Positions 1 through 64,000 of a stretch of 64,000 nt of DNA are shown piece after piece. Where the stretch lies: assembly GCA_964016885.1 (NCBI GenBank), contig OZ024740.1, positions 399,900,001 to 399,964,000 on the forward strand. Direction: 5' to 3'. The notes beneath the pieces were generated by a model. That model saw nothing but the letters and a program-made list of their open reading frames with translations. It made no database searches and was not told the origin of the DNA. Within the stretch, counting starts at the first letter, position 1. Each line of letters opens with the position of its first letter. Position numbers and translations under genes: made by a program. This DNA comes from Eledone cirrhosa. Lineage: Eukaryota.

Positions 1-639
1 AATACTGCCTCTCATTGGCCTTCAATATTTGAAACTTTTTATTTCTATTTTTTTCCTGTTGTTTTCCTCTTTTTAAATTTATTTTTTATTTAAATTTATA
101 TTTATTTTTATTCACCAGCTCTTTTTGATTACCAACTGTAAGGAGTACTAAATACTTGCCCTAGTCTGCCATGGCTTACTAGCTCTATACGGACGTTTAC
201 ATTGATTAAATAAATACATAAATAAATATATACCTATATGATATGGCACTGTCTTACATTTACAACATTTTGGTTTCGTCCATATCATTTCTACATGTAA
301 ATGCTGACCGGGTCGACTTATGTTCGACCTGGACCAATAAATCGAACACCGGTTATTGTTTAGTGAAAGGTCAACTCAGATTGAGTAAACCAACGATCAA
401 AGAATTCCAGTCATGAATACCACATCTTATTTGTATATATAAAGACAACACAAGCAACACTACAAACAAAGATAACAAACATAAGCTTTGTTACTAAATA
501 TTCCGACAGAAAGTCAGAAGGTAGGTTGAATTGATATGTATTTAGTCTGTCACCTGACGGTTTCTGGCAATCTATCCTCATTAAAACGAACATAAAATAT
601 AACAAGCGAAGTCTCAGCAAGACACAACATACACCATTA

Positions 640-962
640 CCCCCCCCCCCCCCCCCCCCCCACACACACACACAACATACACCATCACCCACCGCCATCA
701 CCACCACCACCACCACTACCGCCATCACTACCACCACCACCACAACCCCCACACCACCACCACAACCCCCCCACACCACCACCACCACCACCACCGCCAC
801 CACCATCACTACCGCCATCACTACCGTCACCCTCCCCAACCATGACTCCGCCATCACCACCGTCACCACCACCACCACCACTACCACCACCACCACTACC
901 AACACCATCACCACCATCACCTCCACAACTACCACCATCACTACGAACAGCGGAAGCAACAG

Positions 963-1019
<57 letters not shown>

Positions 1020-1027
1020 CAACAACG
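640..1027. repeat. Compound microsatellite: poly-C, (CA)n, (CCA/CTA)n, (CAG)n, (CAA)n
   Basis: Read directly; it produces the spurious poly-V/L/P/A ORFs at 411-1168. Confidence 0.95.
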
Positions 1028-1594
1028 AATACAATAAAAAGTTAAATAAAATAAAATATGTATCAACACCGAAGTTGATGTTAAAATTGCTTGCAATTCA
1101 CACTGTTGTCGACATATGCCCCCTTTTGACCTCTGGGTGTGTAGTATTTCGGAACACCAATCAGTCATGCAGTATATAATAAGGGTGCAGAGGTAGTGTG
1201 GGTTTACCGGGTGACTGAGTGCATTGCATGGGTAGAGGTTGTACTAGCGGTGTTTTTAACAGGGCGCCGGGATGAGGTAGAATTGTTGCTAGAGGTAATT
1301 GTCCTTTTATCAAACCCTACAAATATAATATAATTGTAAAAGACAACAAAAAACAAGTATAAAAACAAACACAACAAACAACAAAATAAATGAATGAAAA
1401 ATAAGTTTTTTTTTTATTTCCTTGTAAGTAAAACAATTTTCAACGTTAGTCACGTGACTATTTTATACAAGGGGGTGACGGGTAGTAAGGGTTAGGAGAT
1501 GATAGTGGATAGGATCTGGTAGCTGGCAGGGAATCTGACAGAGATAAATGAATTGATAGAATTATGGATGGACAGTTATATATATATATATATT

Positions 1595-1775
1595 GGCGGG
1601 ATTTGAACTCAGAGTGTAAAGGGCCATAACTCTATGCTGCCAAGCATGGCGTCTGACGCTCTACCGATGCTGCCAATCCACCACATAATTTAAATAATGC
1701 AATAATTGTTTCTACTTTAGGCACAAGGCCAGCAATTAACCAGTGCATTACTGGTACTTTATTTTATCGACCCCA
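1595..1775 (-). mobile_element. tRNA-derived SINE, rearranged copy
   Basis: GGGATTTGAACTC (reverse-complement B-box) plus the family body TACTGGTACTTTTATTTTATCGACCCC and tail TTGTTTCTACTTTAGGCACAAGGCCAGCAAT, shared with copies at 11.9, 18.3, 23.5 and 24.8 kb. Confidence 0.8.
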
Positions 1776-1848
1776 AAAATGCATATAAAACAGAATTTAT
1801 TTTAATGTATTTTTTGCTGTTGAATTGTATATACCTTTTTGACATTAC

Positions 1849-1917
<69 letters not shown>

Positions 1918-2313
1918 ATAGGGAGAAAAAGACTATTATTAGGAAGAAAAATATTTATTTTTTCTTTTTACAATAGTTTCAGATAAATACACATGCTACA
2001 CACGACTAGAAGAATTAAAGAACACACTTAGCAGAAACTACCCACCATCCCTAATCAACAATGGATTCCAACGTGACCTAAAACTCAACATCCAGGAACT
2101 CAGACACTCCAAACCCAAGACATCTCCAGACATCTCCACACACAAACACCTCAACAATGAGACATTCGACACCATCCTCCAGAACATTCCTTTACTAAAA
2201 AGAGACCAAAGAATGAACAAAATCCTCCAAACACACAACATCATAAATAGCAAAAGACAAATTAAATCCATAAAAACATCCTCACACAAGCCACAATCCA
2301 ACCAACCCTCACA

Positions 2314-2745
2314 ATGAACCATACATTTAAAAAATGCGGAAGGCCCAACTGTGGCATATGCATAAATCTAATAGAAGGTTCAACATTCCATCTTAAACAA
2401 GGACAACATTTCACAGTTAAACACAACTTTATATGTGCATCTGAAAATCTAATCTATGTTTTGACTTGCTCATGTTGTCAAGAGCACTACATAGGACAGA
2501 CAAAAAACAGCCTCCGACAACGTATGACCGTCCATAGATCACAAATCAAAATACAGGAATACAGAAAGATTGGTTTTAGTGAACATATCGCCAATTGTAC
2601 ACCTAACCAACATCCAAACTTTAAAATTTTCCCCATTTACAAATTCATAGACAACGCTTCTTTCATCCATCGTACCAATAAGGAAACGTGCTTCATTAAC
2701 AAAGTCCAACCTCTACTTAATGGAATAAACTACGGACTAAACTAA
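2314..2745 (+). CDS. GIY-YIG endonuclease domain (C-terminal part of a Penelope-like ORF; upstream part decayed)
   Basis: CGRPNCGIC Cys motif, NLIYVLTC..C..HYIGQT, LRQRMTVHR, EH, KE..FI..QP.LN match the PLE GIY-YIG layout. Confidence 0.85.
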   Translation: MNHTFKKCGRPNCGICINLIEGSTFHLKQGQHFTVKHNFICASENLIYVLTCSCCQEHYIGQTKNSLRQRMTVHRSQIKIQEYRKIGFSEHIANCTPNQHPNFKIFPIYKFIDNASFIHRTNKETCFINKVQPLLNGINYGLN

Positions 2746-3198
2746 AACTGGAACGAGCAATGAACCAAAAGCAAATTCATATGTTCTCTAAAGAGTTACC
2801 TCCCTCACACCCTACCTAATCCTTTTTCTTATATAAATGAATTACCCCCTCTCATTTCTCTCTCCCCTACCTGACCACCCTAAATTACCTCCATCTTCAT
2901 ATTAACTCTCTAAAAAGGGAAATCATATCAAACCCCAGACTACCATTTGCCCCCATCATGGATCAACTAAGCACTCTTGCCATCATAACACATTTTGAAT
3001 TGCTTATCTTCAAGAACTATGCCAGTAAATAATATTATTTTTTCTTTCCCATTACCTTATCATGTTCCACATCACCCCCTTTTTTTCTTTTTTCTTTTCA
3101 CTTCAAAAACCTTGTTTGTAAATAACATTATTCTTTCTTCACCATTTCCTTAACATGTTCAACATCATCAACATTTTACACCAATACAAATTCCCCCC

Positions 3199-3229
3199 TT
3201 TGATAATGCATAAAATGCTGAAACCGGTA
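3199..3229 (+). ncRNA. Degenerate minimal hammerhead ribozyme of a PLE pseudo-LTR
   Basis: TTGATAA (for CTGATGA), GCA-TAAAA-TGC stem II, GAAACCGGTA; core mutated. Confidence 0.4.
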
Positions 3230-3450
3230 ATAGACAATTATTAAATATATAAATAAATAAATAAATGCCATTATTAATAAATAAATAAATTAACTAATAC
3301 CTAAACACTTCACCCAAAGTAAAATATTTTGTTTTAAACATTTTCTAACCCAGAAAAAAGAGAAAAAAATAAAAAGGAAAAAGAAAATATTTCCTTCCTT
3401 TTCTCCCTATTTTATATATATTCCAACTCGTGTGTTCCTTCTCCACATTT

Positions 3451-3528
<78 letters not shown>

Positions 3529-4749
3529 AATGTAATGTCAAGAGTTTCGGAAGACTAGATAAAAGGAGAAGAGCGCTCTATGTTATGTAGAGGTAAAGTA
3601 TATTATTATAAATATATTTTCAACACAGCTACATGCTACCTTAGGTATCAATGTCTCTTCTACCATAGTCCTTATAGATCGTTTATGTGCCAGTGTTGCC
3701 TATCTTTCAGGCAATACCAATGATATACAATTTCTAAATATGAGAAGAAATCTAATTGTAACCAAGAAATGCGTATCTTTGCCGGGGTTCTTTATTCAAT
3801 ATCGAAAAAGAAGGTTGTATATCTACGTGTCACCAAAAGTAGAGCAGGTTTCCTTATGCTCACAAAGGGTTAATTATAGGAAGCTATATATAATGTGCAG
3901 GAAAGTACCTCTTCTATTGGACAACGAAAATATTATGGAACTGGTGGCCTAGTTATAAAAACTGGGAACGGAGCGAAGGCATAGACCTGTCTATACTCAA
4001 ATTCTATTATGCATGTCAATACAACATGGCTTCTATAGTAAAGGGTATTAGCAATGACTATAACTCTTAGATCAACGTCACCTTTGTGGTACTGTCCGGG
4101 CAGCTGTCGAGTACCAAGGTCGACATGAATGACATATTGTCTGTTTGGGTTTCAATAGTCATACAAATCTTACTGAATCTCACAGAATGATACCGGAGTG
4201 GTGCTCTGATAAAGCACTGGTGGTGCAAGCTAGAAAGCTTAGTTGCAGCACGCATGGCAGTATAATCCACCTGAGGGCTTTCTTCCAGGAGGAACTCAAG
4301 AAGGAAATAAAACAGACCTAACCACAATGATTTCTCAATTCTTCGTATTGTAAACGAAAGACTTTTGGATCAATTAAATGAACTACATTTAATATCAGAT
4401 AAAATGTAGGTTCAGAGCCTACAACATACTGGCTACTCGAGAGAATAACTTTTGATGGATACAAAGAACAGTATTTAATTTACAATAATATGTCGTCTAT
4501 TTCTTGTTCGTTCAGACTCAAGAATTGCTCAGAGGCACCATCTGGACAAATGATTTTCAGTACAAATGTTTGCAAATCTTTGTATATACAATAAAATAGA
4601 ATACTAGTAATGATTATTGCTGGCCTTGTGCCAAAAGTAGAAACAATTATTGTATAATATCTTTCTTTCCTTTCGTTTCTATATAACGTTGGTTTGTTTA
4701 TCCCCCCATATCTTGTAACAACTTTGTAACTACATTTTCATTTTGGCTA

Positions 4750-4940
4750 AATTGCTGGAGAGTCGGACAAAATGATTTGTGGTATTTAGTTACGACAATT
4801 TACGTTCGAAGTTCAAATCCTACCGAGGTCAGCTTTACCTTTCATCCTCCTTGCGTCAAGTATTCGGTTCGATGTAATCGACTGTGCCATTGCCACCACC
4901 GAAATTGCTGGCCTGTGCCTAAATTAGAAACTATTATTGT
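4750..4940 (+). mobile_element. Diverged tRNA-derived SINE
   Basis: AAGTTCAAATCC B-box-like motif, CTTTACCTTTCATCCT core and AAATTGCTGGCCTGTGCCTAAATTAGAAAC tail. Confidence 0.65.
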
Positions 4941-6889
4941 AGCTGCTGTTGTTATGATTGTTGTTGTTGTTGTTGTTATTATTTCTGTTGTTATTATTAT
5001 TGAAAATTGGCGCAGGTTGAGGAGACGTCCTTTTCACTTTTAAGTTCTAACTCTGTGAAAATCGACTTTGTCAATGGGACCGGGGAAATAAATATCAATT
5101 ATGAACTGAGAACGGTTCAATTGTCCTTATTTAAAAAATAAAATAATTGGTATTTTTTTTTTTTTTTACACCATGTAAGAAATCCTTATTATAATTGTTG
5201 TTGTTGTTGTTGGTGGTGGTGACATTCACAGGAAGAGAGGGATTAGATAGACAGACCCCTGAAACTACTTATGTTTCACCTGTCTATCCAACTGACAAGG
5301 TCAATCGGTGTAAAGGTAGCTGCCTATAAGTTGATCAGCTGTCTACTTTTTATTGTTTTGTTTTACATAAAGGAAATATGTTGCATTTAAACTGACCAAT
5401 TATCATTGCTGGATATTTATGACCTTGTTTACTTCATTTCAGCGAGCTGCAGATGGTTCAGTCAATGGGGTGTCTCAAATTAACATCCGAAAGATCAAGG
5501 TTTCGTATTCATTTACCAGTATGCATGAATTTAGCCAAGTCATTAGATCGACGGATAAAATGTCTTGTAGTATTCGTTCCGGCTCTCACTAATCAGGGTT
5601 CAAATTCCGCTGTAGTCAACTTTGTCTTTCCACCTGTTGGGATTGATCAATAAAATACCAGTCCAGGGAGGTGGATTAATGGATCTAATAGAGCCCCGGA
5701 TGGGATTCCTTACGGCTTCTATTCCGGATTCTTGCGTTCTGAGAACAAATTCTGCTTTATGATTCAAATACCTCACTGGCCAGAGCTAACTATCTGGCAC
5801 GGGACCTCAATTGATTATAAAAGCTGCATTGGCTGGAGGGGGAAGATAGTTGGAACAATCTACTACAGTAGTCGAACGATAACGAAGATTGAGTAGAGAA
5901 ATTGAGCAGCCAAGTCACTTAGCCATCAAAGGCTGTAAATTCTTCGGAATCCCTTTTACTGCTATCATATAGAAACTGTAAACCTAAGCACGTCCTCTGT
6001 AAACGGCCTCTTTATGTATAAATAGCTGCAATGAGAAGTACTGTATAATTAACATGTGGGGCATTAATTTAGAGTATATTTGAGAGAGGCTACGCATTCG
6101 TTGAGTCATTAGAACGTCGGACCGCATTCTGAGATCAAATTCTGTCATGCTCAACTTTGCTTTTAATCCTTTCAAGGTCACCAAATAAAGTGGTTGCTCT
6201 GCACTGGGGTTGACTCTTCCTATCACTTCACTCCTTCTGGATTGGATATTTGAGGAAGATTTGGTTGCTATTTCTACCTGATCGATAAAACACGTAGCTG
6301 TTTCTACGGTGATTACAACCAGGCACCAAGTTTATCTTATTTTTGTATGATTTAGTCAAAAGAAGATTGATAGTCCCTAGAATATTTTTCAGGACCTTCG
6401 AGACTGGTAGAGAGTGAACAGAGAGAGAAAACAACCAGAAGTTATGGTGTATTGTGAGAATACAAAACGCGCTTGACTGTGTTAACAGACTGGACTCTAC
6501 TGAAGATACCCAAGTACCAGGTGATTTTTTACATAGTGCAACGTATCTATCTTTCAAAAAGAGATCGAATCAATCCAATTGTGCTCGCATATATTTCCAT
6601 CTATTACAGTTCTCTCTTCATGCTTGGATCAACCAGAGGGTATAGTAGAAAAATCTTACCTATATGCTAAAAAACAACAAAAAACAAAAACAAAACAAAA
6701 CAAAGCGAAGAAAGAATCATATATCTAGTCACACCGGAAAATGCCCTGTTGTTAAACCGGAGAATTTTCTACACATAGAAATAAGAATAGAACAGATTAG
6801 TTTCGTATTTCATTGGATATTCACAAGATATCACTTACCGCTGCCCTCCAAGATATGAAAAAAAAAAAAAAAATACCCGAAAAAAAAAA

Positions 6890-6931
<42 letters not shown>

Positions 6932-7933
6932 TTACCGCAAACTCTGTGGTAAAAAAACTAAATAACTGTTTATTAAATATCTCCGTATGTGGTTGAGAGA
7001 AAGGAGTATTCAATACCGAAGTAGATAAACCTGTGATAAACAGGCGAAAGTTCAGAGTAACAAGACTCACTTTTTAGCCTTAATATAAATGTAAGTTTAT
7101 TAAATATATGGATATATCTTTGTACATTTATTCAGAACTCAAGTTCTTTTATTAGTACATTAGTGATCTCTTAAATCGTCTGGAAAATGAAGCTGCGAAG
7201 TAGTGTTTCGCACACATACAACGGTTGATCTGCGACAGTAATATTTCACTAAATGGGTCTAAATATGTCTCAACTATGAGCCTCAGTGACTTTCGACATA
7301 GTATCTGTTGATCGATATTTCTAATTGAATTTTTGTATCAAATTCGAATTTTAAAACAGAGAAGGATATAATTCACCGAAGGCACTTTTCCTATACACTA
7401 TTGAAAATAAACCACTGATATATTCCAACACACGAACCTGGGACTATATTTTCACATATTTGAGCACTCAATCAGTTATCTACTCTTTTGTAAGACACAC
7501 ATCTATTAAATAGATAATTATTTGGAAATGGAAGAAACATACCGACAATAAAATACTTCGTAAAAAGGAACAAAATAACAACAAACAAACAAATGCTTTG
7601 TAAAACACTTAAGTGCTAAGAATTAATATAAGTACATCATCTCTGAAATAAATCAACTAATTACAGAAACATTATATATGCAAGATAAACTTTGAAAATA
7701 CAGAAAGAAAAATAATCTCCACGAATGAGTGATGTTCAGAAAAACAAAACCAAGGTTCATCTTTCACAAACTAATAAACACTTAAGTTTCTGTGGCAGAC
7801 AGTTAGAAACAAAAAAATATATAGTGATACTTTCAATAGGATTGGCATTATCTATCTATCTATCTAAAATATATCTATCTATCTATCATTGTGTATGCAT
7901 CTCTATGCATATATATGTACCTTGTTATGTGTA

Positions 7934-7986
<53 letters not shown>

Positions 7987-8103
7987 TTCATGTGTGTATG
8001 CAAATATGGGGTATAGTTATGAATATGTAAATGTGAGTCAGAAATGCAGACAGATGAAATTAAGCAGCGTCTCAAGTTTCAGAAGTCTAATTTAATTCCG
8101 CTT

Positions 8104-8190
<87 letters not shown>

Positions 8191-9127
8191 GTGTGTGTAG
8201 TGTCTACGTGTGTACGTGTACGTTTATCTTCTATTTGTGTATCTATATATGTTTTCTAATTAGTCTAGTCATGTCTGGATAGATATTTTGTTGCAAAAAG
8301 AAAATCTTAGTTTCATATCATAATCATCATCATCACCATCAGTGCCATCCCCACCCCCACCACTACAACCACCATAACCTCCACAACCACCACCTCAACC
8401 GCCGCTGTCACCACCACCACCACCACCATCATCATCCCCAACAACGTCTTCCTCATATATCATCACCATTTTAATCTAGGAGTGACTAAGTTTTGCGTTA
8501 GAACTGTTGCTATCATAAAAACAAATCGTAAACTAACTCAGCGATTCTCGGAAAAACATAGGAACATGGATCATGTCATTTGCTTTAGGGAAGGTATGAT
8601 AAGATGAATTTAATATCTCGTTGATATTTAGACATCCGCTGGTTTTTGTTTTATTCTGAAGTGATTTCTTATTTAGAATGTGAAAGTGTCTATAAGAGGC
8701 TTATAATAAATTGGCCTTAGTATATTGCAAATTTCTTTTAACCAGAAAGAAAACTATAATAGAGAGAGTCTAAATTATTTTATCGATGCTATTATATTAC
8801 CGTTATATATTTTATCAACTTCTAGTCATGAAAGATAAAACGGCCCATGGTAGAATTAAAAGTAGACATATTGTTTTTTATCTAGAAAGACGACTTGCTA
8901 TTCTTTCAGATGTTTTGTATATTCTATTTTATTCTCATTTTGTGAAAATCAGAATTAATTTGACCGTTGGCAAAGCAGGTTTTTGAGTACAATCTTATTG
9001 GTGTGTACACTGTGCTTCGTCTATTTTCAGATAGTAGGTGAGCTTTTTAAAGGGAATCACATTGCATAAACCTATTGGTTGAGGTTTAAAGTATAAAGTG
9101 CAGATAGGATGGTAGGTACTTGTAGAC

Positions 9128-9268
9128 TAGTCATGGGCAAACTACGTCCCTTTGGACTTTCTGTATAATACACCTAACAAAATATTGTCTTCAATGTTTT
9201 AGTAGTGAGGCTTGTATTATGATGAGAAACTCATGCAGCCAACTGCTCAAAAAGGATGCCCGTACTTG
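9128..9268. mobile_element. Possible decayed hAT-type MITE
   Basis: Imperfect terminal inverted repeats CATGGGCAAACT ... AGGATGCCCGTAC, resembling CAGGCATGGGCAAACT hAT ends. Confidence 0.35.
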
Positions 9269-9781
9269 TTGCAGATACTGATTGGGGAAATGCTGGTTCT
9301 AATGTGTTGTCATTGTGTATGCTTAGCGAGGGGATAAGTTGTTAGCTGTTCAGGGATTTGTGTTGTTGTTTACACCAAAGTCAGGCTTAATCAACGAAAC
9401 GAACTATTAAAGAGGTTTCAGCCGCAACCACCCGACCTTATTTATTTAGTATTACATTATTTAATGTGTCTTAAGAATACAGGGTTTGTGTGAAGATAAT
9501 GTTGGTATTTCTACGTTTGATATTTCAAGAGAATGTGCTGTTAAACAACTAGGGGATTAAGAAATACATCTTTATTCGTGTATTTATATAAACAACTAAT
9601 AAAATAATTATATTTATAATTGTGTATACACATATCTATATATGCCATAGGGTCCCTGGATCGATAGTTTTGTGTGGTATTTTAGGCTTTACCATAACCG
9701 CGAGTCAACAGAAGCCTTGTGAGTGAAAGTGTGTTAACAGAAACTTTGGCAGTACTTCAGATGGGTAGCGAATGTATTTAA

Positions 9782-11160
<1,379 letters not shown>

Positions 11161-11399
11161 ACCTGCGGGTCCAGAATCAGACAGATCCACACAATGCTCG
11201 CGTCTCGAGCGGTCCGCCGGCGAAACAATTGTAACATACAATAAATTGAGTTCAGATGCATCACTGATTTTTCGTTTTCTATTCTATATATATATAAGGT
11301 CTAGCTTTGTAACAGTTTCTGTGGGGTTGATTCTACCACAATAAGTGTCCGTAGAATACTCAACAACTTACATGGTCATCGTTAAAATCGACAAAGAAT

Positions 11400-11453
<54 letters not shown>

Positions 11454-11884
11454 GATAAATCTACCAAAATCTACGGTAGTGTCCAATCCGTATGAAGAAC
11501 TCAATGTAATCCGAATATCATGAAAAGAGAAGATGTATTCAAAAAATTTTTTTCTTTAGATGAAAAATACAGGAAAACAGAGTCAAGATAAATTAATAAA
11601 AATAATGAATAAAAACAAAGAAACAGTTCCTTATATTAAAAGATTCATCATTTTACGATCGTTTCTAGGATATATATGTTTGTGTTGGTATGTATATCAT
11701 ATAGATCTATGTAAAATTTTTACAAACTATCAGAGGGAATATACATACCTACACATATATATGCTGTCTTCAGAAAAAATGATATTTGTTTATTGAAAAA
11801 AACCCAACAAAGATTTAATATAACAAGAGAGTTCCCGCAGGGGCAGGTAATTTAGAAATATATATATATATATACACTATATTA

Positions 11885-12040
11885 ATTGTTTCTACTTTTG
11901 GCACAAGGCCAGCAATTGCCCAGTGCATTACTGGTACTTTATTTTATCGACCCCGTAAGGATGAAAGGCAAAGTTAACCCCGGCGGGATTTGAACTCAGA
12001 GTGACAAGGACTATAACTCTATGCGTCAAAGCACGGCATT
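11885..12040 (-). mobile_element. tRNA-derived SINE
   Basis: Family tail, core GACCCCGTAAGGATGAAAGGC and B-box complement GGGATTTGAACTC. Confidence 0.85.
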
Positions 12041-12439
12041 TTATTATACATATTTCAAGAGCAACCAAGGCAAATTATGGTGCGCTTTCATCAGATAAAA
12101 TACAGATTTGTTTTATAAATATATATTGACATACCCGGAAAAAAAGACAACCTTAACGGTTGGAGCTTCCTGGATAGTGTGTATAGGTGTGCATGTTCAC
12201 ACAAGCATATATCTAAAAAACAATATGACAAGCACGAAAAACATAGGGAAACAACAACTGCATCACTCTCGACACTGGTAAAACTAGAACAACAATAACA
12301 GTGAATTGTATAGAAAGAAAGCTAAATAAATACAACTACAACAACAATAAACTTAACAATAGCCACAACAACAATTAGTTCAACAGTAGCCACAACAAAT
12401 ACTAAAAATACAACCACAATGATCACGTCCATTCCTCTA

Positions 12440-12513
12440 ACTACTACTACTACTACTACCGCCATCACCACCACCACCACCACCAGCACCACCAGCACCA
12501 CCACCACTACTAG

Positions 12514-12551
<38 letters not shown>

Positions 12552-12728
12552 TTACTATTACTACTACCACCACCACAACCACACTACTACTACTGCTACT
12601 GCTACTACTACTACTACCACCACCACCGCCACCGCCACCACCACCACCACCACAACCACCACCACCACTACTACTACTACTATTACTACTACCACCACAC
12701 TACTACTACTACCACCACCACCACCACA

Positions 12729-12811
<83 letters not shown>

Positions 12812-12881
12812 CACCACCACCGCCACCACCACCACCACTACTACTACCACCACTACTACTACCGCAACAACAACAACAACA

Positions 12882-12913
<32 letters not shown>

Positions 12914-12935
12914 CGCAACAGCAACAACAACAACA

Positions 12936-12988
<53 letters not shown>

Positions 12989-13032
12989 CACTACTACTAC
13001 TACTACTACTGCTGCTGTTGCTGCTGCTGCAG
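12440..13032. repeat. Long compound trinucleotide tract (CTA/CCA/CAA/CTG)n
   Basis: Read directly; source of the spurious poly-T/Y/H/V/S ORFs. Confidence 0.95.
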
Positions 13033-13617
13033 CGTTCCATGGTCATACTAATAATTATGAGATTAGTAGCTCAATGATAATTGTCGGTAATTTAAGGTGT
13101 CGTATTTAAAGTGTTTTATGAGATGTATTGATTGTAAAGTCGTGTTAATGGGAAACTAAGTGTGAAAGGAAAGCAAATGAATGGAAAAAGACGAAAAGGT
13201 GTTGTTATAGTTGTTATTGTTAGTAGTGGGGGTAGGGTGGAACGAAGAGGAGGGAGGGTGACAGTAAAGTTTTCAATTCAGCTAACGTCAACGTACGTCA
13301 AACTGAACAATTAGTAAGAGTTCAGTCAGGCATTTGGACATATCGATCATACCACACATCCCTATAAGATACATAGGTAAATCACACATACACACACTCC
13401 CATACACGTATCAACACACACATATACACTTCCCTGTTTTCCTTTCTATTTTCCTTTTCCTTCCCCTTTACTGAAATTCACATGGTATTTAGATAAGTAC
13501 CTGCGAAAGTTGGTACCTGACCCCATGCTTTACCCCACCTCTCTCTCTGTATATATATATATACAGAAATAGCCGTCGAAACGGCTTGAGCTCTGCCGTC
13601 GGGGTCATACTTTTTCG

Positions 13618-13690
<73 letters not shown>

Positions 13691-13947
13691 GTATATATAT
13701 ATATTTAATACATTAACAGAGAAAGCCTTAAGCGATACTCTGACCAACTCCATCTCACTCAACAAACATTAGGATATACCTAAGTATTCTCCCAATTTAG
13801 TGTTTGGGGTGGTAACTAATCAGTATTTCGTGGATAGCTGGTTGTATTATTTTATATGAGACATAATTATATATATATATATATATATATATAGGAACGA
13901 GTAGGACTCCGACGGCTGAGCTCAAGCCGTTTCGACGGCTAATTCTG

Positions 13948-13981
<34 letters not shown>

Positions 13982-14377
13982 TCAATCCTTGGCCTGGCAC
14001 TTGAACTAAAAGCCTGTTGAGAAAGTGACTTCCTTGTTCAATCATCTTACCAGAAGCCTAACATTATTTGTCTAAGCGGACAGTACTTGATTTAGGAGTC
14101 GCAGAAACCCAAATACTGGATTTTTACCAACCATCCAGGGGTCCGGGTAAATTTTTCAATCACATTTTTTTATTTGTTTGACCCGAATTACTTGGTCGTT
14201 TCTATGGCTGTGCGGATAATGGTTTAACCATCGTCTCAGTGTGTTTGGCCTTTTAACGTATGTTGTAGCTCTGGTTCGTTAGAATTATTGAGCGCTTGCC
14301 ACACATCTCGGAAGTTGTTTTTCGCTCATTTCCAAAGCCGAAATACGATTCTCGCTAATTTATATTTATATATATAT

Positions 14378-14520
14378 ATATTTATTAAAATAACAGATTA
14401 AAGTTTAAGCAAAGAATCGCTGCTTTCGCCCTTAACGTGTCGTTCAGTTTCAGAAGATCCCGTTAAGGGTGAAAGCAGCGATTCTTTGCTTAAACTTTAA
14501 TCCGTTATTTTAATAAATAT
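14378..14520. repeat. Fold-back inverted repeat (about 60-bp arms) of a PLE tail with a decayed hammerhead core
   Basis: Arms 14378-14437 and 14461-14520; CAGAAGA-TCCC-GTTAA-GGGT-GAAA; the downstream tail recurs inverted at about 32970-33055. Confidence 0.75.
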
Positions 14521-14603
14521 TTGTTCTACGGTTCTTATATATTTGATATATATTTATCCTTATCGAGCCCTCTTTGGATTTTAGTCTTCAAATTTATTAT
14601 TAT

Positions 14604-14685
<82 letters not shown>

Positions 14686-14914
14686 CGAAGGAAAAGTGGT
14701 AAGGAACCAGGTGGACCATAACGCACCAAAGTACTCAATACTTAGAGTAGTAGAGTGGGTAATAGGAACCAGTAAGACACCGACGGCTGAGCTCAAGCCG
14801 TCGGGGTCTTACTGGTTCCTATTATATATATATATATAATTGGTGTTGGATGCTTAAAGCGTCCGCATGCGGTAGGCCGTTTGAACACTCGATGCTTTCA
14901 CAGAGCAGAGTACG

Positions 14915-15112
14915 ATATCACAAAAAACGAATCAGTGTTTCGACGTATGGAATTTATTGGACATATTACAATCGTTTCTCTGGCGACCAGCTCGAGGCAC
15001 GATCAATATGATGATCGAACCTGACTCTCGAGCTGGTCGCCAGAGAAACGTTTGTAATATGTCCAATAAATTGCATTCGTCGCAACACTGATTCTCTTTT
15101 TTTTTGTGATAT
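14915..15112. repeat. Fold-back inverted repeat (about 82-bp arms) of a PLE-like tail
   Basis: Arms 14915-14996 and 15027-15112; related to 11157-11285 (CTCGAGC..GAAAC..GTAA..AATAAATTG). Confidence 0.8.
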
Positions 15113-15216
15113 ATATATATATATATATGAACCAGTAAGACCCCGACAGCTGAGCTCAAGCCGTTTCGACGGCTAATATGCTTCTCCACGTATATATATA
15201 TATATATATATATACA

Positions 15217-15257
<41 letters not shown>

Positions 15258-15333
15258 AATGTGTGTGTGTGTATGGCAGCTCACACAGGTTTAGCTGGCC
15301 TCCTCCAAGGTATATCTCGTTGGTTATATATAT

Positions 15334-15428
15334 ATATTTAATATAGAAATGGCTTCTACAGGACTAGAACTGATTTCTCCCGAATGAAACAGTTCTAGTC
15401 CTGTAGAAGCCATTTCTATATTAAATAT
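15334..15428. repeat. Fold-back inverted repeat (about 39-bp arms)
   Basis: Arms 15334-15372 and 15390-15428; the right arm contains GAAAC-AGTTCTA-GTC, resembling a hammerhead 3' half. Confidence 0.8.
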
Positions 15429-15493
15429 TTATACTCTGCTTTCTATTGAGTACCTCACTTACTGTGGTTACCCCCGATTGAACCCGGAACAAA

Positions 15494-15589
<96 letters not shown>

Positions 15590-15590
<1 letters not shown>

Positions 15591-15785
15591 CGAAGGAGGT
15601 GTGGTAAGGAATCAGATGGACCATAACGCACCAGAGTACTTAATACTTAGGGTAGTAGAGTGGGTAATAGGAAAATGTTTGACCCCGACGGCAGAGCTCA
15701 AGCAGTTTCGACGGCTATTTCTGGAGTCCAGAAATAGCCGTCGAAACGGCTTGAGCTCTGCCGTCGGGGTCAAACATTTTCCTAT
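15590..15785 (-). mobile_element. PLE-like 3' tail with palindromic fold-back; same family at 13566-13615, 13893-13951, 14685-14822, 15130-15180, 22731-22800 and 23948-24135
   Basis: Shared CATAACGCACCAGAGTA..GACCCCGACGGCAGAGCTCAAGCCGTTTCGACGGCTATTTC; the minus strand reads GAAAC-GGC...GCC-GTC (hammerhead stem III plus GUC). Confidence 0.7.
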
Positions 15786-15806
15786 ATATATATATATGTG
15801 TGTGTA

Positions 15807-15848
<42 letters not shown>

Positions 15849-18136
15849 TGTGTGTGTCCATGTGTGTGTGTGTCTGTTTGTCTGTCTCTCTCACTCCTTG
15901 TTGTCTATCAATCTGTCTGTCTGTTTACCTCTCCCTCCCAACTTATCTATCTATGATCGGTACCCCATCGAGAACGACGTATGATCAGCTGAACGCCTTA
16001 GTCATTAAATTAGCGTGTGAAATGGATGAGTATCCATAGACACATATATGCATGCACATGTAAAGGTGTATCGATGTGTTCGTGTGATGATAACGACAAC
16101 AACAGCAATATAGTTGTAAATAGGAAAATAACTGACACCGGAACAGAGTTTTTTATGGTTTGGGAAGAATTAGTATTGAAAAAAAAAATTAATATACTCG
16201 TATTTACTTTTCCCAGATGCAAAACTCAAGTCACTAGGATGAAGGTGAATCAGCTTGATGAGTCAGTAGTTAATATCTTGTCAGTGGATCTGCGTAATTT
16301 CCATAGACGAAGATAATTAACTTTCACTAGTCTGGATGACTTAATTGCAAACAGTTTTATCATAGGGTCATCGCTGTAAGTTACAGCAGCACTGTTTAAT
16401 TAACAAGTGCTTAGATTTTTAGCTGAGCTGAGATCAGCTGTTTCGGGTGGTCAGGAAACAAGACACAAATGTTCAAAAATACAAAAATACTTGTTCTTCG
16501 CAGCGATGCATTCGCCATCTTGCACACAGGGTGCAGCTGAGATATGCTCTCCACTGTTTGTGTAGCATTTTTCTCCATCATGTTACTTCTTTTTGAAAAC
16601 CTTACTTTTAATTGTGTTTTATGAATTCTAAATAAAAACAGCGCCATATACATTCTGCATTCTTTAAACGTTATATTATCACTACGCTAAATATATTCGA
16701 TGCACCAATTTTATATTCCGGCAATGTGAGTAGTTTTGAAGCATTTTTATCTCTCTATATAGCATCTCGTTTAACGAAATGAAAATGAAACAGTAGCAGC
16801 CGATGGTCTGTGTCGGGAAATGGAAACTATGAACAGTTCACAAAGTAGAATAAGTTAATTTGTCGAGAGGAAAAAAGATATTTGATAATTACGAAGTGTG
16901 TCCTTCATAGTGGAAGTGATGGGTTTAATTATATCACTAAATAAAAACATGTAATTTCAACTGAATTTATCCATTTCTAGCAGTTCATACAATCAGTCAG
17001 AGGCTTGCGACTCTTCGGCTCTTTGGCTCATGTCTCTAGGTGTTGATATAGGTGGAACTATATTTTCCTATGCTTTCTTTCATTACATTATATAATAAGG
17101 TGTGATTTGAAGGAATTTGTGTTATTTCTAGCAGTTTGATCGATTACATAGATGTTCCTTGTTATCTTTACAGTAATAGGGTTGCAGAAATGATAATAGT
17201 TCTGAAATACAGTCTTAGGGTATTTAGTCATGTTTTTTCACTCTAGGATGAAAACTACTTAAGAAATGGGGCTAGAGTGCATGTCCAACGTCCTTTCGGG
17301 ATCGATGAAATAATTACTGGTACTTATTCTATTGACTTTGAAATATGAAAGGAGAAGTCGACTTCAACAGGATTTGAACTGAAAATTTATAATGACGTTT
17401 TTGCATAGTTCTCCAAACTATGCATGTTTTCCATCGAACATTGGATTTTTCTGTTAACTTCAGCATTTTTTTTGTTAAATTCTGTAATTATTCGGTTTAG
17501 AATATGTATTCCTGTGCATCGTAAGAGGCGATAAAAAGGGTTTGCGCCAGGAAGGGCATCTGGAAGCAAAACATTGCCTCATAAACAACACCATGATCAT
17601 TATGAGTTCTGTTACAGAGCACGCAATGTCTTAAAACGTTTGTTGGTCTGCAGCCATGTTTATTAACGTTGAATATTTTCGTTAATGATGCCCATCATTA
17701 CATTTATCACTTCTATGTTTCTCCGTGAGATACCTAATTTTTATTTCAAGAAAGGAAATTCTGAATGCATTTCAAATATCGTGAATTTCATTTTGTTTAT
17801 TAGTTTTATTTTGTTTATTTGACTTCTAGGTGCAGGCATGGCCAAGTGGTTAAGAAGTTTACTCCACAATCCCGAGGTCCCGGGTTAGGTACCACTGCTT
17901 AGAATCTTTTACCATTGCCTCAAGTCACAAAATATTCAAAGAGATGTATAGTCGGTCAAATAAACAACAGAACTTGACTTGCACTTATTTTAGAACTTAA
18001 TATAAAAGAGTGTTGTTATCAAGAACTTGAACTCAAAGCATAAAATGACATAACCAAATACCGTAAGCTATTGTTTTTAGTACTCTGCACATTTAGACAA
18101 TTCAACGTCTTTCCCCATTGTCTTCTTCCCTATAAC

Positions 18137-18505
18137 TATTTCTAATATTGGCACAAGGCCAGCAATTTGGGGGAAGGGGAAAATTTATTATATTGACCCA
18201 GTTCTTTACTTGTACTTTATTTTATCGACCCTTTAACGATGAAAGGTAAAGTTGACCTCGGCAGGATTTCGAACTCAGAATATAAACAGCCGTAACTATA
18301 TTCCTCCTCCTAGTAATTGTTTTTACTTTTGGCACAAGGCCAGCAATTACCCCAGTGTATTACTGGTACTTTATTTTATCGACCCCGTAAGGATGAAAGG
18401 AAAAGTTAACCTCGGCGGGATTTGAACTCAGACCATAAAGGGCTGTAACTCTTTGCTGCAAAGCATGGCGTCCGACCCTCTACCGATACTGCCAATCCAC
18501 CGCCC
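18137..18505 (-). mobile_element. Two adjacent tRNA-derived SINE copies
   Basis: Two family tails, cores and B-box complements in tandem (about 18137-18300 and 18315-18505). Confidence 0.85.
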
Positions 18506-19204
18506 TATTCCTCCTCCTAATAATAACATCCATCCGGGACTGATAACATAAACTAACAGTCAAGTAATGGTGTTGATATAATCAACTTTTCTCTTCTTGT
18601 GTCTAAATTTGAAACTAATAATATTAGTAGTAATAGACTTAGTATTATTATTATTATTATTATTAGTAGTAGCAGTATTAATAGTAGTAGCAGCTGTTGT
18701 AATAATACCTAATAGTTACCGATTGATTAGCAAGTTACACACTTTACCCATGAGGTTAATATGATCGATCAACGTTCTAAAACAATATAGTTTATTTAAT
18801 TATTTTCTTTTTTTTTTGTTTCGTTTTAATAATGAATGTTGATAGAAAAGAGATTAACCAATAATCCGAAAATTGCTCAATAAAGACTAATTTCTTTCCG
18901 GATATAGCTGCAAATTAAAAAATAGGTAATTCAAAGGATGACAAAAAAAGTAATAACAGAAAAACAACAAAAAAAAAAAAAACGAAAAAAAAAAACACAA
19001 CACAGGCACCACAACAACAACAATGGTGATGAGAATAACATCAACATCAATAACAAAACAACAATAATGAAAAGCGATTAGAAATTGTGATGATAGAACT
19101 CTTGTTGTTTTTTCAAATGCTTTATTTTCGCTTTCTTTTCATAGAAGTTTTTATTTCCTATCTGTTAATGCATGTACTTAATCCATGTGTTCTACAACGT
19201 ACAC

Positions 19205-19252
<48 letters not shown>

Positions 19253-20986
19253 TGAGAGAGACACAGAGAGAGAATATATCTCTACTATACATACACCAAC
19301 ACATACCTGCTTGTATATACCTGCACAGCCAAATACATACTCATACACCACTCTCTTTATATATACATATAACGCTATCTTCATATATATATATTTAAAA
19401 ATGCAAACGGCGGCAAATTAACTGTATCGTGAGAGCGTAGACCAAAAATAACTTGTATTTTTTCCCAGTTATCTGCGTTCTAAGTTCAAATCAAGCCAGT
19501 TTCAATTTATCTTTTCTTCTTTCGGAGTCGATTCATTAAAGTTCTAGTCCAGGGCGGTGGAATATCGGAATTGCTAGAGTGCCGGACGATATGACTTGTG
19601 TTATTTGTTCAAGATATTTATATCTTAAGTTCAAATCTTCTGTGGCCTATCTGTGTGGTAGATCCAATGCGTCAGCCAGTTTAACAACATTGAATCCAGG
19701 TCTCTGGATTGAGTATACATTCTCCCTCCATCAGTTTCTAAGGCCCCTAGGAAGGGCCATGTTCACTGTCCCTGATCAAAGAACAACAGATTTATTGAAT
19801 GTACGATCACATAATCAAATATAGGTAAAACATAAAGTTATTTAAGTTCTAATGCTGGCGTTCTGCACCAATTCCGCTTCCGAGAGCAAGAAAACTTTGT
19901 TTTACTTTACAGTCCATGCTTTCATATACTGAGGGTGATGAAAACTATTTCTCGTTACCAGAAAAAGAACTGCGTCCGAAACGTCGAATCTCTTAATAGA
20001 TACTCCATGCTCCTTCTCGCCTACAGTCGTTCTTCAGACTCTGTCACACAAATGTACTGTCGTCTCTCTCTTCCTCTTCTATCTCTGCTATTCCATTGAG
20101 GAACTACTGATTCATTCGTCTCTCCTCATCTCTCAGAGGGCCTGTAAAAGGCCTACCCCCCCCCCCCCCCCAAAAAAAAAAAATTAAACAAAACAAAAAA
20201 ATACATATTTAAGAAATATACATATAAATATGTATATTTTTTCCGATGCCGATCATCATTAGTTATGCTGGATTCTGAGGTTTTACCAAAGCAACATGCA
20301 CATACTGTTATAGCTACACGTATATACAGATAGTTATTGATGACCCAAGGTGAAGGTGAAGGCTGATTGTAAAAGGCGTTCCACCCGAGACCATGCTATG
20401 TTGTTTCAGGAAGGTTGCACTAGATCTGCATTAGTTATAGAATCTTTTGTGTTATTAGGCGGGGATTTGGTTGCTATTTTAGCAGGTTTATCTTTCGCAT
20501 AGAGGCTTCCTCTTTGGATCGATATACTCATAACAGTGTATGCACACAGACATACAAACACACACACGCACACGCGCACACATACACACACACACACACA
20601 CACACATTCGCTCACACTCTCACACTGACTCACACGCACACAGACACACATCATGCGTGATGTGAAAAAATAAATGCGGCATCCGATAATGTAATCCTAC
20701 ATCCCTCAAAAACAACAGGATAATCATAGTTGAGACGCCTATGAGAATACGTTTTACTATATTAGTGTTAATTAGTGAACGCACGCTTCATTAACTTTTG
20801 CTTTGATATAACATAATCCATAATTTCGTTAAGAAATATAATCCATAATCATATTAAGAAAGCCACCTGTTCGTTTTGAAGTATTTCAACTATGTATGTA
20901 TGTATGTATGTATGTATGTATGTATGTATGTATGTATGTATGTATGTATGTATGTATGTATGTATGTATGTATGTATGTATGTATG

Positions 20987-21590
20987 TCAGGTCACCATTT
21001 GGTGCTACTGGTAACATGTATCCCAGTACAACCTGTCTCATGGTCGGGTCGTTGGCGACTAAACTGGCAACTCCACCAAGGTTTCTTGGTGAGGAGGGTG
21101 ACTTTGGACATCCTGCAGGACTAAAAACAAAACCTGTCAAAGGGCAAAGGAGTTCTTAAGAGTCAATGGCCATCCAAAATCACCGGGAGAGATGACCCCT
21201 TAGCCTTTGTCAAGGCAGAATTCTAGAAGGAAAACTCTGATATAACACCTGCAACTCTGATGGTATCCAATGATGTTGACTTGTTCTTCTTTTTGGTAAA
21301 TATCATCTTGGTTAAGAGAGTGGGACTGGCTTTGTGCAGTGCCTTTGCTCACTATAAAAGCTTCACGGCACAGGCATTGCTTTGTACCTGGAGATCTCTC
21401 TGCACTTGTCGTCACATGGTACCATGGGCCCAGCACTATGTGTCAATAATTGTCACAAATGTAGTATTTGTACCAGAGTTTTCAAGTCGCTGGCTGGACT
21501 AAAAAGTCACACTCGTTCAGCGCATCGGTAAGAGTTCTCCTACATGGATATAAAGTAGTGGCCGTACTCGAAAACGAGTTGGCAGCCACC
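20987..21590. mobile_element. Rearranged LINE fragment (probably RTE: 5'UTR-like part on +, APE-like part on -) inside (TATG)n
   Basis: Flanked by (TATG)n at 20891-20986 and 21591-21660; the minus-strand peptide FLLEFCLDKG resembles an APE motif. Confidence 0.4.
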
Positions 21591-21660
21591 ATGTATGTAT
21601 GTATGTATGTATGTATGTATGTATGTATGTATGTATGTATGTATGTATGTATGTATGTAT

Positions 21661-22214
21661 ATATTCACAAAGTTTTACCAATAGAGAGAGAGTCGGTTTC
21701 TAACAGACACAAGACTTTCTCATTGGAATTTATACATCAACTAGCTAGATATGTCTGCATGTCTGCATGCATGTGTGTGCAGGTATGGATGCTATTGTAT
21801 GTGTGGATTAGTATGTTTTGAGTTGTGTATATGCTTTGCATCTGTACATGTGTATATGCAGTTATTAGATGCAGCATTTTTTGGAATGTTTTACATATTT
21901 TTACTGTCCCATTAATGGATTGTACTTGTAATTTCCTAACTAGTTGCGTTCTTTCTGTTCCTGTGAAGCCCAGATTCTCAAGATTTGTATTGAGGCAGTT
22001 GCTAACATATCCCAGTGCCTCAATAATGTATGTATGTGTTATCTCTTTCTCTTAATTTCGAGTATATTTTTTTGACCGGCCACCTTCCTGGTGGCAAGGT
22101 TGTAAAAGAATCAATCCCTTGAATCGCAAGAATGTTTTGCAAATGTTGAAGGTGCCAGCTATCGCAGCCATTTGTAGACTATGAATTATGGAGCTGCGCT
22201 CTTTGTCCGCAAAA
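21661..22214 (-). mobile_element. 3' fragment of an R4/Dong-like (restriction-like endonuclease) LINE in a (CATA)n tract
   Basis: Minus-strand translation near 22027-21870: IIEALGYVSNCLNTNLENLGF...LQVQSINGTVKICKTF, matching the RLE C-terminal pattern IIGALG...LQ...GT.KI..F. Confidence 0.6.
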
Positions 22215-22628
22215 TGTATGTATGTATGTATGTATGTATGTATGTATGTATGTATGTATGTATGTATGTATAAATGCCTGTAAATATGACTGTGTATATG
22301 TACACCTCACCCATATATATATATCTATCACCCATCTATCCTCCTATCTCATCCTTCCTCATTATACTCCTCTCACTCCACTTTTTACTCTCATCTCCTC
22401 CTCTTTTTCACCCCCCCCCCCTCAATTTTTTTCCCAATATCACACATCAATCTAAAACTACTTTACATATGTTGATTTAAAACTGCACTATTCACAAGTG
22501 TGTTTTAACCTTCATATCATGTCTCCCTATTTTATCTGACGAAAACGCAAATGTTATTGCATGATGATATTTGTTTTTGAAATGCGCATAATAAAATACA
22601 TGGAACTCTTTTAACCATCTTTTGATCT

Positions 22629-22696
<68 letters not shown>

Positions 22697-23000
22697 GTAT
22701 ATGTATAACAAAGAAAGTGTGCTAATATACCATAACGCACCAGAGTATTCGATACTTCGGATCTAGCTGTCGAAACGGCTGGAGCTAAGCTGTCGAGGCC
22801 ATGACTCCCCCCCCCCACCATATATATATATATATATATATATACATTCGGCTGCAAACGTAGGTATATAGTAAGGATTAATTTTTTGATATATCTGATA
22901 TTGATATATTTGTTATAATCAATAAAATACGTTTTGTGTGCACGTCTAGTTTTCATTACTGTATATCTACCTTTGCAGCCCCCTGTACATATTCATACAT

Positions 23001-23050
23001 ATGTGTGTATGTGTGTCTATGTGTATGTGTGTGTGTATGTGTGTGCGTGT

Positions 23051-23089
<39 letters not shown>

Positions 23090-23114
23090 TGTATGTGTGT
23101 GTGTATGGGTGTGT

Positions 23115-23159
<45 letters not shown>

Positions 23160-23174
23160 TGTGTATGGGTGTGT

Positions 23175-23219
<45 letters not shown>

Positions 23220-23234
23220 TGTGTATGGGTGTGT

Positions 23235-23270
<36 letters not shown>
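23001..23270. repeat. (GT)n tract with a higher-order 60-bp period
   Basis: GTATGGGT marker at 23103, 23163 and 23223. Confidence 0.85.
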
Positions 23271-23273
<3 letters not shown>

Positions 23274-23448
23274 CTTTTGCGTTACAAACAGACAATCACC
23301 ACACACTGCGGCACTGGCAACACCTTGCTGGCTCTCTGTCAACTTAGAGAAGGGATTTCCGGATAATTACGACTAAACCATGAAACAAAGCACTCAACTT
23401 GTCAAAATGCTTGCTCCAACATTCGCCTTGATTGTTTTGCTTTATGTT

Positions 23449-23630
23449 GGTGGATTGGCAGTATCGGTAGAGAGTCGGGCACCATGCTTTGAAGCATAGA
23501 GTTACATCGCTTTATGATCTGAGTTCAAATCCCGCCGGGGTTAACTTTACCTTTCATCCTTACGGGGTCGATAAAATAAAGTACCAGTAATGCACTGGGT
23601 ATTTGCTGGCCTTGTACCAAAAGTAGAAAC

Positions 23631-23635
<5 letters not shown>
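23449..23635 (+). mobile_element. Full-length tRNA-derived SINE
   Basis: GGTGGATTGGCAGTATCGGTAGAG A-box-like head, GAGTTCAAATCCC B-box, core and tail. Confidence 0.85.
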
Positions 23636-23678
<43 letters not shown>

Positions 23679-24131
23679 ATATATATACATATTTAAATAT
23701 ACATATACATACACACACACGCACACACGCTATATATATATATACATATATATATATATAAATATATATATATATAAGTATGTTTTTGAAACATTGAGCG
23801 AGTTTGAAATTAGAAATATAAGCTATCACCTTATTTTGACTAAAGTAATTTTTAGCCTGATAGGGTTTGGAACCCTCAGAGAGATGGAAAAAGATGAGTT
23901 ACTTTAGTCAAAATAAGGTGATAGCTTATATTTCTAATATATATATAACAAAGGAATTGTGGTAAGGAACCAGATGGACCATAACGCACCAGAGTATTCA
24001 ATACTTAGAGTAGTAGAGTGGGAAATAGGAAAAAGTATGACCCCGACGGCAGAGCTCAAGGCGTTCGACGGCTATTTCTGGACTGAAATAGCCGTCGAAA
24101 CGGCTTGAGCTCTGCCGTCGGGGTCATACTT

Positions 24132-24179
<48 letters not shown>

Positions 24180-24304
24180 TAGGTGATTCAGTGAATTATT
24201 GGCGGTGGTACCAAAACAAGCACTCTATGCATTGAAAAAGTGTATATATTAGAAAAAACGACGAAGTTTCGTTTACATGTATAAGATATTTATTGTGTAT
24301 AAAT

Positions 24305-24394
24305 ACTGTTACGCGCGTTTCGCAGAGAATTGGCTCAATGTCACATATAGGAGTTATGGACCAGACACCATTATCGATCTGCTCGTCAGACTGG
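24305..24394 (-). ncRNA. Hammerhead ribozyme core (PLE type) with a long stem II insertion
   Basis: Minus strand: CTGACGA-GCAGA...TCTGC-GAAAC-GCGC-GTA; palindromic loop 3; stem I weak. Confidence 0.6.
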
Positions 24395-24702
24395 CGATGT
24401 GACAAATATATATATCTACATATATTGGGTCGTCAAGTATGAAATTAGTAGACATTTATTTTTTGTCTACAAATTTCTACAAATTTCATACTCGACGACC
24501 CAATATATATATATATATAATTATTATCCTCGTCATCCTCGTCGTCATCATCATCTTAAACGCTGCTTTCCCCACCATCACCACCAATACCACGAGCACA
24601 GCCACCACCACCACCACCACCACCATCAAGTACTGGGGTTCTTATTATCGATTGTCTCCTAATTCCAAAATTTCTGGCGTTGTGCATAAGTTAGACACCA
24701 TA

Positions 24703-25095
24703 TCAGTAGAGGGTCGGACGCCATGCTTTCCACCATAGTTACGTCCCTTTACGATCTGAGTTCAAATCCCGCCGAGGTTGACTTTGCCTTTCATCCTTAC
24801 GGGGTCGATAAAATAAAGTACCAGTAATGCACTGGTAAATGCCTTGTGCCTAAAGTAGAGAAAATTATTTGCCTTTTCATCCTTACGGGGTCGATAAAAT
24901 AAAATACCAGTAATGCACTGGGTTATTGCTGGCCTTGTGCCAAAAGTAGAAACAATTATTATAAGAGGTTAGCATTGCCTTTCATCCTTACGGGATCGAT
25001 AAAATAAAGTACCAGTCACGCACTGGTGTCGATTTAATCGACTTTCCCCTTCCCCCCTAAATTGCTAGCCTTGTGCCTATATAAGAAACCGTTAT
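24703..25095 (+). mobile_element. SINE with a triplicated core/3' segment
   Basis: GCCTTTCATCCTTACGGGGTCGATAAAATAAA.TACCAG repeated at about 24786, 24871 and 24977. Confidence 0.8.
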
Positions 25096-25439
25096 TTTGC
25101 TAGGTACCGATGTGATAATAAATTAGCGGAATCACTAGAATATCAGAAGAATGCCTTGCGGTACTTAGTTACACACCGAGCGGAAATTTTGTCGAATTCG
25201 ATGTTTCCTTTTAGTATTTCTATGTTGATAATATATAGTACCATTCCAGTGCTCTCTATCTACCCCCTCTCACTCTCTCTCTGTGTCCTTTTGTTCAAAT
25301 CCAAAATGTGTCACCTTATTCCGAAACTGGAAACCCTTACTATTATCTGCGATTTTATAATTATCACTGTGTGGCATAATTACAGCTTGAAATACTCAGC
25401 GATATTAAGCATAAACATACCGTATATGATTTTATGTGC

Positions 25440-25915
25440 GCCCTTATTGTGTATTAGTCTTCTTGTGACGCTAAACTCCGCCAGTTGCAGACTGTGCATT
25501 AACATGTGATATCTCTCTCCACAAAGTTCAGCAGCAGAGTTCAAAGAGCAAAGATCAAGTCCAGTCCATAAGTTGACAATATCAAGCCATCGTTTTGGCT
25601 GCCGGTCTCTGTTTCTCTTACCAGCCAACCTTCCTTCCAGGCATAACCTACTCACACCACAAGTTTATCTTTTTATATGACCGTATAGTTTGAGCACTCT
25701 TGACTTGATAATTGATGTAATTGTCTAAGTCTGGTAATGTTGAACAGCTCACTTATACAGATACGGTTGCTGAGCTGCTTGCCAGTCATAAGTCTCATGA
25801 TGTGGTTCTGGAATGTAGAGAGCTTCTGAAGTGACCTTGTCGTCCAATTAACACAGTCAAGACCATATAACACAACTGGTAGGATGTAAGTATCAAATAT
25901 CTTAGCCTTCAAATG
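25440..25915 (-). pseudogene. 3' end of an RTE-clade LINE ORF (frameshifted)
   Basis: KAKIFDTYILPVVLYG..W and LEGRLAGKRNRDRQPKRWLD match the RTE C-terminus. Confidence 0.75.
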
Positions 25916-28284
25916 TGTATTAGTACTATAGCTAAATAAAACTAGCCAGTCACCAATAATAGTTTGTTTATAAAATCTATAAGGTGATATTGTCTTTTGT
26001 ACCTCAGTATTTGGGCGTGCGCTAACAAAGTGTAACGACAGTGAAATTGATCCACCACTTATACTCCGATGTTGAGGCAGCTGTGATATGATTACAGCTT
26101 AAAACATGAAATATATGTTTATTGTACATAAGCGTATTTCATATGGGTTCATATACGCCTTTATACTGATTGGAATACACATATAAAGTGTATGGAAATC
26201 CTTCAGAAATAATTTAACGTAATATTTTTAAAGCCGAGATTAACTTAATAAATTGTGAAAGGAGAGGAGAAAGAAAAACAAGCTTTTCTGTATTCTTATA
26301 TAAAAGGCTGTCAGTGTCTGGACTAATGTCACTGACTGACTAATAATCAGGTTTGTTAAATAAGTTTATATATAGGATGTTATGATGTATAAACGTTAAC
26401 GATGTTAAGCGGTGATGACAGTCTCTGTAAATAACAGTATGTGGCTTATTATAGGATTAACGTTAATTCAGGAGAAAAACTATCATGCAGCAACAAACAA
26501 AAACAAAGAAAAATAAACGGAATAATAATGAGAGCATATAAACAACAAAAAATCTCCACAAAACGACAGCAATACTAACAACAACAACACCAGTAAATGC
26601 TGTAATAACAATCGTCTAAAAAAAGGCGACATCAACAGTAGGACCTGCTGTTAGGGCTTCGAAAAGAAATATTGTAAGGCGTAATAGGGATTGTTGTTGG
26701 GTCCCACGATGGGAGAGTTGTCAAAATACTATTTAGCTAAGAAATATCTTATTACTCATAAGTCACTCCTTGATTCTTTGAGTCCCCGATCAGTGTGCCA
26801 GTTGAATTTTCCTCAAACCACACGCTGGACTCTAATAGTTCCTGATATACGGTTCACTTGATTAGATCGATGCAAGTGTTTAATTCATTTTGCCGACCGA
26901 TGACCTTCGAAATAAGAACATAAAACGACGTAGTTATATACTTATAGACATTTGGTTCGTTCCTTTACCAAATCTATTACATATGTTACTTTCTATAATA
27001 TATATTATTTTCTAACATAAACACAAGACTCACATTATTTTACACATTCTATCGATCACAGAATGGCTGAAAGGCAAAGTGGATTTTAGCAGGATTGGAA
27101 CTCAGAACGCAAAGAGATGTAAATAAATGACAAAAGAAAAAAAAAAACAATAATTCTGTCCCACGATTTACTAATTCTGCAAACCCATTGCTCACTTTGT
27201 GTGTTAAATATTAACAATAATAAAAGCAACAAGTACAATCCTTGGTGAATTGTTTGTGAAACGGATATTGGAAACGAAGATTTAAACTATCAGAGTAAAC
27301 ATGACTGCGAGTTATAAGAGGCGTTAGTGTTTCGCTTGCGGCACATGTTCCAGCTTTCCAGCTTTGTCTTTCGTTCTTCAGGGCCGATAAATAGAATACC
27401 AATCAAGTGTTGTGGTCAATTTCTCCTTTCCTCTCCCCTTTCTTTCCAACAATTGTGTATTTTAAGTGAGCGAAAGACTAGGGTTCAAACCACTTCTCCA
27501 CGAATCATTTCACAATTACTCCATAGAAAGAAAGAGTATTTTAAAGATAGTGTTTATAATATATTTTTCGGTAAAATATCAACACCCACTTAACATGACC
27601 ATACTGGAAATGAGGTTAAGAATCTATCAACATATAAAGAACTAGAGATAAAGGAAGGTTTAAAAAACTGATTCCAAAGCTAATACTTCAATGTATCTAT
27701 CTATCTCAAAAGATTTTTGTTTGTGTGTGTCTGTGTTTCTATATGTGTGTGTCTGAGTATTTGTGTGTGGGTGGTGGTGGTGGTGTGTGAGGCATTTGTG
27801 TGAGTATGCACGTGCGCGTGTTTGTGTTTTATAATTTATTGCAAATATTTCGAGCTGTACAAAATACTTTTCCATCTGTCGAGATCCGAAAGTTAGGCCA
27901 ATACAATAGACAGCATGATGTAAGAATGTTTTAACTGTGGTGGCAGATATAAACAGGACTGGCGGCAAAATCCGCTAGAAAGAGGTGTGAAATACTAGAG
28001 GAGCGAAGTACAGTAACCAGATCAAAAAATTAAGAATTTGGAGCAGTTATATAATAATTTAAAGTATCACAACATATATATAATATGTATGATGCTTGTG
28101 TTTCTCGGTAAAAAAAGCTCAATGGACATTTGCCCAAAGCATCAATAATTCGAATTAAAAGATATATGAATATATATGTAGAGAGAGAGAGAGAGTCATG
28201 CGAAACAGATTGTATTTCGTACATATATAAAACACATACTGTTTAGGAAAAAATATACGTACTTGAAGGTGGAAAAGTTTTTGT

Positions 28285-28523
28285 TTCCTTATGGTACCAT
28301 TTCATGATTCGTAAACCATGACAAAAATTGATCTAAATCGATCACGAACTATCGATTCTGGTAAAGCAACGAAAGACGCGAGATATCGCCAGAGGAATTC
28401 GTCTTTGGATAAGTTCCAATAGAGTATAGAGTACAAAACACTTTTAAATCTGTCGGAATCCGAGAGTTAGGCCAACACCATAGACAACATGGTTTACGAA
28501 TCATGAAATGGTACCATAAGGAA
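28285..28523. repeat. 36-bp perfect inverted repeat around a spacer of about 167 bp
   Basis: TTCCTTATGGTACCATTTCATGATTCGTAAACCATG (28285-28320) and its reverse complement (28488-28523). Confidence 0.85.
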
Positions 28524-28565
28524 TTCCGTATATTTCTTACATAGCATATATACATATATATACAG

Positions 28566-28977
<412 letters not shown>

Positions 28978-29172
28978 GGGAAGGGGAAAATGACAATTTA
29001 AGTGTTTTTAAAAGAACTCACAAACGAACGTAAGGTGGCTTAGCAGAAAGTGTGAATAAATGAAACAACACGGACGGATACCTCACTGTTGGGTATTTAT
29101 CGAGGTTAATACATGGCAATTGAGTCTCGGTGGATGTATATAGGTGAATGTGTGTGTGTGTGTGTGTCTGTC

Positions 29173-29203
<31 letters not shown>

Positions 29204-29716
29204 GCACGCATCGCGTATGAATTACTATGAACTAAATCATTATAGAAAAATGGCTGCGAAAAGCGTCCGTTGTCGCCACCAATTTATTTCTATCCCCTTT
29301 CCCTCAACCACTTCTGGTCGCCATCTTCGTTGTCGTTGTAGTCGTCATTGTCATGATCATCATGATCATCATGATCAACATGACCATCATCAACGCTGCT
29401 GTTCTCTAGTATTTAACTGTCAATATCTTTCACTGCTTGCAGACCGAACGCTCTATTTCACGAAGAGACGTCTCTAAATTCGTTAGGTAATTGTTCAATC
29501 TGCACTAAGTTACCTGTATCGAGTTTAAGAAAGACCCCACACGCATATGCATACATGAAAAATACAGACACTCACACACGATAACACAGACATACACACA
29601 TACGTAGGTACACACACACACAAAAACAGACACGCACACATACGCAGATACACACACGTACACATACACACATACACACATACACACATACATAGATATG
29701 TGTGTGTGCATGTGTA

Positions 29717-29762
<46 letters not shown>

Positions 29763-30961
29763 ACCTCTGCGCGGAGGAGATATTCTTTATACTAAAATCT
29801 AAAAATTCCCTTAATTTACAAACAAATTTATTCAGTTGCTGCAGACATAGATTAAACTCAACTTTTAAATATAAATATAAATTTAAAATGTAGTATATTT
29901 AATTTGATTTATAATTATTTATGAAACTCGACGATAAATCTTTCGATTCCTTTTTATTTTAAACATTCTTCATGAATAATTAAACTACCCTAAAAGCTGA
30001 TGCTCCAAATATATCGAATAAATTTTACACTAGATAAACTTCTATATTAAATATAAGACCATCTGTAGATCAAATGGGTATCCTAAACTTTTGGAATGTT
30101 TTCTGCTAGACAGGATTTGGTAAATAATTTTTGGTTTTGTTTGCTTTTGATTCTGATGCTTATAACGAACTTGGCAATATATTGTCAATTAACTTTGAAG
30201 GGTTGATCTCTGTGGTTGATTTGCGGGGCATACTATGTTTTATTTTTATTTTAATATTTTTAATATTTTTAATATTTTTATTTTTAATATTTTTTTGATT
30301 TTTTTGTTTTTTATTTATTTATTTTTTATTTTTTGTTTCTGATATTTTTATTGATATATTCATGTCTGTTCTCTATTTATGCTTGAACGATAATCATGTA
30401 GAGTAAAAACATGAATAGTATTGTTAAAATTAATGTAGACTCTATATATATTTGTGTATATGTACACATATATGTATACTAGAATTTTTATAGCACAATG
30501 AGAATGTTTTCGTGTGAATTAGGAATTTGCAGAGCTGATCACGTAAATTCACATGATGTATATAGTATAAAATCTGGGATAACCTTCTATTTTATCTCAA
30601 CTCTAATATAAACCTAGGAATTTTAAACTAGACATATGATCATTATTTTTCACACATTATTGATACGTGTCTCATTCATGAATACTGATATTTACATTAT
30701 ATTGCCTGTTTTATACGAATTGATATTTTTTACATTGATGAAACATAGTATTTTAAATCTGCCTCGTTTATGTCTGGATATTTTTCTTTTCTCTCTATGT
30801 AACAGCTGTTTTCTCTCTTAACCACTTATATCTCTCTCTACATTAATACTAGAGCTAAATAAATAAATAAATAAATAAATATATCATTGATACGTCATTC
30901 AACTGATGCCCAACTACCTATTTTCTTTCTCTCTATCTCTATCTATATCTATCTCTCTATA

Positions 30962-31034
<73 letters not shown>

Positions 31035-31302
31035 CTTCTCTCTCTCTCTCTCTATCTATCTCCCTCTGTGTTTTTTCCTCTCTCTATATATCTCTCTCTG
31101 TTTCTTTACATGAATTTCTTCTCTCTATCTATCTCTCTATATCTATCTCTCTCTATTTAGTTGCATGCATTTCTTCTTTTTCTTCGTTTTTCTTTCTTTC
31201 TTTTTATAACTGTCCCTAATATTTTTTCACTACCAAATCAACTTTTCAAATAGAAGTCGAAGTTGAAAGGTATGTCGAATCTATCTATTTATAAGACTGT
31301 TT

Positions 31303-31379
31303 ATATTGTATTTTGTCTGAAGAAGGCATAACATATTTTTAATATGATATCCCTGAAATATATATAATGAAATAAATAT
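31303..31379 (+). ncRNA. Type I minimal hammerhead ribozyme
   Basis: Stem I ATATTGTATTTTGT/ATGAAATAAATAT; CTGAAGA; stem II AGGCATAACATATT-TTT-AATATGATATCCCT; GAAA-TATATA-TA (palindromic loop 3, AUA triplet). Confidence 0.6.
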
Positions 31380-32179
31380 GGTTTTATAAATATAGTTTCC
31401 ATTTATTTAATATCGTAAATATACTCCAAATACTTGTTGAGTGCTTTTATATCAGTTATAATTATTTACTCGTTGTTAACCCAACAATTTAAATAAAACT
31501 TTGCATATATATATATATATATATATTTCGTTTCTGAATTTGTTTAGCAAGATTCTTTATCTGAAAACGTGTGTTGAAACCGATATTGTTATACTTTGGG
31601 AGGGTCATGTGGTTGGTCGGTTCCACAACCAGATGGTTGTTTATATATTGTCAAAGTTCTTTCGTCACACATTCTGTGACCTCTTCAGTGACTGGGGATT
31701 CTTTTCTTTGTTTTTGTGTCTCTCCTTTGTTCTGTCCTACGCCATTTTGTTTCCCAACCGGAAATTTATAAATTCCTAAATTTATAAATTTATTATAATA
31801 AATTAAAGTGAAAGCAACTGGTGGGTGCGTTTCTTATTGGCAACATGACCATCCCAAAGTATAACAATATATATATATATATATATACATATAAGTTGCG
31901 CCGTGTTAGGTTGAAGACAAAACATATGTTCTAACGTGGTTGCCAAGCTCGTCCATAAGAAGATTACACTACTTTCCGAGAATGCGAGTTACCTTTCGTC
32001 CTTTTTTAATTTGAGATACTTTTTATTTTAATATTTCGTTGTTATGAAGAAGATTCCTTGTGAATATATTAAATTATCACATTAATAAAGTAGAACCGAG
32101 CCAAAAGCAACCCTTATATCTATATATATACATATATATATATACATATAAGGGACGCTAGTCATATATATAAACATTA

Positions 32180-32291
32180 AATATAAAATCTTGATCTGTT
32201 TCTATACATTCTGTGAAAATTTGAGGTTATTTCAACAAGAATTGCCAAAATTATTGGCCTGCGAAATGATGTCAAATTTTCTTGGGACACC

Positions 32292-32296
<5 letters not shown>
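32180..32296. mobile_element. Probable Tc1/mariner terminal fragment
   Basis: Ends in TTGGGACACCCTG-TA, the reverse complement of a TA-CAGGGTGTCCC terminal repeat. Confidence 0.45.
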
Positions 32297-32388
<92 letters not shown>

Positions 32389-32428
32389 TATGTTTGTTTT
32401 GAAACAGTGAGCAATTTTGAAATTAGAA

Positions 32429-32759
32429 ATAGAAGCTTTCACCGTATTTTTGACTAAAGACATTTTAGCCTGATAGTAGGGTTTAGAACCCTCAGATAAA
32501 TGGAAAAAGATTAGTATTGATGTACATGGGAGTCAAACCCACATATTTGGTTATACTTGCTAAGAGTGTAGCTTCTAATTTGAATGGAAGGAGATGGGTG
32601 ATCTGTTGGTGTAATGGTAGCATAGTGGTCTGGATAACCAAAGATGTGGTTTTGACTCCCATGTACGTCAATACTCATCTTTTTCCATTTATCTGAGGGT
32701 TCTAAACCCCAATATCAGGCTAAAATGTCTTTAGTCAAAAATACAGTGAAAGCTTCTAT
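32429..32759. mobile_element. tRNA-headed element with an inverted duplication of about 125 bp; related fold-back at 23810-23937
   Basis: Arms 32429-32554 and 32634-32759; TGGTGTAATGGTAGCA (A-box) and GGTTTTGACTCCC (B-box-like) at about 32607-32660. Confidence 0.65.
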
Positions 32760-32880
32760 ATATATATATATATGACTAGCGTCCGAAACGTTAAGACGAC
32801 CCTCTTCCTGCTATATCAAGCGTTAACCTAATATAACCCTTCCATATACTGTACCGATTGTGTTGTTATTTCTGTTTACC

Positions 32881-32972
<92 letters not shown>

Positions 32973-33052
32973 ATAATAATAAATTTGAAGTCTAAAATCC
33001 AAAGAGGGCTCGATAAGGATAAATATATATCAAATATATAAGAACCGTAGAG

Positions 33053-33100
<48 letters not shown>

Positions 33101-33258
33101 TTGTATGTGTGTGTAGTAAATATCGACATAATGTCCACAGGGTGTTCAACAAAATGGACCCTAAACAAAGCGTCTTCAGTCATCAAACTAGCCTGCAGCA
33201 TACGGTTGTGGGTGGTTCATAATGTCAGGGCAAAAACCAAGAGACACTACAACAAAGA

Positions 33259-33680
33259 TTAGTGAATGTCGGTACTTAGAATATAAGGACACTGCTTCAC
33301 TAATCCTGAACGTGTGATAGTAAAGGGATCGGCTCGGTATAGTATTGATATAACTCCACTCTGTGAAACATGGCTGAGTGGTGAGGATCAGTTGACAGAA
33401 TCTATGGTGGCTTACACCTTTTACTGAGAGGGCAAGCCTGAGGGAGAGAAATGTGATTGGGGTGTAGGCTTTGCCATTCGAACTGAGCTAACCAGCGATG
33501 TAGAGCAACCTTATGGGGTTAGTGACAGAATCGCAGCTCTCGGAGTTTCCTTACAACACAGTCGTCCTTTCACCATTTTCCGTCTATGTTTCGATTCTCT
33601 TTAATAGCAATGAATCCATGATGGTATTTTATCAAGATCTTCGATCTGCCATTACCAGAGTTCCAACGCATGATATACGC
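33259..33680 (+). pseudogene. RTE-clade LINE APE N-terminal fragment
   Basis: Decayed GT*NIRTL, ARYSIDI..LCETWL.GE..L.E...YTF..G...GVGFAIRTEL motifs. Confidence 0.7.
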
Positions 33681-34125
33681 TTGTACATAAACAGCCACTT
33701 AACTAGCAGTGGACAGAAAAAGCACATCACTGTCGGCCACAGCACCCCCTTCATATAAATATATATATGCATATATACAGCGGTGTATTGATGAAAAAGG
33801 CGTGAGTCAACGCATTACTGAACAAGTAAATGTGTGTTTGCTTAAATATATATATAGGTGAAATATTCCTGTTTAAGATCAGTAAGACCATTACTCAGTT
33901 TATTACTCTAAATCTACAAAAATAGAGTTTAGGTATTGAAATGATTTTCCACTCTACAGTTAAGCTTTTACCGTTTTCGTATGTCAGGAAATCTTTATAA
34001 TATACATTTCAGGTGACGGTCGCATGGATGAGTACTCAATACCATAGCAGAGATTAATAATTTTTATTAAAGTCGAATTCGTTATGCTGGAGTTTCGCTA
34101 ATACACACATATAAACACACTTATG

Positions 34126-34211
<86 letters not shown>

Positions 34212-34353
34212 ATGGATTCATTGCTATTAAAGAGAATCGAAACATAGACGGAAAATGGTGAAAGGACGACTGTGTTGTAAGGAAACTCCGAGAGGCACGA
34301 TTCTGTCACTAACCCCATAAGGTTGCTCTACATCGGTGGTTAGCTCAGTTCGA

Positions 34354-34437
<84 letters not shown>

Positions 34438-34450
34438 CTCTATCTATCTC
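34126..34450. repeat. (ATCT)n microsatellite (5' target tract of the Tx1 array), split by an inverted copy of 33476-33622
   Basis: Read directly; insert at 34209-34355. Confidence 0.9.
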
Positions 34451-34675
34451 ACTATCAGTCGTGTGTCACTTCGAGGAGAAGTTTCCGTTAATTTATGTAA
34501 GGAAAAAACGTGAGTTTTTAGTTCAATTTTATATCATTGTGTAACTTGACCACCCGTCTGGACCTTCAGGTGGTGGGTCAACTCATTTTCGCCCCTTCAG
34601 GGGCGGAATATCCATTTAAAAAATTTTTCTCCATCGAATATTGGAAAAAAAATATTGTAAAATTTTGATTACGTT

Positions 34676-36592
34676 ATGAACGCTGCGTCCAACGATAATG
34701 GTGGTGGAGAGGCGGTAAGACTACAAAGCTCGCAGTCAACAACGTCTTCTTCACTAGATACTATAGAGATGGAAAGACAAAATGAAAATAAAAAAACGAA
34801 TTCACATCCACACAACACAAATGACACCAAACAGCTCAATGACAACAAAAATAACAGCAAAACCAATAATGATGATAAAAGCAACAATGATAACAACAAC
34901 AAAGAAAAAAATAAAGACAACGCCAATAACACCAGCATCAAAGACAACAACAACACCAAGGAAAATACGGATGATACCAACATCGGTGACAACAAGAATA
35001 ACAACAAGAATAACAACAATAATGACAACACCACCAATACGGATTCCACAAAGAAACCAAAAATCTCCTTTGCGGAGAAAGTTCAAAAGAAAGAACAATT
35101 GATATATCTCGACATAACAAATGCTGAACACCTTTTAAAGGACGCTAAGAGATATGTCACCTTCGAAAAAAATGGTGCTTTCAGCATCAATTCTCCGGTA
35201 GAAATTCGCAAGGAAACTGCTCTCAAAACGATAGTTTTTAGGACAGTTTCCAATTCTACCCGAAAACCAGTCCAATTGTCACAGAAAGATATTGAACTGG
35301 TTTTCAAAGATTCAATGAATGATATTGCATTCATTCAAAGAAGCAAACTTTTTGGGAGTATTTCGGTACTGATGAAGGATCAATTGACGGCCCAAAATTA
35401 CTCTGTGTCGCCAATTGTATCCAACCTGTACACCTTTTTCCCTACATACATGGGAAAAAGGACACAAAAGATCAGAATCACAAGTGTCACACCAAAGGTG
35501 AACATATGGTGGATACTGTGCGGCTTCATCAATTTTGATGAAGACAGAATACTGTCAGTAGGAAAGTCCCCCAGAGATGTATTCAATGGGACTAGCATTG
35601 AAGTTCTGGTGCAAATGAGCCCAGAGCGAATAGCTATGATCCCACAGCGTGTACTCCTGGACGGACTTACCTACATAAACCTTTCGGTTGAGGGTAGGCG
35701 GCCTTCATGTTACCATTGCTTTAGCAGGGGTCATCTGAGGGCTTCCTGTCCTAAACTAATGAACCAAAAAAAGGCTCTTCTGCCAACACCCATCAAAACA
35801 ACACAACCACCAACACCACCACTACAACAACAACACCAACACACAAAAATAACCACAACAAACACAGTCCCACCCAACCTCACTCCACCTAAAACCACTG
35901 CAAAATCACATACAGACACAACAGCTCCCCAAGACATACCCCTCCCCAATCACACAGACGATACAACAGATGAGGCTATCTCGCCATCACCCAGTGAAGA
36001 CGAGGGAGAACCCCATCGCTCGAAAAGAAAGAAAAGACATCACAAAAGCAAAAAACCAGCAAACACTACCACAAACATACAACCACCAACACAAACAACA
36101 AAAATATCACAAACAAAACCCCCACCTCCTGAAAACAAAATACCTACAACAAAACGAAAGCACACACAAGAACTACAGACAAAAACAAACACAACACAAG
36201 AAAATTACACTTACACTTACATAAACACTGAAAACAAAACACTAATGGAGACCATTACGAACGACCCTTCGGTTTTCACCGAAGGGAAAACTTTCGCCCA
36301 CTCTATAAAAAATAGCAAAAAAATGAACCTAAAACTGATTAGGGTCCCTATACAAACTTATAGGTCCCTAAAAGAAACATTTGAGAAGGATGTGGGGAAT
36401 TCCTGCGTGAAACCACTCAACCGCGTCCTTCTCAAATGCCTCCCCACCCCAGACACCCCCATCCCACCAGACCCCACCCCACAAAACATCTGCGTCCCCA
36501 CCCCGCCGGAAACCACAACCCATCCAGACAACCCCTCCAACACCCCCATGGAAATCGTGCGGCCTGGTCCCCAGGAGGCGAAGGGTGAGTGA
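34676..36592 (+). CDS. ORF1p of copy A (gag-like nucleic-acid-binding protein, single CCHC knuckle)
   Basis: CYHCFSRGHLRASC; Asn/Thr-rich N-terminus; KRKKRH basic patch; homologous to ORF1 of B, D and F. Confidence 0.88.
   Translation: MNAASNDNGGGEAVRLQSSQSTTSSSLDTIEMERQNENKKTNSHPHNTNDTKQLNDNKNNSKTNNDDKSNNDNNNKEKNKDNANNTSIKDNNNTKENTDDTNIGDNKNNNKNNNNNDNTTNTDSTKKPKISFAEKVQKKEQLIYLDITNAEHLLKDAKRYVTFEKNGAFSINSPVEIRKETALKTIVFRTVSNSTRKPVQLSQKDIELVFKDSMNDIAFIQRSKLFGSISVLMKDQLTAQNYSVSPIVSNLYTFFPTYMGKRTQKIRITSVTPKVNIWWILCGFINFDEDRILSVGKSPRDVFNGTSIEVLVQMSPERIAMIPQRVLLDGLTYINLSVEGRRPSCYHCFSRGHLRASCPKLMNQKKALLPTPIKTTQPPTPPLQQQHQHTKITTTNTVPPNLTPPKTTAKSHTDTTAPQDIPLPNHTDDTTDEAISPSPSEDEGEPHRSKRKKRHHKSKKPANTTTNIQPPTQTTKISQTKPPPPENKIPTTKRKHTQELQTKTNTTQENYTYTYINTENKTLMETITNDPSVFTEGKTFAHSIKNSKKMNLKLIRVPIQTYRSLKETFEKDVGNSCVKPLNRVLLKCLPTPDTPIPPDPTPQNICVPTPPETTTHPDNPSNTPMEIVRPGPQEAKGE
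36584..36590 (+). promoter_or_regulatory. Predicted splice donor at the ORF1 stop of A (G|GTGAGT); equivalents at 42337 (AG|GTAAGT), 51387 and 59956 (AG|GTAGGT)
   Basis: Match to the U1 consensus conserved in four diverged ORF1 ends. Confidence 0.65.
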
Positions 36593-36625
36593 TCTCTTTT
36601 CCTCTTTTAACTTTTCAGCACCAAC

Positions 36626-39600
36626 ATGGCCAATATAAGAGTTGGATGTGTGAACGTACGCGGCCTGGGGATGCCCTGGAAACAGGGCAAACTCTTAAAC
36701 GACCTCAGGTCGCACAGTTTGGATGTGGTAGCCATTTGCGAGTCCAGGATCCACGGCGAGCGACAGCTGGCCCCCATCTTCGATGACTTTGAGATCTACG
36801 CATCTCTCTGTCAACCGGGGGGTGGGGGCGGAGTTGCCGTTTTGCTGCGGAAACACCTGGGCCTCGTAACACAGACGGTACATCTGGACCCGGAGGGTCG
36901 ACTGGTGGTCCTAGACGTTGACGGTAGTGAAGGTAGAGCGTTCAGGCTGGTGGCCGCATATGCCCCATCCGGGACACCGCGGCCAGACTTCTTCAAACGT
37001 CTAGAGACTTTTCTGGGAACGTCCCGCTCCTTGCTTTTAGTGGGGGACTGGAATGGAATCCTAGATGCACGTTGGGACTATGTGGGAGCATGTCCCGATA
37101 AAGGGGGGTGTAACAGCCTCAAACAGTTAATCGACCGATTTGACCTGGCCGATAGATATCGACTAGATTTTCCGACTGCGCCACTGTGGACGTGGAGTAA
37201 TCGTAGCGGAACATCTAGATCGTACCTAGATAGGGTTCTAGTTAGAAATAAGGATAGGGACATGTTAAGCTGTCCACAAATGTTCATGGTTGCCTATTCA
37301 GATCACAAACTAGTGACCTGCATGGCCAACCTTGATAGAACCCATAGACAAGGACCCGGCTACTGGAAGCTGAACTTGTCGTTACCGACAAGCAAAGCCT
37401 ACAGTAGACGGATTAGCACTTTAGTTAAACAGCACTTGACAGGGGCCATTGTCAACAACAGATGGTGGTACTCTCTCAAGAGGGCAGTTAGATTAGACTC
37501 GATAATTTTTAGTAAAGAATTAGCGTTAGATAGAAATAGAACCGAGAAGGAACTGGTAGATAAAGTAGAAGAGGCTATTAGAAGTGGCAACGTAGCCAGC
37601 GTGCTAGCAACGAGAACGGCCTTGGACCAGTTCTTCGACGCAAAGCACGAGGGCTGCGTTGTCAGAAGCAAAATACGTGCTCTGGGAAACGAGGGAGCCA
37701 AAGCTGTTAACTGGGCCCGAGTGACGGAGGCAAAAAGTGGCAACAAGTCCACGATTCGGTCTTTGAAGGACCAAAACGCACGCGTGATACGTGAGCCGAA
37801 GCAGATGTGTGCGGCTTTTCAGCGGCACTTTGCTCGGCTGTTCGGGGGGAGCGGCGCGCCGGGAGAGGCTATGGATTTCGGTCCATACCTCGACGGCCTA
37901 CCGCGACTCTCGGACAGCGAGGCGAAGTTCTGCGAAAAGCCGATTTCAGCCACTGAGATAGGGGACGCGCTGAGCCAATGCGGCAAACGCAAATCTCCAG
38001 GTCTCGACGGTCTACCCTACGAATTTTACGTAGCAATGCCGGACTTATTCTCCGGTCTCCTGGAAGCGGTCTACTGCAACTGGCAACAGAACGGGAGAAT
38101 TCCCAGTTCTGTAACCGGGGGCGTGGTCACACTAATCAGGAAGGACGAGAATAAGGGGGATGACATAGGCAACTTCCGGCCCATAACTCTGCTAAACACA
38201 GAGTTACAGATTTTGGCCAAGGTGTTGGCAAAGAGGCTGGCGCTTGTCGTCGAGAACCTGGTGGGAGAAGCGCAGACATGCGCGATCCCGACCAGGTCCA
38301 TACACGACAACCTCCACCTCATGCGATACATCATAGAGAGGGTAGGGTGTAAACCCGGCTTTGGTGGGGCCCTGATCAACTTGGATCAGTCTAAGGCTTT
38401 CGATAGGGTTGACCATCGTTACCTGGATGCGGTGCTCGAGGCGGCAGGCTTCGGACCCGTGTTCAGGGGCTGGATTGCTGCAATGCACAACAGCAACATC
38501 TGCTCAAGGGTCAAGGTGAACGGTTACCTCTCGGAGCCGTTCCATATTACGCGATCCATTCGACAGGGATGCCCTCTCTCCTCCCTTCTGTACGTACTGA
38601 CTCTCGAGCCACTACTGCGGAAGCTGGAGCTATTGCAGGGCATCCCTCTGGAACCGGGACTGCGGAAAGCGGCGTCGGCCTACGCCGACGACGTGACAGT
38701 AATGGTGTCGAGCGCCTCGCAAATCGAGAAAGTCGGCACCTTACTAAAGGAATACGAAAGTCTCACAGGAGCGAAGCTGAACCGGGACAAGTCCATCGGT
38801 TTGCAACTCGGATCGTGGAGAGGCAGACCGATGCCTTCCGATGGCGTCGTCGGACGCTGGACGGAAGGACCGGTAAAGCTGCTCGGGGTCTGGTTTGGTC
38901 CGGACCTCCAGGTGGAGAAGAACTGGAACGAAGTGACGGCCAAGGTGTTTGCACTCACCCAGAAGTGGGCCGAGTGCAAACTATCCTTGAAAGGTCAAGC
39001 GGAGGTGGCGAACACTTTTATAGCGTCCGCCATCTACTACCGCTTGACCGTCGTGCCTTGTCCAGCCAAAACGCTCGCCAAAATGGAGCGCGCCCTCTTC
39101 CGATTCCTTTGGAAGAGGCGGGCTCCTTTGGTAAGAAGATCCATCTGCTGCCAACACCCTTCTAACGGAGGGCTGGGGATGCCGTGGTTGACGATGCGCA
39201 AACACGCGCTCAGGCTGCGGCATCTCTACGTATTCCTCACCGGACAACCGGTGTGGGCCCCGTTCGTGAGGCGAGCCTTCCCACGACTCGTCTCACTGAC
39301 CGATCTGCAGTCCTGGGTCAAGCAGAGACCGAGGAAAATGGGCGACTGGCACATCGAATGTGCTCAGGCGCTCACAGCCCTCTGGCAGGCGGACCCGGCG
39401 ATCAGTGGAGACTCCACTTCGTCATTCTATAGAGGGTTGGTCCGCAGCAAGTGCGACGACGCGCTCGGTGAAACTCTAGGCGGGGAGGAAGATGAACTGG
39501 CCAGTCTGTTCGGTAGGACCTTCCGCCCGGGACCGATGGACAACTTCCAAAAGTCCCTGGCCTGGCAGTGCTACCGAGGAGCTCTACCAGTTCGAGACAA

Positions 39601-40063
39601 GCTCTACAGACATGGGCGCCCGGGCAGGGACCCTGCAAAAAAGATCTGTCCGAGGTGCGTGCGAGACGAAGAAACCGTCGCGCACGCATTCATACACTGC
39701 CCGGGCGTCACTGACCTGTGGGGATATGTAGAACGACTATTGTCGCGGGTGGGACCAATCCAGTTGACCACCGAGTCCATTGTCATGATCAAACCGCCAC
39801 CCTCCTTCAAAAACGAAGGAGAGGCGGTTTTCCTTTGTGTGATAGCTATGGCGAAAGAGGTTGTATGGTGGACAAGGTTGAAAGGGCTGAGGTCAGACAC
39901 CTTTCTCTCCGGCCAACAACTGATTCTTTTTTTCAAATACCACTTTGGAAGAAGAGTCAGGATGGAGAGAGAGGTGCTGTACCCCAGCAAGTTTTATGAA
40001 AGGTGGGTGAAAGTGGCGAGAATGGCCCGAGTGAATGGGCCTTCTCTCTATATCAGCCTGTAG
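36626..40063 (+). CDS. ORF2p of copy A: APE endonuclease, reverse transcriptase and C-terminal zinc-binding motif
   Basis: NVRGL, CESR, YAP, GDWN, LDR, SDH (APE); KSPGLDGLP, FRPITLLN, DQSKAFDRVDH, RQGCPLS, YADD (RT); CPRC..ETVAH...HC. Confidence 0.95.
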   Translation: MANIRVGCVNVRGLGMPWKQGKLLNDLRSHSLDVVAICESRIHGERQLAPIFDDFEIYASLCQPGGGGGVAVLLRKHLGLVTQTVHLDPEGRLVVLDVDGSEGRAFRLVAAYAPSGTPRPDFFKRLETFLGTSRSLLLVGDWNGILDARWDYVGACPDKGGCNSLKQLIDRFDLADRYRLDFPTAPLWTWSNRSGTSRSYLDRVLVRNKDRDMLSCPQMFMVAYSDHKLVTCMANLDRTHRQGPGYWKLNLSLPTSKAYSRRISTLVKQHLTGAIVNNRWWYSLKRAVRLDSIIFSKELALDRNRTEKELVDKVEEAIRSGNVASVLATRTALDQFFDAKHEGCVVRSKIRALGNEGAKAVNWARVTEAKSGNKSTIRSLKDQNARVIREPKQMCAAFQRHFARLFGGSGAPGEAMDFGPYLDGLPRLSDSEAKFCEKPISATEIGDALSQCGKRKSPGLDGLPYEFYVAMPDLFSGLLEAVYCNWQQNGRIPSSVTGGVVTLIRKDENKGDDIGNFRPITLLNTELQILAKVLAKRLALVVENLVGEAQTCAIPTRSIHDNLHLMRYIIERVGCKPGFGGALINLDQSKAFDRVDHRYLDAVLEAAGFGPVFRGWIAAMHNSNICSRVKVNGYLSEPFHITRSIRQGCPLSSLLYVLTLEPLLRKLELLQGIPLEPGLRKAASAYADDVTVMVSSASQIEKVGTLLKEYESLTGAKLNRDKSIGLQLGSWRGRPMPSDGVVGRWTEGPVKLLGVWFGPDLQVEKNWNEVTAKVFALTQKWAECKLSLKGQAEVANTFIASAIYYRLTVVPCPAKTLAKMERALFRFLWKRRAPLVRRSICCQHPSNGGLGMPWLTMRKHALRLRHLYVFLTGQPVWAPFVRRAFPRLVSLTDLQSWVKQRPRKMGDWHIECAQALTALWQADPAISGDSTSSFYRGLVRSKCDDALGETLGGEEDELASLFGRTFRPGPMDNFQKSLAWQCYRGALPVRDKLYRHGRPGRDPAKKICPRCVRDEETVAHAFIHCPGVTDLWGYVERLLSRVGPIQLTTESIVMIKPPPSFKNEGEAVFLCVIAMAKEVVWWTRLKGLRSDTFLSGQQLILFFKYHFGRRVRMEREVLYPSKFYERWVKVARMARVNGPSLYISL

Positions 40064-40068
40064 GTTGA
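40040..40068 (+). promoter_or_regulatory. Predicted splice acceptor at the ORF2 stop of A (CCTTCTCTCT...TAG|G); equivalent AG ends at 45786, 48892, 54861, 57536 and 63381
   Basis: Pyrimidine tract plus TAG|GT, followed by purine-rich enhancer-like sequence. Confidence 0.6.
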
Positions 40069-40546
40069 GGAAAAGGAGGAGGAGAGGAAAGGAGTACAAG
40101 CTCTTCGTACTCCTGGAGATGAGGGTTGCACATTTTTTTGGGGGGTATGTGTTACCCATATAAACTGTCTCCCTCTATTGGGGAAAATCGACTAACTTTT
40201 AAATTCCATCTGTGATAACATTTTACACGTTTTTATTGTATGTAAACTTCCCCCTTTGTATTTGTCCCCTTCTTTTGTGCCCCTGTGGCTAATAAAGAAA
40301 TATATCTATCTATCTATCTATCTATATCTGGGATGGACACACGCGTATAACTTGCTGAGTAAGTTCTGTTTAAATTTCTATAGAAATTCTTGTCTGTTAA
40401 CTTTAATTTTTGTACCATTTTGTAGAGGGACTGCCAGGTGAAACTTTGATCTGGTCAGTCTCTCAAAATATTCTACGCCTTTAGGCGAAATAGTTAAACC
40501 AAAAAAAAAAAGTTTTTTCTTGTTGAAAAGTCAATATTTTTTTTAA

Positions 40547-42340
40547 ATGGCCGAAGCTTCTTCACCAACATTCGAAGGAGGAAAGGGGAAGATAAACTTA
40601 CAGCTTCCCCCTGCCACTGTCACAGTAGCAGAGGTCAAGAAGAAAGGTCAGCCAGAGGAAGAATTCTCTCCACCTGTTAACCGACAACTTGACGTTGCCA
40701 TGGCAACAACCCAAAGAACCAGCGGCACCAGCAACAGCAACAACAACAACAATGCGACGGACGAAAACAACACCAATAACAATAACAACAACAACAAGAC
40801 CAATAACGGTGACAACAACAACAATGATAACAACAACACCACCAACGACAACAACAACACAAACAAACAAAATTTCTCCTTCGCCGAGACGACAAGGAAA
40901 ACCCTCGACTATCTGCCAGTAGATATAACCAAAGCGAAGGAGCTACTGGCAGATGCGAAAAAATATATAGTGTACGGAGAAAATGGTTCATTCACAATCC
41001 ATTCCCCCCCGGAACTAAAAAGCCAGAGACTCCTAAACACGGCCATGTTTAGGACAATCTCGAACAAAAGTAAAAAGCCAGCTCAACCATCACAGAGTGA
41101 GATAGAGCTGGTTTTAAAAGACGTCATGAAGGACATCACCTTCATTCAGAAGGATAGACTCTACGGGAGTCTATCCATTCTCATGAAGGACAGGGACACA
41201 GCAGTGAAACTGTCCATCAAACCAATCACATCCACCGCATACACCTTCTACCCTACGTACATGGGTAGAAGAACACAAAAAATAAAAATCCACACCATCC
41301 TGCCGATTATGGACATATGGTGGGTTTTGACAGGTTTCCTGGACCTGGAGGATGACATGCTGGTGTCCATGGGAAAGGCATCGGGTGACGCGTTCAGTGG
41401 AACGAGCCTCGAACTTGTAGTTCAAATGAGGCCCGAAAGGATCGCGCAGATCCCTGAACGCGTCATACTGGATGATCTAACCTTCATCAACATTACCGTT
41501 GAGTGTAGACGGCCCTCGTGTTACCTCTGCGGAACCAGAGGTCACCTGAGGGCTGTCTGTCCCCAACTTAATAAGAAAACCCCAATCCTGCCTACACCAC
41601 CAACAACTGCACAACCAACACAATCACCACAACTACCACTACAAAAACAACCATCACAGCTCAAACCAAAACAAAACAATGTCCAACCCATCCCCTCCAC
41701 TCAAAAAACAAAAACAATTTCCAAAACACCCGCACCGCAAACACAACCCGAAAATATACGCCTCCCCTCCAACGCGGAAGATGACCCTAGTTCGTCGTCA
41801 GACGAGGAGGAGCACTTCCACACAATCAAAAGAAAAAAAAGAAAACACACCTCAGACACACAAATGAAAACAACCCCTCCCCAAAACATAACACTTACAC
41901 CAACACAAAAGAGCTCACAACAACAGCAAACAAAAAACACCACACAAAAACAAAAACATGCATACACATACATAAACACAAGAAACAAAAAACTGTTAAA
42001 CATTGTGTACAACAACAATCTAATAAAAACACAAGGGCCTAACTTCACCCAGGCAGGGGATTTCCCCCACCTCAAAATGATTAAGGCCCCACAGGACACC
42101 TATAAAACTTTAAAAAACAATTTTAAAGAGGACGTGGGTCCCCCCTGCGTCGGGCCCATTAACCGCGTCCTCCTAAAAAACTACCCCACCCCCTCCCCAA
42201 ACACCCACACAACTCCAAGCTCCCCAACCACACAACACACTGATGCCCCTACACTTCCACAAACCACCACCCCACCCAACAACCCATCCCCCACTCTAAT
42301 GGAAATTATGCAGCCCGATACCCGGGACGCAGAGAGGTAA
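40547..42340 (+). CDS. ORF1p of copy B
   Basis: CYLCGTRGHLRAVC knuckle; conserved YMGRRTQ, YTYIN and NRVLLK blocks. Confidence 0.88.
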   Translation: MAEASSPTFEGGKGKINLQLPPATVTVAEVKKKGQPEEEFSPPVNRQLDVAMATTQRTSGTSNSNNNNNATDENNTNNNNNNNKTNNGDNNNNDNNNTTNDNNNTNKQNFSFAETTRKTLDYLPVDITKAKELLADAKKYIVYGENGSFTIHSPPELKSQRLLNTAMFRTISNKSKKPAQPSQSEIELVLKDVMKDITFIQKDRLYGSLSILMKDRDTAVKLSIKPITSTAYTFYPTYMGRRTQKIKIHTILPIMDIWWVLTGFLDLEDDMLVSMGKASGDAFSGTSLELVVQMRPERIAQIPERVILDDLTFINITVECRRPSCYLCGTRGHLRAVCPQLNKKTPILPTPPTTAQPTQSPQLPLQKQPSQLKPKQNNVQPIPSTQKTKTISKTPAPQTQPENIRLPSNAEDDPSSSSDEEEHFHTIKRKKRKHTSDTQMKTTPPQNITLTPTQKSSQQQQTKNTTQKQKHAYTYINTRNKKLLNIVYNNNLIKTQGPNFTQAGDFPHLKMIKAPQDTYKTLKNNFKEDVGPPCVGPINRVLLKNYPTPSPNTHTTPSSPTTQHTDAPTLPQTTTPPNNPSPTLMEIMQPDTRDAER

Positions 42341-42364
42341 GTGCCTTTTCTCTTCACCACCAAC

Positions 42365-45300
42365 ATGGCTATGCTAAGAGTAGGCTGTTTAAATGCGCGT
42401 GGCCTGGGCTCAACTTGGAAGCAAGCAATGCTTCTAAATGACCTCAGGTCACAACGTATAGATGTGATGGTTATTTGTGAGGCCCGGATCAGCAACGTGG
42501 GGCGGCTGGCCCCCACCTTTGATGACTTTGAGATGCACGCATCTCTCTGTCAGCCCGGAAGTGGGGGTGGAGTTGTCGTTCTGCTGCAAAAACATCTGGG
42601 TCTCGCAACACAGATGGTACATTTGGACCCGGACGGTCGACTAGTGGTTCTGGACCTTGGCAGTGGTAAAGGCGGAGCGTTTAGGTTGGTAGCCGCTCAA
42701 TGCGGCCGAACTTCTTCCATCGTCTGGAGACTTTTCTAGGGACGTCCCGCTCCTTGCTATTAGTGGGGGACTGGAATGGTATCCTAGATGCACGCTGGGA
42801 CTACGTAGGGGCCTGCCCTGATAGAGAGGGGTGTAATAGCCTCAAAGGGTTAATCGGTCGATTTGACCTGGCCGATAGATATCGACTAGATTTTCCGACT
42901 GCGCCAACCTGGACTTGAGCAAATCGTAGCGGATCATCTAGGTCGTACCTAGATAGGTTCTTAGTTAGAATTAAGGATAAGGACTTTTTAAGTTGTCCAA
43001 AAATGCGCATGGTTGGCTATTCAGACCACAAATTAGTGACCTGCATGGTCAACCTTGACAGAACTCATAGACAGGGACCCGGTTACCGGAAGCTCAACTT
43101 GTCCTTACCGGCAAGTAAGGCTTACAGGAACCGGATTAGCACTTTAGTTAAGGAGCGGTTGACGGGCGCCATCGTCAACAGCAGGTGGTGGGGATCTCTC
43201 AAAAGAGAGATTAGAGTAGTCTCTATAGAATTTAGTAAGGAGTTAGCCTCAAATAGAAATAGGAAGGAAAGGGAGTTGCTAGATAGTGTAGAAGAGGCAA
43301 TTAGAAGCGGCGACGTGGCCAGAGTGCTAACGTCGAGAACGGCCCTGGGCCAGTTCTTCGACGCGAAACACGAAGGCTGCATCGTCCGAAGCAAAATACG
43401 TGCTCTGGGAAACGAGGGGACCAAAGCTGTTAGCTGGGCCCGCGTGACAGAAGCCAAAAGAGGGAGCAGATCCACTATCCGGTCTTTGCGAGACCAGGAT
43501 GGACGGGTGATCCTTGAACCTAAGCAGATGTGCGAGGCTTTTCAAAAGCACTTTGCCGGATTGTTCGGAAGGGGCGGGGGGCCGGTTGGGGACGTGGACT
43601 TCGGTCCATACCTCGACGGCCTGCCGCGTCTCTCGGACAGGGAGGCGAAGTCCTGCGAGGAGCCGATTTCAGCTGCTGAGATAGAGGACGTGCTGAGCCA
43701 ATGCGGCAAACGCAAATCTCCGGGTCTCGATGGTCTTCCATACGAACTATATCTAGCTATGCCGGACTTGTTCCCCGAACTCCTCGAGGCGGTCTACTGC
43801 AACTGGCAACAGAACGGGAGAATTCCCTGTGCTGTGACCAAGGGCGTAGTCATGCTAGTGAGGAAGGACGAGAACAAGGGGGACGATATAAATAATTTCA
43901 GGCCCATAACTCTGCTAAATACAGAGTTACAGATTTTGGCCAAGGTGCTAGCAAAGAGGTTGGCGCTTGTCGTGGGCAACCTGGTGGGAGATGCGCAGAC
44001 ATGTGCTATCCCGTCCAGGTCCATCCACGATAACCTCCACCTCATGCGATACATCATAGAGAGGGTTGGGAACGAACCCGGCTTTGGTGGGGCCCTGATC
44101 AACTTGGATCAATCTAAGGCATTCGATAGGGTCGACCATGGTTACCTGGATGCGGTGCTAGCGGCGGCAGGCTTCGGACCCGTTTTCAGGGGCTGGATCA
44201 ATGCCATGCACAGCAGCCGCATCTGCTCTAGGGTCAAGGTGAACGGCTACCTCTCGGAGCCGTTCGAAATCGCGCGGTCCATCCGACAGGGGTGCCCTCT
44301 CTCCTCCCTTCTGTATGTAATGACTCTAGAGCCACTGCTGCGGAAGTTGGAGTTGTTGCAGGGCATCCCTTTGGAACCGGGATTGCGGAAAGCGGTGTCA
44401 ACCTACGCCGATGACGTAACAGTAATGGTGTCGAAGGCCTCGGAAATCAGGGCGATCGGCACCTTACTGGAGGAGTACGAAAGGTTTACAGGGGCTAAGC
44501 TGAACCGGGACAAGTCGATCGGTCTGCAACTCGGCACGTGGAGGGGCAGATCGATGCCCTCCGATGGCGTCGTCGGGCGCTGGACGGAGGGCCCGGTGAA
44601 GTTGCTCGGGGTCTGGTTCGGACCAGACCTCCAGGTGGAAAAGAACTGGGGTGAGGTGACGAACAGGGTGTTTGCACTGACCCAGAAGTGGGCCGAGTGC
44701 AAACTGTCCCTGAAAGGACGGGCGGAGGTGGCGAACACTTATATAGCGTCCGTCATCTACTACCGCCTGACCGTTGTGCCTTGCCCAAGGGAAACGCTCG
44801 CCAAAATGGAGCGCGCACTCTTCCAATTCCTTTGGAAGAAGCGGGCTCCTATGGTGAGGAGATCCATCTGCTGTCAACACCCTTCGAAAGGAGGGCTGGG
44901 GATGCCGTGGCTAATGATACGTAAACACGCATTAAGGCTACGGCACCTTCAGGTATTCCTCTCCGGTCAACCGGTGTGGGCCCCGTTTGTGAGGCGAGCC
45001 TTTCCCAGACTCGTCTCACTCACCAAGCTGCAATCCTGGGTCAAGCAAAGACCGAGAAAACTGGGCGCCTGGCACACCGAGTGTGCCCAGGCACTCACGG
45101 CTCTCTGGCAGGCGGACCCGGCTGTCAGTGGAGAATCCACCTCGTCATTCTATAGAGGGCTGGTGGTTAGCAGGTGCGACGACGCCCTCGGAGAAGCCCT
45201 AGGCATGGAGGAAGACGAACTGGCTAACCTGTTCGGTAGGACATTCAGCCCGGGACCCATGGATAACTTCCAGAGGTCCCTGGCCTGGCAATGCTACAGA

Positions 45301-45786
45301 AGGGCTCTGCCCGTTCGAGAAAGGCTCTACAGACACGGGCGCCCGGGTAGGGACCCATCGAAAAAGATCTGTCCCAGATGCGTGTGCGACGAGGAAACCG
45401 TTGCACACGCATTGGTACACTGCCCGGGCGTTGCCGATCTGTGGGGTTATATCGAACAACTGCTGTCAAGGGTGGGACCAATCCGGTTGACCACCGAGTC
45501 TATTGTAACGATCAAGCCGCCTCCCCTCTTCAAAAACGAAGGAGAGGCGGTGTTTCTGTGCGTAATAGCCATGGCGAAAGAGGTTGTATGGTGGACGCGT
45601 CTGAAAGGACTGAGGTCAGACACCTTTCTCTCTGGCCAACAATTGGTCCGTTTCTTCCGATATCATTTCGGAAGAAGGATCAGGATGGAGAGAGAGGTGC
45701 TGCAGCCCAGCCGTTTCTATGAAAGATGGGTGAAAGTGGCGAGAATGGCCCGTGTGAATGGGCCTTCACTCTACATCAGACTATAG
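42365..45786 (+). pseudogene. ORF2 of copy B (frameshifting deletion near 42700, TGA at 42916-42918)
   Basis: ORF pieces 42341-42739, 42700-42918 and 43003-45786 align colinearly with ORF2 of A. Confidence 0.88.
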
Positions 45787-46055
45787 GTGAGGAAGATGAA
45801 AGACCAAGGAAGCACCCCTTCTCTGTGCTCCTGAGGAGAAGGGTTGCACACTTTTTTCGGGGGTGTGTGCGACCCTCCAAGGCGCCTCCTCTCTATTGAG
45901 GACTTTGTTATAAATTTTATTTTTTGTTATATTTTATTTTATTTTTATATATTGTTATTGCCTCCTCCTTATTGAGGACGCCTTGTTTTGTAAACTCCCC
46001 CCATTGTACTTGTCCCACTTTTGATGCCCTGGTGGCAAATAAAAGAAACATATCT

Positions 46056-49000
46056 AATCGTAGCGGATCATCTAGGTCGTACCTAGATAGGTTCTTAGTT
46101 AGAATTAAGGATAAGGACTTTTTAAGTTGTCCAAAAATGCGTATGGTTGGCTATTCAGACCACAAATTAGTGACCTGCATGGTCAACCTTGACAGAACTC
46201 AAAGACAGGGCCCCGGTTACTGGAAGCTCAACTTGTCCTTGCCGGCAAGTAGAGCCTACAGGAATCGGATTAGTACGTTAGTTAAGGAACGGTTGACTGG
46301 AGCGATCGTCAACAGCAGGTGGTGGGTATCTCTAAAGAGAGAGATTAGAGTAGTCTCGATAGAATTTAGTAAGTTTCTAGCTGCGGATAGGAATAGGAAG
46401 GAAAGGGAGCTAATAGATAGAGTAGAAGAGGCAATTAGAAGCGGCGACGTGGCCAGAGTGCTAGCGTCGAGAACGGCTTTGAGCCAGTTTTTCGACGCGA
46501 AGCACGAAGGCTGCGTTGTCCGAAGCAAAATACGTGCTCTGGGAAACGAGGGGACCAAAGCTGTTAGCTGGGCCCGCGTGACAGAGGCCAACAGTGGAAC
46601 TAAATCCACCATCCGGTCTTTGCGAGACCTGGATGGACGGGCGATTCTTGAGCCTAAGCAGATGTGTGAGGCCTTTCAAAGGCACTTTGCCCGACTGTTC
46701 GGGAGGGGCGGGGAGCCGGTTGGGAACGTGGACTTCGGTCCATACCTCGACGGCCTGCCGCGCCTCTCGGACAGGGAGGCGAAGTCCTGCGAGGAGCCGA
46801 TTTCGGCCGCTGAGATAGAGGAGGTCCTGAGCCAATGCGGCAAACGCAAATCCCCGGGTCTCGATGGTCTTCCTTACGAATTATATCTAGCTATGCCGGA
46901 CTTGTTCCCCGATCTCCTCGAGGCGGTCTACTGCAACTGGCAACAGAACGGGAGAATTCCCTGTACTGTGACCAAGGGCGTAGTCATGCTAGTGAGGAAG
47001 GACGAGAACAAGGGGGACGAAATAAGTAACTTCAGGCCCATAACACTGCTAAATACAGAGTTACAGATTTTGGCCAAGGTGCTAGCAAAGAGGTTGGCGC
47101 TTGTCGTGGGCAACCTGGTGGGAGATGCGCAGACATGCGCTATCCCGTCCAGGTCCATCCATGACAACCTCCACCTCATGCGATACATCATAGAGAGGGT
47201 TGGGAACGAACCCGGCTTTGGTGGGGCTCTGATCAACTTGGATCAATCTAAGGCGTTCGATAGGGTCGACCATGGTTACCTGGATGCGGTGCTAGCGGCG
47301 GCAGGCTTCGGACCCGTTTTCAGGGGCTGGATCACTGCTATGCACAGCAGCCGCATCTGCTCTAGGGTCAAGGTGAACGGCTACCTCTCGGAGCCGTTCA
47401 AAATCGCGCGGTCCATCCGACAAGGGTGCCCTCTCTCCTCCCTTCTGTATGTGTTGACTCTCGAGCCACTACTGCGGAAGTTGGAGTTGTTGCAGGGCAT
47501 CCCTTTGGAACCGGATTGCGGAAAGCGGTGTCGGCCTACGCCGATGACGTGACAGTAATGGTGTCGACGGCCTCCGAAATCGAGGCGGTCGGCACCTTAC
47601 TGGAGGAGTACGAAAAGTTCACAGGGGCTAAGCTGAACCGGGACAAGTCGATCGGTTTGCAACTCGGCACGTGGAGGGGCAGACCGATGCCCTCCGATGG
47701 CGTCGTCGGACGCTGGACGGAGGGCCCGGTGAAGTTGCTCGGGGTCTGGTTCGGACCGGACCTCCAGGTGGAGAAAAACTGGGCGGAGGTTACGAACAGG
47801 GTGTTTGCACTGACCCAGAAGTGGGCCAGTTGCAAACTATCCCTGAAAGGTCGGGCGGAGGTGGCGAACACCTACATAGCGTCCGTCATCTACTACCGCC
47901 TGACCGTAGTGCCCTGCCCAAGGGAAACCCTCACCAAGATGGAGCGCGCGCTCTTCCAATTCCTTTGGAAGAGGCGGGCTCCTATGGTGAGGAGATCCAT
48001 CTGCTGTCAACACCCTTCGAAAGGAGGGCTGGGGATGCCGTGGCTAATGATGCGTAAACACGCATTAAGGCTACGGCACCTCTACGTATTCCTCACCGGA
48101 CAACCGGTGTGGGCCTCGTTTGTGAGACGAACCTTTCCCAGACTCGTCTCACTCACCGAGCTGCAATCCTGGGTCAAGCAAAGACCGAGATAACTGGGCG
48201 CCTGGCACACTGAGTGTGCCCAGGCGCTCACCGCCCTCTGGCAGGCGGATCCGGTTATCAGTGGAGACTCCACCGCAACATTCTATAGAGGGCTGGTACG
48301 CAGCAGGTGCGACGAGGAGGACGAACTGGCCAGCCTGTTCTGTAGGACATTCAGCCCGGGACCTATGGACAACTTCCAGAAGTCCCTGGCCTGGCAGTGC
48401 TACCGAGGGGCTTTACCCGTTCGAGAAAGGCTCTACAGACACGGGCGCCCGGGTAGGGACCCCGCCAAAAAGATCTGCCCCAGATGCGTGTGCGACGAGG
48501 AAACCGTTGCACACGCATTGGTACACTGCTCGGGCGTAGCCGATCTGTGGGGCTATGTCGAACAACTGCTGTCAAGGGTGGGACCGATCCGGTTGACCAC
48601 CGAGTCTATTGTAATGATCAAGCCGCCTCCCCCCTTCAAAGATGAAGCAGAGGCGGTGTTTCTGTGCGTAATAGCCATGGCGAAAGAGGTTGTATGTTGG
48701 ACGCGTCTGAAAGGACTGAGGTCAGGCACCTTTCTCTCTGGCCAACAACTGGTCCGTTTCTTCCGATATCATTTCGGAAGAAGGATCAGGATGGAGAGAG
48801 AGGTGCTGCACCCCAGCCGTTTCTATGAAAGATGGGTGAAAGTGGCGAGAATGGCCCGTGTGAATGGGCCTTCACTCTACATCAGACTATAGGTGAGGAA
48901 GATGAAAGTCCAAGGGAGCACCCCTTCTCTGTGCTCCTGAGGAGAAGGGTTGCACACTTTTTTCGGGGGTGTGTGCGACCCCCCAAGGCGCCTCCTCTCT

Positions 49001-49155
49001 ATTGAGGATTTTGTTAAAAATTTTATTTTTTGTTATATCTTATTTTATTTTTATATTTTGTTATTGCCTCCTCCTTATTGAGGACGCCTTTTTGTGTAAA
49101 CTCCCCCCTTTGTACTTGTCCCACTTTTGATGCCCTAGTGGCAAATAAAAGAAAC
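46056..49155 (+). mobile_element. Tx1-clade copy C, 5'-truncated within APE, closely related to B, disrupted
   Basis: Starts AATCGTAGCGGATC after a single TATCT; frameshift near 47510, TAA at 48191-48193, deletion near 48311; followed by a long (ATCT)n at 49157-49254. Confidence 0.9.
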
Positions 49156-49156
49156 A

Positions 49157-49254
<98 letters not shown>

Positions 49255-49480
49255 GCTGTCGTCTGTTCTACAGTGTGGATGTAATTCACTTCGCGCAGAA
49301 GTTTTGTTCAAATTTATTGCGGAAATTTTGTGAGTTCAAATTTAATTTTGATACTATTGTGTAGCTTGACCCCCCGTCTGAACTGTCAGGCGGTGGGTCA
49401 GCTCATCTTTACCCCTCCTAGAGGTGAAAAACCTATTTTAAAAAATTTTGTGGCAAAAAAAGTTCAATCGTCTGACAGAA

Positions 49481-51390
49481 ATGTTAAACGAAGCGAACGA
49501 AAATAGTGGTGGGGGGGGGGGGGGGGACAGCGGTAAGAGTTGTAAGCTCGCACGCTTTAGTCCCCCCTTCCTTCCCAACTAACGTCATAGAGAAGGAAGG
49601 AAAAATTAAAATAAAAACAGACGAATCTGCGGAGAAAAAAAATGATGAAAACACAAATCTGGACATGGATTCCAACAACGAAAAAAAAAAAATTTGAAAA
49701 ATTGCATGACAATACTAACACCACAAACAAAGACACAACAAACACAAAAATAACATTTGAAAATAACATCATAACAGAAAGCAAAGCAGACGACAGAGTC
49801 AAGATTTCATTTGCACAAACAACAAAGAAATCTTTGACATATGTAGCCGAAAATATTTCAGATGTGGCACGAAGAATCACAGACGCCAAACAATACATAA
49901 GTGAAGGAGAGAATGGTATTTTATCGGTAAAAATGCCTCAAGAACTCACCAAAGACATTGAAAGTCGAACGGTCGTGTTCCGCACCATTAACAACACTAC
50001 AAAAAAACCTGAACAGCCTTCTCAAGCAGATATCAAAACAGTACTCACAGAAGTACTTAATGAAACCACTTTCATAAGAAAAGACAGACTGTATGGAAGC
50101 CTAGCAATTATCATGAAGAACGAATCAGCGGCAAAAAAATGTGCTTTGTCACCGATTCGTTCAAAAAATTTTACCTTTTATCCATCTTATATGGGTAAAA
50201 GAACTCAACGCATATGGCTGTATGCAATGATGCCAGATGTGGACTACTGCTGGCTCATAGCTGGCTTCATCGATCCAGTGAATGACAACGTGATTTCCAT
50301 TGGGAAAACCACAGGCAATGCGTTCACTGGAACAGGAATAGAGCTGGTAGTGCAAATGAAGCCTGAACGCATCGCCCAAATACCCGACAGAATCCTATTA
50401 GAGGGCCACGGGTATATAAACATTAGCGTGGAGGGGAGAAGGCCGTCCTGTCATATCTGTGCAGGCAGAGGACACCTGAAGGCCGCTTGTCCCCAACTCA
50501 ACAAAAAGAAAACCCTGCTACCAACACCAGCTCCACCACCACAACAGATAAACAAACAACAAAACTCAGTCCCACCCAACCCGTCCCTCAGTAAAACTAC
50601 ACCACCACCACAACACAAACAGTCACAACACATTACCCCAAAACAAAATACAGGCCCACCCAACCCCTCACTCAATAAAACAACACAACCACCGCAGACA
50701 CAACACACAACACAGTCTAACATAGTGACATCCATCTCCCCCACAAAGAAAACCAACACGGAAACATTACCAGCAAACATACCTCTTCCCTCCAACACTG
50801 AAGATAACCCAACGAATTCGGAGGAAGAAACGGAGTCCTTCAGACAGATTAAAAGGAAAAAAAGAAAACATGTGCAAAACACACAAGGCCAAACAACCCC
50901 CATCCAAATCTCAACACAATCCAACAAAACAGAAAACACCCCTCCAGCAACAAACAAAACCAAACCTGCCCCTCCCCTCTTCGAAACACTCACACCATCC
51001 GAGAAAAAGACATTACACTATACTTACATCAACAGAAACAATAATAAATTAAATGAACTCATATACAATAATCCTTCGGTACAAACCGAAGGTGTAAACT
51101 TTGTTTCTTCAGAAAACTACCCACATTTAAAATTAATAAAGATCCCAATGAACCTCTACCAAAAACTAAAAAAGGATTTTAAGGAGGACGTAGGACCACC
51201 CTCTGTCAAACCCATAAACCGCGTCCTACTAAAAAGCTTTCCCCCTCCCCTTCCCCTCCCCAACACAACTCCAAACACCCCAACCCCACCACACACTGAC
51301 GACCCCACACCACCACAAGACACCCCTTCACCCAACACCCCCGACCCCATGGAAGTCGTGCGACCCGAACCCCGGGAAGCGGAAAGGTAG
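49481..51390 (+). CDS. ORF1p of copy D (likely start 49481; two frameshifts in homopolymers; main open frame 49642-51390)
   Basis: MLNEANENSGGG/TAVRVVSS matches the N-terminus of A (MNAASNDNGGGEAVRLQSS); CHICAGRGHLKAAC knuckle. Confidence 0.75.
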
Positions 51391-51423
51391 GTCTCTACAC
51401 TCTCCTTTGGCTCTGCCGCCCAC

Positions 51424-54400
51424 ACGGATGTGTTAAGAGTAGGATGTTTAAATGCACGTGGCCTGGGCTCAACTTGGAAGCAAGCAAAGCTTCTAAATGA
51501 CCTCAGGTCATGTGGTACAAATGTAATGATTATCTGTGAGACTCGGATCAGCGTCGTGCGGCAGCTGGCCCCTACCTTCGATGACTTTGAGGTGCATGCA
51601 TCTCTCTGTCAACCTGGAGGTGGGGGTGGGGTTGTCGTACTGCTGCAAATACACCTGGGTCTTGCCGTACAGGTTGTGCACTCGGACCCGGAGGGTCGTT
51701 TGTTGGTGCTAGACGTTGGTAGTAGTGAAGGTGCGGCCTTAAGACTGGTCGCCGTCTACTCCCCTTTCGGAGCTGAACGGCCCGACTTCTTCCAGCGTTT
51801 AGAGACTTTTCTGGGAACGTCGCATTCCCTGCTTCTAGCGGGGGATTGGAATGACATCCTAGATGCACGTTGGGACTATGCAGGAGCATGTCCTAATAGA
51901 GGGGGGTGTAACAGCCTCAATGGGTTACTCAACCGTTTTAACTTGGTCGATAGATATCGACTAGATTTTCCAACTGTGCCTACCTGGACTTGGAGAAACC
52001 ACAGTGGTCAATCTAGATCGTACTTAGATAGATTCTTAGTTATAAGTAAGGATAGGGACATATTAAGCTGTCCAGAAATGCGCACGGTTGGCTAGACGGA
52101 TCACAAATTAGTGACCTGCGTAGTCAATCTCGAGAAAACACATAAACAGGGCCCCGGTTACTGGAAACTTAATTTGTCTTTACCGGCAAAAGAGACTTAC
52201 AGAAACCGGATTAGCAGATTAGTTAAGGAGAGGTTGACGGGTGCAATCGTCAACAACCGATGGTGGGCATCTCTCAAAAGAGAGATTAAAACAGAATCAA
52301 TAAGTTATAGCAAGATGTTAGCTGCCGATAGGAATAGAAACGAGAAAGAATTAACAGGTAAATTAGAAGAGGCAATCAAGAGCGAAGATGTGGCCAGAGT
52401 GCTGGCATCGAGGACGGCCTTGAACCAGTTTTTCGATGCAAAGCACGAAGGCTGCGTCATTCGAAGTAAAATACGTGCTCTAGGTAATGAGGGGGCCAAA
52501 GCCGTTGGCTGGGCCCGCGTGACAGAAGCTAAGAGTGGAAATCGATCCACCATCCGGTCGTTGCAAGACGAAGATGGACGGGTGATCCGGGAGCCTAAGC
52601 AGATGTGCGAGGCCTTTCAAAGGCACTTTGCCCGATTGTTCGGGGGAGGCGAGGGTCCGGGCGGGGGCGTGGATTTCGGTCCATACCTCGACGGCCTGCC
52701 GCGTCTCTCGAGCGAAGAGGCAGAGTCCTGCGAGGGACCAATCTCGGCTGATGAGATCGGAGATGCGCTGAGCCAATGCAGCAGACGCAAATCTCCAGGT
52801 CTCGATGGTCTTCCATACGAACTTTATTTAGCAATGCCGGTCTTCTTCTCCGAACTCCTCGAAGCGGTCTACTGCAATTGGCAGCAGAACGGGAGAATTC
52901 CTTGTTCTGTAGCCAAGGGCGTAGTCACGCTGATAAGGAAGGACGAGAACAAGGGAGATAGTATAAATAATTTTCGGCCCATAACCCTGCTAAACACAGA
53001 GTTAAAGATTTTGGCCAAGGTGTTAGCAAAGAGGTTGGCGCTTGTCGTGGGTGGCCTGGTGGGAGATGCGCAGACATGTGCTATCCCATCCAGGTCCATT
53101 CACGATAACCTCCACCTCATGCGATACATCATAGAGAGGGTTGGCAACAAACCCGGCTTCGGTGGGGCCCTGATCAACTTGGATCAGTCTAAGGCCTTCG
53201 ATAGGGTCGACCTTGGTTACCTGGATGCGGTGCTAGCGGCGGCTGGGTTCGGTCCTGTTTTCAGAGGCTGGATCACTGCCTTACATAGCAACCACATCTG
53301 TTCTAGGATCAAGGTGAACGGCTACCTTTCGAAGCCGTTCGAAATCACACGATCCATTCGAAAGGAGTGCCCTCTCTCCTCCCTTCTGTACGTATTGACT
53401 CTCGAGCCTTTACTGAGGAAGTTGGAGTTGTTGCAGGGTATCCCCCTGGAACCAGGATTGAGCAAAGCGGTGTTGGCCTACGCCGATGACGTAACAGTAA
53501 TGGTATCGACCGACTCGGAGATCGAGGCGATCGGTACCTTACTGGAGGATTACGAAAGGTTGTCAGGAGCGAAACTGAACCGGGAAAAATCCATCGGGCT
53601 GCAACTCGGAACGTGGAGAGGCAGACCGATGCCTCCCGACGGTGTCGTCGGATACTGGACGGAGGGCCCGGTAAAGTTGCTTGGGGTCTGGTTTGGACCG
53701 GACCTCCAGGTGGAAAAGAACTGGAACGAGGTTACGAACAAGGTGTTTGCACTAACCCAGAAATGGGCCAAGTGTAAGCTGTCCCTAAAAGGCCGGGCGG
53801 AGGTGGCGAACATTTACATAGCGTCCGTCACTTACTACCGCCTGACTGTCGTGCCTTGCCCTAAGGAAACACTCACCACCATGGAACGCCTGCTCTTCCA
53901 ATTTCTTTGGAAGAAGCGCCCTCCTATAGTGAGAAGATCCATCTGCTGCCAACAACCTTCGAAAGGAGGGCTGGGGATGCCGTGGTTGATGATGCGTAGG
54001 CACGCATTAAGGCTACGGCACCTACAGGTATTCCTCACTGGTCAACCCGTGTGGGCTCTGTTCGTGAAACGAGCCTTTCCGAGACTCGTCTCGCTCACCG
54101 AGCTACAGTCCTGGGTCAAGCAAAGATCCGGAAAACTGGGAGACTGGCACACTGAGTGTGCTCAGGCGCTCAGGGCTCTCTGGCAAGCGGGCCAGGCCAT
54201 CGGTGGAGAATCCACCTCATCATTCTATAGAGGGCTGGTGGCTAGCAGGGGCGATGACACCCTCGGAGAGTCGCTAGACACGGAGGAAGACGAACTGGTC
54301 AGCCTGTTCGGTAGGACTTTCGGCCCAGGACCAATGGACAACTTCCAGAAGTCACTGGCCTGGCAGTGCTACCGAGGGGCTCTACCCGTTCGAGAGAGGC

Positions 54401-54861
54401 TCTACAGACACGGGCGCCCGGGCAGGGATCCCTCAAAAAAGATTTGCCCTAGATGCGTGCGTCACGAAGAAACCGTTGCGCACGCATTGGTGCAATGTCC
54501 GGGCGTGGCTGATCTGTGGGGCTACGCCGAACGACTGCTGTCGCGGGTGGCGCCAATTCAATTGACCGCCGAGTCCGTGATGACAATCAAGCCGCCTCCC
54601 CTCTTCACAAAGGAAGCAAAGGCGGTTTTTCTGTGCGTAATAGCCATGTTGAAAGAGGTTGTTTGGTGGACACGATTGAAAGGTCTGAGGTCAGGCAACT
54701 TCCTCTCTGGCCATAGTCTGGTCTACTTCTTCCGATATCACTTCGGAAGAAGGATAAGAATGGAGAGAGAGGTGCTTGGCCACAGGCAGTTTTATGAAAG
54801 GTGGGTGATAGTGGCGAGAATGGCTCGTGTAAATGGGCCTTCTCTGTATACCATCCTGTAG
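51424..54861 (+). pseudogene. ORF2 of copy D (no AUG; single in-frame TAG at 52093-52095; QG motif changed to KE)
   Basis: 51430-52095 and 52111-54861 lie in the same frame and cover the full APE-RT. Confidence 0.85.
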
Positions 54862-55097
54862 GTAAAGAAGTAAAGGAGAGGGGAGCACCTTCTCCATGTG
54901 CTCCCCGGGCAAAGGATTGCACACTTTTTCGGGGGGTGTGTGCAACCCCCATCACGTCCCCTCCCTTTCGAGATTATTTTCGATTATTTTCATGTTATAC
55001 CCTTTTTACTCGATTGTATGTAAACTTCCCCCTTTGTATTTGTCCCTTCTTTTTATGCCTTTATGGTAAATAAAGAAATATATCTATCTATCTATCT

Positions 55098-57770
55098 TTT
55101 CGGTCCCGTGTTCAGAGGATGGATCGAGGCGATGCACACCATTTTTATATTTTTTACACGACTGTATGTAAAATCTCCGGCATGTCTTTGTATTGCGGAG
55201 GCGAAAAGTGGCAACAAGTCCACGATTCGGTCTTTGAAAGCCCAACACGGACGCGTGCTACTTGACCCCAAGCAAATGTGCGCGGCCTTTCAGCTGCACT
55301 TTGCGCGACTATTTGAGTAGAACGACGGTGAGCCGAACGGGGAAATGGACTTTAGTTCATACCTCGACGGCCTGCCGCGTCTCTCGAACACGGACGCCGA
55401 GTTCTGCGAAAGACCGATCACGGACACTGAGATACGGGACACTCTGGGCCGCTGCGGGAAACGCAAGTCACCCGGTCTAGATGGTCTACCCTACGAATTT
55501 TACATAGGCATGCCGGACTTGTTCTCTGGCGTCCTCGAAGCCGTCTACTGCAATTGGCAGCAGAACGGGAGAATTCCCAGTTCTGCAGGCAAGGGCGTAG
55601 TAACGCTGATCAGGAAAGACGAGAACAAGGGGGACGAAATTAACAACTTCAGGCCCATAACTCTGCTCAACACAGAGTTAAAGATTTTGGCCAAGGTGCT
55701 AGCGACGAGGCTGGCGCTTGTCGTCGAGAACCTGGTAGGGAAAGCGCAAACGTGTGCAATCCCGACCAGGTCCATACACGACAACCTCCACCTCATGCGA
55801 TACATCATAGAGAGTGTGGGTAGTAAACCCGGCTTCGGTGGGGCTCTGATCAACTTAGATCAGTCTAAGGCATTCGATAGGGTCGACCATCGATACTTGG
55901 AAGCGGTTCTCAAGGCGGCCGGTTTCGGTCCCGTGTTTAGAGGATGGATCGAGGCGATGCACACCAACATCTGCTCGAGGGTCAAGGTGAACGGCTACCT
56001 ATCGGAGCCATTCGCAATCACGCGTTCCATTCGACAGGGATGCCCTCTCTCCTCCATTCTGTATGTATTGACTCTAGAGCCACTACTGCGGAAATTGGAG
56101 GTGTTGCAGGGCATCCCCCTAGAACCGGGACTGCGCAAAGCGGCGTCGGCTTATGCCGACGACGTAACGGTAATGGTGTCGAGCACCTCGGAAATCGGGG
56201 TGATCGGCAACTTACTGAAAGAATACGAAACGCTGACGGGAGAAAAACTAAACCCGGACAAGTCTGTCGGTTTGCAACTCGGTACGTGGAGAGGCAAACC
56301 GATGACATCCGACAGCGTCGTTGGACGCTGGACGGACGGACCGGTGAAATTGCTCGGGGTCTGGTTCGGTCCAGACCTCCAGGTGGAGAAAAACTGGAAC
56401 GAGGTCACGGCCAAGGTGTTTGCACTCACTCAGAAGTGGGCAGAGTGCAAACTGTCCTTGAAAGGTCGAGCGGAGGTGGCGAACACTTTCATAGCGTCCG
56501 TCATCTACTACCGCTTGACTGTCGTGCCTTGTCCCCGTGAACACCTCGCCTAGATGGAACGCATGCTCTTCCAGTTTCTGTGGAAGAAGCAGGCTCCGCT
56601 GGTGAGGAGATCCGTCTGCTGTCAGCACCCTTCCAACGGAGGGCTGGGAATGCCGTGGCTGATGATGCGCAAACATGCGCTGAGGCTGCGGAATTCCAGG
56701 TATTCCTCACCGACCCCCAACCGGTGTGGGCACCGTTTGTGAGACAGGCTTTCCCACAGCTCGTCTCGCTAACGGAGCTGCAGTCCTGGGTGAAGAAAAG
56801 ACCGAAAACGATGGGCGCCTTGCACATTGAATGCGCTCAGGCGCTCACAGTCCTTTGGCAAGCGGGCGCAGCAATCAGTGGAGACTCCACTTCGACATTC
56901 TATAGAGGGATTGTACGTTACAAGCGCGACGACGTGCTCGGAGAGACTCTGGGCGTCGAAGACGATGAGCTCACCAGTATGTTTGGTAGGACTTTCCGCC
57001 CGGGACCTATGGACAACTTCCAGAGGTCCCTGGCCTGGTAGTGCTACCGAGGAGCTCTACCGGTTCGTGACAAGATCTACAGGCACGGACGCCCTGGCAG
57101 GGATCCTTCCAAGAGGACGTGTCCAAGATGTGCGCAGGACATTGAAACAGTTCTGCACGCAATTGTACACTGCCCGGGCGTAAGCGACCTGTGGAACTAT
57201 GCAGAACAACTGCTGTCGCGTATGGGACAAATCCAGTTGACTACCGAGTCCATAGTAAGGATCAAACAGCCAGCCTCTTTCAAAAACGAAAGAGAGTCGG
57301 TTTTCCTCTGTATGGTGGCTATGGTGAAAGAAGTTATATTGTGGACGAGGTTGAGAGGACTGAGGACAGATGCCTTTCTCTCCGGACAACAATTGATTCC
57401 CTTCTTTAAGTATCACTTTAGAAGGAGAATCAGGGTGGAAAGAGAGGCACTGCACCCCAGTAAATTTACTGAAAGGTGGGTGAATGAAGCGAAAATGGCC
57501 CGAGTGATTGGGCCTTCTCTGTTTATAAGCCTGTAGGTTGAGGAAGAGAGCAAAAGGAAGAAAGGAGCACTTGCACAACACGCTCCTGGAGTTGAGGGTT
57601 GTTCTATCGACGGGGTATTAAACAAACCATTTGTGGCGCCTCCCCCCTACTGGGGATTTCGATTGTTGTAATTGTTTGTTTTTATATCTTTTACACGACT
57701 GTATGTAAAATCCCCGGCATGTCTTTGTATTGTCCCCTTTTCTTGTTGCGCCCTTGTGGCTAATAAAGAA
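55098..57770 (+). mobile_element. Tx1-clade copy E, 5'-truncated, disrupted, with templated patches at its 5' junction
   Basis: ORF2 remnant 55196-57536 with stops at 55318, 56551 and 57039 and a frameshift; 3' end most like A. Confidence 0.9.
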
Positions 57771-57993
57771 ATCTATCTATCTATATCCGGATGGCATAGA
57801 CGTTCTTCACATCGGCTCCGCGAATATTGGAGATATTACGTGTTAACAGTAAGTGTTTGTCTGTATTCTTGCGTTATTGTGTTAATTAACCCCCTTGCCT
57901 GGGTCTTCGGACATTAGGGTTAATTTATTTCACCCCTCCTGGGGTGAAATTTTTCATCCTAAAAATCTTGCAATTGTCTCTACGCTAGTGGTA

Positions 57994-59959
57994 ATGGAAG
58001 CCATTACCACAGGTAACGATGACACGCTCACCAAACAAACTGAAGGAGAGCCGGTAGCTGAGGCAACAAGCCACCCTACTGAAAGAATAATGATTATTAG
58101 AAACATTGAAAAAATGGAACCTAACCCTAATGAAAAAAATGTGAAAAAAATTAACTCGGAGAAATTGCCAAAATTAATGGATGCCGTTTCGACTTTTCAC
58201 AGCGCCACGCCCACCAGCACAGGTGAAAGAGAAGTAGTAGCTGTAACTACAAGTCTCTCGGATAATGAAAATATAAGTGAAGATTTTAAAAAAATGGAGT
58301 CTAACCCCAAAGGGGAAAAAAATGTGAACGAATACACCAACATAAATAACACAAACACAACAAAAACTACTTTCGCCCAGACAACAAAAAAATCAATCAC
58401 ATATACACCTATTGACTTAACTGCCACCACAGAGAAACTGGCAGAAGCAAAAAAGCACGTAGTCTTGGGGGAGAACGGAATGTTTTCCATTAATCCCCCC
58501 CCCAGAATTCAAGAAAACGAGACAAGAAAACACTGTTCTGTTTAGAACAGTCCTAAACAGCACAAGGAAGCCAGCACAACCCACCCAAACGGAGATAGAG
58601 TTGGTCCTAAAAGACCATATGAAGAATATTCTCTTCATACGAAAGGACCGACTCTATGGCAGCATTTCTTGTTTTAACAAAAGACAAAGAAACAGCACAG
58701 AGGCTTTCCATAAGCCTACTCACATCAACAGCATACAGTTTCTATCCCTCCTACATGGGTAGAAGAACTCAGAGAATCAAAATACAGACAATGCTGCCCA
58801 CAATGGACTTTTGGTGGGCTATTGCTGGCTTCATAGACATGGGCGAGGACACAGTGCTGTCAATGGGGAAGGCATCTGGAGATGCGTTCCTGGGAATGGG
58901 CCTCGACCTACTAGTACAAATGAGGCCCGAAAGAATAGCGCAAATCCCGGATCGCATCTGGCTGGATGACCTCACCCCAATATATATAATTGTAGAGGGG
59001 AGAAGACCAGCATGCTATTCATGCACGGAAAGGGGACACGTTAAGGCTAACTGCCCGAATCGTATCCCCCCAAAAGGACTATTGCCCACACCCACCACAA
59101 ACAGTACACCAACACCACCCACCTCCAAAAATACACTAACACCACCAACACGCACAGCAAACAAAATACAGACACCACCAACCACAAGCACAACACAAAC
59201 ATCACCACCACCAGAACCAAACACAAGCACGACACAAAAATCACCACCACCATCACCAACCACAAGCACGACACAAACATCACCACCACCACCACAAAAC
59301 ACATTCCAAACAAATAATAAAAAAAACAGCAACAATTCTACCCTCCCCCGCAAAAAAAAAAAAAACCAGACACCACGTCCCTCCCACCTAGCGCTGAAGA
59401 GTTTCCCCCAACTTCTGAAGAAGAAGGAGGAGAAGCCTTCAGACAAGTTAAAAGGAAAAAACGAAAGCACACACCCAGCACACCACAACAACAAATAACC
59501 CACACACAAACACCAACTCCAATCAAAAACACCCCACCCTCGACAAATAAAAATAAATCTGCGCCTCCCCTCTTCGAAACATTGACAGCATCACAAAAAA
59601 AAGACTTTACAATACACATATATAAATAAAGAAAACAAAAAACTGTTTAAATTAATAAACAATAGCCCTTTGGTGCAGACCGAAGGGCCAAACTTTATCT
59701 CAACAGAGAACTTCACTCATTTAAAAATGATAAAGGTCCCTCTGGACCTTTATCGTTCCTTAAAAGAACAATTTAAACAGGACGTGAGCCTCCCCTGTTT
59801 AAAACCGTTAAATTGTGTCCCCTTGAAAGACTTCCCCATAACCTCCCCTCTCCCTGACACAACTCCAAATACCCCACACCGCCACAAACCATCCCTCCAC
59901 CCAACACACCCGACCCCATGGAAATTACGCAACCCGGACTCCGGGAAACGGAGAGGTAG
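57994..59959 (+). pseudogene. ORF1 of copy F
   Basis: CYSCTERGHVKANC knuckle; ends MEITQPGLRETER-TAG; several frameshifts, some in homopolymers. Confidence 0.8.
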
Positions 59960-59990
59960 GTGCTTTTCTTTCTTCACTTTCAACACCAAA

Positions 59991-62900
59991 ACACATCAAT
60001 TGAGAGTTGGTTGTTTGAATGCGCGTGGCCTGGGCTCAGCTTGGAAGCAAGCAAAGCTTCTAAGTGATCTCAGGTCACGAAGTATAGATGTGATGGTTGT
60101 TTGCGAGAGTCGGATCAGCAGCGTGCGACAGCTGGCTCCCGCCTTCGATGACTTTGAGATGCACGCATCTCTCTATCAACCCGGAGGTGGGGGTGGGGTT
60201 GCCGTACTGCTGGATAAACGTCTGGCTCTCGACGTACAGATTGTTCACTCGGACCCGGGGGGTCGATTACTGGTGCTGGACGTCGGAGGTGGTGAAGGCG
60301 GGGCTTTCAGACTGGTCGGTCTTTATGCCCCCTTCGGGGCTGAAAGAGCCGACTTCTTCCAGTGTCTGGAGACTTTTCTAGGAACGTCGCGTTCCCTGCT
60401 TTTAGTGGGGAACTGGAATGGAATCCTAGATGCGCGTTTGGGCATGTCCCGATAGAGGGGGGTGTAGCAGCCTCAAGGGGTTACTCGATCGATTCGACCT
60501 GGTCGATAGATTTCGACTAGATTTTCCAACTGTGCCAACCTGGACTTGGGCAAACCGCAGTGGTCAATCTAGATCGTACCTAGATAGGTTTTTGGTTAGG
60601 AGTAAGGATAGGGACGTATTTAGTTGTCCAGAATTGCTCATGGTTGGCTATTCAGATCACAAATTAGTGACCTGCGTGGTCAACCTTGATAGAACGCATA
60701 GACAAGGTCCCGGATACTGGAAGATGAACTTGTCATTGCCGGCAAAGGAAGCTTACAGGAACCGGATTAGTAGCTTAGTTAAGATGCGGTTGACGGGAGC
60801 GATCGTCAACAGCAGGTGGTGGGTATCTCTAAAGAGAGAGATTAGAGTAAGTTCGATAGGTTACAGTAAGGAACTAGCGGCGAATAGAAATAGGAGGGAA
60901 AGAGAGTTGACAGATAAACTAGAAGAGGCGATTAGGAGCGGAGACGTGGCCAGAGTGTTAGCGTCGAGAACGGCGTTGAGCCAGTTCTTTGACGCGAAGC
61001 ACGAAGGCTGCGTTGTCCGAAGTAAAATACGTGCTTTAGGAAACGAGGGGACCAAAGCTGTTAGCTGGGCCCGCGTGACAGAAGCCAAGAGTGGGAATAA
61101 ATTCACCATTCGGTCTTTGCGAGACCAGGATGGACGGGTGATCCTTGAACCGGATGTGCGAGGCCTTTCAAAGGCACCTAGCTCGACTGTTCGGAGGGGG
61201 CGGGGGGCCGGACGGGGATGCGGACTTCGGTCCATACCTCGACGGTCTACCGCGTCTTTCGAGCGGCGAAGCGGAGTGCTGCGAAAGGCCAATCACAGCC
61301 ACTGAAATCGGGGAAGCGCTCAGCCAATGCAGCAGACGCAAATCTCCGGGTCTCGATGGTCTACCATACGAACTTTATTTAGCTATGCCGGTCTTTTTCT
61401 CCGAACTCATCGAGGCTGTCTATTGCAACTGGCAACAGAACGGGAGAATTCCCTGTTCTGTGACCAAGGGCGTAGTCACGCTAGTGAGGAAGGACGAGAG
61501 CAAGGGGGACGACTTAAGTAACTTTAGGCCCATAACTCTGCTGAATGCAGAGTTAAAGATTTTGGCCAAGGTGTTAGCGAAGAGGTTGGCGCTTGTGGTG
61601 GGTGGCTTGGTGGGAGACGCGCAGTCATGCGCTATCCCGTCCAGGTCCATTCACGACAACCTCCACCTCATGCGATACATCGTAGAGAGGGTTGGGAACG
61701 TACTCGGCTTTGGTGGGGCCCTGATCAACTTGGATCAATCTAAGGCGTTCGATAGGGTCGACCAGGGTTACCTGGATGCGGTGCTAGCGGCGGCGGGCTT
61801 CGGACCCGTTTTCAGGGGCTGTATTTCTGCCATGCACAGTGGCAACGTCTGCTCTAGGGTTAAAGTAAACGGCTACCTCTCGGAGCCGTTTCAAATCACC
61901 CGGTCCATCAGGCAGGGGTGCCCCCTCTCCTCCCTTCTGTACGTATTAGCTCTCGAGCCACTGCTGCGGAAGTTGGAGTTGCTGCGGGGCATACCCCTGG
62001 AACCGGGATTGCACAAAGCGGTCTCGGCCTATGCCGACGACGTAACAGTAATGGTGGCGGACACCTCGGAAATCGGGGCGATCGCCACCCTACTGGAGGA
62101 ATACGAAAGGCTGACGGGGGCTAGGCTGAACCGGGACAAGTCAGTCGGTTTGCAACTCGGAACGTGGAGGGGCAAACCGATGCCGTTAGACGGTGTCGTC
62201 GGACGGTGGACGGAGGGCCCGGTGGAGCTGCTCGGAGTCTGGTTCGGACCGGACCTCCAGGTGGAGAAGAATTGGGGCGAGGTGACGAGCAGGGTGTTTG
62301 CGCTGACCCAGAATTGGGCCAAGTGCAAACTATCACTGAAAGGTCGGGCGGAGGTGGCGAACGCTTACATAGCGTCCGTCATCTACTACCGCCTGACCGT
62401 CGTGCCTTGCCCTAAGGAAACGCTCACCATCATGGAGCGCATGCTCTTCCAGTTCCTCTGGAAGAAGCGGCTTCCCATGGTGAGGAGATCCATCTGCTGC
62501 CAGCACCCTTCGAAAGGAGGGCTGGGTATGCTGTGGCTGTTGATGCGTAGGCACGCATTGAGGCTACGGCATCTACAGGTATTCCTCACCGGTCAGCCGG
62601 TGTGGGCCCCGTTTGTGAGGCGAGCCTTCCCACAGCTCGTCTCGCTCACCAAGCTGCAATCCTGGGTGAAGCAAAGACCGAGAAAACTGGGCAACTGGCA
62701 CACCGAGTGTGCCCAGGCGCTCACGGCTCTCTGGCAAGCGGACCCGACTATCAGTGGCGAATCCACCTCGACATTCTATAGAGGGCTGGTGGCTAGCAGG
62801 GGCGACGACACCTTTGGAGAGTCGCTAGGCATGGAGGAGGACGAACTGGCCAGCCTGTTCGGTAGAACTTTCGGCCCGGGACCCATGGACAACTTCCAGA

Positions 62901-63381
62901 GGTCCCTAGCCTGGCAGTGCTACCGGGGGGCTCTGCCCGTTCGAGAAAAGCTCTACAGACACGGGCGCCCGGGCAGGGATCCCGCGAAAAAGATCTGTCC
63001 CAGATGCGTGCGCGACGAGGAAACCGTTGCGCACGCACTGGTACACTGCCCGGGCGTTGCCGATCTGTGGGGCTACGTCGAACGACTGCTGTCGCGTGTC
63101 GTGCCGATTCGATTGGCCGCCGAGTCCGTGGTGAACATCAAGCCGTCTCCTCCCTTCAGAAATGAAGCAGAGGCGGTCTTTCTATGCGTAATAGCCATGA
63201 TGAAAGAGGTTGTGTGGTGGACACGCCTGAAAGGTCGGGTGACTTTCTCTCCGGCCAACACCTGGTTTACTTCTTCCGATACCACTTCGGAAGAAGGATC
63301 AGGATGGAGAGAGAAGTGCTTGGCCCCAGACAGTTTTATGAAAGGTGGGTGAAAGCGGCGAGAATGGCTCGTGTTCTGTAG
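59991..63381 (+). pseudogene. ORF2 of copy F
   Basis: APE-RT pieces in different frames (shifts near 60435, 61150 and 63235); YADD present. Confidence 0.85.
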
Positions 63382-63624
63382 GTGAAGAAGTGAAGAGGAA
63401 AGGGGGAGCGCCTCCTCTCTGGGCTTCCCCCGGGAAAAGGGTTGCACACTTTTCGGGGGTATGTGCAATCCCCAACACGCCCCCTCCCTTTTGAGGACTT
63501 TTTATTATTATATTATTTTATTGTTATTCCTTTTTTCTTTACTCGCATTTATGTAAACTCCCCCTGTGTATTTGTCCCCTTCTTTTGTGCCCTCGTGGCA
63601 AATAAATAGAAATCTATCTATCTG

Positions 63625-63709
63625 CCCCCCCCTCTCTCTCTCTATATATATATATACACATAAGTTCACACACACATACACATACAGATACACACATTAA
63701 CACACACAT

Positions 63710-63788
<79 letters not shown>
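63625..63788. repeat. Compound (CT)/(CA)/(TA) microsatellite downstream of the array
   Basis: Read directly. Confidence 0.9.
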
Positions 63789-63793
<5 letters not shown>

Positions 63794-64000
63794 ATACATA
63801 AACAAGATAAAATGATAATATCGCCTTTGGGTATTCTTCTCGGCAATAGAAATATTCTTACTGGTCGTAATTGTATAACTGATAGCTGCAAATGAAACGC
63901 TGGCTTTTGTGGCCAGCCGACAATAAATCTACGTTAGATATGTTTGAAATCATGGAATACACTACTGCAACATAACAACTAATCAAAACACTCCTGCCAG

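What the first reader, a model, noticed from the sequence alone, without database searches (positions are those of the whole stretch)
36584..63385. ORF2 of these LINEs looks like a precisely excisable intron, giving an ORF1-only mRNA with a regenerated stop
Seen in sequence: each full-length copy has a splice-donor consensus overlapping the ORF1 stop, and each ORF2 stop is a TAG|G acceptor after a pyrimidine tract and before a GAA/GGA-rich stretch. Joining them gives: B (intron 42337-45786) AG|G TGA; D (51387-54861) AG|G TAA; F (59956-63381) AG|G TGA. These keep the ORF1 C-terminus (...ER*) identical to the unspliced form. In A the donor is one base out of phase (AAG G|GTGAGT, intron 36585-40063), and the downstream exon has one extra base (GTTGA instead of GTGA), giving G|GT TGA. 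The phase change is therefore compensated 3.5 kb away. Truncated C has the B-type acceptor and truncated E the A-type. Inference: splicing sets the ORF1p:ORF2p ratio, places the stop just after the exon junction (avoiding NMD), and could act as a host- or tissue-controlled off switch. Established analogy: subgenomic gag RNAs made by splicing in copia-type LTR elements; I know of no such whole-ORF2 intron in Tx1/L1-group LINEs. Caveats: only one compensating event is visible; A, B, C and E have another AG 7 nt upstream; F has lost most of its pyrimidine tract.
Basis: partly seen in the sequence, partly recalled or inferred. Interest (0 to 1): 0.93.

Follow-up and report, generated by a model that had tools for sequence, protein, structure and literature searches.

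The report
Splice signals flank LINE ORF2
A large, young family of jumping genes in an octopus-like genome keeps a splice-donor signal at the end of its first gene and usually an acceptor at the end of its second, suggesting, but not yet showing, that it cuts out the whole enzyme gene to make a message for the packaging protein alone.

Summary
The motifs are at the stated coordinates. The window holds an array of L1-group, Tx1-like LINEs; at least 5,375 genomic copies carry the ORF2 start motif, and named homologues are from octopods. The donor is the strong part: an island G|GTRRGT sits at the ORF1 end in all 12 subfamilies aligned and in deeper lineages M2 and O, in codon phases 0, 1 and 2, while ORF1's last residues and the spacer vary. 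The ORF2-stop AG ranks first of 133 conserved AG columns but is lost in M/M2. Stop regeneration is a trend, not a rule: O, A, H, B, D, G, K and F2 have it; A2, A3, I, J and M/M2 do not. A's 'extra T' is shared with sister subfamilies whose donor is in phase 2, so it is no strict compensation. No junction was seen in sequencing contigs (no run labelled RNA), and no spliced retrocopy exists beside 1,517 B/I/J copies. Verdict: a probably selected U1 site; whole-ORF2 splicing about 55-60% likely, unproven.

The parts
34451..40300 (+). LINE copy A, full length, both ORFs open, young subfamily
   Evidence: 40 of 40 scored hits 99-100% identical
34676..36592 (+). ORF1 of A (638 aa; zinc-knuckle-like CxxCxxxxHxxxxC motif)
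   Evidence: Pfam zf-CCHC only at E 0.049 in B's ORF1
36582..36590 (+). Donor motif of A, phase 1 (intron would start at 36585)
36591..36625 (+). Pyrimidine-rich inter-ORF spacer directly after the donor
   Evidence: 79-89% pyrimidine at +7..+25 in 14 of 14 lineages; no conserved fold
36626..40063 (+). ORF2 of A (1145 aa; APE endonuclease, RT, zf-RVT) = most of the candidate intron 36585-40063
40038..40068 (+). Candidate acceptor of A: pyrimidine tract, proximal AG (40056), ORF2 stop TAG, GT TGA
40064..40300 (+). 3'UTR of A (candidate last exon) with a covarying hairpin and AATAAA at 40291, followed by (TCTA)n
40328..46055 (+). LINE copy B: ORF1 40547-42340, donor 42337 (phase 2), ORF2 42365-45786 (frameshifted in this copy), acceptor 45786
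46056..49156 (+). 5'-truncated copy C, B-type acceptor at 48892
49256..55085 (+). LINE copy D: ORF1 to 51390, donor 51387 (phase 2), ORF2 start ACG in this copy (ATG in its relatives), acceptor 54861
55198..57770 (+). 5'-truncated copy E, A-type acceptor at 57536
57790..63615 (+). LINE copy F, degraded and atypical: donor 59956, acceptor 63381 with a copy-specific loss of the pyrimidine tract
34354..34449 (.). (TCTA)n microsatellite before A; similar runs follow A, C, D, E and F (target or tail repeat)

Best explanation
These are L1-group, Tx1-like bicistronic LINEs of an octopod. U1 snRNP recognises a 5' splice site that overlaps the end of ORF1 and is followed by a U-rich spacer. In part of the transcripts it is joined to the AG of the ORF2 stop codon (or the AG 7 nt upstream), removing the whole 3.45-3.48 kb ORF2 and giving a ~2.3 kb monocistronic ORF1 mRNA that ends in the element's own 3'UTR and poly(A) signal; unspliced RNA remains the template for ORF2p and for retrotransposition. 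This would raise ORF1p over ORF2p and free the ORF1 message from a 3.7 kb 3' tail. Shown: the motifs, their conservation, their phase history. Inferred: U1 binding, splicing, choice of acceptor, protein ratio. The spliced RNA would have to be a very poor substrate in trans.
For: Donor -1G,+1G,+2T,+5G,+6T invariant in 12 of 12 subfamilies while only 60 of 245 four-fold ORF2 sites (24.5%) and 5 of 26 AGR third positions are invariant; the three protein-free positions alone give about 0.19 x 0.245 x 0.245 = 0.011 (my arithmetic), before asking that they match the U1 consensus. It is kept in phase 2 (A2, A3, B, D, G, I, J, K, M, M2), phase 1 (A, H, O) and phase 0 (F2, ORF1 stop 12 codons further on), so the stop codon does not explain it; +3/+4 toggle among AA, AG, GA. 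M's ORF1 is 26-31% identical to A's with another C-terminus. No conserved RNA fold at the donor (-1.06 kcal/mol). The ORF2-stop AG has the best mean acceptor score of 133 AG columns shared by >=10 subfamilies (my own simple score); TAG|GT is invariant in 11 subfamilies while +3..+27 vary; four-fold third positions in the last codons are 68% pyrimidine (36 of 53) against 46% in the rest of ORF2 (lineages not independent). Phase-1 lineage O has TAG|NN TGA with NN = AC, TT, AA or AG in 4 donor-acceptor pairs and in 8 of 8 ends mapped among 20 fetched; phase-2 B, D, G, K have TAG|G TRA; H (phase 1) stops one codon later. The closest full-length ORF1 homologues from other records end in DQGK and PEGKS (P0005, P0006), as phase-1 O and H do, a protein-level hint only. 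Precedent: Ty1/Copia make a spliced subgenomic gag mRNA (PMC5580714, passages seen).
Against: No junction observed in any sequence data. No spliced retrocopy: 0 matches for A-lineage, B/I/J and G/K junction patterns; 1 unrelated match for D/F with 3 in the control; of 1,517 B/I/J ORF1 ends the 7 with a purine at +8 are all unspliced, although a spliced copy needs only ~260 nt to show the junction and ORF1-only derivatives are mobilised efficiently in trans in another L1-clade element (TRE5-A.2, PMC3159450, passages). Stop regeneration fails in A2, A3, I, J; a stop within 4 codons is seen in 7 of 14 lineages against 13 of 42 lineage-phase combinations, weak on its own. M and M2 have lost the TAG; their AG|GT lies 7 nt downstream and ranks 46 of 266. 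+1/+2 vary in O, N and L130. No conserved branch-point consensus upstream of the acceptor (by eye). The pyrimidine tract is coding (P-S-L-Y-I) and weak in H. Two copies (L112, L116) lack the donor GT; they lie 36 kb apart and may be one duplication. A conserved donor in human L1 is explained by an overlapping RUNX3 site (PMC5860796, passages).
Confidence: 0.57

Rival explanations
1. The donor is a real U1 site but is not spliced to the ORF2-stop AG. It protects the long transcript from premature cleavage and polyadenylation, or aids its stability or export, or splices to other acceptors; TAG|GT is kept for termination context or a small hairpin.
For: Donor is universal while the acceptor is not (M/M2). 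No spliced retrocopies. In EVD the U1 site also suppresses premature termination (PMC5580714, passages). A 3-bp stem closes over the ORF2 stop in the consensus fold. M has a better-scoring acceptor near the end of its 3'UTR.
Against: ORF2 holds almost no A(A/T)TAAA to suppress (0 in A and B, 1 in D). The ORF2-stop AG is the best conserved acceptor of the intron. TAG|NN TGA in O and TAG|G TRA in the phase-2 clade follow donor phase. The 3-bp stem has little covariation (one pair with two double changes).
Confidence: 0.23
2. No U1 role: the motif is a by-product of ORF1 termination and ORF2 reinitiation signals (purine after the stop, tandem stops, pyrimidine spacer for ribosome tethering) and of shared descent.
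For: In phase-2 lineages +2..+4 is the ORF1 stop and +5 G is the base after it. F2 arose from phase 2 by a 14-nt deletion and may carry the donor only by descent. M/M2 keep a phase-1 TAA after the ORF2 stop without an acceptor.
Against: The motif is unchanged in phase-1 lineages A, H and O, where it codes G-E, G-K or G-R, and +6 T and +1 G have no termination role; M2 and M rebuilt the ORF1 C-terminus yet end on the same motif.
Confidence: 0.12
3. The donor opens a mini-intron of 39-62 nt across the spacer, using the spacer's pyrimidines and an AG in the first ORF2 codons, and fuses ORF1 to ORF2.
For: An in-frame AG lies 31-62 nt after the donor in 13 of 14 lineages; the pyrimidine tract is in the right place.
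Against: No in-frame AG in F2 within 130 nt; the AG is a conserved Arg codon; ORF2's ATG is kept; introns this short are rare in most animals (own knowledge); no retrocopy with this deletion among 1,517 B/I/J ORF1 ends was caught, although such RNA would move in cis.
Confidence: 0.05

Closest known systems
Ty1/Copia spliced subgenomic gag mRNA (Arabidopsis EVD shGAG; Drosophila copia recalled)
   Same: A splice donor at the end of the structural gene yields a separate mRNA for the abundant structural protein while the unspliced RNA serves for the enzyme and the genome (PMC5580714, passages).
   Different: LTR element with one polyprotein ORF; in EVD a short intron is coupled to premature termination. 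Here a bicistronic non-LTR element, and the candidate intron is the entire ORF2 with the normal 3' end kept. Shown by RNA there, not here.
Tx1-clade microsatellite-targeting LINEs (Kibi, Koshi, crocodilian Tx1)
   Same: Two ORFs, APE-RT-zf-RVT ORF2, insertion at microsatellites (PMC4494074, passages).
   Different: Repeats here are (TCTA)n and, for M and O, (TTA)n; no splicing was mentioned in the passages seen; clade membership was not tested on a tree with named Tx1.
Human L1 splicing and SpIREs
   Same: L1-group RNA carries functional splice sites and spliced RNA can be retrotransposed (PMC5860796, passages).
   Different: SpIREs use a 5'UTR donor, keep ORF2, damage ORF1 or the promoter and are dead ends (about 2% of full-length copies). 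Here the intron would remove ORF2 cleanly, and no spliced copies are in the genome.
HAL1 (half-L1) and Dictyostelium TRE5-A.2
   Same: ORF1-only derivatives of L1-clade elements that keep the 3' end (PMC5753468 passages; PMC3159450 passages).
   Different: They are separate DNA elements; here the ORF1-only form would exist as RNA only, and no such DNA copy was found.

Membership tests
L1 group LINE | ORF2 with APE endonuclease, RT and C-terminal zf-RVT | tested here: met
   Pfam PF03372, PF00078, PF13966; best solved structure human L1 ORF2p, E 4e-50, against R2 at 4e-22
L1 group LINE | Separate ORF1 upstream, 5'-truncated copies, poly(A) signal at the 3' end | tested here: met
   AATAAA after the ORF2 end in 53 of 54 copies
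Tx1 clade | RT clusters with named Tx1 elements | not testable with these tools
Tx1 clade | ORF1 with CCHC zinc knuckle | tested here: inconclusive
   C-x2-C-x4-H-x4-C column; Pfam zf-CCHC E 0.049, below cut-off; homologues named CCHC-type in Octopus bimaculoides
Tx1 clade | Target preference for a repeat | tested here: inconclusive
   33 of 53 copies have ATCT or (TCTA)n within 30 nt after AATAAA; M and O end in (TTA)n; target versus tail was not separated
U2-type spliceosomal intron | 5' splice-site consensus | tested here: met
   5-7 of 7 free positions match MAG|GTRAGT (recalled consensus) in 12 of 12 subfamilies
U2-type spliceosomal intron | Pyrimidine tract and YAG acceptor | tested here: inconclusive
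   Top of 133 conserved AG columns; rank 1-7 in 9 subfamilies, 16 in H, 18 in B, lost in M
U2-type spliceosomal intron | Branch point 18-40 nt upstream | tested here: inconclusive
   Only a partial GTGAA(T), absent in A3 (read by eye)
U2-type spliceosomal intron | Removed from RNA at GT-AG | tested here: inconclusive
   No run labelled RNA; junction not among the 15 joints shown of 364; no spliced retrocopy
Copia-type subgenomic gag strategy | Spliced RNA is the main template for the structural protein | not testable with these tools
   Needs polysome or ribosome profiling
HAL1 | Genomic ORF1-only copies that propagate | tested here: not met
   None at the predicted junctions

The most novel reading that the evidence does not exclude
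An octopod LINE clade has evolved a two-mRNA expression strategy not described for non-LTR retrotransposons: its whole ORF2 is a retained-or-removed spliceosomal intron, maintained across lineages whose ORF1 is under 35% identical and re-tuned after at least three frame changes, so that host splicing sets ORF1p output and the share of transposition-competent RNA, while the spliced RNA is kept out of retrotransposition.
Probability: 0.5. Interest if true: 0.82.

Novelty: new variant of a known kind. Interest (0 to 1): 0.62.

Why it matters
How bicistronic LINEs make far more ORF1p than ORF2p is usually put down to inefficient reinitiation on one RNA (own knowledge). A whole-ORF2 intron would be a different answer, convergent with Ty1/Copia, and would give the host spliceosome a lever on a family with thousands of young copies. 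It would also mean that LINE expression measured in cephalopod tissues may partly be enzyme-less RNA. It is directly testable: one RT-PCR (about 0.3-0.5 kb against 3.8 kb) or a re-mapping of existing RNA reads.

Tried and rejected
RNA evidence: no RNA holder listed. Four contig runs were laid on A+B; the predicted joints are not among the 15 shown, 349 more were hidden, so this is no evidence either way. In run X4 (kind unrecorded, 88 million letters) summed contig depth is higher over B's ORF1 3' half (765-992) and 3'UTR (2,592) than over the first ORF2 bins (71-151), but A shows no such clear step, ORF2 has spikes up to 844, and contig depth cannot rank parts of a gene, so it is not counted. 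Spliced retrocopies: none; ten odd hits were fetched and were matches inside ORF1 of lineage O, microhomology deletions near but not at the donor (L219, also L211), an inversion or unrelated DNA. The O pattern (100 of 253 listed) showed no spliced form but would miss the commonest predicted O junction. Protein searches for junction-extended ORF1: one search found nothing, only P0005; one search gave 150 proteins, few full length, without DNA. Two metagenome scans found no relative, so no DNA outside this genome was examined. Rejected: hairpin explanation of the donor; strict phase compensation; need of a regenerated stop for NMD escape; ORF2-only mRNA through the spacer AG (present only in the A lineage). 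Post hoc and not counted: all six lineages without a distal stop have an upstream AG in ORF2's frame that would reuse ORF2's own stop. Rows dropped: one search left out L098 and L116 and copies without an ORF2 end; one search left out L098, L116, L130, L133, L148, L151 (chimeric or lone copies) and used 55 copies; 12 of 20 O regions held no ORF2 end. Earlier findings of the scan: nothing. Literature: searches (listings and abstract starts) showed no LINE whose ORF2 is spliced out whole; the library lacks most subscription journals and Repbase Reports, and the HAL1 origin paper and Belancio 2006 were not held, so they are recalled only. No supplements were read.

Full report
What is there. From 34451 to 63615 the window is a head-to-tail array of six LINE copies, A to F, separated by (TCTA)n runs. 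ORF2 of A is intact (1145 aa) with APE endonuclease, RT and zf-RVT; its best solved relative is human L1 ORF2p. ORF1 has a zinc-knuckle-like motif. The genome is 3.0 Gb; A, B and D each have 40 of 40 scored hits at 98-100% identity and 5,375 places match the ORF2 start motif. Named homologues come from Argonauta hians and Octopus species, so the host is inferred to be an octopod and the element L1-group, Tx1-like; Tx1 membership was not tested on a tree.

The observation. To go beyond six copies I fetched 60 copies picked from the first 100 listed places to cover every motif variant, 20 copies of a family M found as a nested 3' end, 20 best hits of an Argonauta ORF2, 13 copies of an older family O and 20 O 3' ends. 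Trees of the 5' and 3' parts of ORF2 define the subfamilies (midpoint root only).

The donor is conserved beyond what coding explains. The GT is present in 58 of the 60 copies (L112 and L116 share a deletion). Across 12 subfamilies -1G, +1G, +2T, +5G and +6T never vary and +3/+4 are AA, AG or GA, whereas 60 of 245 four-fold sites in ORF2 are invariant and the spacer varies in length and sequence from +7 on. It is the only GT column with 5 or more of 7 consensus matches in all 12. It lies in phase 2 in ten lineages, in phase 1 in A, H and O, and in phase 0 in F2, where the ORF1 stop has moved 12 codons into the spacer; phases were checked on long open frames upstream, for example 390 codons in L056. 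M, whose ORF1 is 26-31% identical to A's, and M2, with yet another C-terminus, end on the same motif. It is always followed by 79-89% pyrimidines and has no conserved fold. I read this as a selected U1 site; that is inference.

The acceptor is good but not universal. The ORF2-stop AG has the best mean score of 133 conserved AG columns and ranks 1-7 of about 270 AGs in 9 subfamilies, 16 in H and 18 in B (my own simple score, not trained on this genome). TAG|GT is fixed in 11 subfamilies while the next 25 bases vary. But the tract is coding, no branch point stands out, +1/+2 vary in O, N and L130, and M/M2 end ORF2 with TAA and have only a weak AAG|GT 7 nt later. A second AG 7 nt upstream exists in A, A2, A3, B, G, I, J and K.

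Phase and stop. A stop within four codons occurs in 7 of 14 lineages against 13 of 42 lineage-phase combinations. On the other side, the old family O has a phase-1 donor (ORF1 ending DQGK or DQGR) and TAG followed by NN TGA, where NN is AC, TT, AA or AG and TGA stays: 4 donor-acceptor pairs and 8 of 8 mapped ends among 20. So phase 1 goes with NN TGA (O, A; H one codon later) and phase 2 with G TRA (B, D, G, K, window F, L133), with F2 stopping after three codons. On the tree the NN TGA type looks ancestral, A's 'extra' base old, and A2/A3 a mismatched state. This is a trend built on three or four independent events with four clear exceptions. A regenerated stop is not needed to escape NMD, since any stop in the last exon does (own knowledge).

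Is it spliced? Not shown. No retrotransposed spliced copy was found for any subfamily tested; for B/I/J the count is 0 beside 1,517 unspliced ORF1 ends. This weighs against abundant germ-line splicing unless ORF2p acts strictly in cis. In human L1, cis preference is the rule and spliced copies that keep ORF2 make about 2% of full-length elements (PMC5860796, passages); in Dictyostelium an ORF1-only derivative moves well in trans (PMC3159450, passages). The covarying hairpin in the 3'UTR would be kept in the spliced RNA.

Mechanism. Most likely (0.57): alternative removal of ORF2 gives an ORF1-only mRNA beside the full-length RNA, as Ty1/Copia do for Gag (PMC5580714, passages). Rivals: U1 binding without this splice (0.23; EVD shows that a U1 site can suppress early termination, but ORF2 here has almost no poly(A) signals); by-product of termination and reinitiation signals (0.12); mini-intron fusing ORF1 to ORF2 (0.05; no in-frame AG in F2).

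Novelty. Ten literature searches (listings and abstract starts) found no LINE with a whole-ORF2 intron; a recent Octopus vulgaris repeat annotation lists 13 recently active L1-Tx1 families and has no word beginning with 'splic' (PMC13282606, passages). Passages of PMC4494074, PMC5753468, PMC2911113 and PMC4640811 were also seen; no full texts or supplements were read, and subscription journals are largely missing. It works like the Copia strategy if splicing is real; it is not a HAL1 element. New variant of a known kind; interest 0.62.

Noticed in passing
L056-L066, L136-L141 (subfamily F2); window 59990-60010: This multi-copy subfamily has no ATG at the ORF2 start: the ORF1 stop TAG overlaps an ATA in the ORF2 frame. 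Non-AUG reinitiation or mobilisation in trans.
   Followed up: no
L168-L207 (M, M2), L228-L257 (O): Related lineages end in (TTA)n instead of (TCTA)n; M2 seems to have lengthened ORF1 by duplicating the C-terminal segment of O and shifted the donor from phase 1 to 2; several G-to-A changes cluster at the M ORF2 stop, where A-to-I editing could restore an AG (speculation).
   Followed up: partly
window 40001-40008 and matching places in D, E, F: A second donor-like site (AAG|GTGGGT, Arg-Trp-Val codons) lies 60 nt before the ORF2 stop in 10 of 12 subfamilies.
   Followed up: no
window 40090-40115 and matching 3'UTRs: An 8-bp hairpin with compensatory changes 25-55 nt into the 3'UTR, a candidate recognition element for ORF2p.
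   Followed up: partly
L098, L148, L151, L188, L230, L231: Chimeric copies whose 5' and 3' parts come from different subfamilies, pointing to template switching or recombination in the arrays.
   Followed up: partly
P0005 (603 aa on a 2,209-base record): A full ORF1 homologue on a record just long enough for ORF1 plus short UTRs; its DNA could not be read.
   Followed up: no
window 2314-2745: GIY-YIG endonuclease fragment (Pfam PF01541, E 5e-7), perhaps a Penelope-like remnant.
   Followed up: no
window 11850-12040, 18130-18500, 23440-23670, 24700-25100: Several copies of a 100-270 bp dispersed repeat in both orientations, probably a SINE or MITE.
   Followed up: no
window 55098-55197: About 100 bp before the ORF2 part of E resembles E's own 3'UTR, a possible template jump at the 5' junction.
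   Followed up: no
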